From positions 19,716,995-19,780,994 of the forward strand of contig OZ037765.1 in NCBI GenBank assembly GCA_964035545.1: a DNA stretch of 64,000 bases, in the 5' to 3' direction. A program made the position numbers and the translations under genes. Below, in pieces: positions 1 to 64,000 of this stretch (positions are counted from its first letter, which is position 1; every line of letters starts with the position of its first letter). The notes under the pieces were generated by a model. It was not told the origin of the DNA. It did no database searches and saw only the letters and a list, made by a program, of their open reading frames with translations. The DNA comes from Bugula neritina. Its lineage: Eukaryota > Animalia > Bryozoa.

Positions 1-633
1 AAATTAATTTGCAAAATAGATTTGAACATAATGTTTAAAAATCTTGAACATAGAGTTTTCTTAGTGTGTCACGTTTTGAGTTTTTCAAGTAAGTACTAAT
101 AATTCGTAACATTTTTTGAGGAAAAAACCTTAACTTAAAAGAAAAATTAATGTATGAGGTATAACTTTTCTTATAAATATCGATTTGTCTTGACAGTTGC
201 CTGACACTTTTATTCATCTTTTTTTTAATTATAGCTTTTTGTGCATAAAAGTGTAATATTTCACGTGACAATACATTTAGCACAGTGGAAGTGTGCAATC
301 TATAAAAGAATACTCCAAGTTATTAAAAAGATGACAACTTTGAACATTAGAATACGAACACTATTTTTATTTGTTCAACTTCTGTTAAATATATCCTGAA
401 TAAAAATTTGGGCAAAAGTAAAAGGCCTGAAATGTTTTAACTCGATCACCTAATTATTTAAATATACTGGTTATATATTTTACACATTTGTGTCAACTTA
501 AAGCATTTCAGTTAGAGCCTAAAGGGATTGCAAGCGAAAGTTGATCTATTTAGCAACTGTTTAATATAGTGTCCAAAACAGCAAATACTCTATTAATTAA
601 AAAGAATATTTACAGAAACCTGCTTGTTTGTAG

Positions 634-2771
634 GTAACTTTAGCATTAATTGGTATAGCAACAGGACCATCCGTAGCTGCTTTTACTGTTGGAATCTTCT
701 TTCCATTTGTTGATGGTAGATGTGCTGTAATTGGAAACGTCATGGCAACAGGTATGTTGATTGCAGTTTAGATAGTCAGTTTAAGCAGTATAAGGGTTTC
801 TGGCATACATAAAACTGCTTATGCGTGTGTGCGCGTGTGTTAATACCATTGCTATCTATTTTCATAGCCTTTACTACCTGGTTGAGTTTTGGTGGACTAA
901 TCAACAAGCCATATGTGTATTCCTACCCTGTAACTACAGCTGGTTGTAACATCACTGATGAGAATTTACTTGCTAATATATCATCTCCTGTATATGACCC
1001 CAGTACATGGAACCCTCAGTCTCACTACAGGTACAATATCTATATTGTTTTTAGCGTCAACAATGGTATACATTCATATATTTGTATTATATCTGATTAT
1101 ATGTTTAAATTCCATGTTACAAGTTACATATGTAATACATAAAACTAGGATCAACAAGGCACAGTAAAGTAAACTTATTTCTTTTACTTTGACTTATATT
1201 AGTACATACAATGTAAATATTTTATTCACTCTGTCAATATATATGTAGTCTTCAAAAATTATTGTAATGGTGTTTTATACTAATTAGCTACTAACTGCAT
1301 GTTTACTATCAGCTCACCATATTACTAAACTGTGTGCCATTTAAAGTCTAATTTAAAATCTATAACTCAAGAACTTGTTGAGTTATTTTGTATTTTATTA
1401 TAAGCACTGCAGGTTCTCATTACACACCTAGTTTTATTCAACAAATATAACTATGTTAGGTTTAAAATAAAATGTTGAATAAGCTGCTTTATATTATATT
1501 AAAATTTCTTTATCTATAGACTAATTGAATAGTTAGGTGTTCCTTAACTATCCATGGGCTTTCAAAGTGTCATTTAATTGGCTATAATTTACCATACATT
1601 AAAGAATCTCTGTGCAACACACTTCATTTATGCAGTACTAAAATATTCTTATATACCTATGTTAGTTTTCATTTGCATATTGTTTTAAGGTTGGATGCCT
1701 AAACAATTTTGTTTTATAATGAATTTTGTGCCAGTATGTACTGAAATTATTTGGGATTGCTGATTGCCTCGAAATGAAATTTTCCGCTACTATAAAACTT
1801 ATACTAATTATAGCTAACTTTCATTGCATGCTCATTGATATGGTTTGAAAGTTCAAAGTTTAAAGCTTCATTTCCAGGAGATCAGAAATCTCAAATCATT
1901 TCAGTACATACTCACACAAAGTTCATTATAAAACAAAATTTTTTAAGCATCCAACCTTAAAACAGTATGCAAATGAAAAGTAACATATATAAGAATACTT
2001 TAGTACTGTATAAGTGAAGTGTGTCAGGGATTCTTTATGCTATCAATGAGCATATTTTAAATGCATTATGTTATAATCATCATTATTCTAATATGCTTTT
2101 ATAGCACTTTTAACCAACTTACACACAGTAGAATATTGTAGTGCAAAATTGTAGTTAATGATATTGTTTGAATACTACATTTATAATGTTTTAAGTACAT
2201 GAAACCGTAATGATATTCAAAATTATAGGACGCTAATTGCAATTGCATGTATATATAAACATGATGACTTTTACAAAAACATACTTCAAAAAACACACTT
2301 CATTTGACAACCATAATTATTATCAGGCTTGAACTACTCAAAAGTTATTATCACAGTTTCCCAAATGTAATTTTAGAGAAGGAGTGTCAGCTATGTATGA
2401 CATATCTTATGCTTGGCTGACCACAGAAGGATTTCTACTTTCTATCATTATTTCCTTAACCTCAAGTCTGATTTGTAAGTTTACACTATCTTCCAGACAC
2501 TTAAGTTCAATGCTTAAAGCTTCAACTTAAAATTAAGTAAAAAAATTGTTATTTTCTAAATTTATTCTTTTGAATATATATATATATTCTATTGCTTTAT
2601 ATTGTTAATTTCTAACATCTTATGTTTTGTTTTGCAGTGAAAAACCGAAATCTTGTTTCAAAGGATCTTTTAGTTTCTTGTGTTGCCAATAGCTCATGCA
2701 CCCCACAGCTTTTTAAAAAGTATATAGACTATGGAAAAGATGAAGATGATAGAGAAAGCACTAAACTGTAA
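634..2771 (+). CDS. SLC5 sodium:solute symporter (SMCT/SMVT/NIS-like), upstream tandem copy A, last 4 exons only
   Basis: Exons 634-751, 868-1030, 2377-2474 and 2638-2771 are all AG/GT bounded and phase-compatible, with the same lengths as exons 11-14 of copy B. Ends ...DEDDRESTKL*. The 5' part lies outside the window. Confidence 0.9.
1600..2037. mobile_element. Foldback/MITE-like element with ~180-bp imperfect inverted arms
   Basis: TAAAGAATC...GATTCTTTA termini; internal arms are reverse complements (TGTTTTAAGGTTGGATGC / GCATCCAACCTTAAAACA). Absent from the homologous intron of copy B (~13480). Confidence 0.8.
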
Positions 2772-3616
2772 AATATCTAATGTCCATGTTATTGATTATT
2801 ACATACTATTTATGTTGTCTGAATGTCTATATATTTATACTTTATGTATACTAACTTATTTGTCTTTCACCAATTTGCCAACTTTTAAAGGGGTTTGGGA
2901 GCATTGGGGGTAGCTGGTATAGCTGATAATTATCTTAATAATCAAAATTGCAACTGAATAACTTATTGATAGACATTATACTTTCTCTTTATAATGAATT
3001 ATCACTGTGTGATAAAATGTGCTATAGTTTAATTTAGATACAACGAATACATCTCGTCAGACGCATGTGTTGTTGATATACTCAAAATGAAGCCAGTAAT
3101 AATACAGAAAAAAGAAAACATGAAAATACTTAAATGCCATTCAAGTTTGATTTATTTATGTTTTATATACTTTATGAAAAATGCACATCTTCAATACTGT
3201 TATATAATGTCATTTGCCAGCCAACTTTGAAATTAAAGCACATTTATTAATTGATATGTCCTAAATGGTGGGTATTGTGGTTTTATGATAAACTGAAAAA
3301 TAATCATATATAAAAACCTTTCCTGTTTCAACATTCAACATTAATTTATTGTATTTTGCAAATCATGTCTTTAAATCAAATTAGTTTTCTATTTGGCAAG
3401 CTAGGAGTAAGTGAACATAACTTGCAAAGCATTATCAGGAGACTAAGCCCATTCTGATTGGCTAATCTCAACCTCAAACAGCTTATATTGAATAACTTAT
3501 TTCTGTGGATGTCATGTTTCATTTGAAAACTGAAGCTGGAGAGAATAGATTTTGATTTATCATAAATTGATAGAAAAAAGTATTTAGGAGTAATTGTACA
3601 GTTGTAACACACAACC

Positions 3617-6600
3617 ATGTCTATGATGAACACTGGGATATATTTCAAATGGCCAGACTACCTGGTGTTTAGCTTGTCTCTGGTATTATCAGCAGCCATA
3701 GGATTCTACTATGCCTGTACTGGAGGGAAACAGAAAACTACTAAAGAATATCTTCTGGCTGACAGAAACATGCATTGGCTTCCTGTTGCAATCAGTCTGG
3801 CAGTGAGGTGAATGATGAAATTCACTTTGTAGTTGTAACTATGGAGTAATAATTCTAATTTATTTTCGCTCTGTTCAGAATGCGTGCAAATTGTGTTGAA
3901 GAAACATCATGTTGAGAGATGTTTTGCACATCATAAATTAATTTTACTTACTTTAGTTTTCTGGTGTTTAAAAGAGTATTATAAATGAATGAAAACTGTA
4001 AAAGAAAAATTGGATTTATTACTGCAAAACAATGAAATTATTATTGTTGTATTCCATTCCACTAAATGTTATGCAAGATGTAAATCTATTGCCTGTAAGT
4101 TTGTAAATCTATCAGTCAGTTATAAATACCCAAAAGAGTTTTGGTAAAACTTGTTGTCCGTGAATATTGAATCACACGTTTTTATTTTGCAGTTTCACTT
4201 CTTCTGGCATTCTAATTGGTCTTCCAGCTGAGATATACACATTTGGTACAATATACATGTTCACTTTGGTTGGCAGACCAATAGCGGCTGTCTTATCTGC
4301 TAAACTGTTTATCCCAGTGTTTAAACAAATTGGTTCCATCAGCCTGTACCAGGTAATTTCAACTATAATGTATTGTAGAAAATAATAAAAGTTATTCATT
4401 GTGTTTAAGTTCTCTTCAAGTGTCTTTCTATAACTTATAAATCATAATCCATTAAAGTGTAAGTGAACTTATTGACTTTAGAAATATAGAAATTGTTAGT
4501 GTGTATTGTTTTAATATTTTCTACTACAAGCACTACACAACACTACTTATGTATATCATCATAAGCATTAACCTTCTCTTCAATGGCATGACAAATTGTT
4601 TAGTTTAAACATTACACTATTGTATTTTGAAGCTATGTATAATAACTCACAACGTATTTTTTGTTATCTAGTATATTCATAAAAGATTTGGCAGACTCTT
4701 GAGTATTATTCTGCTAGTAGAGGGATTCTTTTTATCGGTGAGTCATTCGAATATTCAAGTTTGTGTTTGCTCACTTTCAATGCAACAAAACTAGTTACTC
4801 ACCTACTCATTGTGTTTTTGATTATAAAAAGCTAATAGGAATTATCATCACAAAGCAAAAGCTGTTAAAATTATGCATGTTCAAATTCTACTGCTGGTGC
4901 TATAACTATGATTTTCTCAAATTAATATCTTGTTTTGTGATTCATACTGCATTTATTTTATGTTCTTCAAAAGTATGTTATAGAATTTTATTAAGACTGT
5001 CATAGTGCACAGAAATAACACAACCACTTTTTAATAACAGATAATTTATAGGAAACTTAGACAACAGTAATTGAATGAATATGCTTTGATTAGGAAGTGG
5101 ATTACTTTTTCAACTGAAAATAATTTTTTTTAAAACATGCATATATCTGCTTCCTAGCATAAATACAAGAATTTGATTTGACTGCTGAAATTATATCATA
5201 GGCATATTGTATATAGTTAGTAGGTTGCTACTCAACTATAGCTAAAATAATGGTATAAAATGATAATTACTGTGCAAAGCATATGTATTACTGGCATTTA
5301 AGAAACACCAACTGTAAGATTCAGAAAAAGCTACTTTCACTTTTGCAGATGCTGTTTGGAGCACTAATAATTTATGGACCAGCATTGGCTATGTCAGGAG
5401 GTGAGCTATAGTGTGGTAAAACAAATGTCTTTGAAAATATATCGAAAACCACGGAGGTATAAATTTTATTAGCTGTGCTGTGCTGTTTAAAGTAAATGAT
5501 CTACAAAATTAGCTGTCTAATTTCTTGTAAGCGATAGCAAAAGATACTTGCTTATTCCTTAGGTACCAGTATCATTTGATGTATTAATTTGATGGTAACA
5601 CTTTTGTATGATGTTTTGCAAATCTCTTATCTTGATATATAAAACTTTAATCACCTTTTCATAATAATGCAGGTATTGAAATATAAGCTATATGTTGCCA
5701 ACATCTATACCCTATCAAAACCCAGTGAAATTTCACCTCTTGTTTCACTTGTTAATAGTGTCTTATAGTGAGTAGGCAGCGCTGAGTACTTACTTACTTT
5801 GTAAGTAGTGTATAGAGCTCAAGCAAACCGTCTCATGATTCAAGAATTAGTAGGAGAGCAGCCGTGGTCTAGAGGTTAGAGGCTTTGGCTTAGTAAACAC
5901 AAAGTCACTGGTTCAGACCCCAGTAAAGGCCGTTGATGATGTTAGGAAGAGCATCAAGTCATAATTGCTCCTGTGCCATATATAAATAAGTCATTAGCCC
6001 GATTTAATAAAAACCCTTTCCATAAAAGGTTTTCTCACAGGGATGGCGACCATAAACTTCCGTGAGTTTTGAGTAGTAATTTTAATATTTTTTAGTAACT
6101 GGCTTAAACCTCTGGGTTGCTGTATGTTCCGTAGGACTAATTGCAATGCTGTACACAGTCTTGGTAAGTAGTATTCTATTATTTTCTAAACATATTGTAT
6201 GATAATTCCAAAGACATTATGTAACCAATTTTAATTTACTCATGGCAATGCTAATATAGTTCTTAAGATTTAACTGGTTGCCAAAAGGTCTATAAGAAAT
6301 ATATCTTCAAGTAAAACTCTCTTGATTTTCAGTTTATGAAAGAATGGTGGATCTACCTATGAGTGGTTGCTTAAAAAGAAGGCTTTCTATAAAAAAACCC
6401 GTTCTTTTCAACTGTATAACTGGTTGGCCTCAGTATATAATGCTGTCACTTTTATTCACCAAAAGCCTTGTTATGAAATTCTGTAGTAAAGCTGATAAAT
6501 ATAAATCTCATGACCTATATTATTGCCCCAGCCAATGATCTGAGAAACTATGTGATAATATAACCACAAATAAGATTTAAATTTAGTATGAAAAGCTATT

Positions 6601-9600
6601 ACAAAACTAATAAAAATGCTATTATAAGTATCAAATAACTTCAATAATAATAAGCATAGACAGAATATAATTTTTAGTGCAATAGTGATAACTAGCTGTC
6701 ATGAACTGTTAAATAGATGCTGTATCAAAGTTATCACAAAAGCATGTGTGTTATCAAAGTTACAATATAGTGAATATTACTTGTATGTGATGGCACAATA
6801 AATATGTATATTAGTTTCAAAATGAGCAATTAAGAGATGCAGCAGAAATTAATGATAGATTTTGTAAATTAAGCACTTTTAGTTACAACTGAAACTTTTA
6901 TGCTTGTGTAAGCTTATATATTATATAAAGTTTCACTTTTAACTGTAATAATGCATGCATCATTACAGTTCAAATTGTTGCTGAAAATATATCGTTTGCC
7001 GATAGGTCATTTTACTTAATTTAGTACCAACTTGATATCTCTAATTTTTTTCTTTGCTATTTCTCACAATGTAGCTGCTATTGTATGGGTTTTTGCCGTA
7101 AACTTATAAAATATTAACAAATACAACTAAATAAGCAAGGATGCTTTTAATTTGGCCTGATTTTCTATGTTTCTTCCTAACCCACTAGTGAATTGGGATT
7201 ATAAGACCATGATAAAAAACCCATCACAGTCCACACATATCTATTTAGCTCAGACGGCAGTTGCATTGCACTTTAATTTTCCAGCACTCCCTTTCAGCCT
7301 TTGTTAGCTATGCATAGTTAGAATTAGCACATGAATTGCCTCATATATATATAATTATATAATATATATGCAGTAAGTTTTCATAAATTTTGAGCAAACT
7401 TTAAGTTTGGTCCTAGCTTGTTGATGTTTACTAAAAAAAGTAAAATGACCTATATAATATTAGCTGGCTAAAAATATAATAGTGAATGGTACCCCTCCAT
7501 GTACCACATTTTATGTTAGTTTAATTTTCTTATTTTTCCATCTTTTTTCACAGGGTGGTCTGAAGGCTGTTCTCTGGACAGACACTCTCCAGTTTCTCAT
7601 CATGATAGTTGGATGTATAGTATTACTTATATTTGGAACAGTTAAAGCTGGTGGAGTCAGTGAAGTTTGGAGAGTAAACAAGCTCAGTGGTAGACTGGAT
7701 ATACTAGAGTAAGTTACTCAATATACTGTAGGTTTGGCAGTGGTCTATACACTAAATATACTTTAAGTAAGTTAGAAGACAATATCTGCAACATGGGGTA
7801 AGGTATAATATAGCTCACTTTTCTCATTTGATTGCTAATACATAATTAAGATAGTTGAATATTAATATATTACTTAATGCACCGCCGACTTGCAAGCTGG
7901 CCGTTAACTATTAGACCACAGGTATACTACTGAATTGTTTCAACACTACACATCAGACATTGGTTTCATTGCTTTTAATTTTCTTGTGTTGTAATTGTAT
8001 TATTCATGTGTTTTCGTTTAAAATTTGTACCTTTTATAACAGATTTTAATGCAAAAGCTAATACTACTTTTAAAAAGATGATTATTTATTATTTTGCTTT
8101 TTTGAAAATGCTCACAGTATTTTATTTTATTATTCAATATTGCTAACATAATAAAACATTAGTATTCAGTATTTTAATTTTTTTGAACTTTGTATTTTAA
8201 GGCCAACTAAATTTTTGAGTTTTGATCCTCGGAGTCGTCACACCTTATGGACTCAAATCTGTAATGCTATATTGATCTACATCAGTGCTTATGGAGCCTC
8301 ACCAGTTGCTATTCAGCGCATTTTGGCATTGAAACCTGGACCGATTAATATCTTTCTGTAAGTATTTTGATATAAAAATATAGTGCTTAGACATAGTAGA
8401 ATAAATTAATATTCTCCTTTACCATTATGCTTAATAAAATTATATATAGATGTTTAATATATATCATATATAATGTGATGATGTTTTGAATTGTAATCAA
8501 AAACAATGTTTAGAAAGTATAAAACAACGTTTTTCGTGATTATATAAAAAAGTTTATGTAAATAAATCCTAAATGATTGACTAATATTTAAAAACACCTG
8601 GCAATGATTTGAGAAAAAACCTGATCTTAACCATTCAAACAATTAAATAAAAAAGTTATTTAATTGCTACTTTTTTGATAATCGTTTTCTCAACATCATA
8701 TAAAAGTTAATTTGACACAATATGTTTAATAAAACAAAAATGATTAAAGCTTTTTTATTATATAATAGTAATAACTTTACATTAGACATATTATTATTCG
8801 ACTAATAAGTATTATGTTTTCAATACTGTAGATGCTTCACCACTGTGCTACTAATAACATTCTCCTTTCAAATAATATGTGCAGCTATTGGTCTCGTAGC
8901 TTTTACATACTACAAAACATGCGATCCAGTTGCCAGTGGAGTTATCTTCTCTAAAGATCAGGTACACTTATTCTTTGAGGATTACTATTATTGTAATAAT
9001 TGTATTCTACACTTAATTTGTCATTCTTATTCAGAAAAGGAGAGGCATGTCAAATGACACTACATGTTTGCTGTGGTAGTAGAATTTGCTTAATGACACA
9101 ATTTCACATATTTATTAGTAATAGCTCCTAAAAACTCATGTGAGTTTACAATATCTATCTCTTTGAGAACCCTTAATAGAAAAAGTTTTTTTTTCAAATT
9201 AAAGGTTATAAAGATGTTTCTAATGAAGCAATTATGACTGAATGATTTTCTTAACATTATCGGTGTTTGGACTCAAACCACTGACCTGGTATTTAATAAG
9301 ACAGCACTCTAATGGTTTATTAACTCAAATTAACTTTTCATGGCTATTAATTTATACGTAAATTAATGGCTACAAATAAAGGAATATACTTAACCCATAC
9401 AAAAGCAATTTTTTTCTGAAACATCAATTTATGTATCTTTGTTACGGACCTTAGAAAAGGTTGAATAGTAGTGGTAACGAGGGCACAATGGGCGACCTTT
9501 GTGTTTTTTGCTCTCATTCGTCTGTTTTTTAAGTTAATAGTTCAATAATCTCTAGTCTAAATGCTGCATCTGTTGTCTATTACAGGTATCAGTTTGTTAT

Positions 9601-12600
9601 TTCTATCTCTCCCACAATTTTCAGAATAATAAAATTTTCGTGACGAAAAAATCGGCTTATTGTGTCCCGGTACCGGGGTACAATGAGCCACTGGTGGGAC
9701 ACAACAAATATATTGAAACTTTGTTGATTTGGTTGCATCTGATCTTAATTTAATTAATATACACAAATAAATAAGAATACTCTTTCAGATCTACAGTAAA
9801 AATCATGTTTTAGCTGTACAGTTTGTACCACCACAGATAACGAGGAGAGGCAAAATCAAACGCACATCACTCATTTCTACGGTACCATTTTCATTACCGT
9901 TTAGAACTAAAAGTGTTTTTTTTTTATTTCCACTTCACAGGAACTTTCATTAGAAAAACTTTTAGTAACATGTACTACAAAATTCCGAGTGAACTTTTTT
10001 CTATGAACTGAAGCTAAGGTGCATGGCTGAGGTTTGTGACTGGAATAAGGAAGGGGAGGGGGGAGGAAATGTGCAAATCAGAATTTATTTTAGTCAAATA
10101 CATGTATAATCCCTCAATGATATAATTTATAATGAATATTATGACTATCAATTAGTAGCAACAGCAGAGTGTTTTGTATAATGTATGAAATGGCAAAGCT
10201 ATAACCTCACCAAATGTATGTAGGCCTATTAGGGGAGCTTCACTTTGTAGTTTGGTAGTCTTACCATGATGCCTTTGATACTTTAAACGTTGAGATAATT
10301 CCATATTAGTCATTTATATTGCATAAATTGAAGTAAAGGGAAAGGATAACCCTTTATGAAATCTTACCAGGGAAGTTGAACTCTATCTTTTTGTACAATT
10401 CACCTGCTTCAGATTACCTTTTTTCAGCATCTATTTAAGATATTTTAAAGGCATAAATAAAGATGTTTAGGTGGTAAAACTGGTTTATAGTTCTTACGCA
10501 TTATTATGGTTGTGTGATATCTATAAAATTAAAAGCATACTACACAAGGTTTCATCAACTGGTATGCTTTAAAATTGTGCAGCTCCTACTTAAATTTCAT
10601 GGAAGCTAGTTGATTCAACTACAGCATTTAACTGCATTGCATTGTGGAAAAGTATACACTATTTTAAAAACTAGTGATTAACTGTTAAATCTACTGCAAA
10701 AAGTTGACAGGGAGTAATTTAGAATCTAGGCAGTCTATAAAATCGACACTTAATTGTCACAATGATATAATTATAGTCAGATAACTTAATGTTTTAGATT
10801 CAGCCGCTGTTTACTATGGAAATATTCCAGAACCTACCAGGTTTATCTGGTCTCCTAATGTCTTCTGTGTTCAGCGCATCTCTTAGGTGAGTTACCATCA
10901 CATTAAACTGGCTGTAAACATGTGGGGACAATCTCTTGGATTTGTCTACACTTTGCACACAATCAAGTTATGTGACTTGGTCCTACAAAAGTAAAACAAC
11001 TAGCTAAAATGTAGTTTATGTACCATTCTCTTCATTTTTTTCTAAACATTTACATTCTAAAATGTTTTTTCAACTTAGTTTCAGTTACATGGAGTAAGAA
11101 ATGGTGGCAATGTTAATAAGCAGTTAGTTGATAGTAAATGTATATTTTCTTTATTCAAAGCCATAATAGTATATTGATCTTTTTAAATGGCTTTATTTCC
11201 TTGTTGAGACTGCATCAGCAAAACTAATACTGGTTGTGCTAAATATCTCATGTAAAATTAATAATCATTGCTAAAAATGAAATACTTCTTTTTAACATTT
11301 CTTTATCAAATAGGTGGTCTAGTATAGCTACCTATTCTTTACAACTATCATATTTAACACTGGTATTAAATACATTTACTGTAACTGTAGCACAATTAGC
11401 TCTGGAATGAATGCAGGAGCTGCCATTATTCTACAAGAGGTTATCAAGCCACTGAAACCTAACATGTCTGACCGAAGAGCCGCAGTCGTTTGTAAACTAC
11501 TTTCCACTCTCACTGGAATTGTCTCAATTTTATTCGTCATTTTCTTGAGGTTTTTTGGAAGTGGACTATTATCGGTAAGGCAACTAAATATATGCATGCA
11601 TTCATTTTCAAATAAGCTTTTTATTGGTAGAACATAATTTAATTAGGGATTTAACCAAAAATTAATTTGCAAAATAGATTCGAACATAAATGTGTAAAAA
11701 TCTTGAACGTAAAGTTTTCTTAAGAGTGTGTCACGCTTTGAGTTTCAAGTAAGTACAAATAATTCATAACATTTTTTTATGAAAAAAACCTTAACTTAAA
11801 AGAAAATGCATGAGGTATCACTTTTCTTATAAACATCGATTTGTCTTGACAGTTGCCTGACACTTTTATTTAAGTTTTTTTAATTATAGCCTCTTGTGCG
11901 TAAAAGTATAATACTTTACATGACAATACCTTTAGCACAGTGGAAGTGCGCAATCTATAATAGAATGCTCCAAGTTATTAAAAAGTTGACAACTTTGAAC
12001 AATAAAATGAGAACACTATTTTTATTTGTTCAGTTTCTGTTAAATGTATCCTGAATAAAAATTTGGGCAAAAGTAAAACACCTGAAATGTTTTAACTTGA
12101 TCACCTAAATTTTTAAATATACCGGTTATATATTTTACACATTTGTGTCAACTTAGAGCATTTCAGTTAGAGCCTAAAGGGATTGCAAGCGCAAGCTGAT
12201 CTATTTAGCAACTGTTTAATATAGTGTCCAAAACAGCAAATGCTATATATTAATTTTAAAAGAATATTTACAGAAATCTTATCTGCTTGTTTGTAGGTAA
12301 CTTTAGCACTAGTTGGTATAGCAACAGGACCATCTGTAGCTGCTTTTACTGTTGGAATCTTCTTTCCATTTGTTGATGGTAGATGTGCTGTTATTGGAAA
12401 CGTCATGGCAACAGGTATGTTGACTGCAGTTTAGATAGTCAGTTCAAGCAGTATAAGGGTTTCTGGCATACATAAAACTGCTTATGCGTGTGTGCGTGTG
12501 TGTGTGTGTGTGTGTGTTAATACCATTGTTATTTTTCATAGCCTTTGCTACCTGGTTGAGTTTTGGTGGACTAATCAACAAGCCATACGTGTATTCCTAC

Positions 12601-14243
12601 CCTGTAACTACAGCTGGTTGTAATATCACAGATGAGAATTTACTTGCTAATATATCATCTCCTGTATATGACCCCAGTACATGGAACCCTCAGTCTCACT
12701 ACAGGTACAATATCTATATTGTTTTTAGCTTCAACAATGGTATGCATTCATACATTATATTTGTATTATATCTGATTATATGTTTAAATTTCATGTTACA
12801 TGTTACATATGGAATATATAAAACTAGGATCAACAAAGCACAGTAATATGGACTTATTTCTTTTACTTTGACTTATATGAATATCTAAAGCAGTAAATAT
12901 TTTATTCACTCTGTCAATATATATATATATATATGTAGTCTTTAGAAATTATTGTAATGGTTTTGTATACTAATTAGTTACTAACTGCATGTTTACTATC
13001 AACTCACCATAATACTAAACTGTGTGCCATTCAAGTCTAATTTAAAATCTACATGTATAACTTAAGAACTTACTGAATTATTTTGCATTTAATTATAAGC
13101 ACTGCAAATTTTTATTCCTCCTCTAGTTTTATTGTAAAATTATAATTTTGTTGGACTTAAGATAACATATTGGATCAGTTGTTTTGCATTGTACTGAAAT
13201 TTCACTGTCTATAGACTATTGGCATAGTTATAGGTGCTACTTTGAAAAGCAGCTATAGGGTCTTATAGGGGTTAGAGAACTGGCTTAATAAACCGGAAGT
13301 TACAGATTTGATCCCAGTAAAGGTCATTGGTGATGTTAGAAACAGCATCTAGTCACAGTTTGCTCCTATATGTTACATATGAATTAAACCCTTAGCTCGC
13401 TTAAAAACTTTCCACTATCAAATTTCGTGATGTTTATAACTATTTAAGCTTTTAAAGTCTCATTTAATTGGCTATAATTTAGTAAGTATTAAGGTATAAC
13501 TAAGCATATTTTAGATGCAGTTGGGTATAGTCATTTTTTCTAATCTGCTGTTGTAACACTTTCAAGCCTGCTTACACACATCGTACACCTTAGAGTATTG
13601 TAGTTCAAAATTGTAGTTATAGTGAGTGGTATTTTTTAAATATGTATGTAGTAGGTTACATGACATCATACTTATATTTATTAAAAAAGGACACTGATTA
13701 CAATCATATGCACATGATAACTAATTAATATAATTTTACAAAACCTTTTCAATAAAACATACAGCATAAATGCCAGTCACAGTTATTACCAGCTTTGAAC
13801 TACCCAAAAGTTGTTATCACAGTTTCACAAATGTAATTTTAGAGAAGGGGTGTCTGCTATGTATGACATATCTTATGCTTGGCTGACCACAGAAGGATTT
13901 CTACTTTCTATCATTATTTCCTTAACTTCAAGTCTGATTTGTAAGTTCATACTAGCTTCCAGACACTTGATTAATGCTTAGAGCTTCAACTTAAAATTAA
14001 GTAGAAAATTGTTATCTTTTAAATTCATTCTCTTGAATATATATATATATTCTATTGCTTATATTGTTTATTTCTAATAAATTATAATACGTTATGTTTT
14101 GTTTTGCAGTGAAGAACCGAAATCTTGTTTCAAAGGATCTTTTGGCTTCTTGTGTTGCCAATAGCTCATGCACCCCACAGCTTTTTAAAAAGTATATCGA
14201 CTATGGAAAAGATGAAGATGATAGAGATAGCACTAAACTGTAA
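3617..14243 (+). CDS. SLC5 sodium:solute symporter (SLC5A5/6/8/12 group), complete copy B, 14 coding exons, 587 aa
   Basis: Exons 3617-3807, 4193-4352, 4672-4737, 5349-5400, 6096-6163, 7554-7708, 8202-8357, 8832-8961, 10798-10886, 11391-11574, 12297-12414, 12542-12704, 13843-13940, 14110-14243 sum to 1764 nt in one open frame. Family motifs: DYLVF..LVLSAAIGFYYA, EYLLADRNMHWLPVAISL, GGLKAVLWTD, CDP..SG....DQ, PGLSGL..SSVFSASLSTISSGMNA, and C-terminal PDZ-ligand-like STKL*. Confidence 0.93.
5854..6070 (+). mobile_element. tRNA-derived SINE
   Basis: GAGCAGCCGTGGTCTAG (A box), GGTTCAGACCC (B-box-like), shared body GATGTTAGGAAGAGCATC..GTCATAATTGCTCC and tail GTGAGTTTT. Same family as 17591 and 45287. 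Confidence 0.85.
9130..9312 (-). mobile_element. Degenerate SINE copy, same family
   Basis: Reverse complement of the SINE tail (AAAACTCATGTGAGTTTA) and body (GCAATTATGACTGAATG..TTCTTAACAT). Confidence 0.6.
13247..13410 (+). mobile_element. Degenerate, 3'-eroded SINE copy
   Basis: GGGGTTAGAG...GATCCCAGTAAAGGTCATTGGTGATGTTAGAAACAGCATCTAGTCA. Absent from the homologous intron of SLC5 copy A. Confidence 0.7.
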
Positions 14244-15738
14244 AATATCTAATTGCTTCAAGTTATTGCTTAGTATATAATATTATTCATGTTGTCTGAA
14301 TGTCTATATATTTATACTTTATGTGTACTAATTCATTTGTCTATCACGAATTTGCAAGCTTTTAAAGAGATACATGAGCATTGGGGCAGCTAGTATAGCT
14401 GATGATTATATTATTAATCAAAATTCCGCTGCATAACTTATTGAAAAAATTATACTTACCCATATTGAATCTATATACAATATATATATTACATCATTAC
14501 TCTATCGTGAAATGTGCTGTTGCTTGCATTTAGAGACAATAAGAAATGCATATATTGTTACTACTCAAAATGAGGCCAGTAAAAATTGAAAATATAAATT
14601 TTACTGCAATTTCAGTTTAATTCATTTACAAGCATTAAGAACTTTATGAATGACACCCACAATTGCACACAATACTGTTATATAATATTGGGAGAACCAT
14701 GAGTCACAATTAAAAGAGCAGATAACCCTAAATACTAAGACATGTAAGGTTGTATGAATAATTGTAGTGTTTTTTGTAGTGTACTTTGCTTAGTCACTAT
14801 TGCTATTAAAAGCATTTGGTCTTGTAGATTGAATTATCAAAAACACTAGAGATCATAATAGCACTTTCAGTTTAATTGTAATATATCTAAAGTTTATGTA
14901 TTACATTATAGCCAGTCTATTTAACTAAATGGCACAGTATCTGTAATTTCTCCATAAATCAGGGTGTAAAATATGCTATATTCTATGCTTATATATTTTA
15001 CATATAAGCATGCTAGATACCATAGCCATAAGATGCTGAGACTATTTTCTGCTATAGTGCTTTCAAATTTCTACGAGTAGCCTACTGGCCAGGTTTCATA
15101 AATAAGTGAATTCAGTTTTTGTCAATTAAGTAGCCTTGGCGAGCTTATTTCTCAAAGCAATGCACCTTGGCAGCCAAAAGCATTTCGTATAGGGATATAA
15201 TGCGCAAAATCAATCAAGTGAGGCAACACGTTTCCATATATGACTTTCACCTTGCATTGTTTACAGGCATTGGCATTTTTCATATAGCATTAGGTTGTAA
15301 CTAGAAACTATTTTTGTAACCATATTAGTCTTGTTATTCCAAGTTTTATCAGGTGATTTCCAAAAACATGTATTCTTATATTAAAAAAGGTGAACACTAA
15401 TATTGCTACAAGTGTATAGCTTTTACCAGCTATTGAGTAAGACCTACAGTTACTCTTACAACTAGGGAATTCGAAAGCCCATTTAATTATTATTTATTAA
15501 CATATGTACTCCTTTATTGGATTTTTTGCTATTACATGTTACTTAATTAAAACAAGAAGCTTTAATTAACTAAATACAGTTGTTTTATTTTTGCGAATGA
15601 ATAGAAATCACACAAAATATTTAGAAACTGAAATTATCCTCACATATCAAGCTGAGAGAAATACGTTAATTGTTCAGAGAATCATCAAAACGGTCGTGTC
15701 CAGGTCAATGGTTGGCATGCAGCTAAGCATTTTGGTTG

Positions 15739-16137
15739 TCACTTTATAATACTTCCATTAAAACCAGGGTAAGAATTTTCTCCGGAAGGCCTTGGCCTTC
15801 TATTTTTACCCTTAGCTTCTGTTACCGAAGCTGCCAGGATAGACATACAATAATTAGATCATTCAACAACATTTTTATAGGCTTTAATGACGTTAGTTAT
15901 GTAATCAACTGCAAATATCATCATTATAACTATTTATACATAGCTTTTGCAAAAGACATATCTAGCAGATTAAAAGTTAATGAGAAAATATATTGCTGTT
16001 TTAATACTCACTGAAAACAAAACTTTTTATTTAAAAAAACACCTTTTTTTCTTCTATATAATATTGAATGTAAGTTTCAACTTACCAAATGCACTGAAGG
16101 CAATCATAGCAATCAAAGCAACAGTAAGAACCTTCAT
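15739..16137 (-). CDS. Small secreted cationic Arg/Pro-rich peptide precursor, copy 1 (47 aa; candidate antimicrobial peptide)
   Basis: Coding exons 16137-16086 (phase 1, GTAAGT donor) and 15830-15739 (CAG acceptor) give MKVLTVALIAMIAFSAFASVTEA-KGKNRRPRPSGENSYPGFNGSIIK*. Upstream acceptor TTTATAG at 16151; AATAAA at 15589-15584. Confidence 0.88.
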
Positions 16138-16794
16138 ATTGAATTTGTATCTATAAATAATCGTTTGTTATATAAGATTTTAATAAAATTGAATGCATAT
16201 AATTAGTGTGTATATTTTAAATATTTTTAAATTAATAATTTGCATACTGTTATATCTTTAAACATTTATTTTAATGTTTAATAGACAGTTTATTATCATA
16301 TCTAATATAAAAGTCCTTTCATAGACAAGTATGGGTTGCTGGGTGTTTAAAATGATTAATTATGAAATTATTATTATCTGAAGTAATATACAGTTCGATA
16401 TATTGTAGCGGGTCTAAAAACACTGCTACCTGCTATGAACCTCTAACTGTACTACAGAGTTCTAACTCAACTAAACCTATTAAACTTTTATTTGAACATT
16501 TTTTCTACCACAAATCTTGTTGAAAGCTTTATTTTCTTAACAATTTTCATGTCCTTATATGAAAAGAAATAAATATTTTATCAGTTTTGTTGATGTCTGA
16601 TTTCCATTTGAATAAGTGAAAAAAAGTTTCAAGTATGCTATTTGTAAAAATAATTTTGTTTTTGAGCAATATGAAGAAGTTAAAAAAAAAATATATATAA
16701 ATTTAACTATTATAAAAAAGGTAATCTATAGGCACATTTGCAAATATAGTCTAATCCTAGGTTCATAAAGTTTTATATTTTGAACAACACATAC

Positions 16795-16875
16795 CTGCGT
16801 CTGGCAATGCTCAGAGGATATAAACACTATTGCAGTGATTGAATACAGCCACAGCCTTAATATATTATTTTATAG
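16795..16875 (-). promoter_or_regulatory. TATA box and short non-coding first exon of peptide gene copy 1
   Basis: TATAAAA at 16874-16868, an initiator-like TTCAATC ~30 nt downstream, and exon end at CAG/GTATGT (16795). Equivalent donors at 33318 and 41975. Confidence 0.6.
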
Positions 16876-17590
16876 ACCATTTTTCAGACTTGAAATGTCA
16901 AGTAGTTGTTAGTTGATTGGTTAATAACTTTCAATAGCGTCTTAGAAACATACAATTATAATGATATGTTTGTTAATAATGATCAAGCCTCTCAACAAAA
17001 ATGATTGATAAATTTTCGGTAACTTGCTATGATAAAACCTTTTTAAGAGAGATAATAAAGCCGCACTAATAATTATATGGGAAACAATTGTGTTAACCAT
17101 TAAACCAGATTTACTATTGGATCAACTGTTTTTATTTTTCTATATCTATTCAATATAGTGGTCTTACAACTGTGCTGTTATGCTAAAGGTTTGACTACAC
17201 ACCAAAATCCAGTATAAAAATCCCAAAATATAGTGCAATAACTATAACGCATTTGCTAACCATGCAACCATGTTCTGATTTAAGTTGTGGCGTTCAAACA
17301 TAATTTAATTTAAAATTCAAAATTGAAATTTTAATTTAAAAACTCAGATAGGCGTTTGTTTTTTTCAAGTAGTCACAATTTAAGAAGTGCGTTTTCAAAT
17401 GTTCTTGTTACCTTAATCACAGCTGTACCATTTTATGCTTCTTGGGGTTAAAGTAGAAAAGTATCAGTCTTATAGTTTTGAAAAAATCATTAATGTATAA
17501 ATGGTTATCTTTTGAATAATGAAGAAACTTGCTTTAAATGTTCATAAAAAAATAATCTTGATTTTTTTTCAGCATTATATAATCTATACG

Positions 17591-17811
17591 GGGAGCAGCC
17601 GTGGTCTAGGGGTTAGAGCGTTTGCCTAGTAAACACAAAGGTCATGGGTTCGAGCCCAGACAAAGGCCATTGGTGATGTTAGGAAGAGCATCCAGTCATA
17701 ATTGCTCCTGTGCCTCATTTAGATAAGTCATTAGCCCGCTTGAACAAAAACCCTTTCTATCAGGGGTTTCTCACAGGGATAGTGACTATAAACTTGCGTG
17801 AGTTTTTTTTT
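17591..17811 (+). mobile_element. tRNA-derived SINE (Thr-AGT-like head), unit-1-specific insertion
   Basis: A box TGGTCTAGGGG, B box GGTTCGAGCC, CTAGTAA anticodon-like loop, T-rich tail, and an imperfect ~17-bp TSD (ATTATATAATCTATACG / ATTATATTATCCATTCG). Site is empty in units 2 and 3. Confidence 0.9.
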
Positions 17812-18174
17812 ATTATATTATCCATTCGATATTTCTGTGAGGTATGTTGTCTGAAAGCCTGAGAAAGAGATTGCCATAAGTACCAATTGTAAATTCAACA
17901 ACAACTTTTGAATCTATACATATATACATGGTTTTGTGAAGAACATAATTTAATAATCAAACAAATATAGAACAGTGAAATATCTGATTGCTGGAAAAAA
18001 GCTAGAAACTCATTACAATGACAATACATAATAGGTTATCAGAGTGTTCAAAGATAAAAGGTGCTTATATAAAAATTTAGAAAAGGGTAAAGAACTAAAA
18101 TTTGCTTGCTAAGTAAGTAAACACATTGTCCAGCAATAAAATACAGCACTATCGAACTAACTACATTTATATAT

Positions 18175-18481
18175 TGTTATGATTTTCAGAATTAGGGTTG
18201 ATATGCTATCCAGAGAGTCTGATTACTTGCTATAGAACTGCACCAGGATAAGTCGAGTGAACGAGTATATATTTTAAACACAATAATACATTACAAAAAC
18301 GATACAAATACATTTGACAATTTCACACATCTAAACTATTCAGCACTCTAACTTCGACTAACTAACAGCGAGAAACTACTACTGCTGCTAACTATCAAAA
18401 CCGCTAATTGGCTATCAATTGTTCCGGGTCAATTACGCGACCCTGTATACTGTGCTGCTGGTAGCTCCACGAGCCACCACA
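18175..18481 (-). repeat. Gypsy 3' LTR
   Basis: Direct repeat of 25370-25676; preceded on the minus strand by a G-rich PPT-like GGTGGGGGCGG. Confidence 0.96.
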
Positions 18482-18769
18482 CCGCCCCCACCAGCAGAAA
18501 GCCCTCTTTCTGATATAAAAAATATTTCTTCATTACCCACATACATCAGTAGACAAAATTGGAAAAAGACAATATATAAGATATACAATAACAGACAGAG
18601 TTATTATAACAGCAGGCTACATACAATTGGCCAGCTATAGAGGAGGAATACCGGCTAGCTGTGGTATTGGACAAAGAGTCGAACTGTCGAGCAGTCGAGC
18701 ATTTACACGATAGTCTTGGGTCTCCCAAGAGGACGAAGTTGTGGATTATTCCGGGCAACAGAACCAGAG

Positions 18770-19551
18770 TCAGTGTTGGGCACGCCGATGTTTGGCTTGG
18801 CATGTACGTAGCTTCCGTTTAATCCGACCCACCGATCCTTTTAGTTGGAAGAGCCCCGTCGTAGTATTAAGCAGATCCGGTGCTAACTGGGTAAATTCCT
18901 CTTGCAGGCGGAGGAGACGTTCCTCTACTGTGGCCAGGCGAGCAGGGTCTGGGGACGGTGTCCGTCTGCGGCGCAGAGGGGGACTGGGAGACCTGGTTCG
19001 ACTCTTCGTCGGGGTAGGGGAGACTTCTCCTTCTTCGGGATAGGAAAACTCTTCGGGGGTGTACGCGATCTGAGGGCGGTCAGATACCAATGGAGATTGT
19101 TGCCTGGCATAGTCTAGTACGCGCTGGAAACCTGAGGTCAGGACGGCTAACAGCATCGCCTTCTTTACTAGGGGTCGTATCAGAGTTAAAAATTCTGGAT
19201 AGAGTTTGGCATCCACCACGTAATTCTCTCCGGAGAAACAGCCCGTCGCTCGATGTCTGGTGACGGGGTAGGGATAGACATCATTGTATCCACAGGGGCA
19301 GAATGTGAGTAAGAGATGGGCGTTGACATGTAGCTTCAAGGAGCGGTGAGAGGCACACTCTTCGTCACAAATCTGGCACCGCGTCCGTCCTCTGGACCCC
19401 CAGGCCGTTTCTATCTGCTCCTCTGTTTCCGGCGACACCCACCGCCAACGGCGGCGCAGTGGCTCGGGCCGGTCACCATTGGCATACTCCTCAGGATGCG
19501 GAGCGGGAAGTGCTCTATCCCGTACCCTGGTTGTAACGGGTCGAGTGTAAT
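18770..19551 (-). CDS. Gypsy accessory ORF3: zinc-finger / RS-P-rich / coiled-coil protein, probably spliced to the first 14 gag codons (274 aa)
   Basis: Intact ORF with no ATG near its 5' end. Motifs CQIC-x12-H-x3-H and CPC-x12-H-x4-C, RSPSPPLRRRRTPSP, and a heptad-like C-terminus. TACTAAC branch point (19577-19571) plus TTTTTCAG acceptor, in phase with a gag donor at 25294. Confidence 0.8.
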
Positions 19552-19865
19552 CTGAAAAAGTTTCAACAGTGTTAGTATAATACACTGCCGTGTTGTCAGC
19601 TTGAACAGCCTGGCAACTTCTCGTTCAGTTACCTCGTAGAGATTTATGGTAGTGAATAGTCAGATAGAACACGTATTGCAATGAGATTATAAAATCTCTA
19701 AGTCAAACTGAGTTCTTACTACGGTAGTTCACTAACCTATCTCCAGCTCAATTGACTCAGTGAGTCGGAGCTGAGCGATGCAATCTAGTTTCCATATTAA
19801 GATATAGTTAACTCACCCCACGATCTGTTGTCGTAAGACATACTTAATTTGTGAAATGGTTTGAA

Positions 19866-22800
19866 CTACTGCTTAGAAACACGTCTACTCTTGACTGCAT
19901 CAGCGTATGAAAAGATTGAGCAACGTGGTTGGGGTGCGTGATTAAGACTTTGTGCACCCGGCGGATGAATTTTGTTTCTATTTCCGCCGATACAAAAGTT
20001 GATATTTTCGTGGTGTTGACAACTCCCACATTTGCTCGATACTTTTCTCGTACGGTTTTCCCCTAGACTTTCATACGCGCCGCTTTTAACGCAGTCGCAT
20101 ACGAAGTCCTTCAAATATGCGGGGGGTTGCCTCGTACGCTGTCCCCTTTCTAGGGGGGGTGACACGCTCGCCGGTTCATTAGCAGGGGCCTCTAATGGCA
20201 TCTCTACTTCACCGTTGGCGGTCACTTCTTCTTGTTCTCCGGATGGAGCCCCTCCCTCCATGGGGTTTTGCACTTCCGGAACCGGCTCGGTTTCTGGAAG
20301 TGATGGAATTAGACTTGGCGGCGGCGGACACGCTTCTGCTGGCAAAAGCTGTCGCTCTTCCCTCGCCAAGTCTTTCTCCCGCGGTATGACCACTTCATAT
20401 TCTGGTCCATGCCGCCGTCGCCCGCGTGTTGTCTGCCTCCTGGGCTCCAACAACGGGGGGGCTTCTCCCACTGCGTTGGGGCTAGCCCAATACGGCTTCA
20501 AGCGAGACTCATTCTGGATAGACACCTGTCCTGAGCGCTCAATCTTGTATGTATGGTTGGGCATAGCCTCGACGATCACGTAGGGTCCCACGAACTTAGG
20601 CTGTAACTTAGCCGCCTGTCCGCGACGCCTACGGTAATTGACCATCCACACCTTATCCCCCGTTTGGTAGAGGGGTGGTTCCTCGGAATCTTCGTGTCGC
20701 ACCTTCCACTGCTGTTCGCGCAGTATATCGTGTGCGGCCTTCATCCGTTCCACTAGTTCGCTGGCATACTCGTGAATCGAGTTGCCTAGCTCTGGAACGT
20801 GGTAGGTGATATGGTCAGGGACACGGGTCTCTCTCCCGAGCATCAAGAGGTTTGGGGTCTCACCAGTACTGGTATGTGGGGTGCTACGGTATGCACGCAT
20901 GACCTGCGGCAACACCGTGTCCCATTCCTCTTGACTGCGTCCAAAGAGGAGACTCCGGAGCGCATCACCTAGCATCCGGTTGTTGCGCTCCACCACCCCA
21001 TTACCTTGTGGGTGATAGGGGGTGGTCCTGCTCTGATTTACTCCCCAGAGGCGGCAAAAGTCGCTCATCAGTTGAGACTGGAATTGAGCGCCTTGATCAG
21101 AGTGTATCTGTTCGGGGAGACCGAAATAGCAGAATACATGTTGGTCTAGTACCCTGGCCACTGTTGGGGCTGACGCATCTGGAATAGCCAGAGCATCCGC
21201 CCACCTAGTAAAGTGGTCGGTCAGTACTAAGACCCAACTATTGCCTCTGGGGGTCAGGGGCATGGGTCCGACCAGGTCAACAGCTACCACTTGCCACGGC
21301 CTGCCAGCATATAGCCTTCGCCGTCCCGCTTCACCAGGGAGACGGCCATGCTTGCTGGCCTGGCAGATTTCGCACTGCTTTACTCTGAGCCGGACATCCC
21401 GCCCCATTTTGGGCCAATACCACCGGAGTTGCAATTTGGAGATCACTCTCTTGACCCCTGCGTGGGCCTGTTTGTGAGTGTCCCAGATTAACTCACGGCG
21501 TATGGCACTGGGGCAGACCACCCTTTTCCTCTCCGGGTGTCTGCCGTTGGCAGCTAGAGAGATGGTCAATAGACCATCCTGCCTGATCCTCAGCGAGTCC
21601 CAACGCTGGCAGAATAGCCGGAACTCGGCGCATCCCTGCCGTATGCATTCCTCGCTGGGTCGTCGCCTGTCCCTTTTGGCTCGATATATGTCTGCCACTA
21701 CCCCAGGCAACTCCTCTTGGAGCTTCTTCAGCTCCTGGACATTATCGGCCAGTACAGGATTGGCGCGGAGGTTCTGTACACCCTCCGGGGACTCGCCAAC
21801 CTCCTGCCTGAGTTGACCCTGGTCCCAGTCAAACGGTGCTCCGTGGTGAGCCAATGTCTCTAACTCGCATCGCGGGGGACCTCCATCCCTCCTCTCGATG
21901 TTGAGACACTGTTTGCAACCTCCATCAGGTCGGCGGCTCAAACCATCCGCATTGCTGTGTCTCTTGCCCGGTCGATGTTCGATCCGGTACGAGAATTCAG
22001 CTAGGATTTCGAGCCACCGGGCGACCTGACTAGAGGGCTCTGCTCTCTTGCACAACCAGATCAGCGAGGCATGATCCGTATGCAGCCGGAACTTCCTGCC
22101 GTATAAGTATGGTCTGAAGTGCTTCACTGACTTGATTACTGCCAGCAGCTCCTTGCGGGTAGTGCAGTAATTTCGTTCAGTGGGTGAGAGAGACTTGCTG
22201 TAGTAGGCTACTACTACCTCTCGGCCTTCCTGCACTTGAGACAGCACAGCGCCAACATTTTGGTCACTGGCGTCAGTGTCGAGGATGTACTCCAGAGTGG
22301 GGTCTGGGTAGGCCAAGATGGGCGCCGTTAGTAGGCAGCCCTTGAGGCGGTCGAACGCTCCTTGTTCGACTGGGGTCCACTGCCACGTCACTCCCTTTGC
22401 GGTGAGCCGGTTTAGCGGCTGTGCTATGCCCGCAAAGTCTGGTATGTATTGCCTGTAATACCCTACCAGCCCCAAGAAAGCCCGAAGTCCGGTCAAGTCT
22501 TGGGGGGTGACCCAGTCTTCTACTGCCCGTACCTTTTCGGGATCCGTTGCCACGCCGTTTCGACCGACAACGTGTCCCAGGTACTTGACCTCCGGCTGCA
22601 ATAGAGCGCACTTGGAAGGTTTGAGCTTAAGACCGGCACCTCGGAGTCTCTCGAAGACCTCCCGCAGACGACTGACGTGCGTCTCGAAGTCTGGGGAGAT
22701 CACGATGACATCATCGAGGTAGATCAGCAGTGTCTTCCAATGGAGCCCGCTGAGGACTTGCTCCATCAGCCTCTGGAAGGTGGCTGGGGCGGAGGTTAAC

Positions 22801-24434
22801 CCGAAGGGCAACACCTTCCACTTCCACAAACCGTCCCGTGTGATAAACGCCGCTTTCTCCTGGGCGTCGGGACTCAGAGGAACTTGCCAATAGCCACTCA
22901 GCAAGTCTAATGTGCTGAAGTACTTGCTGCCGGCTAGGGCGTCCAATGACTCGTCAATACGAGGTAGAGAGTAGGCGTCCTGTATGGTTACGCTATTGAG
23001 TTTGCGGTAATCCACACAGAACCGCCAACTGCCGTCTTTCTTCCGGACCAGTACGACCGGCGAGCTCCACGCACTATGGGCGGGCTCTATGAGGCCGCGG
23101 TCCAGAAGATCTCGTACTTGTCGGCTAACCTCCTTCTCTTTTTCCGGCCCCAGCCTGCGTGTGGGTTGCCGGACAGGGACTGTCCCTGCAGTCAGCGGTA
23201 TTTCGTGTCTGACAACTCCAGTCAGCCCCACGTCATGATCTCCGCTGCTGAACACATCAGCGTAGTCGCGTAGCAACTTCGCCATAGCTTGGCGTTCTTT
23301 GTTGCTCGCGCAGCCGCCACAGGCTGTGTCATACAACTCCCGGAGATGTGCTGGGACTGTCCCTCGCCTTTGCGTAGGGCACCGAGGGAATGCCTCCGTC
23401 GCATCACCCAGCGACGGGCCCACGTCCTCCTCTTGAACAGAGTGAAAACGGCCCAGCATAGACCCAGCCGGAAGCTTGACAGACTCGGTAAAGGGGTTGA
23501 CGCACTGCACTAAGATCTCCCCTTGCTCAGTCAGCTGATTCAGACTGCTGGCAAGTTGGATCCTTTCGTGCGCGCCTTCAACTACCCCGAGTCCAGAGAT
23601 CCGGCTATTGTTCACCCTGCAGTGAATGGTAGCCCGGGAGCGGCCTGGTATGGTACAGTTGCGTACCACCTGCACACCTCTCACTAAAGGGCGGCCGAAC
23701 TTGTCGACGCAGGCGAGTTCTCGCCCGGACATCACCATCGCAGATTTACTAAAATCGATGTGACATCCGTGCCGTTTTAGGAATGGCATCCCGAGGATGG
23801 CGTCCTCCTTGAGCTGACTGACGATAAACGTCTCTTGGATCGTTTGATCATGGACTCATCCCGTCAGCTCAATTATACCATAGAAGGGAAGGCATGACCC
23901 GTCAGCTAGGGTGCCATACTCCCCCTCGTATGGTTCCATCTCGCCCCTGACCCTAGCACTGAGGGTGTCGAAAAGTTGGCGGCTTAAGAGGTTCGTGGTA
24001 CAGCCCGAATCAATGAGGAAAGTAACAGCTTTGCCCTCCAGTTTACCGGGCAAGAAATAGCTGTTCCCATGGGGCTGTACCTGAACTCTCTCTTCAGGCC
24101 TTACTCTCGCAGGGAGTACCTCCCTCGCTTTGGGTCGCGAAGGAGGTCTCTTGGGATGGTGGTAAGTGGGCCTCGGAGGTGCCGAGGCTAGATTTCCGGC
24201 TACCTTTGTTGGCTCCCATCCAGATTCTTGGGCTGGTAGCCCTTCGAATCGATTGTGGAGGGGCATGGAAAAGGTAGCGGCGGGGCGGATCCCCTTGCTG
24301 GTCCGTCGCGGCTGTTGCCACTGTTGGTTGCCAGTACGCGGTACCCGTCTGGGTGACCTGTGTTTCTTCTTCTCTGGAGGTTTCATCGTCGGCCCGCAGG
24401 AGGTGGGAACATCTGCGGGCCGCGGTAGTTTAAC
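19866..24434 (-). CDS. pol: Gypsy Pol polyprotein (protease-RT-RNase H-integrase), interrupted by one in-frame TGA at 23858-23856
   Basis: Protease LIDSG; RT LPFGL..AP and YLDD; RNase H TDAS; integrase HHCC, DDE (DLVGP, HSDQG, ERNNR) and GPY motif. ORFs 23856..24494 and 19866..23789 are in the same frame. Confidence 0.95.
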
Positions 24435-25336
24435 CCCGGAGTTAGGAAGGGACAGTACCTGCGAAAATGTCCTTGATTTCCGCATTCCCAGCAAAAACTG
24501 ACCGTTTCCCCCGGTGGCGGCGCCGGTGGCCGTACGGGCTCAGCGGCGGTACCTACTGGGGTTTGGGGTGTCAGTGTTGCTATCAGTTTGGCCAGCATGT
24601 CTGTCAGTTGAGTGACTTTCGATGCTGTCGCTAACTGAGCCACAGCAGCCGTGGCGGAGGTTTCCTCCTCTCGTCCCGCTGCCGTGTCCGCGCGGTCTAC
24701 CTCCACTTGACGGGAGCTCCCGCGACTTTTATGCATTTGATTTGCTAGGAGGTAAGCTTTCCCCTCTGTAAGAGCATCCTCAACGGTGGTGACTCCCCTA
24801 GCTAAAAACTGGTGGTGGAGACCCAGATCGTCGACAGATGCTATGAAAGCGTCGAGGGTATACCTCTCGCGGTTGACTGGGGGCAAGTCGCTGTATGCGA
24901 TCTGTGCCAGCTTCATGACCGCGGCGGCATGTTCCCGCAACGGGGTGCGGGGATCACGCCGCAACCTCTGCAATCGGGCCCGGGCATCTGTAGCAGAGAG
25001 GCCGAAGCGGGCCCGCAGAGAAGCAAAGATATTATCGATGTCTACGCCCAGCCCATAAGGCTTGGCTTTGTCCATCAATGCCATTCTAAGCTTCAGCAGG
25101 GCCACCCTAGGGGGCCACTGGGCGACGTCCATTGCGTCGCTAAACTCTTGGATGAATTGCTCCACCTCCTCTTCGCCCGTGAAGGTGGGCGCCTTTAACC
25201 GGTAGCGGTCTTCAGTTAGTTCTCGCGGAACCCTTCGCTCTTCTACTACATGGTTAACAGGCATTGTCTCTACAGCATTGTCTCTAGGCTCACCTTCTAC
25301 TCCCGGTGGTTGCATTCCAGCATTTTCAGTCTCCAT
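24383..25336 (-). CDS. gag: Gypsy Gag (317 aa)
   Basis: Begins just after the PBS; capsid-like PTFTGEEEVEQFIQEF and CCHC knuckle CWECGNQGHFRRYC. Confidence 0.93.
   Translation of the reverse strand: METENAGMQPPGVEGEPRDNAVETMPVNHVVEERRVPRELTEDRYRLKAPTFTGEEEVEQFIQEFSDAMDVAQWPPRVALLKLRMALMDKAKPYGLGVDIDNIFASLRARFGLSATDARARLQRLRRDPRTPLREHAAAVMKLAQIAYSDLPPVNRERYTLDAFIASVDDLGLHHQFLARGVTTVEDALTEGKAYLLANQMHKSRGSSRQVEVDRADTAAGREEETSATAAVAQLATASKVTQLTDMLAKLIATLTPQTPVGTAAEPVRPPAPPPGETVSFCWECGNQGHFRRYCPFLTPGLNYRGPQMFPPPAGRR
24390..24434 (-). promoter_or_regulatory. Candidate -1 ribosomal frameshift signal (gag-pol)
   Basis: G_TTA_AAC in the gag frame, a 5-nt spacer, then a perfect 10-bp GC-rich stem CGGCCCGCAG/CTGCGGGCCG with a 13-nt loop. 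pol is in the -1 frame. Confidence 0.75.
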
Positions 25337-25350
25337 CTTGGATGTGCACT

Positions 25351-25368
25351 ATCCCACTGCTGCCACCA
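25351..25368 (-). promoter_or_regulatory. Primer binding site, tRNA-Leu type
   Basis: TGGTGGCAGCAGTGGGAT lies 1 nt from the 5' LTR and is complementary to a tRNA-Leu-like 3' end (ATCCCAC.GCTGCCACCA). Confidence 0.85.
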
Positions 25369-25369
25369 C

Positions 25370-25676
25370 TGTTATGATTTTCAGAATTAGGGTTGATATG
25401 CTATCCAGAGAGTCTGATTACTTGCTATAGAACTGCACCAGGATAAGTCGAGTGAACGAGTATATATTTTAAACACAATAATACATTACAAAAACGATAC
25501 AAATACATTTGACAATTTCACACATCTAAACTATTCAGCACTCTAACTTCAACTAACTAACAGCGGGAAACTACTACTGCTGCTAACTATCAAAACCGCT
25601 AATTGGCTATCAATTGTTCTGGGTCAATTACGCGACCCTGTATACTGTGCTGCTGGTAGCTCCACGAGCCACCACA
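25370..25676 (-). repeat. Gypsy 5' LTR
   Basis: Direct repeat of 18175-18481, followed on the minus strand by the PBS. Confidence 0.96.
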
Positions 25677-26795
25677 ATATTGCATTAAAAAGCAATTCTT
25701 ATTTTGATAAAAAGATTCAAAACAAATAGTACAGATGGCGTTATACACATTGGGTATTAATTTTTAGCAAGATACCATGTTAATTAATTTTCTTTTGGGT
25801 TATGCAGAACAACAATCATTATGATAAAAGCAGGATTAGGCTAAATTTTATTAATGCAAGATATATAATACTGTATGTTTCAATTAACAGGCAGTGAACT
25901 TAATGTCAGACATTGACATGGGCATCTTATAGTTTTGATTTATTTTGAAGATTAAAAACTTATCTGTATTTTTATTGTTAATAGTTATCTATATTCTGTC
26001 TCCTGGAAATATCTAACGCTAAGAAAATACATTGTCCATGAACTGAAACATGTCATAATTATATACTAACATCGTCACACTTGGTAGAGTTGCAATAATA
26101 AGTATCCTGGTTATTGATAATCTCTTATATGATATATAGTGTATTGCTTAAGAGCTGTGGGTTTGATTACATCACTTCCTCTAGACATTATAAAAGTCTG
26201 TACTGATTGTAAGTTGCATATTTGACGCAAATTTTGTTTAGCTGCATCACTCTTTATGTCTCAAGAAAGTCCAATTAACTGCCTGCCATTCATAAGCCAT
26301 CTTCAACTAAAACAAGTAGCATTTTATATATATAAAGTAAAGAACCGAAAGCTTCACTTTGATTTTCATCCTTGGTTTCAAGATTTTGAATTTTTTGATT
26401 GTTATTATCAAACCATATTTTTCGTAAAATTACTTTGATTTTCATTCTTTTAATCTTTGTCTTCAGGATTTTGAACTCTTTCTCTCCCCTTTTGTGATTG
26501 ATAATAATTGATTATTTCGAGTGTGAATTGTGTTATGCAGTTTAATTTTTATTTGTGTTCTCTACAACAATAGCAACGTTGTTGTTCGTTGAAAAATTAT
26601 AGTGAAAGTTTAGTGAACAGAGAGTTGGCACTGTGAGTACCTTTGGCCGTTTTGAACCAGTTGTTTAATTGATATCAGTCCCAAGTGTACGGAGTGAACA
26701 TACCTAATTATTAAATTTTTGTTGTTTTTTTTTCTTTCCTTTTTTGTTGATCACTAAACTTTCAATTATTTGTCAGGATACTGAAAAAATATAAC

Positions 26796-27695
26796 ATGCC
26801 TGGAGGAGCTAATAATAACAATAATGATAGTTCCTGTGGTGGTTGCAAGAGGAACATCAAAGGAGAATCAATCCAATGCAATGTTTGCACTCTGTGGTTT
26901 GATATTAAATGTTCAGATGTGGATAGTGCCACTGCAATTTTTTTGAAATCTCTTTCTGGCGAAAAGAGTTCAGTTCACTGGAACTGTTCCTCTTGTGAAA
27001 GTAGTTCAAAAAGGTTGCATGATATGATTGGTGCTGTTAATAACAGAGTGGCGCAGGTAGAATGTAAGATCAATGAGTTGAAACACTCTGTCACTTCCCT
27101 TGACACTACAGTTGAACATAGGATGGAAAGCGTAAGCCAGGATATAGACCATGCAGTGGCATCTATAAAAGCTGATTTTGATGTAGCTGTTGAAAACCAC
27201 AACAAAAAAATAGAGTGTGTTATGCAAGCTCGCCCCACCAATCTGGAGGAACACACCCGACTTGGGTCCAACTCCAGAAACAATAGAGCTAGTGAATCAG
27301 TTGTGACTCAGGTTGCTGGTGAGCTTAGAGAAAGACAAAAGCGAGCGTTAAATGTAGTATTCTCCGGAGAAGTAGTCAAAGACAAGATAACAAAGTTTTT
27401 AGAAGTAGCGAAGGTTGATCCTGCAACTAAAGTGCTTGAGATCACTACTAAACACAAAAAGATTATCTATATTGTCACGATGGACCAGGAAAAAGATAAA
27501 TGGACTGTAATTAGGAAAGCACGATCTATTAGCCTATCTACTGAGGGCTTGAAAAATATTTTTGTAAATCCTGATCTTATAAAAACTGAGCGAGAGGCAC
27601 AGTACTTGCTGAGACAGGAATTGAAAAGAAGGCGCCATGCAGTTAGGTGAAAGTGTTAAAATCAGTAAAGGAAAAGTTATTGAGGTTAGAAGTTA
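26796..27695 (+). pseudogene. LINE ORF1 (PHD finger, coiled coil), frameshifted near the C-terminus
   Basis: CGGC...CNVC.LWFD.KC...WNCSSC PHD-like motif; ERQKRALNVVFSG and IFVNPDL motifs typical of CR1/L2-group ORF1. Confidence 0.85.
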
Positions 27696-27746
27696 GAACG
27701 AGCAGAGGGAGACTAGACGGTGGAGAAAAACCTTACATTTAAACAA

Positions 27747-30462
27747 TGCAAATAAAAATGAATCTAGTTTCAAATTATGTTACTTAAATATATGATCACT
27801 TAGAAATAAAGTCACAGATTTAGAATTGGAGATTCAACAACACTCTAACATAGCTATTATCTGTTTAACAGAAACTTTCCTTAGCCCTGATATCAGTTCA
27901 GGAGAGCTGTCTTTACCTGGATATAATATTTTTCGTAAAAACAGAAACTAGCTAGAGGGGCGTTGCTGCCTATGTCCAATCAAAGTACAATGTTGATAAA
28001 ATTCCTATAACATCTCGAGCTGAATGCTTATTTCTAAAGATAGCTTCAGGTAGAGAAGTTCTCTTTATCTTGTTGGTCTATCGACCACCAAATAATATGG
28101 ACATAAATTTAATACCTGACCTACTTGACGAAATAAACAAAACTGTGCATAATTCAGAGAGCAAACTACTAATATGTGGTGACTTCAATCTCCCAAAGAT
28201 TGACTGACACAACTATAGAGCTACGGGCTCTTTTAAAATAACTAAACCCTTTTTAGCTAAAATTTCTGAACTTTACTTAGAACAACACATATATACACAC
28301 CTACTCATATCCATGGAAATACTTTAGACCTGCTTCTTACTAACAAATCAATAATTAAAAACATCTCACTAATAGATCCACACCTCAGTGATCATAATAT
28401 GATTCTGGCCACTTTAGAAACTAATCTTGATGCCAATTCTTCTCATATAACCAAAATTATCCACTTATATAATCAAACAGACTTTACTAACGCTCCAAAG
28501 ATCTCACTAAAATATGAAAACAAGATTAGCACTGCAATAAAACATAAATCAAACATTAATGATATCTACAATTTATTTCTGAGCCGCATAAAGGAACTTC
28601 GATTCACTTGTGTTTCTACAAAAACTGTTTGTGAGACTAAACATTCGCCATGGCTTAATAAAAACTTAAAAAAAGATTTATCAAAACAAAAAACACTTTA
28701 CAGCAAAATGAAACAGTCTCCTACTGAATATAACATACTTCGATTCCAAAAAACAAGAAAAACCAACAAAAAACTTATTAAATTAGCTAAAAAGTCTTAT
28801 CTAAACAGGATGTTATATAAACCACTGCAAAGTGGTAATAGCAAACCATTTTTTATATATATGAGAAAAATGAATGAAAACACTAAAAATACAATACCAG
28901 AACTAAAATATAATAATAAAGTAGCCAAAAGTGCTCAAGATAAAGCCAATACCTTAAATGAATTTTTTGAGCCCGTGTTCACACATGACGATGGTAAGAC
29001 AGTGAAACTGCTACAAAAATTTTCTGTAGATAATAGTGAAATAATAATAAATGAATCAGGTGTTAAAGAATTATTAATAAAAATCCATTCGAGCAAATCC
29101 TGTGGACCTGATAATGTAAGTGGAATATTACTAAAAACCTTTACCACTTATATAAGTGGTCATCTTACCAAGATATTCCATTATTCCATCAAAACAAACT
29201 CGATTCCAGATATCTGGAGAGTCGCCAAAATTACACCAGTTCACAAAAAAGGAGACAGACATATTCCCAATAATCACCGACCAATATCTCTTACATGTAT
29301 CCCTTGCAAACTTATAGAACACATCCTAGTGAGAGAGATAAATGCTCATTTGGAAAAACATATTATACTCACACCAGTACAACACAGTTTTAGAAAACAT
29401 AGGTCCTGTGAAACTCAGTTGGCGTATACCGCTAAAGAGTTATCTTTAAATATAGAACATGGTAGTATAACTGATCTTGTTGTTTTGGATTTTAGCAAGG
29501 CCTTTGATTCCATTAACCATAGAAAGTTGTTACAAAAATTATCAATGTATGGTATAAATTGCTTGATCTATTTATGGATTGAACAATTTTTGTCCTTTCG
29601 AAAGCAGTTTGTAATTGTGCACAATTCACCATCTAACGAGGTAAAAGTGATATCTGGTGTACCTCAAGGGTCGGTCCTGGGGCCTTTGCTCTTTCTTATC
29701 TATATTAACGACTTACCACTAGGTATCGACTCGCAGATCCGATTGTTTGCAGATGATGCATTGCTTTTCAATGTCAGAAAAAATAAAAATCAGCTACAAC
29801 AAGATCTAAACATCTTGGAGAAATGGTCCCATACCTGGCAGATGTGTTTTAATGCAGCCAAATGCTCAGTTATATCAGTTGGTGAAAAAAATTCTGATAT
29901 AATATATATTTTAAATAATACCAGATTAAGTAACGTAGAATCACATCCATATTTAGGTATTGAATTTAGTTATGACATGAAGTGGACCAATCATATAAAT
30001 AAAATAATAACCAATGCCTATAAAAACCTGGGAATGATAAAAAGAGTACTAAAATTTGCAGACACGAAAACTAAGCTTGTTGCATATTACAGTTTAGTGA
30101 GGTCAAAGTTGGAATATGGTTGTCAGGTGTGGAATCCTGTTTTAAAAAAAGATATTAAAATTATTGAAAAAGTTCAAAATAAAGCATTGCGTTTTATTTT
30201 TTCTATAAGATCACAAGTAAGCTACAGTAATCTGCGAGAAGCCACGGGAATTAAATCTATGAAAGACCGTGAAAAAGAATTGCGGCAAAAACTATTTTTC
30301 AAATGTATAGAAAATAATTTAATAAATCAAGGATATGTCGCTCCACAACCTCCAATTAATACCAGACAACACTCGAAGTTTTTCTTGCCTGCAATATCTT
30401 CAAAAGTATATTTTCACTCTTTTTATCCTTGAACTACTAGAGAGTTGAGAGATGGAATTTAG
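27747..30462 (+). pseudogene. LINE ORF2 (AP endonuclease + reverse transcriptase), disrupted
   Basis: ICLTETFL, GDFN, LDLLLTN, SDH, LDFSKAFD, GVPQGSVLGP, LFADD. Stops and frameshifts in the endonuclease part and a late TGA at 30430. Confidence 0.92.
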
Positions 30463-30665
30463 GCTAGAGTGTTGGTTTTTAAATATTTTTACTTACATTT
30501 TACTACGAAACCCTATAACTAAAGAAAAATAAAATAAAATAAATGAACGATCTAATATAAAAAAAGAGTATATACGTATTATATGCATATATTATGTATA
30601 TGCATATATCGAGTTTCCATGCATTCACCCTCCAAAGGTTCTTAGTGGGAAACTCTCCCAAACTG

Positions 30666-30777
30666 AAAGGATCTTCTAGCTTCTTGTGTTGCCAATAGCT
30701 CATGCACCCCTTAGCTTTTTAAAAAGTATATCGACTATGGAAAAGATGAAGATAATAGAAATAGCACTAAACTGTAA
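30666..30777 (+). pseudogene. Orphan SLC5 exon-14 fragment (unit 2)
   Basis: KDLLASCVANSSCTP* copy of 14132-14243 with a premature TAG. Its 5' stub is at 26336-26354. Confidence 0.85.
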
Positions 30778-32257
30778 AATATCTAATTGCTTCAAGTTAT
30801 TGCTTAGTATATATTATTCATGTTGTCTGAATGTCGATATATTTATACTCATGTATACTAATTTATTTGTCTACACGAATTTGCAAGCTTTTAAAGAGAT
30901 ACATGAGCATTGGGGGCAGCTGGTAGCTGATGATTATATTATTAATCAAAATTCCACTGCATAGCTCATTGAAACAATTCTACTTACCCATATTGAATCT
31001 ATATACAACATATATATTACATTATTACTCTATCGTAAAATGTTCTGTTGCTGGGCATTTAGAGACAATAAGAAATGCATATATTGTTACTACTCAAAAC
31101 GAGGCCACTAAAAATTGAAAATATAAATTCTACTTCGATTTCAGTTTGATTCATTTACAAGCATTAAGAACTTTATGAATGACACCCACAATTGCACACA
31201 ATACTGTTATATAATATTGGGAGAACCATGAGTCACAATTAAAAGAGCAGATAACCCTAAATACTAAGACATGTAAGGGTGTATGAATAATTGTAGTATT
31301 TTTTGTAGTGTACTTTGCTTAGTCACTATTGCTATTAGAAACATTTGGTCTTGTAGATTGAGTTACCAAAAACACTAGAGATTGTAATTACACTTTCAGT
31401 TTAATTGTAATATATCTAAAGTTTATGTATTACATTATAGCCAGTCTATTTAACTAAATGGCACAGTATCTGTAATTTCTCCATAAATCAGGGTGTAAAA
31501 TATGCTATATTCTATGCTTATATATTTTACATATAAGCATGCTAGATACCATAGCCATAAGATGCTGAGACTATTTTCTGCTATAGTGCTTTCAAATTTC
31601 TACGAGTAGCCTACTGGCCAGGTTTCATAAATAAGTGAATTCAGTTTTTGTCAATTAAGTAGCCTTGGCGAGCTTATTTCTCAAAGCAATGCACCTTGGC
31701 AGCCAAAAGCATTTCGTATAGGGATATAATGCGCAAAATCAATCAAGTGAGGCATATATGACTTTCACCTTGCATTGTTTACAGGCATTGGCATTTTTCA
31801 TATAGCATTAGGTTGTAACTAGAAACTATTTTTGTAACCATATTAGTCTTGTTATTCCAAGTTTTATCAGGTGATTTCCAAAAACATGTATTCTTATATT
31901 AAAAAAAGGCGAACATTAATATTGTGACAAGTGTATAGCTTCTACCAGCTATTGAGTAAGACCTACAGTTACTCTTACAACTAGGGAATTCGAAAGCCCA
32001 CTTAATTATTATTTATTAACATATGTACTCCTTTAATAGACATTTTGCTATTACATGTTACTTAATTAAAACAAGAAGCTTTAATTAACTAAATACAGTT
32101 GTTTTATTCTTGCGAATGAATAGAAATCACACAAAATATTTAGAAACTGAAATTATCCTCACATATCAAGTTGAGAGAAATACGTTAATTGTTCAGAGAA
32201 TCATCAAAACGGTCGTGTCCAGGTCAATGGTTGGCATGCAGCTAAGCATTTTGGTTG

Positions 32258-32656
32258 TTACTTTATAATACTTCCATTAAAACCAGGGTAAGAATTTTCT
32301 CCGGAAGGCCTTGGCCTTCTATTTTTACCCTTAGCTTCTGTTACCGAAGCTGCCAGGATAGACATACAATAATTAGATCATTCAACAACATTTTTATAGG
32401 CTTTAATGACGTTAGTTATGTAATCAACTGCAAATATCATCATTATAACTATTTATACATAGTTTTTTGCAAAAGACATAGCTAGCAAATTAAAAGTTAA
32501 TGAGAAAATATACTGCTGTTTTAATACTCACTGAAAACAAAACTTTTAATTTAAAAAAACACCTTTTTTCTTCTAAATAATATTGAATGTAAGTTTCAAC
32601 TTACCAAATGCACTGAAGGCAATCATAGCAATCAAAGCAACGGCAAGAATCTTCAT
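32258..32656 (-). CDS. Secreted cationic peptide precursor, copy 2 (47 aa)
   Basis: Exons 32656-32605 and 32349-32258 give MKILAVALIAMIAFSAFASVTEA-KGKNRRPRPSGENSYPGFNGSIIK*. Splice sites, TATA (33397-33391) and AATAAA are retained. Confidence 0.88.
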
Positions 32657-35081
32657 ATTGAATTTGTATCTATAAATAATCGTTTGTTATATAAGATTTT
32701 AATAAAATTAAATGCATATAATTAGTGTGTATATTTTAAATATTTTTAAATTAATAATTTGCATAGTATTATATCTTTAAACATTTATTTTAATGTTAAA
32801 TAGACAATTTATTACCATTTATAAATTTTTCAATAACTGGTTTTGATATAAAAATAATTTTATAGACAAGTATGGGTTGCTGGGCGTTTAAAATGATTAA
32901 TTATGAAATTATTATTATCTGAATTAATATACAGTTCGATATATTGTAGCTACCTAGCTGCTATGAACTTCTAACTGTACTACAGAGTTCTAACTCAACT
33001 AAACCTATTAAACTTTTATTTGACCATTTTCTACTGCAAATCTTGTTGAAAGCTTTATTTTTTTGAACAATTTTCATGTCCTTATATGAAAAGAAATAAA
33101 CCTTTATCAGTTTTGTTGATGTCTGATTTCCGTTTGAATAAGTGAAAAAAGATTCAAGTGTGCAATTTATAAAGATAATTTTGTTTTTGAGCAATAAAAA
33201 GAATAAGAAAAAAATATATATAAATTTAATTATTATAAAAACGTTAATCTATAGGCACATTTGCAAATATATTCAAATCCTAGGTTCATGAAGTTTTATA
33301 ATATGTTGAACACATACCTGCGTCTGACAATGCTCAGAGGATATGAACACTATTGTAGTAATTGAATACAGCCACAGTCTTTATATATTATTTTATAGAC
33401 CATTTTTCAGACTTGAAGTGTCAAGTAGTTGTTAATTGATTGGCTAATAACTTTCAATAACGTCTTAGAAACATACAATGATAATGATATGTTTGTTAAT
33501 AATGATCAAGCCTCTCAACAGAAATGATTGATAAATTTTCAGTAACCTGCTATGATAAAACCTTTTTTAAGAGAGATAACAAAGCAGCACTAATAATTAT
33601 ATGGGAAACAATTGTGTTAAACATTAAACTAGGAATTTACTATTGGATCAACTGTTTTTATTTTTCTATATCTATTCAATATAGTGGTCTTACAACTGTG
33701 CTGTTATGCTAAAGGTTTGACTACACACCAAAATCCAGTATAAAAATCCCAAAATATAGTGCAATAACTATAATGCATTTGCTAACCATGCAGCCATGTT
33801 CTGATTTAAGTTGTGGTGTTCAAACATAATTTAATTTAAAAAACTGAGATGGGTGTTCGTTTTTTCCAGTAGTCACAATTTAAGAAGTGCGTTTTCAAAT
33901 GTTCTTGTTACCTTAATTACAGCTGTAGCATTTTATGGTTCTTGGAGTTAAAGTGGAAAAGTACTTTTCCACTTTAACGTATCAGTCTTATAATTTTGAA
34001 AAAATCATTAATGTATAAATGGTTATCTTTAGAATAATAAATAAACTTCTTCAAATGTTCATAGAAAAATTGTCTTGATTATTTCTTCAATATTATATTA
34101 TCCATACGGTATTTCTGTGAAGTACAATGTTGTTTGAACGTGAAAAAGTGATTGCCATAAGTACCAATTGTAAATTAAACAAAAACTTTTGAATCTATAC
34201 ATAAATACATGGTTGTGGGAAGTACATAATTTAATAATCAAACAAATATAGAACAGGAAAATATTTGATTGCTGGAATAAAGCTAAAAAAACTCATTACA
34301 ATGACAAAACATAATAGGTTATCAGAGTGTAAAAAAATTTAGAAAAAGGTAAAAAACTAAAATATGCTTGCTAAGTAAGTAAACACATTGTCCAGCAATA
34401 AATTACAGCACTATCTAACTAACTACATTTATATATTGCATTACAAATATTTCCTTATTTTGATAAAAAGATTCAAAACAAATAGCAAAGACGGCGTTAT
34501 ACACATTGGGTATTAATTTTTAGGTCAGTAGGCATGTTATTAGCAAGATACCATGTTAATTAATTTTCTTTTGGGTTATGCAGAACAACAATCATTATGA
34601 TAAAAGTAGGATTAGACTAAATTTTATTAATGCAAGATATATAATACTGTATGTTTCAATTAACAGGCAGTGAACTTAATGTCAGACATTGACATAGGCA
34701 TCTCATAGTTTTGATTTATTTTGAAGATTAAAAACTTATCTGTATTTTTATTGTTAATAGTTATTTATATTCTGTCTCCTGGAAATATCTAACGCTAAGA
34801 AAATACATTGTCCATAAACTGAAACATATCATAATTATATACTAACATCGTCACACTTGGTAGAGTTGCAACAATAAAGAACTGTGGGTTTGATTACATC
34901 ACTTCCTCTAGACATTATAAAAGTCTGTACTGATTGTAAGTTGCATATTTGACGCACATTTTGTTTAGCTGCATCACTCTTTATGTCTCAAAAAAGTCCA
35001 ATTAACTGCCTGCCATTCATAAGCCATCTTCAACTAAAACAAGTAGCATTTTATATATATAAAGTAAAGAATCGAAAGTTT

Positions 35082-38000
35082 CACTTTGATTTTCATCTTT
35101 GGTTTCAAGATTTTGAATTTTTTGATTGTTATTATCATACCATATTTTTCGTAAAATTACTTTGATTTTCATTCTTTTAATCTTTGTCTTCAGGATTTTG
35201 TACTCTTTCTCTCCCTTTTTGTGATTAATAATAATTGATTATTTCGAGTGTGAATTGTGTTACGCATTTTAATTTTTATTTGTGTTCTCTACAACAATAG
35301 CAACGTTGTTGTTTGTTGAAAAATCATAGTGAAAGTTTAGTGAACAGAGAGTTGGCACTGTGAGGACCTTTGGCCATTTTGAGCCAGTTGTTTAATTGAT
35401 ATCAGTCCCAAGTGTACGGAGTGAACATACCTATTAATTAAATTTTTGTTGTTTTTTTTTCTTTCCTTTTTTGTTGATCACTAAACTTTCAATTATTTGT
35501 CAGGATACTGAAAAAATATAACATGCCTGGAGGAGTTAATAATAATAATAATGATAGCTCCTGTGGTGGTTGCAAGAGGACCATCAAAGGAGAATCAATC
35601 CAATGCAATGTTTGCACTCTGTGGTTTGATATTAAATGTTCAGGTGTGGATAGTGCCACTGCAATTTTTTTGAAATCTCTTTCTGGCGAAAAGAGTTCGG
35701 TTCACTGGAACTGTTCCTCTTGTGAAAGTAGTTCAGAAAGGTTGCATGATATGATTAGTGCTGTTAATAACAGCGTAAGCCAGGATATAGACCATGCAGT
35801 GGCATCTATAAAAGCTGATTTTGATGTATCTGTTGAAAACCTCAACAAAAAAATAGAGTGTGTTATGCAAGCTCGCCCCACCAATCTGGAGGAACACACC
35901 CGACTTGGGTCCAACTCCAGAAACGATGGTTATCCCAATAGAGCTAGTGAATCAGTTGTGACTCAGGTTGCTGGTGAGCTTAGAGAAAGACAAAAGCGAG
36001 CCTTAAATATAGTATTCTCCGGAGAAGTAGTCAAAGACAAGATAACAAAGTTTTTAGAAGTAGCGAAGGTTGATCCTGCAACTAAAGTGCTTGAGATCAC
36101 TACTAAACACAAAAAGAATATCTATATTGTCACGATGGCCCAAGAAAAGGATAAATGGACTCTAATTGGGAAAGCACGATCTATTAGCTTATCTACTGAG
36201 GGCTTAAAAAAATATTTATGTAAATCCTGATCTTACAAAAACTGAGCGAGATGCACAATACTTGCTGAGACAGGAATTGAAAAGAAGGCGCCAGTTAGGT
36301 GAAAGTGTTAAAATCAGTAAAGGAAAAGTTATTGAGGTTAGAAGTTAGAACAAGCAGAGTGATACTAGACGGGGAGAAAAACCTTACATGTAAACAATGC
36401 AAATAAAAATGAATCTAGTTTCAAATTATGTTACTTAAATATACGATCACTTAGAAATAAAGTCACAGATTTAGAATTGGCGATTCAACAACACTCTAAC
36501 ATAGCTCTTATCTGTTTAACAGAAACTTTTCTTAGCCTTGATATCAGTTCAGGAGAGCTGTCTTTACCTGGATATAATATTTTTCGTAAAGACAGAAACA
36601 TAGCTAGAGGGGCGTTGCTGCCTATGTCCAATCAAAGTACAATGTTGATAAAATTCCTATAACATCTCGAGCTGAATGCTTATTTCTAAAGATAGCTCCA
36701 GGTAGAGAAGTTCTCTTTATCTTGTTGGTCTATCGACCACCAAATAATATGGACATAAATTTAATACCTGACCTACTTGACGAAATAAACAAAACTGTGC
36801 ATAATTCAGAGAGCAAACTACTAATATGTGGTGACTTCAATCTCCTAAAGATTGACTGACACAACTATAGAGCTACGGGCTTTTTTAAAATCACTAAACC
36901 CTTTTTAGCTAAAATTTCTGAACTTTACTTAGAACAACACATATACACACCTACTCATATCCATGGAAATACTTTAGACCTGCTTCTTACTAACAAATCA
37001 ATAATTAAAAACATCTCACTAATAGATCCACACCTCAGTGATCATAATATGATTCTGGCCACTTTAGAAATTAATCTCGATGCCAATTCTCCTCATATAA
37101 CCAAAATTATTCACTTATATAATCAAACAGACTTTACTAACGCTCCAAAGATCTCACCAAAAATATGAAAACAAGATTAGCATTGTAATAAAACATAAAT
37201 CAAACATTAATGATATCTACAATTTATTTCTGAGCTGCATAAAGGAACTTCGATTCACTTGTGTTCCTACAAAAACTGTTTGTGAGACTAAACATTCACC
37301 ATGGCTTAATAAAAACTTAAAAAAAGATTTATCAAAACAAAAAACACTTTACAACAAAATGAAATGGTGTCCTACTGAATATAACATACTTCGATTCCAA
37401 AAACAAGAAAAACCAACAAAAAACTTATTAAATTAGCTAAAAAGTCTTATCTAAACAGGATGTTATATAAACCACTGCAAAGTGGTAATAGCAAACCATT
37501 TTTTATATATATGAGAAAAATGAATGAAAACACTAAAAATACAATACCAGAACTAAAATATAATAATAAAGTAGCCAAAAGTGCTCAAGATAAAGCCAAT
37601 ACCTCAAATGAATTTTTTGAGTTCGTGTTCACACATGACGATGGTAAGACAGTGAAACTGCCACAAAAATTTTCTGTAGATAATAGTGAAATAATAATAA
37701 ATGAATGAGGTGTTGAAGAATTATTAATAAAAATTGATTCGAGCAAATCCTGTGGACCTGATAATGTAAGTGGAATATTACTAAAAACCTTTACCACTTA
37801 TATAAGTGGTCATCTTACCAAGATATTCCAATATTCCATCAAAACAAACTCGATTCCAGATATCTGGAGAGTCGCCAATATTACACCAGTTCACAAAAAA
37901 GGAGACAGACATATTCCCAATAATCACCGACCAATATCTCTTACATGTATCCCTTGTAAACTTATAGAACACATCCTAGTGAGAGAGATAAATGCTCATT

Positions 38001-39309
38001 TAGAAAAACATAATATACTTACACCAGTACAACATGGTTTTAGAAAACATAGGTCCTGTGAAACTCAGTTGGCGTATACCGCTAATGAGTTGTCTTTAAA
38101 TATAGAACATGGTAGTATAACTGATCTTGTTGTTTTGGATTTTAGTAAGACCTTTGATTCCGTTAACCATAGAAAGTTGTTACAAAAGTTATCAATGTAT
38201 GGTATAAATTGCTTAATCTATTTATGGATTGAACAATTTTTGTCCTTTCGAAAGCAGTTTGTAATTGTGGACAATTCACCATCTAACGAGGTAAAAGTGA
38301 TATCTGGTGTACCTTAAGGGTCGGTCCTGGGGCCTTTGCTCTTTCTTATCAACGACTTACCACTAGGTATCGACTCGCAGATCCGATTGTTTGCAGATGA
38401 TGCATTGCTTTTCAATGTCAGAAAAAATAAAAATCAGCTACAACAAGATCTAAACACCGTGGAGAAATAGTCCCATACCTGGCAGATGTGCTTTAATGCA
38501 GCCAAATGCTCAGTTATATCAGTTGGTAAAAAAAATTCTGATATAATATATACTTTGAATAATACCAGATTAAGTAACGTATAATCACATTCATATTTAG
38601 GTATTGAATTTAGTTATGACATGAAGTGGTCCAATCATATAAATAAAATAATAACCAATGCCTATAAAAACCTGGGAATGATAAAAAGAGTACTAAAATC
38701 TGCAGACACAAAAACTAAGCTTGTTGCATATTACAGTTTAGTGAGGTCAAAGTTGGAATATGGTTGTCAGGTGTGGGATCCTGTTTTGAAAAAAGATATT
38801 AAAATTATTGAAAAAGTTCAAAATAAAGCATTGCGTTTTATTTTTTCTATAAGATCACAAGTAAGCTACAGTAATCTGCGAGAAGCCACGGGAATTAAAT
38901 CTATGAAAGACCGTCAAAAAGAATTGCGGCAAAAACTATTTTTCAAACGTATAGAAAATAATTTAATAAATCAAGGATATGTCGCTCCACGACCTCCAAT
39001 TAATACCAGACAACACTCGAAGCTTTTCTTGCCTGCAATATCTTCAAAAGTATATTTTCACTCTTTTTATCCTCGAACTACTAGAGAGTTGAGAGATGGA
39101 ATTTAGGCTAGAGTGTTGGTTTTTAAATATTTTTACTTACATTTTACTACGAAACCCTATAACTAAAGAAAAATAAAATAAAATAAATGAACGATCTAAT
39201 ATAAAAAAAGAGTATATACGTATTATATGCATATATTATGTATATGCATATATCGAGTTCCCATGCATTCACCCTCCAAAGGTTTTTAGTGGGAAACTCT
39301 CCCAAACTG
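35082..39309 (+). mobile_element. CR1/L2-group LINE, copy 2 (segmentally duplicated, more decayed)
   Basis: Same insertion junctions and shared lesions as copy 1. ORF1 from 35523 has an in-frame deletion and a frameshift; ORF2 is broken by several extra stops. Confidence 0.93.
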
Positions 39310-39421
39310 AAAGGATCTTCTAGCTTCTTGTGTTGTCAATAGCTCATGCACCCCACAGCTTTTTAAAAAGTATATCGACTATGGAAAAGATGAAGATGAT
39401 AGAAATAGCACTAAACTGTAA
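39310..39421 (+). pseudogene. Orphan SLC5 exon-14 fragment (unit 3)
   Basis: KDLLASCVVNSSCTPQLFKKYIDYGKDEDDRNSTKL* directly after the LINE 3' end. Confidence 0.85.
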
Positions 39422-40903
39422 AACATCTAATTGCTTCAAGTTATTGCTTAGTATATATTATTCATGTTGTCTGAATGTGGATATATTTATACTCATGTAT
39501 ACTAATTTATTTGTCTACACGAATTTGCAAGCTTTTAAAGAGATACATGAGCATTGGGGGTAGCTGGTATAGCTGATGATTATATTATTAATCAAAATTC
39601 CACTGCATAACTTATTGAAAAAATTATACTTACCCATATTGAATCTATATACAACATATATATTACATTATTACTCTATCGTAAAATGTGCTGTTGCTTG
39701 TATTTAGAGACAATAAGAAATGCATATATTGTTACTACTCAAAACGAGGCCAGTAAAAATTGAAAATATAAATTCTACTTCAATTTCAGTTTGATTCATT
39801 TACAAGAACTTTATGAATGGCACACACAATTGCACACAATACTGTTATATAATATTGGGAGAACCAGGAGTCACAATTAAAAGAGCAGATAACCCTGAAT
39901 ACTAAGACATGTAAGGGTGTATGAATAATTGTAGTGTTTTTTGTAGTGTACTTTGCTTAGTCACTATTGCTATTAGAAACATTTGGTCTTGTAGATTGAG
40001 TTACCAAAAACACTAGAGATTGTAATTACACTTTCAGTTGAATTGTAATATATCTAAAGTTTATGTATTACATTATAGCCAGTCTATTTAACTAAATGGC
40101 ACAGTATCTGTAATTTCTCCATAAATCAGGGTGTAAAATATGCTATATTCTATGCTTATATATTTTACATATAAGCATGCTAGATACCATAGCCATAAGA
40201 TGCTGAGACTATTTTCTGCTATAGTGCTTTCAAATTTCTACGAGTAGCCTACTGGCCAGGTTTCATAAATAAGTGAATTCAGTTTTTGTCAATTAAGTAG
40301 CCTTGGCGAGCTTATTTCTCAAAGCAATGCACCTTGGCAGCCAAAAGCATTTCGTATAGGGATATAATGCGCAAAATCAATCAAGTGAGGCATATATGAC
40401 TTTCACCTTGCATTGTTTACAGGCATTGGCATTTTTCATATAGCATTAGGTTGTAACTAGAAACTATTTTTGTAATCATATTAGTCTTGTTATTCCAAGT
40501 TTTATCAGGTGATTTCCAAAAACATGTATTCTTATATTAAAAAAAGGCGAACACTAATATTGTGACAAGTGTATAGCTTCTACCAGCTATTGAGTAAGAC
40601 CTACAGTTACTCTTACAACTATAGGGAATTCGAAAGCCCATTTAATTATTATTTATTAACATATGTACTCCTTTATTGGATTTTTTTGCTATTACATGTT
40701 ATACTTAATTAAAACAAGAAGCTTCAATTAACTATATAAATACAGTTGTTTTATTCTTGCGAGTGAATAGAAATCACACAAAATATTTAGAAACTGAAAT
40801 TATCTTCAAGTATCAAGTTGAAAGAAATACGTTAATTGTTCAGAGAATCATCAAAACGGTCTGTCCAGGTCAATGGTTGGCATGCAGCTAAGCATCTTAG
40901 TTG

Positions 40904-41302
40904 TTACTTTTTAATACTTCTATTCCAAACAGGGTAAGAAATTTCTCTGGGAGGCCTTGGCCTTCTATTTCTAATGATAGCTCCTGTTACCGAAGCTGCC
41001 AGGATAGACATACAATAATTAGATCATTCAACAACATTTTTATAGGCTTTAATGACGTTAGTTATGTAATCAACTGCAAATATCATCATTATAACTATTT
41101 ATACATAGTTTTTTGCAAAAGACATAGCTAGCAAATTAAAAGTTAATGAGAAAATATACTGCTGTTTTAATACTCACTGAAAACAAAACTTTTAATTTAA
41201 AAAAACACTTTTTTTCTTCTATATAATATTGAATATAAGTTTCAACTTACCAAATGCACTGAAGGCAATCATAGCAATGAAAGCAATGGCAAGAACCTTC
41301 AT
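40904..41302 (-). CDS. Secreted cationic peptide precursor, copy 3, divergent mature peptide (47 aa)
   Basis: Exons 41302-41251 and 40995-40904 give MKVLAIAFIAMIAFSAFASVTGA-IIRNRRPRPPREISYPVWNRSIKK*. Frame, length and splice sites are conserved. Confidence 0.88.
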
Positions 41303-43705
41303 ACTGAATTTTGTATCTATAAATAATTGTTTGTTATATAAGATTTTAATAAAATTAAATGCATATAATTAGGGTGTATATTTTAAATATTTTTAAATCA
41401 ATAAATTGCATACTGTTATATCTTTAAACATTTATCTTAATGTTGAATAGACCACTTATTACCATTTATAAATTTTTCAACAACTAATTTTGATATAAAA
41501 ATCATTTTTATAGACAAGTATGGGTTGCTGGGCGTTTAAAATGATTAATTATGAAATTATTATTATCTGAAGTAATATACAGTTCGATATATTGTAGCTA
41601 CCTAGCTGCTATGAACTTCTAACTGTACTACAGAGTTCTAACTCAACTAAACCTATTAAACTTTTATTTGAACATTTTCTTTCACAAATCTTTTTGAAAG
41701 CTTTAATTTTTTTTGAGCAATTTTCATGGCCTTGTATGAAAAGAAATAAACCTCTATAGTTTTTTTGATGTCTGATTTCCGTTTGAATAAGTGAAAAAAA
41801 ATTTCAAGTATGCTATTTATAAAAATAATTTTGTTTTTTAGCAATAAAAAGAAGTTAAGAAAAAATATATAATATAAATTTACCTATCATAAAAAAGTTA
41901 ATCTATAAGCAAATTTGCAAATATATTCAAATCCTAGGTTCATAAAGTTTTATAATATGTTGAACAGCACATACCTGGGTCTGACAATGCTCAGAGTATA
42001 TAAACACTATTGCAGTATAAATTGAATACAGCCACAGCCTTTATATATTATCTTATAGACCATTTTTTAGACTTGAAGTGTCAAGTAGTTGTTAATTGAT
42101 TGGCTAATAACTTTCAATAACGTCTTAGAAACATACAATAATAGTGATATGTTTGTTAATAACAATCACGCCTTTCAATAGAAATGATTGATAAATTTTC
42201 AGTAACCTGCTATGATAAAACCTTTTTAGGAGAGATAACAAAGCAGCACTAATAATTGTATGGGAAACACTTGTGTTAAATATTAAACTAAGTTTACTAT
42301 TGGACCAACTGTTTTTATTTTTCTATCTCTATTCAATATAGTGGTCTTACAACTGTGCTGTTATGCTAAAGGTTTGACTACACACATAAAACCAGCATAG
42401 AAATCCAAAAACATAGTGAAATAACTATAACGCATTTGCTAACCGTGCAACCATGTTCTGATTTAAGTTGTGGTGTCCAAACATAATTTAATTTAAAAAA
42501 ACTCAGATAGGTGTTCGTTTTCAAGTAGTCACATTTAAGAAGTGCGTTTTCAAATGTTCTTGTTACCTCAATTACAGCTGTAGCATTTTATGCTTCTTGG
42601 AGTTAAAGTGGAAAAGTATCAGTCTTATAATTTTGAAAAAAATCATTAACGTATAAATGGTTATCTTTAGAATTATGAAGAAACTTGTTTCAGATGTTCA
42701 TATAAAAAATTCTTGATTTTTTCTTTAACATCATATTATCCATACGATATTTCTGTGAAGTATGTTGCTTGAACGCGTGAGAAAGAAATTGCCATAAGTA
42801 ACAAGTGTAAATTCAACAAAAACTTTTAAATCTATACTTAAATACATGTTTGTGGGAAGCACATAATTTAATAATCGAAAAAATATAGAACAGGGAAATA
42901 TTTGATTGCTGGAAAAAAGCTAAGAAACTCATTACAATGACAAAACATAATAGGTTATCAGAGTGTTCAAAGGTAAAAGGTACTTACACAAAAATTTAGA
43001 AAAGAGTAAAAAACTAAAATTTGCTTGCTAAGTAAGTAAACACATGGTCCAGCAATAAAACACAGCACTATCAAACTAACTACATTTATATATTGCATTA
43101 CAAAACAATTCTTATTTTGATAAAAAGATTTGAAGAAAATAGTACAGATGGCGTTATACACATTGGGTATTAATTATTAGCAAGATACCATGTTAATTAA
43201 TCTTCTTTTGGGTTATGCAGAACAACAATCATTATGATAAAAGCAGGATTAGGCTAAATTTTATTAACGCAAGATATATAATACTGTATGTTTCAATTAA
43301 CAGGCAGTGAACTTGATGTCAGACATTGACATAGGCATCTTGTAGTTTGATTTATTTTGAAAATTAAAAACTTATCTGTATTTTTATTGTTAATAATTAT
43401 TTATATTCTGTCTCCTGGAAATATCTAACGCTAAGAAAATACACTGTCCATAAACTGAAACATGTCATAATTATATACTAACATCGTCACACTTGGTAGA
43501 GTTGCAATAATAAGTATCCTGGTTATTGATAATCTCTTATATGATATATAGTGTATTGCTTAAGAACTGTGATTACATCACTTCCTCTAGACATTATAAA
43601 AGTCTGTACTGATTGTAAGTTGCATATTTGACGCACATTTTGTTTAGCTGCATCCCTCTTTATGTCTCAAAAAAGTCCAATTAACTGCTTGCAAAATTGA
43701 GTAGC

Positions 43706-43707
<2 letters not shown>

Positions 43708-43763
<56 letters not shown>
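43708..43763. repeat. (TA)n microsatellite at the end of unit 3
   Basis: Perfect TA run; short remnants sit at the ends of units 1 and 2. Confidence 0.97.
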
Positions 43764-43766
<3 letters not shown>

Positions 43767-44267
43767 TATATATACATGTGGTTAAAAATTCATTGCAGAT
43801 AACAGTGTAGTTAGACTTGCTATATCAAATTTTGTAACACTGCAAATAATAATAGTGTTATAATTAATAATAATTAGCAACCTATACTGATCTATAAAAT
43901 GATTTTCATGTCAAAATTATGATTGCAAAAATTAGAAATTAAACTGCCTAGTATTAAAATGAATTCTTAAATAGTTAAAGGTATATGGCTATATGCACAT
44001 TTCTAGTTATATGAAGTATATTGTTTTGAAGTTTACTGAAAGGTATTTAGAAAGCATACTTACAATACTATAAGCATTTTTGTCTAATGAAATTAAATGA
44101 GTAAACAGTCAAATATGAGCTGATTTTATGTCATATTGTCCATTTTAATGAGTTTTTGATAAATGATATATCATTCTTAGTGCCACGATTTAGAGTATAC
44201 AATCTAATTATAAGCATTCAACTTTATCAAAATTTTATAAACGATTATTTATAGATAAGAATTCAGT

Positions 44268-44637
44268 ATGAAGGTTCTAGCTGTTGCTTTGATAAGTTGA
44301 AACTTATATTCAATATTATATAGAAGAAAAAAGGTGTTTTTTAAATTAAAAGTTTTGTTTCTAGTGAATAGCCTACTAAAACAATAGTATATTTTACTAT
44401 ATCGTTTGCAGAAAACTATGAATAAATAACTATCTTATAGTGTTACAGTGTGTGTGTGCCATATGGCATGATTACGTAATTATCTTCTGTGAAACTTATA
44501 AAATTGTTGCCAAATAGTTAAATTATTGTAGGTCTGTTTTGGAAGTAATAGAAGCTGCTTGTAGCAGTAGAAAAGGAAGCACGCTGTCTCCCAGAAGAAT
44601 GTCAGGATCCTTTTGAGATAGATATGTTGGCAAGTAG
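44268..44637 (+). pseudogene. Inverted, divergent pseudogene of the peptide family (copy 4)
   Basis: TTTATAG acceptor, then ATG AAG GTT CTA GCT GTT GCT TTG ATA AGT TGA (a deletion removes half the signal peptide and the donor). Homologous intron follows, then a second-exon remnant ..IEA-ACSSRKGSTLSPRRMSGSF*DRYVGK*. Inverted homology to the unit core spans ~44200-45850. Confidence 0.8.
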
Positions 44638-45286
44638 CTGCCAAGTTGCTTAGCTGCCAATCTTTGAACTGGACATGACCTCTATTTCTTACTTTGGTGA
44701 TTCTCTGAACAATTATTGTATTTCTTTCAATTAAAATCTTAAAAACTCATTTAAGTTTCTAAATCTTTTGTGTGGTTCTCATTTATTCGAAAGTAATAAT
44801 ACAAATTTATCTGATTAATTAAAGCGTCTTGTTTTAATTAAATAGCGTGTATTAAATAAAAGTTCATTATAATACTAAACGTTAATAAATCAAGAGACTT
44901 TTGAATTCCCTTGTAGTAGGAGTAACTGTATAGGTTCTACTCAATAAGTAGTCCAAGCTATACTGGCCAAAGTAAATTAGTGTTTACATATATATTTTTT
45001 GATCTCAAAGTAATTTTATTTTGAAATAACCTCGTAAAACTTGGAATAACAAGGTTCTTGAAATTATAAACCTAGTTTTTTGCTGCTGCATCAGCTATAA
45101 AATGCCAATGCTTGTACAGTCAATGGAAGGTTAAGGCCATACGAAAGCATATTGCTCTACTCAACCTAACCTGTTGGCTTTCGTGAGTCTTCCACGTGTC
45201 AGTAGTGTTGTGTTGGGTGATTTTAGCACATCTCAACATTTCTCAGCAGCTCATTAATATCCAATCACCTTACAGGTATACCCTTA

Positions 45287-45501
45287 GAGAGCAGCCGTGG
45301 TCTAGGGGTTTGGGGTTTGCCTAGTAAGCACGAAGTCATATGGGTTCGAACCTCGACAAAGTCCATTGGTGATGTTAGGAAGAGCATCGAGTCATAATTG
45401 CTCCTCTGCCACATCTGAATAAGTCCTCAGCCCGGTCTAACTAAAACTCCTTTCCATCAGGGGTTTCTCACAGGGATAGCGACTATAAACTTTCATGAGT
45501 T
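45287..45501 (+). mobile_element. tRNA-derived SINE
   Basis: Full head, body and tail; imperfect 17-bp TSD TTACAGGTATACCCTTA / TTACACGTATACACTTA. Confidence 0.9.
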
Positions 45502-46316
45502 ACACGTATACACTTACACAATCCTTTCAACAGCCAATATGCATGACTTTACAAAATAAGCTCATCGAAGGTTACTTCATTGTCAAAAGTTAGTTTACCC
45601 TAGCTAGTAGGATATTTGTAGGAAATTTGAAAGCCTTATAGTGGAGCAATATTCTCAACATCTTATAATTACAGTATCTAGCAAGCTTATAAAATATACA
45701 AGCATAGAATATAACATGTAACATTGATCAGCATGTTGCATCCTAATCAATGAAAAAATTACAGATACTGCGCTATAATTACAGCTGTAGGCTTTCTAGT
45801 GCAATATATAAGTATTAGATCTATTATAATTCAACTAAAAGTGTCATTACTCTGCAGCATTTTTATAATAGGTTAAGATAAATAGTATAGATGGTTATAA
45901 TTTATACGAGTATATAAAAATGTATAATTTTAATTAAAGTTGAAGTTCTTTCAATTCAACTATTTAAAGCTTACTATAACGGACCATGTATCATCAAGCT
46001 ATATTATGGTGGAGGTCTGAATTCTTTCAGCACAGCTTATTAAATTGATATATAACAAAAAAACTGCAGAATATCGAGACTAAATCCAATTAAATATTCT
46101 ATATCATTCTAGCTAGATTTATGAGCTAGCTTATTACTTAAATGTAAATATTATGCCTAATGTTTATATTGTACAATGCATAGTTTACATTATTTTGTGA
46201 GTTTTCAAATATTTTAAAATTTCTATTATTTATTAAATATTAAAAATATAGTTTTTTACTTTTACGTGTTTTATTTAAAATAAATTCGCTGGCGAATATA
46301 AATACAGTCTACTGCT

Positions 46317-60128
<13,812 letters not shown>

Positions 60129-61329
60129 TTGAAAAGCTGACCAAGAATAAAACTACTAACAACCAACTCGAAGTATTAAGTTATGCTAACTTTTTAAAGA
60201 ACTTTTATTATAACTATAGCTGTGCTATTCTATGCCTACTACCCAAAATGTAGTAAGTTTATATATAATACAACTCAACATCTTTTTAAAAAATAGCACC
60301 AAATTTGTTGTCTGGCTTCTACAAATGTCTCATTTATATGTATTCTATTAATTAACTTTGACAAAAAGTGTAAAAATACAAAAGATAGATGCATAATGGA
60401 GTAATACCACTATAACTCATATATGATTGGTTGCCTGACGAAACACTGAAAGATTCTAGTGCAATAAACAATATGGTATATTGGGGTAAGAAAAGTATTG
60501 GCATAGAAGACTATAATATGCTTGCAATGTAGTAGTAGTAATAAAGTAAAATAAATGAAAGTTACCCAAATAGTACACTAAAATCATGCATGCATAATTG
60601 CATAATTAACTGTAAGTTTGATGCCAGTGGCTAGACAACACAAACCAGGTAAACTCTTGGTTAAATAAAATATTAGTATTTGTTACAGCATTCACCCAAC
60701 GAGTGCATTAACTTTATTTTTTATGTCATCTCAATTTGAATCTTAGTTACTGGCTTCAACATGCGCAACTAGGTTGATTTCTAGACACAACTATAAAAAA
60801 ACGCATCTGTAAAATTAATATTTCGTCGCCTAGCTAATAATTACTCCTTTCATTTAAAACTTATGTAATATTTAATTTCAAGCCTTTGCAAAGTGTAGTT
60901 TTTGAACAATTCTCAAATTCTCTAAAACTAATGCAGGCTTTTTAATGGCTATTTGTTATTGTACTTACAGCTATATGCTAATGGTAGCATTACGCTTGTA
61001 ATCGACTTCCAAAAGCAATGAAATTTCCGTAATATTAGGTCGATGATCGCCGTAAATTTAACGTTGTAAGAGTTGTCGACTTTTCTGACTAAATTGTTGG
61101 GTCAAAATATGAGCAAGTAATAGCAGTTTTAGTAAATTATTGCGTGCTAGTCGAGGTTTCGCGCTCTACAATTATCACGTTTTAAGTTTAAAATTACTAT
61201 TGACACTTCAGCTCCACACTCAAACTGGATTGATTGCTGAAATGTGGTGTTAAAATAATATATTAACTTTAAATTTAAGTACTATTCCTATTCCAATTAT
61301 AAAAAATTTTGCTCACTAAGCACCAACAG

Positions 61330-62480
61330 CAAGTAGTACTAGTTCAAGTTGTCACTCATTGTGCATAATACTAATACTAATAGTAATAGTAAATTAAGTA
61401 TCTAATTTCATAGACCTTAGACTTAGAGTTAGAGTCTAACTTAGAGTTAGCCTAAAGAGTAAATCTTGCTCTTACAGTTACACTTACAGTTGCTGTTAGT
61501 GTTCCTGTTAGTATTACTATTAGTATAACTCTAAGATTAACTTTAACTACAACTTTATGAAAATGAGTATAAGTTTAAGTTTACCATTACAATTAGTATT
61601 ACTCATTACTGTATTACTCAGTAATACTAATAGTAATAGTAATAGTATTACTATTAGTATTAATATTAGTATTAGTATAACATTTACTATTGTCTATTAG
61701 TATTAGTAATTGTATTGGTATCATATTTATGTTAATGTAATATCTGACCTGATATTAGTATTACATTTAGATTTATGTTACTGTTAGTCAAAGTTAGTGT
61801 AAGACTAAGTATTTTATTTTCAGTACTTCAGTTTCACTTTCAGGTTTAATTTTCAGTAATCCTAGTTGTAACACTACCTGTTGCTGTACTAGTACACTTA
61901 TAGTTACAATGTGAGTCACTGAGTGTACAGTAACACTAACGTCTAACGCTGACTTTGTGATTCAGATTGTGATAGATATTGTCATTGAGATTCTCATTCT
62001 GATTGTACTGGGCCTGGTGGTGATACAACTACAAACAAGAACTACTACTATTAGTATTACTAATACTACTACTAGACCTAGTAAAAGTACTACTAGTACT
62101 GCTAATATCTATATTACTGATGCTAGTAATACGGTATGAGTATCAATATGGGTATTAGCATAATCATTAACTTGGAAGTAATTAACATGAGATAAACATG
62201 ATTATCTTTAAGCTTCTGAGTTATGATTATGACCATCAACTTCAAGGTCACAAATCATCACAGCTACTCAGCTAGGTGATAATTTTAATGTTTAGCAATA
62301 AGTAAATAACATTAACTACACATGTAAGACAAAGTCCAAGTCTAATCACAGTGAATGAATGATTGATTTTATTACTAAGTCCCCACTAGTAATACTAATA
62401 GTATTAGTAATATTAATTGCAAATTCAATTATGATCATATTATTATTATCATTTTTATTATCATAGTGATCACTAGCACT
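61330..62480. repeat. Cryptic 3/6-periodic low-complexity tract
   Basis: Degenerate AGT/ACT/ATT triplets and hexamers (TTAGAG, TTACAG, AGTATT, GATTGT); no long ORF. Confidence 0.6.
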
Positions 62481-63170
62481 TGAAGTAAATGCCTGAAGCT
62501 AATGTTCTAGAATCAACCAAGTCTGCAATCACAATGACATACGGAAATAATAAAAATAAATGGGCAATTTATTAAATCATTTACTTATGTAATGCATAAT
62601 TAGCTAAGCTTCACACTGTTACAATTTGACTTATATTCACTTGATGCTAATTATGTAGTTATGTATGTATGTATCAGTTGTATGCATTTACATTTTAAGT
62701 ATAGGTTTAGTAAATGGCCAGTTCATATAGCAAATAATCTGCTATCTTTAGACTTGGAATTTAGCTCTAGCTATTCATATTTCAAATTTATTATTTTTTC
62801 TAATTTGACAAGTCATTTATAATGAATATATAATAAGACATACAATTAATAAATTGGTTGTGACTACCCAACTTATTATACCGGTAAACAACTGCCAAAT
62901 TAAAATAATAATAGTAATAAAAATAATAGCTAATTGTATTTAAGAAATTTTAACTTCATTAAAATCTGATAAAATCAATAATATTATTAGTTATCATATT
63001 ATACTGAAATCATATCAGTAAATGTTACAAATGCTAATCTAAATATGAAATATTTATTCATTTAAAATCATCAAAATCATTGTAACTGAAATAAATACAC
63101 TTATTTGCAACTGTTAACAGTTTAAATTAAATTTCTTTATCCAAGTTTCACATTAGCAATACAGTTAGCA

Positions 63171-63610
63171 TAGGGTCACACGACATGGGCTACCCATGCG
63201 GGCAACATGCAGGAATCGCGTTTAGCCCAAAAATGGGCTGTTGTGTGCGGGGTTTTCATGCGGTTAACATGCTGAGTTGGAAGTGCAGCAAGCTCATGCA
63301 GGTTTGATCTAATTGACTGATAACCATTTAGCGATTTTTTAATTTCAATTGGCGTTTTAATTTTTAGCGAACTGAATTAAAACAGTTTCATATAGTTTGC
63401 ATTTCCGCATTTATAATATTTAAGGTCACTTTGCCCATGACATAGATTTCAAAACAAACGTCTGTAGGCGAACAGTAAAGTTAAGCTCCAAGATCATTAG
63501 CTAATAAATTCCACACCCACAACCCACGCATTGTGTGTGGCATGTTGTTCCAGGAACGGGTTTTCAAAAATTTGGACCCGCATGCAGGAAACCCGCGTCT
63601 TGTGGCCCTA
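63171..63610. mobile_element. MITE with terminal inverted repeats
   Basis: TAGGGTCACACGAC...GTCTTGTGGCCCTA termini; subterminal CATGCGGG / CCCGCATG repeats. Confidence 0.75.
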
Positions 63611-64000
63611 CACTTATGACTATCTAAGCCAAGGGTGTCTTTTCAGAGCAAGAACGACTGAAAGGGAATATTTTATTGTAAACTTTAGCTTGTGCATATA
63701 CATAATCAAACCAATCCTGAATTTGTTGCCTACGGATTTTTGTGCGTTTGCTGAAACAAATTTGCCTTCAGAATTTAATGTGAAAAACAAACTATAAAAT
63801 CCTTTATTTTTAAAATTCTTATAAGATTTGACATAAGATAATAACAATAGGCTTTTAATATAAATGCAGGCCAATTTCAGCAACATAAAACTGTGATGAA
63901 AAAGTGCAATTAAGTGCCCAGAAGAAACTATGTGAGGATCACTTTGATCTGTAAGATATGTATAGATGCATCCATTCAAGTATTATTGTCAAAAATTTAC

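Follow-up and report, generated by a model that had tools for sequence, protein, structure and literature searches.

Conotoxins, the antimicrobial peptides (AMPs) of frog skin and the AMP clusters of molluscs and arthropods belong to superfamilies in which a conserved signal peptide precedes a hypervariable mature peptide, a pattern of AMPs and toxins alike. The gene family described here has several features in common with them: a signal exon closed by a phase-1 intron, conservation of that exon and of the adjoining intron next to mainly nonsynonymous change in the mature region, tandem arrays, and pseudogenised members. Unlike those superfamilies, it has no propeptide and no cysteine framework, its precursor is only ~47 residues long, and it is represented by two distinct intact alleles in the window, the 64,000-nucleotide stretch of DNA that we analysed. 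The myticalins and Cg-Prp of marine molluscs offer another comparison, as they are short, secreted, cysteine-free Arg/Pro peptides encoded by lineage-restricted multigene families in AT-rich genomes. In those molluscan families the precursor has an anionic extension, C-terminal or N-terminal, that is absent here, and the likeness is one of general description only.

According to Welch et al. 2020 (PMC7736402, Box 1), proline-rich AMPs (PrAMPs) are defined by a proline content of at least 25% (mean 34%) and a net charge of +1 or more, together with antimicrobial activity and an intracellular target, either the 70S ribosome or DnaK. A PRP motif is indicative and not essential; the majority of named PrAMPs carry one to several (PMC7736402). 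The original prediction had described the present locus as a candidate family of proline-rich AMP genes. The gene-family part holds up, with short spliced genes in tandem, a signal-like exon and a cationic, cysteine-free product, but the proline-rich label does not. Proline makes up 12.5% of the predicted 24-residue peptides of copies 1 and 2 and 16.7% of that of copy 3 (10.3% and 13.8% for the 29-residue alternatives), below the 25% bound, with a charge inside the PrAMP range (+5 and +7) and a single PRP motif in each peptide. Oncocin, Bac7 and PR-39, PrAMPs of the ribosome-targeting type I, are, like the peptides here, linear, cysteine-free, strongly cationic, PRP-containing and non-amphipathic, and a length of 24 residues falls within the range of insect PrAMPs. 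However, PrAMPs have repeated PRP motifs and at least 25% proline, whereas the peptides here have one PRP and no detectable homology to them.

Three intact copies of a candidate gene, a broken fourth copy and their tandem units

Reading the sequence, we found three minus-strand copies at 16137-15739, 32656-32258 and 41302-40904, exactly where they had been predicted, and the proposed junctions 16795/16150 and 16086/15830 coincide with GT..AG boundaries. All the parts attributed to the genes are present in the three copies, namely a TATA-like box, a candidate leader exon, a signal-like exon, a phase-1 intron, a peptide exon and AATAAA (Table 1). Exon 2 comprises 17 codons and one base and is closed by the consensus donor G/GTAAGT; exon 3 supplies the two bases that complete the split codon, followed by 29 codons and a stop, which lies at the same position in every copy (TGA in copy 1 and TAA in the other two). 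No indel or stop interrupts the coding parts when the copies are compared. GC content in copy 1 reaches 45% (exon 1), 34% (exon 2) and 39% (coding part of exon 3), versus 23-25% in the introns.

The combination of a basic start, a 13-residue hydrophobic core and a GTRAGT donor occurs in the window at the three copies only, against an expectation of 0.02 per shuffled window, and is more than chance. The proposed exon-3 acceptor lies ~27 nt downstream of a CTAAT branch-point-like site. Its pyrimidine tract ranks among the best in intron 2, and no other AG site of that intron leaves so long an open tail; with these further AG sites present, it is a candidate acceptor. Exon 1 is likewise a candidate, the alternative being trans-splicing at the exon-2 acceptor. 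A 28-nt motif in the 3'UTR has four matches versus none expected and is kept even in a fourth copy that has diverged by 32%. The family came to light only by reading through splice sites, an illustration of how precursors of ~47 residues escape standard ORF and gene callers.

Table 1. Positions of the peptide-gene copies, their parts and the surrounding tandem units in the window.
Feature	Position	Strand	Remark
Copy 1, whole gene model	15584..16874	-	sequence and exon translations
Copy 1 TATAAAA	16868-16874	-	
Copy 1 candidate non-coding exon 1	about 16845-16795	-	
Copy 1 intron 1	16794-16151	-	
Copy 1 exon 2	16150-16086	-	ATG at 16137
Copy 1 intron 2	16085-15831	-	phase-1
Copy 1 exon 3, coding part	15830-15739	-	
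Copy 1 mature-peptide codons	15742..15813	-	24 codons, hypervariable segment
Copy 1 28-nt 3'UTR motif	15657..15684	-	kept in 4/4 copies
Copy 1 AATAAA, to which the 3'UTR runs	15589-15584	-	
Copy 2	32103..33397	-	exon-3 product identical to that of copy 1
Copy 2 TATAAAA	33391-33397	-	
Copy 2 exon 1 end	33318	-	
Copy 2 exon 2	32669-32605	-	ATG at 32656
Copy 2 exon 3, coding part	32349-32258	-	
Copy 2 mature-peptide codons	32261-32332	-	
Copy 2 28-nt 3'UTR motif	32176-32203		
Copy 2 AATAAA	32108-32103	-	
Copy 3	40750..42057	-	divergent, more basic mature peptide, net +7
Copy 3 TATAAGA	42051-42057	-	
Copy 3 exon 1 end	41975	-	
Copy 3 exon 2	41316-41251	-	ATG at 41302
Copy 3 exon 3, coding part	40995-40904	-	
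Copy 3 mature-peptide codons	40907-40978	-	
Copy 3 28-nt 3'UTR motif	40823-40850		
Copy 3 AATAAA	40755-40750	-	
Copy 4, old pseudogene	44255..44725	+	acceptor and ATG (44268) kept
Copy 4 28-nt 3'UTR motif	44698-44725	+	
Complete tandem units (two), about 8.65 kb	27129-35013 and 35772-43692		self-BLAST, sliding-window divergence
Third tandem unit, with copy 1	14132..27049		self-BLAST

Self-BLAST revealed the fourth copy, which is inverted and broken and had been overlooked in the original prediction. The loss of 28 nt from its signal exon shifts the frame and brings in a stop at 44298-44300; its donor reads AT in place of GT. An exon-3-like frame remains open in the same phase (44548-44616) and would encode an unrelated basic tail of 22 residues with one Cys. 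Exon 1, a promoter and a canonical AATAAA were not found at this locus. Identity to the other copies is about 93-95% in the 5'UTR, the signal start and the 5' end of intron 2, where a motif is common to all four copies, and about 65% in the remainder.

Copies 1-3 each lie in a tandem unit of 8.65 kb that also holds a LINE. The two complete units are 94% identical, each consisting of a LINE remnant and one peptide gene. The third is split by a SINE-like insertion (17590-17806) and an LTR retrotransposon (18175-25676); it carries a 4-bp ATAT target-site duplication, and the other two units have empty sites. The three genes are parts of these units and not independent observations, and because they are duplicates they count as one. 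The closest relative of the LINE was found in a marine-biofilm metagenome.

The predicted precursor and its mature peptide

The product of exon 2 begins with M-K, and the next 15 residues are uncharged and mostly hydrophobic (GRAVY 2.1-2.3). In classical signal peptides a basic n-region precedes a hydrophobic h-region of 7-15 residues, and small residues occupy positions -3 and -1 of the c-region; by inspection all of these are present here. Substitutions within the signal exon are all hydrophobic-for-hydrophobic (V/I, T/A, L/F). Across the exon junction, A-F-A/S and T-E(G)-A/K, the latter being the T-E-A or T-G-A cleavage motif noted earlier, both fit the -3/-1 rule, and the predicted mature peptide is thus 29 or 24 residues long. 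Computed net charges reproduce the earlier values of +5 for copies 1 and 2 and +7 for copy 3, and the N-x-S sequon reported in both variants is there, as part of a conserved core, N-R-R-P-R-P...S-Y-P...N-x-S-I.

Several described peptide classes do not accommodate these products. The hydrophobic moment at 100 degrees is low (0.16 and 0.10), and the 24-residue peptides contain the helix breakers Pro (3-4) and Gly (up to 4), which rejects an amphipathic alpha-helical AMP of the cecropin or magainin type. The products of copies 1-3 have no Cys, unlike cysteine-stabilised AMPs or toxins such as defensin-like peptides and knottins. Neuropeptides and prohormones, whose precursors have flanking mono- or dibasic convertase sites and a C-terminal Gly for amidation, fit no better. 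No dibasic site flanks the peptide here, the sole R-R being inside the core with Pro after it; no Gly precedes the terminal I-I-K or I-K-K of the products, and hence there is no signal for amidation; and there is one peptide copy per precursor.

Consistent with the claim that the family has no name, the exon-3 products returned no AMP or toxin family from Pfam (E up to 10, 0 families) or the PDB (E up to 10, 0 matches, in a collection where chains of <20 residues are under-represented). A profile search of 1.84 billion protein representatives gave one spurious repeat protein only, and no relative was found among metagenome contigs or in the literature; the collections searched are poor in short peptides, and the source genome seems to be absent from them. 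Upstream of the copies we found no kappaB-like site, which is a weak test.

Divergence of the mature peptide between copies

Within the 24 mature codons, copy 3 differs from copies 1 and 2 at 13 of 72 nt, spread over 10 codons, and all 13 differences are nonsynonymous (pN 0.229, pS 0). Between the same copies intron 2 differs by 0.012-0.028. The mature pN exceeds the divergence of intron 2 (0.028; Fisher p = 2e-6), of intron 1 (0.085; p = 1.6e-3) and of the rest of the unit (0.055; p = 1.3e-5), and the chance of 13 of 13 nonsynonymous differences under neutrality is 0.044, a selection signal that comes from two distinct alleles only. Four changes to Arg or Lys raise the net charge from +5 to +7. 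The substitution pattern between copies is coding-like; gene conversion by an unseen paralogue, leaving a patch, could be another source of the 13 differences. Fast, charge-raising change of this kind fits host defence, and it fits toxins or reproductive peptides equally. Because near-identical introns flank the 13 amino-acid-changing differences and a gain of two charges, the two natural variants are directly comparable for activity.

Competing readings of the locus

The most likely reading, which we hold tentatively, is that of a lineage-restricted tandem family encoding secreted peptides of the host-defence type. The locus would be a birth-and-death family of three-exon genes, three of them intact and one dead. 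The sequence and the searches establish the gene anatomy, how the units were duplicated, the pattern of substitutions and the lack of known relatives; that the genes are transcribed and spliced and their product secreted, where the signal is cut and what the peptide does, we infer from the DNA. The signal peptide at the N-terminus of the ~47-residue precursor would take the product into the ER, probably post-translationally given so short a precursor, and signal peptidase would then free a strongly basic, cysteine-free peptide of 24 or 29 residues (+4 to +7) with a high content of Arg, Gly and Pro. The copies stay alike in the signal exon, its neighbouring intron and the 3'UTR, while the mature peptide appears to diversify and to gain charge. 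Its most likely role would be that of an extracellular antimicrobial-type effector acting through charge and, because the peptide is not amphipathic, non-lytic or intracellular action is likelier than pore formation. If expressed, these genes would form a family of very small secreted effectors that is both unannotated and restricted taxonomically.

It is unlikely that the copies hold no functional gene at all and represent chance features of an AT-rich segment copied three times, with the differences of copy 3 as a mutational or conversion patch. The three copies amount to a single observation, the window has many open frames of 29-39 codons, the searches gave no external relative or transcript, and among the 13 differences are several multi-base changes at adjacent positions, suggesting templated conversion. 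A gene-free segment would, however, have to account for a signal-like start joined to a consensus donor at so low an expected frequency, for exclusively nonsynonymous differences with neither stop nor indel beside a near-invariant intron, and for exons that stand out by GC content; it would also have to keep the stop position, AATAAA and 3'UTR motif, and, in copy 4, an open frame in the same phase.

Were the genes real and the product secreted, it could still serve signalling, as a hormone, pheromone, gamete-recognition or reproductive peptide, which we consider quite unlikely. The gene-model evidence applies equally to such a product, reproductive and recognition peptides are likewise fast-evolving and tandemly duplicated, a conserved core beside variable flanks could reflect receptor binding, and the conserved N-x-S sequon would suit a glycosylated ligand. 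The single peptide per precursor, with neither dibasic processing sites nor a C-terminal Gly for amidation, argues in the other direction, as does the gain of two charges by four Arg/Lys changes, more characteristic of effectors directed at microbes or membranes. More doubtful again is a secreted toxin, salivary or venom component, or adhesive or cement component. Most peptide toxins have either a cysteine scaffold or an amphipathic helix, both missing from copies 1-3, and Pfam and PDB gave no toxin-family match; yet venom families typically show tandem duplication, birth-and-death evolution and a hypervariable peptide beside a conserved signal exon and intron, and the biofilm origin of the closest LINE relative hints that the animal is marine and either sessile or fouling.

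Returning to host defence, a specific version of it seems highly improbable: that a hitherto unrecorded animal family of non-lytic antimicrobials, with proline well below that of all accepted PrAMPs, enters bacteria and blocks the ribosome exit tunnel via a minimal R-P-R-P(-P-R) core, copy 3 having recently evolved toward the core of oncocin and Bac7. If true, host peptides that inhibit translation would span a wider sequence space. Cationic, cysteine-free, non-amphipathic 24-residue peptides are cheap to synthesise, and would be leads if active inside bacteria. Residues 6-11 of copy 3, R-P-R-P-P-R, match the hexamer of oncocin derivatives (PMC11678341); copies 1 and 2, unlike those derivatives, are without the P-P-R part.

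Anatomy of the probable peptide genes

The window has a GC content of 30%, one GC-rich insertion excepted. Introns of the GT-AG type are present, as are TATA boxes and AATAAA signals; the mobile elements comprise a LINE, whose parts include a reverse transcriptase and a PHD-type ORF1, SINE-like repeats, and an LTR element of the Ty3/gypsy group. The genome is therefore an animal one, and AT-rich. We do not regard it as human, given the 30% GC, the CR1-like LINE with its PHD-type ORF1, and the lack of close relatives in the collections. When we read the three minus-strand loci proposed to encode 47-residue secreted precursors (copies 1, 2, and 3), all of the coordinates in the original prediction were borne out, and its translations, net charges, and N-x-S sequon agreed with the values we recomputed.

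Positions of the probable peptide genes and other features, counted within the window
Feature	Position	Strand	Remarks
Copy 1, ATG to stop	16137-15739	-	
Copy 2, ATG to stop	32656-32258	-	
Copy 3, ATG to stop	41302-40904	-	
Copy 4, inverted and broken	44255-44725	+	similarity within 44188-45141
Tandem units B and C	27129-35013; 35772-43692		94% identical to each other
Third unit, with copy 1	14132-18176, resuming 25677-27049		from self-comparison
LINE remnants in tandem units	26796-30432; 35523-39106		one peptide gene alongside in each unit
ORF1 and RT of first LINE remnant	26796-27650; 28399-30432		
Ty3/gypsy LTR retrotransposon	18175-25676		7.5 kb; about 56% GC in a 30%-GC genome
LTRs of the retrotransposon	18175-18481; 25370-25676		
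SINE-like repeat, four copies	5853-6070; 17590-17806; 45287-45501; 59639-59822		about 215 bp; 79-87% identical
Conserved parts of intron 2, copy 1	15819-15943; 16011-16083		
Conserved part of intron 2, copy 4	44294-44370		
Near-invariant block	14874-15388; about 31362-31861; about 40010-40510		about 515 nt; 200-700 nt past the poly(A) signal
Second segmental duplication	1-2983; 11659-14457		81-88% identical
ORFs in second duplication	825-1142; 12484-12846	+	105 aa; 120 aa
63-codon unspliced ORF	59937-60128	+	M-K-I-L at its start, with a roughly 15-residue hydrophobic segment next
(TA)n run	43706-43765		
(TG)n microsatellite	47187-47821		about 630 bp

Each copy has a TATA-type box (TATAAAA in copies 1 and 2, TATAAGA in copy 3), and we infer a non-coding leader, exon 1, of about 50 nt that has 45% GC, versus 23% in intron 1, and ends in CAG/GTATGT. 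Intron 1 is 644 nt long and ends in TTATTTATAG. The signal-like exon 2 (65-66 nt, ending in G/GTAAGT) has its acceptor 13-14 nt before the ATG and encodes Met-Lys and then 15 residues that are uncharged and for the most part hydrophobic; the acceptor 13 nt upstream of the ATG could take a spliced leader in place of exon 1. Intron 2 is a phase-1 intron of 255 nt with CTAAT about 27 nt upstream of its acceptor. Exon 3 then finishes the split codon and adds 29 residues and a stop, and AATAAA lies about 150 nt downstream of the stop in each copy. The predicted splice junctions are 16795/16150 and 16086/15830 in copy 1, 33318/32669 and 32605/32349 in copy 2, and 41975/41316 and 41251/40995 in copy 3.

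Intron 2 contains competing AG sites, which would begin the exon at 16010, 15961, or 15908, and phase-1 use of any of these closes the frame after 9-15 codons. The acceptor proposed for exon 3 has a pyrimidine tract among the best in the intron and gives the longest open tail. An unspliced 35-residue product from an ATG inside intron 2 is less likely; it would lack a signal peptide and have almost no 5'UTR. The candidate signal-cleavage site is ambiguous, with A-F-A/S (after residue 18) and T-E-A/K (after residue 23; T-G-A/I in copy 3) both fitting the -3/-1 rule, so the secreted peptide may have 29 residues (net charge +4/+7) or 24 residues (+5/+7).

Substitution pattern and duplication history

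The loci might instead hold a non-functional ORF, and open frames of 29-39 codons alone carry no meaning in this genome. The window has three instances of a basic-residue start followed by a 13-residue hydrophobic core and an in-frame GTRAGT donor, all of them at copies 1-3, against 0.02 expected per composition-preserving shuffle; because the copies are duplicates, they count as one independent event. The way in which the copies differ from one another is a stronger argument than this rarity. In a three-way alignment, we considered the 72 nt that make up the codons of the presumed 24-residue peptide. Copies 1 and 2 are identical over these positions, and copy 3 departs from them by 13 changes, spread over 10 codons. 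Not one of these is synonymous (Nei-Gojobori Nd 13, Sd 0; pN 0.229, pS 0), an outcome with a probability of 0.044 under neutrality in what is a comparison of two distinct alleles only. Elsewhere the same copies diverge by 1.2-2.8% in intron 2, 4-5% in the 3'UTR, 6-8.5% in intron 1, and 4-5.5% in the rest of the unit, and the excess in the mature peptide gives Fisher p values of 2e-6 against intron 2, 1.6e-3 against intron 1, and 1.3e-5 against the rest of the unit.

Four of the 13 changes create an Arg or Lys, with the net charge going from +5 to +7, and the core N-R-R-P-R-P, S-Y-P, and N-x-S-I stay unchanged across copies 1-3. Every substitution in the signal exon replaces one hydrophobic residue with another. 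The coding parts contain no indels, versus 12-48 gap columns per copy pair in intron 1, and the stop keeps its position despite a codon change from TGA to TAA. Several of the 13 differences are multi-base changes at adjacent positions, so an unseen paralogue could have supplied them together in one conversion patch; even then, that donor would itself have had to preserve the frame. Judging from sequence, we think it quite probable that the copies are real genes for secreted peptides and not a non-functional ORF.

Self-comparison placed copies 1-3 in tandem units of approximately 8.65 kb. The unit with copy 1 was later struck by both a SINE-like element and the LTR retrotransposon. Copy 4, about 68% identical, is much older than copies 1-3. 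It retains the acceptor and the ATG (44268); its signal exon is missing 28 nt, which produces a frameshift and a stop at 44298-44300, its donor reads AT, and exon 1 and the promoter are both missing. It is a pseudogene. Its equivalent of exon 3 (44548-44616) is open in the same phase and would encode an unrelated basic tail of 22 residues. Its identity to copy 3 is still 93-95% across the 5'UTR, the beginning of the signal exon, and roughly the first 100 nt of intron 2, versus approximately 65% elsewhere. We found no further copies within the window.

The (TA)n run sits at the junction of tandem unit C with the inverted copy 4. The second segmental duplication extends to the downstream flank of the unit with copy 1 and stops there; its two ORFs are identical over about 60 residues, where the DNA differs by 2-3% versus 6-10% nearby, and the pair may represent an exon of some gene.

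Peptide class and searches for relatives

The peptides lack cysteine and are both strongly basic and hydrophilic (GRAVY -1.4 to -1.6), and the 24-mers contain 3-4 Pro and 0-4 Gly. Their helical hydrophobic moment is 0.10-0.16, and they are therefore not lytic amphipathic helices. [quoted passage not shown] The peptides have the charge and one PRP motif, but their proline content is 12.5% or 16.7% against at least 25% (PMC7736402), and with this shortfall they should not, on composition, be filed as PrAMPs. The structural part of the prediction stands, enlarged by copy 4 and the tandem units, whereas the PrAMP-type filing does not. The hexamer R-P-R-P-P-R of oncocin derivatives (PMC11678341) also occurs in copy 3, a lead only, whereas copies 1 and 2 read R-P-R-P-S-G at that place.

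What the peptides do is a separate matter. We regard a host-defence role as a tentative reading, a little short of an even chance, with signalling or reproductive peptides and toxin or adhesive peptides as its rivals. A conserved signal region and intron, a hypervariable mature peptide, tandem duplication, and pseudogenes are the signature of secreted effector families, among them AMPs and venom peptides, and the kind of system is a familiar one, with lineage-restricted, tandemly duplicated, fast-evolving, small cationic secreted peptides. Neither flanking convertase sites nor an amidation signal is present, so these are not typical neuropeptide precursors. No kappaB-like sites lie upstream of any copy, which is a weak test. 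Transcript evidence plus activity data on both natural variants would sharply raise the interest of the family.

In the resources searched, the family matches nothing on record. A profile built from the 39-residue genomic frames of the three copies, the longest stop-to-stop frames around exon 3, gave one match among 1.84 billion representatives, a spurious one to a repeat protein. Metagenome contigs yielded no relatives by protein pattern (the patterns coming partly from intron-derived residues), and none in an exact scan for a 28-nt 3'UTR motif common to all four copies. The 35-residue genomic ORFs, the frames seen by a prokaryote-style gene caller, were looked up exactly and are not on record; with E values allowed up to 10, the peptide products had zero matches in Pfam and in PDB; and full-text literature searches for peptide strings brought up a single, unrelated paper. 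These blank searches are weak evidence, because gene callers rarely report such short proteins and the genome of origin is apparently absent from the collections.

Conserved non-coding blocks and mobile elements

Between copies, intron 2 diverges by 1-3% versus 6-8.5% for intron 1, and copy 4 retains the first approximately 100 nt of intron 2 at approximately 95% identity, being 32% diverged elsewhere. Either a conversion tract or a functional element within the intron could account for this conservation. The near-invariant block shows 1 substitution and one 11-bp indel across the three units, which otherwise differ by 4-6%, and its longest identical run is 352 nt. It has no Rfam match, neither strand shows a folding signal, and a consistent ORF is lacking; a 43-residue ORF within it was rejected as coding because the 11-bp indel between copies interrupts it. 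Either recent gene conversion or constraint (e.g., on an enhancer) may account for the block. Across the whole window, Rfam gave zero matches at gathering thresholds, and a relaxed scan of 14600-17000 gave a single snoRNA-like match, below threshold, which was dropped.

A 4-bp ATAT target-site duplication, together with empty sites in units B and C, proves that the Ty3/gypsy element is an insertion. Its LTRs are 99% identical with TG..CA ends, and the insertion is young. The element has gag-like (317 aa), protease (212 aa), and pol (1307 aa; RT, RNase H, integrase) frames and, downstream, an extra 271-residue ORF without a Pfam match. Its pol is not on record, and the best relative of the pol, on a metagenome contig, is 73% identical. 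In GC content the element differs strikingly from its host.

The LINE is CR1-like, with a PHD-type zinc finger in ORF1 (284 and 235 aa) and an RT ORF of 677 aa in unit B that is in pieces in unit C; its open frame is without the endonuclease part present in relatives of about 900 aa. The best relatives of the RT are 53-56% identical (metagenome or Logan contigs), the closest being in a marine-biofilm metagenome, a faint pointer to a marine invertebrate. The SINE-like repeats bear a box-B-like motif, GGTTCGAACC, and none of them is called as a tRNA by ARAGORN; among the tandem units, only that of copy 1 has the insertion at 17590. In the ORF list, the (TG)n microsatellite is read as Cys-Val frames. 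Finally, the 63-codon ORF has no Pfam match and has AATAAA approximately 20 nt past its stop; it could be a chance frame or a further gene for a small secreted or membrane peptide.

Follow-up and report, generated by a model that had tools for sequence, protein, structure and literature searches.

Replacement-rich divergence of the mature exon in a tandemly duplicated gene for a putative secreted cationic peptide of the bryozoan Bugula neritina

The window analysed in this study, the whole stretch of 64,000 nucleotides at 19.72-19.78 Mb on contig C1 of Bugula neritina, is AT-rich (about 30% GC) and contains a peptide gene in three intact copies together with one broken, inverted copy. The genome assembly comprises 216.00 Mb in 320 scaffolds plus the mitochondrion, with 9 chromosomes (PMC11480708). 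The gene consists of two exons, a 52-nt signal exon and a 92-nt exon 2, separated by a 255-nt phase-1 intron. The repeat units that carry the copies are in tandem and about 8.65 kb long each, and, measured from copy 3, the other two tandem copies are 8.6 and 25.2 kb further left. The features, given in positions of the window, are listed below.

41302-41251, minus strand: copy 3 exon 1, 52 nt, coding for the signal-peptide h-region MKVLAIAFIAMIAFSAF plus one base
40996-41250, minus strand: copy 3 intron, 255 nt, phase 1, GTAAGT...CAG, with 3 substitutions against copy 2
40995-40904, minus strand: copy 3 exon 2, 92 nt including TAA, coding for (A)SVTGA, with which the signal peptide ends, and for the mature peptide IIRNRRPRPPREISYPVWNRSIKK of 24 residues
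40750-40755, minus strand: AATAAA polyadenylation signal of copy 3, about 148-149 nt past the stop codon, at an equal offset in copies 1 and 2
32258-32656, minus strand: copy 2 gene, with exon 1 at 32656-32605, exon 2 at 32349-32258 and the mature peptide KGKNRRPRPSGENSYPGFNGSIIK
15739-16137, minus strand: copy 1 gene, with exon 1 at 16137-16086, exon 2 at 15830-15739 and the same peptide as copy 2
44268-44637, plus strand: copy 4, an inverted, older and broken paralogue, with its exon-2 homologue at 44546-44637
14132-26286, no strand assigned: repeat unit A, which holds copy 1, lacks the LINE and is interrupted by a Gypsy LTR retrotransposon
26150-34877, no strand assigned: repeat unit B with copy 2 and a LINE whose reverse-transcriptase ORF (28399-30432) is intact
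34877-43692, no strand assigned: repeat unit C with copy 3, about 8.65 kb, with a decayed LINE on the left and the gene and its upstream region on the right

Copies 1, 2 and 3 have one architecture, with frames, splice donor and splice acceptor all intact, and a TATATAA box is located upstream of the gene in each of them. According to the gene model, the precursor is 47 residues long and is composed of a 23-residue signal peptide and a 24-residue mature peptide, which is Cys-free, cationic and Arg/Pro-rich. By the A/T-x-A rule, the signal peptide is probably cleaved after such a motif. Copies 1 and 2 encode ASVTEA followed by KGKNRRPRPSGENSYPGFNGSIIK, and copy 3 encodes ASVTGA followed by IIRNRRPRPPREISYPVWNRSIKK; the stop codon of copy 1 is TGA where copy 2 has TAA. 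The copy 3 peptide has a net charge of +7, with 6 Arg and no Gly, and the copy 1/2 peptide has a net charge of +5, with 4 Gly. Pro makes up 3/24 residues in copies 1 and 2 and 4/24 in copy 3, and there is one RPRP(P) unit. Two replacements in exon 1 (V>I and L>F) are private to copy 3.

Neither peptide form matched any family in a Pfam search, and an Rfam search across the window gave no match. When the 39-residue open frame around exon 2 was compared with 1.84 billion representative proteins, only a low-complexity false match was obtained, and a metagenome scan using the conserved 3'UTR block returned no match.

The repeat array is a mosaic. The left part of unit B is nearest to unit C, its gene region is nearest to unit A, and the conflicting sites include 4 that group copies 2 and 3 and 2 that group copies 1 and 3, which indicates that exchange between units has occurred and could have homogenised the flanks. 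Simple unit trees, (A,(B,C)) and ((A,B),C), were both tried and neither fits the whole unit, the signals being mixed. Several other elements were observed in the window. The Gypsy LTR retrotransposon in unit A (18175-25676) has a GC content of about 55%, 307-nt LTRs that are 99% identical and, on the minus strand, an intact pol ORF of 1307 residues with reverse transcriptase, RNase H and integrase. The LINE-type element of the duplicated unit is located at 26796-30432 (plus strand) in unit B and at 35523-39106 (plus strand) in unit C; its ORF1 has a weak PHD-like match, its reverse-transcriptase ORF of 677 residues is intact in unit B, and the unit C copy is fragmented into shorter ORFs. To the right of the array there are a perfect hexanucleotide microsatellite of about 550 nt at 47268-47820, with a GC skew of -0.39 in its 2-kb bin, and a tandem array of about 11 units with a 19-nt period (38-nt higher order) at 48345-48553. 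On the left of the array, an older duplication without the peptide gene joins 1-2983 and 11659-14457 with 83-88% identity and 11.6-kb spacing.

Exon 2 of copy 3 was compared with that of copies 1 and 2, which are identical to each other, and 14 base differences in 11 codons were counted, all 14 of which change the residue. The mature region (72 nt, 24 codons) holds 13 of them in 10 codons, and the recount agreed exactly with the replacements listed in the preliminary description, which had reported 13 differences in 10 codons and no synonymous change. The 14th difference, E>G, lies at position -2 relative to the probable cleavage site of the signal peptide. Using the Nei-Gojobori method, exon 2 gave 14 nonsynonymous and 0 synonymous differences over 67 nonsynonymous and 20 synonymous sites, corresponding to a dN of 0.245 and a dS of 0. 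Among simulated sets of 14 random changes, zero synonymous codons occurred with p 0.04-0.07, a value that is weak by itself and comes from about 20 synonymous sites and one informative sequence pair. The differences include runs of neighbouring changes at 40974-40977 (AGGG/TCAT) and 40925-40926 (TT/GG), and such neighbours may each have arisen in one multi-base event. Exon length is preserved across the copies together with the core NRRPRP..E.SYP..N.S, as had been described. The intron of copy 1 differs from that of copy 3 by 7 substitutions and 2 one-base indels; the earlier figures were about 6 substitutions and 2 indels. The stretch of about 110 intron nucleotides beside the exon, described earlier as identical, was found to be 113 bases that are identical in copies 1, 2 and 3.

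The exon was set against its non-coding background in a three-way alignment of the units, using the site pattern in which copy 3 differs from copies 1 and 2 and these two agree. The counts of this pattern in each compartment were as follows.

Exon 2: 14/92 (15.2%)
Upstream intergenic: 64/1631 (3.9%)
Gene-region non-coding: 16/601 (2.7%)
Left of gene: 11/1383 (0.8%)
Intron: 3/254

Exon 2 exceeds the fastest non-coding compartment about 4-fold (OR 4.4, p 3.5e-5) and the intron more strongly (14/92 vs 3/254, p 1.3e-6). With all three site classes counted, it has more differences than any other 92-nt window of the unit, 16 compared with 10 in the second-ranked one. In the pairwise comparison of copy 2 with copy 3 over 8.6 kb, exon 2 also ranks first, and non-coding windows reach 15 and 12 differences; the background is thus heavy-tailed. 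The intron, tried as a neutral yardstick, was rejected as misleading, since the remaining non-coding DNA of the unit is 3 to 10 times more divergent. Because the intron is unusually conserved, the contrast between exon and intron overstates the acceleration. It is possible that this conservation results from constraint or from conversion, either way. Between copies 2 and 3, a stretch of 213 nt of the intron (40996-41208) shows no difference, and the upstream intergenic DNA of the same units differs by 4-10%.

Copy 4 was exposed by self-comparison of the window, through an inverted match of 74% identity to the 3' flank of the gene; its 3'-flank homology extends to about 45053. Copy 4 has lost the splice donor and the last part of exon 1 to a 28-nt deletion, and the exon-2 homologue, which is 92 nt long with its stop at the same position as in the other copies, contains an in-frame TGA. 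Owing to the deletion and the in-frame TGA, copy 4 was regarded as a pseudogene. Its exon 2 was aligned ungapped in a single register and is identical to copy 3 at 51/92 positions and to copy 1 at 42/92, compared with a mean of 24 and a maximum of 40 for shuffled sequences and no more than 33 for alternative registers. Copy 4 was considered as a recent conversion donor for copy 3 and rejected, given the 51/92 identity and the sites it shares with copy 3 being interleaved with 36 copy-4-specific sites.

Copy 4, a pseudogene that is 45% different in exon 2, was then used as outgroup for the 14 sites that part copy 3 from copies 1 and 2. It agrees with copy 3 at 9 sites, with copies 1 and 2 at 1 and with neither at 4, which stay ambiguous, and the split of 9 to 1 over the 10 informative sites has a binomial p of 0.02. 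Flanking non-coding sites polarised in the same way are balanced, 7 to 6. On the branch of copies 1 and 2, 9/92 exon-2 sites changed vs 7/779 non-coding sites (p 7e-6), and 1 to 5 exon-2 sites changed on the copy 3 branch. Since 9 of the 10 informative sites are shared by copies 3 and 4, the burst is placed on the branch leading to copies 1 and 2. The outgroup comparison showed that most exon-2 changes arose there and that copy 3 is the conservative form. Two claims of the preliminary description are overturned by this polarity, namely that copy 3 is the diverged copy and that charge and hydrophobicity rose in it; with 9/10 sites on the other side, both properties fell in copies 1 and 2. In the derived form three Arg are gone (two replaced by Gly, one by Lys), as are one Pro, one Ile and one Val. 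The peptides of copies 1 and 2 are identical, while their flanks differ by 2-5%. Exon 2 is also faster in the comparison with copy 4 itself: where copies 1-3 all agree, copy 4 departs from them at 36/77 sites of exon 2 vs 153/687 non-coding sites, taken from the intron and both flanks (p 1e-5).

At least 20 loci in the genome share the 5'UTR, the signal exon and the beginning of the intron, with 76-91% nucleotide identity; for the signal exon by itself, identity across these loci is 78-91%. Copies 1-3 match L005-L012 and L019-L037 over the 5'UTR and exon 1, and at all matched loci exon 1 is 52 nt long and in the same phase (phase 1 at the GT donor). The Bugula signal-exon superfamily is defined here by an exon 1 of the MKVLAVAVIAMIAFSAL type together with an ASVAEA start of exon 2. 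Its loci are mostly on C9 at 4.31-4.67 Mb, and others are on C2, on C4 and elsewhere on C9. The superlocus at C9 4.31-4.67 Mb (L005-L010, L019-L021 and L026-L037) was observed to hold at least 15 genes with a common signal exon. The first 17 bases of exon 2 (ASVAEA) are common to the superfamily, and the mature parts are unrelated. Following the AG acceptor, exon 2 opens with (A)SV(A/T)(E/G)A: the chromosome-9 members have ASVAEA, copies 1 and 2 share ASVTEA, and copy 3 has ASVTGA. Copies 1-3 carry both the signal exon and the exon-2 start, the latter followed by a cationic part that runs to the stop codon.

Where exon 2 of a superfamily member was located, the mature part was cationic and either Gly/His-rich, Tyr/Lys-rich or of a six-cysteine type. 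The six-cysteine pattern C...CxxxC...C...CxC was found in paralogues in L007, L032, L035 and L036. In a profile search, the cysteine-rich members gave weak matches to scorpion K-channel toxins, nasonin-1 and arthropod defensin (best E 0.011), and PF14866 was matched below its curated threshold in 4/5 of them; a homologue search with the cysteine-rich paralogue exon found none. L035 compared with L032 and L036 has a dN/dS of 1.2-1.8, with 18% divergence in the exon vs 7-9% in the intron, and L032 compared with L036 has the opposite, conservative pattern. At L007 (G000:C9:4420917-4424018, minus strand), one signal exon is accompanied by two different cysteine-rich exons of the ASVAEA type, 391 and 1082 nt past the donor (L007:1006-1134 and L007:315-443). 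These two are either mutually exclusive alternative mature exons or one of them belongs to a second copy without its own exon 1.

The gene is best explained as a taxon-restricted gene in a tandem array, and we consider, with somewhat better than even confidence, that replacement-driven diversification of a secreted effector peptide is the most likely cause of the pattern in exon 2. Under this explanation, exon 2 would evolve through bursts of amino-acid replacement. Once separated from the copy 3 form, the line leading to copies 1 and 2 would have fixed at least 9 replacements in 24 codons, among them R>K, P>S, two R>G, I>N and V>G, changing about 11 times as fast as the non-coding flanks did on this branch. 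The new form would then have been duplicated unchanged, giving rise to copies 1 and 2, and copy 3 would retain the more ancestral, more cationic and more hydrophobic form. The replacements suggest positive (diversifying) selection as the cause, which had also been proposed in the preliminary description. That proposal is supported in so far as the replacement excess lies above every non-coding yardstick (4-11x) and is repeated in the copy 4 comparison (36/77 vs 153/687) and in the L035 lineage; it is weakened by a dS of 0 that was taken over only 20 sites and by the mosaic that exchange has left in the array. Defensin-like paralogues, the cationic composition and the RRPRP(P) stretch are the reasons for proposing a defence role, and the peptide is most likely a secreted host-defence or surface-interaction effector. 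The composition and the paralogues are likewise what the earlier phrase "host-pathogen arms race" is built on, and they would be consistent with it.

An alternative that we consider unlikely, but that has to be weighed seriously, is that exchange rather than selection on new mutations has produced the contrast, either by conversion from an old paralogue that is lost or unassembled, or by the persistence of old exon forms within homogenised flanks. In the former version, a tract of about 75-110 nt would have overwritten exon 2 before copies 1 and 2 parted, and in the latter, concerted evolution (unequal crossing-over or conversion) would have evened the intron and flanks. The mosaic array fits such a history, with unit B C-like on its left side and A-like near the gene and with conflicting shared-derived sites. 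So do the 14 differences in about 75 nt (19%), a value near the non-coding distance to copy 4 (about 22%), the sharp edges of the differences with the adjoining 113-nt block identical in all copies, and the further non-coding windows with 12-15 differences. However, a donor of this kind, an older distant paralogue as envisaged in the preliminary description, was absent from the 216-Mb assembly, in which DNA and protein searches found either exon-2 form in the three copies only. Neutral old divergence also leads one to expect about 3 synonymous differences, where 0 were observed (p 0.04-0.07), and a symmetric split of the polarised sites, where 9 to 1 was observed (binomial p 0.02), and an island of the exon that resists homogenisation would itself imply selection for two forms. 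It is less probable still that no selection for change was involved and that relaxed constraint, a local mutational hotspot or multi-nucleotide events left a cluster of changes in a short exon by chance, the absence of synonymous changes being sampling noise. A probability of 0.04-0.07 for no synonymous codon leaves some room for this, as do the adjacent multi-base changes at 40974-40977 and 40925-40926, which could have raised the count, the overdispersed background of the repeat unit and the decay of family members to pseudogenes as seen in copy 4. Relaxed constraint, however, cannot exceed the neutral rate, and exon 2 changed at 4 to 11 times the rate of every non-coding yardstick. The three frames are intact, the peptides of copies 1 and 2 are identical in spite of flanks that are 2-5% different, neither the core NRRPRP..E.SYP..N.S nor the exon length has changed, and the exon-specific excess appears again both with copy 4 and in the L035 lineage, all of which argues against an absence of selection for change.

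Units B and C might also be haplotypes of one locus that were misplaced in tandem, so that copies 2 and 3 would be alleles, and this we regard as very improbable. The divergence between units B and C is 3.7%, which is inside the range of heterozygosity in marine invertebrates. Haplotypic duplication had to be purged from this assembly (PMC11480708), which also speaks for misplacement. On the other side, the junction is seamless within a HiFi contig, the unit occurs three times, unit A is structurally distinct (without the LINE and with the Gypsy insertion), and the LINE reverse-transcriptase ORF is intact in unit B and the LINE is broken in unit C. The concentration of replacements in the exon stands even if B and C are haplotypes.

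The gene was also compared with known systems. Myticalins of Mytilus are linear cationic Pro/Arg-rich antimicrobial peptides (PMC5577615, PMC12294457), and they resemble the Bugula gene in being a lophotrochozoan, taxon-restricted and clustered multigene family (PMC12294457). Their mature peptides, 17-47 residues long, are Cys-free, Arg/Pro-rich and cationic, and these are hypervariable where the signal peptide is conserved. The coding sequence is interrupted by a phase-1 intron whose position is conserved as well, and many paralogues are pseudogenes. Of the systems compared, the myticalin family is the closest analogue of the Bugula peptide gene. Nevertheless, no sequence similarity to the Bugula peptide was found, and the Bugula model has two coding-region exons and no sign of a 5'UTR-only exon. 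Its precursor ends 24 residues past the signal peptide with no anionic C-terminal extension, its peptide is without PRX repeats, and its signal exon also serves cysteine-rich CSalphabeta, Gly/His-rich and Tyr/Lys-rich peptides. The combination of signal-peptide homology and an anionic C-terminal extension by which a myticalin is recognised was absent from the Bugula gene.

A conserved signal with a hypervariable mature region is also found in the precursors of amphibian skin antimicrobial peptides, in conotoxin superfamilies and in the salivary gland protein (SSGP) genes of the Hessian fly. In these genes, as in Bugula, the signal exon, introns and UTRs are more conserved than the mature region, and replacement-biased bursts follow tandem duplication. 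They belong to other phyla and have unrelated sequences, the Bugula gene is without an acidic pro-region, and the evidence from Bugula consists of 3+1 copies in one genome, as opposed to many species. A conserved signal exon and conserved non-coding parts around a hypervariable mature exon are a well-known general design, and the concentration of replacement in the mature exon is the usual signature of fast-evolving defence peptides.

Proline-rich antimicrobial peptides (PrAMPs) such as Bac7, PR-39, oncocin and apidaecin typically contain at least 25% Pro in repeated PRP or PxxP units and act on bacteria without lysis, through the ribosome exit tunnel or DnaK. The Bugula peptide is likewise Cys-free and cationic, and its RRPRP(P) near the N-terminus resembles the RPRPP of Bac7 and PR-39. 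It differs in that only 3-4 of its 24 residues are Pro and the PRP unit occurs just once, and it has a conserved N-x-S sequon and an SYP motif. Its composition therefore falls outside that of PrAMPs, and a link to them would be one of composition only. As for CSalphabeta defensins and scorpion-toxin-like peptides (PF14866; PDB 2rtz, 2kp0 and 2ru0), paralogues with the same signal exon carry C...CxxxC...C...CxC, with matches below the curated thresholds, whereas the Arg/Pro-rich peptide is Cys-free and cannot adopt the fold; the six cysteines of that class are absent from the peptide of copies 1-3.

Bugula is a model for symbiont-based chemical defence (bryostatins) and a major fouling organism. 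Among the titles and abstracts covered by a literature search, none described a gene-encoded antimicrobial peptide from a bryozoan. The locus is a compact natural experiment, in which two peptide forms that differ at 10/24 residues are placed in near-identical settings with a known direction of change, and both forms are open to synthesis and direct comparison. The correction of polarity matters for such a comparison, the Gly-rich and less cationic form of copies 1 and 2 being the derived one. A broader possibility, which we put forward tentatively and hold to be somewhat doubtful, is that B. neritina has a previously undescribed, phylum-restricted effector system, in which one signal exon would serve as a chassis for unrelated mature exons and the mature exon alone would be renewed by adaptive bursts or exon replacement, with introns and UTRs kept unusually constant. 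If this is true, the chassis system would provide the first gene-encoded antimicrobial peptides from Bryozoa.
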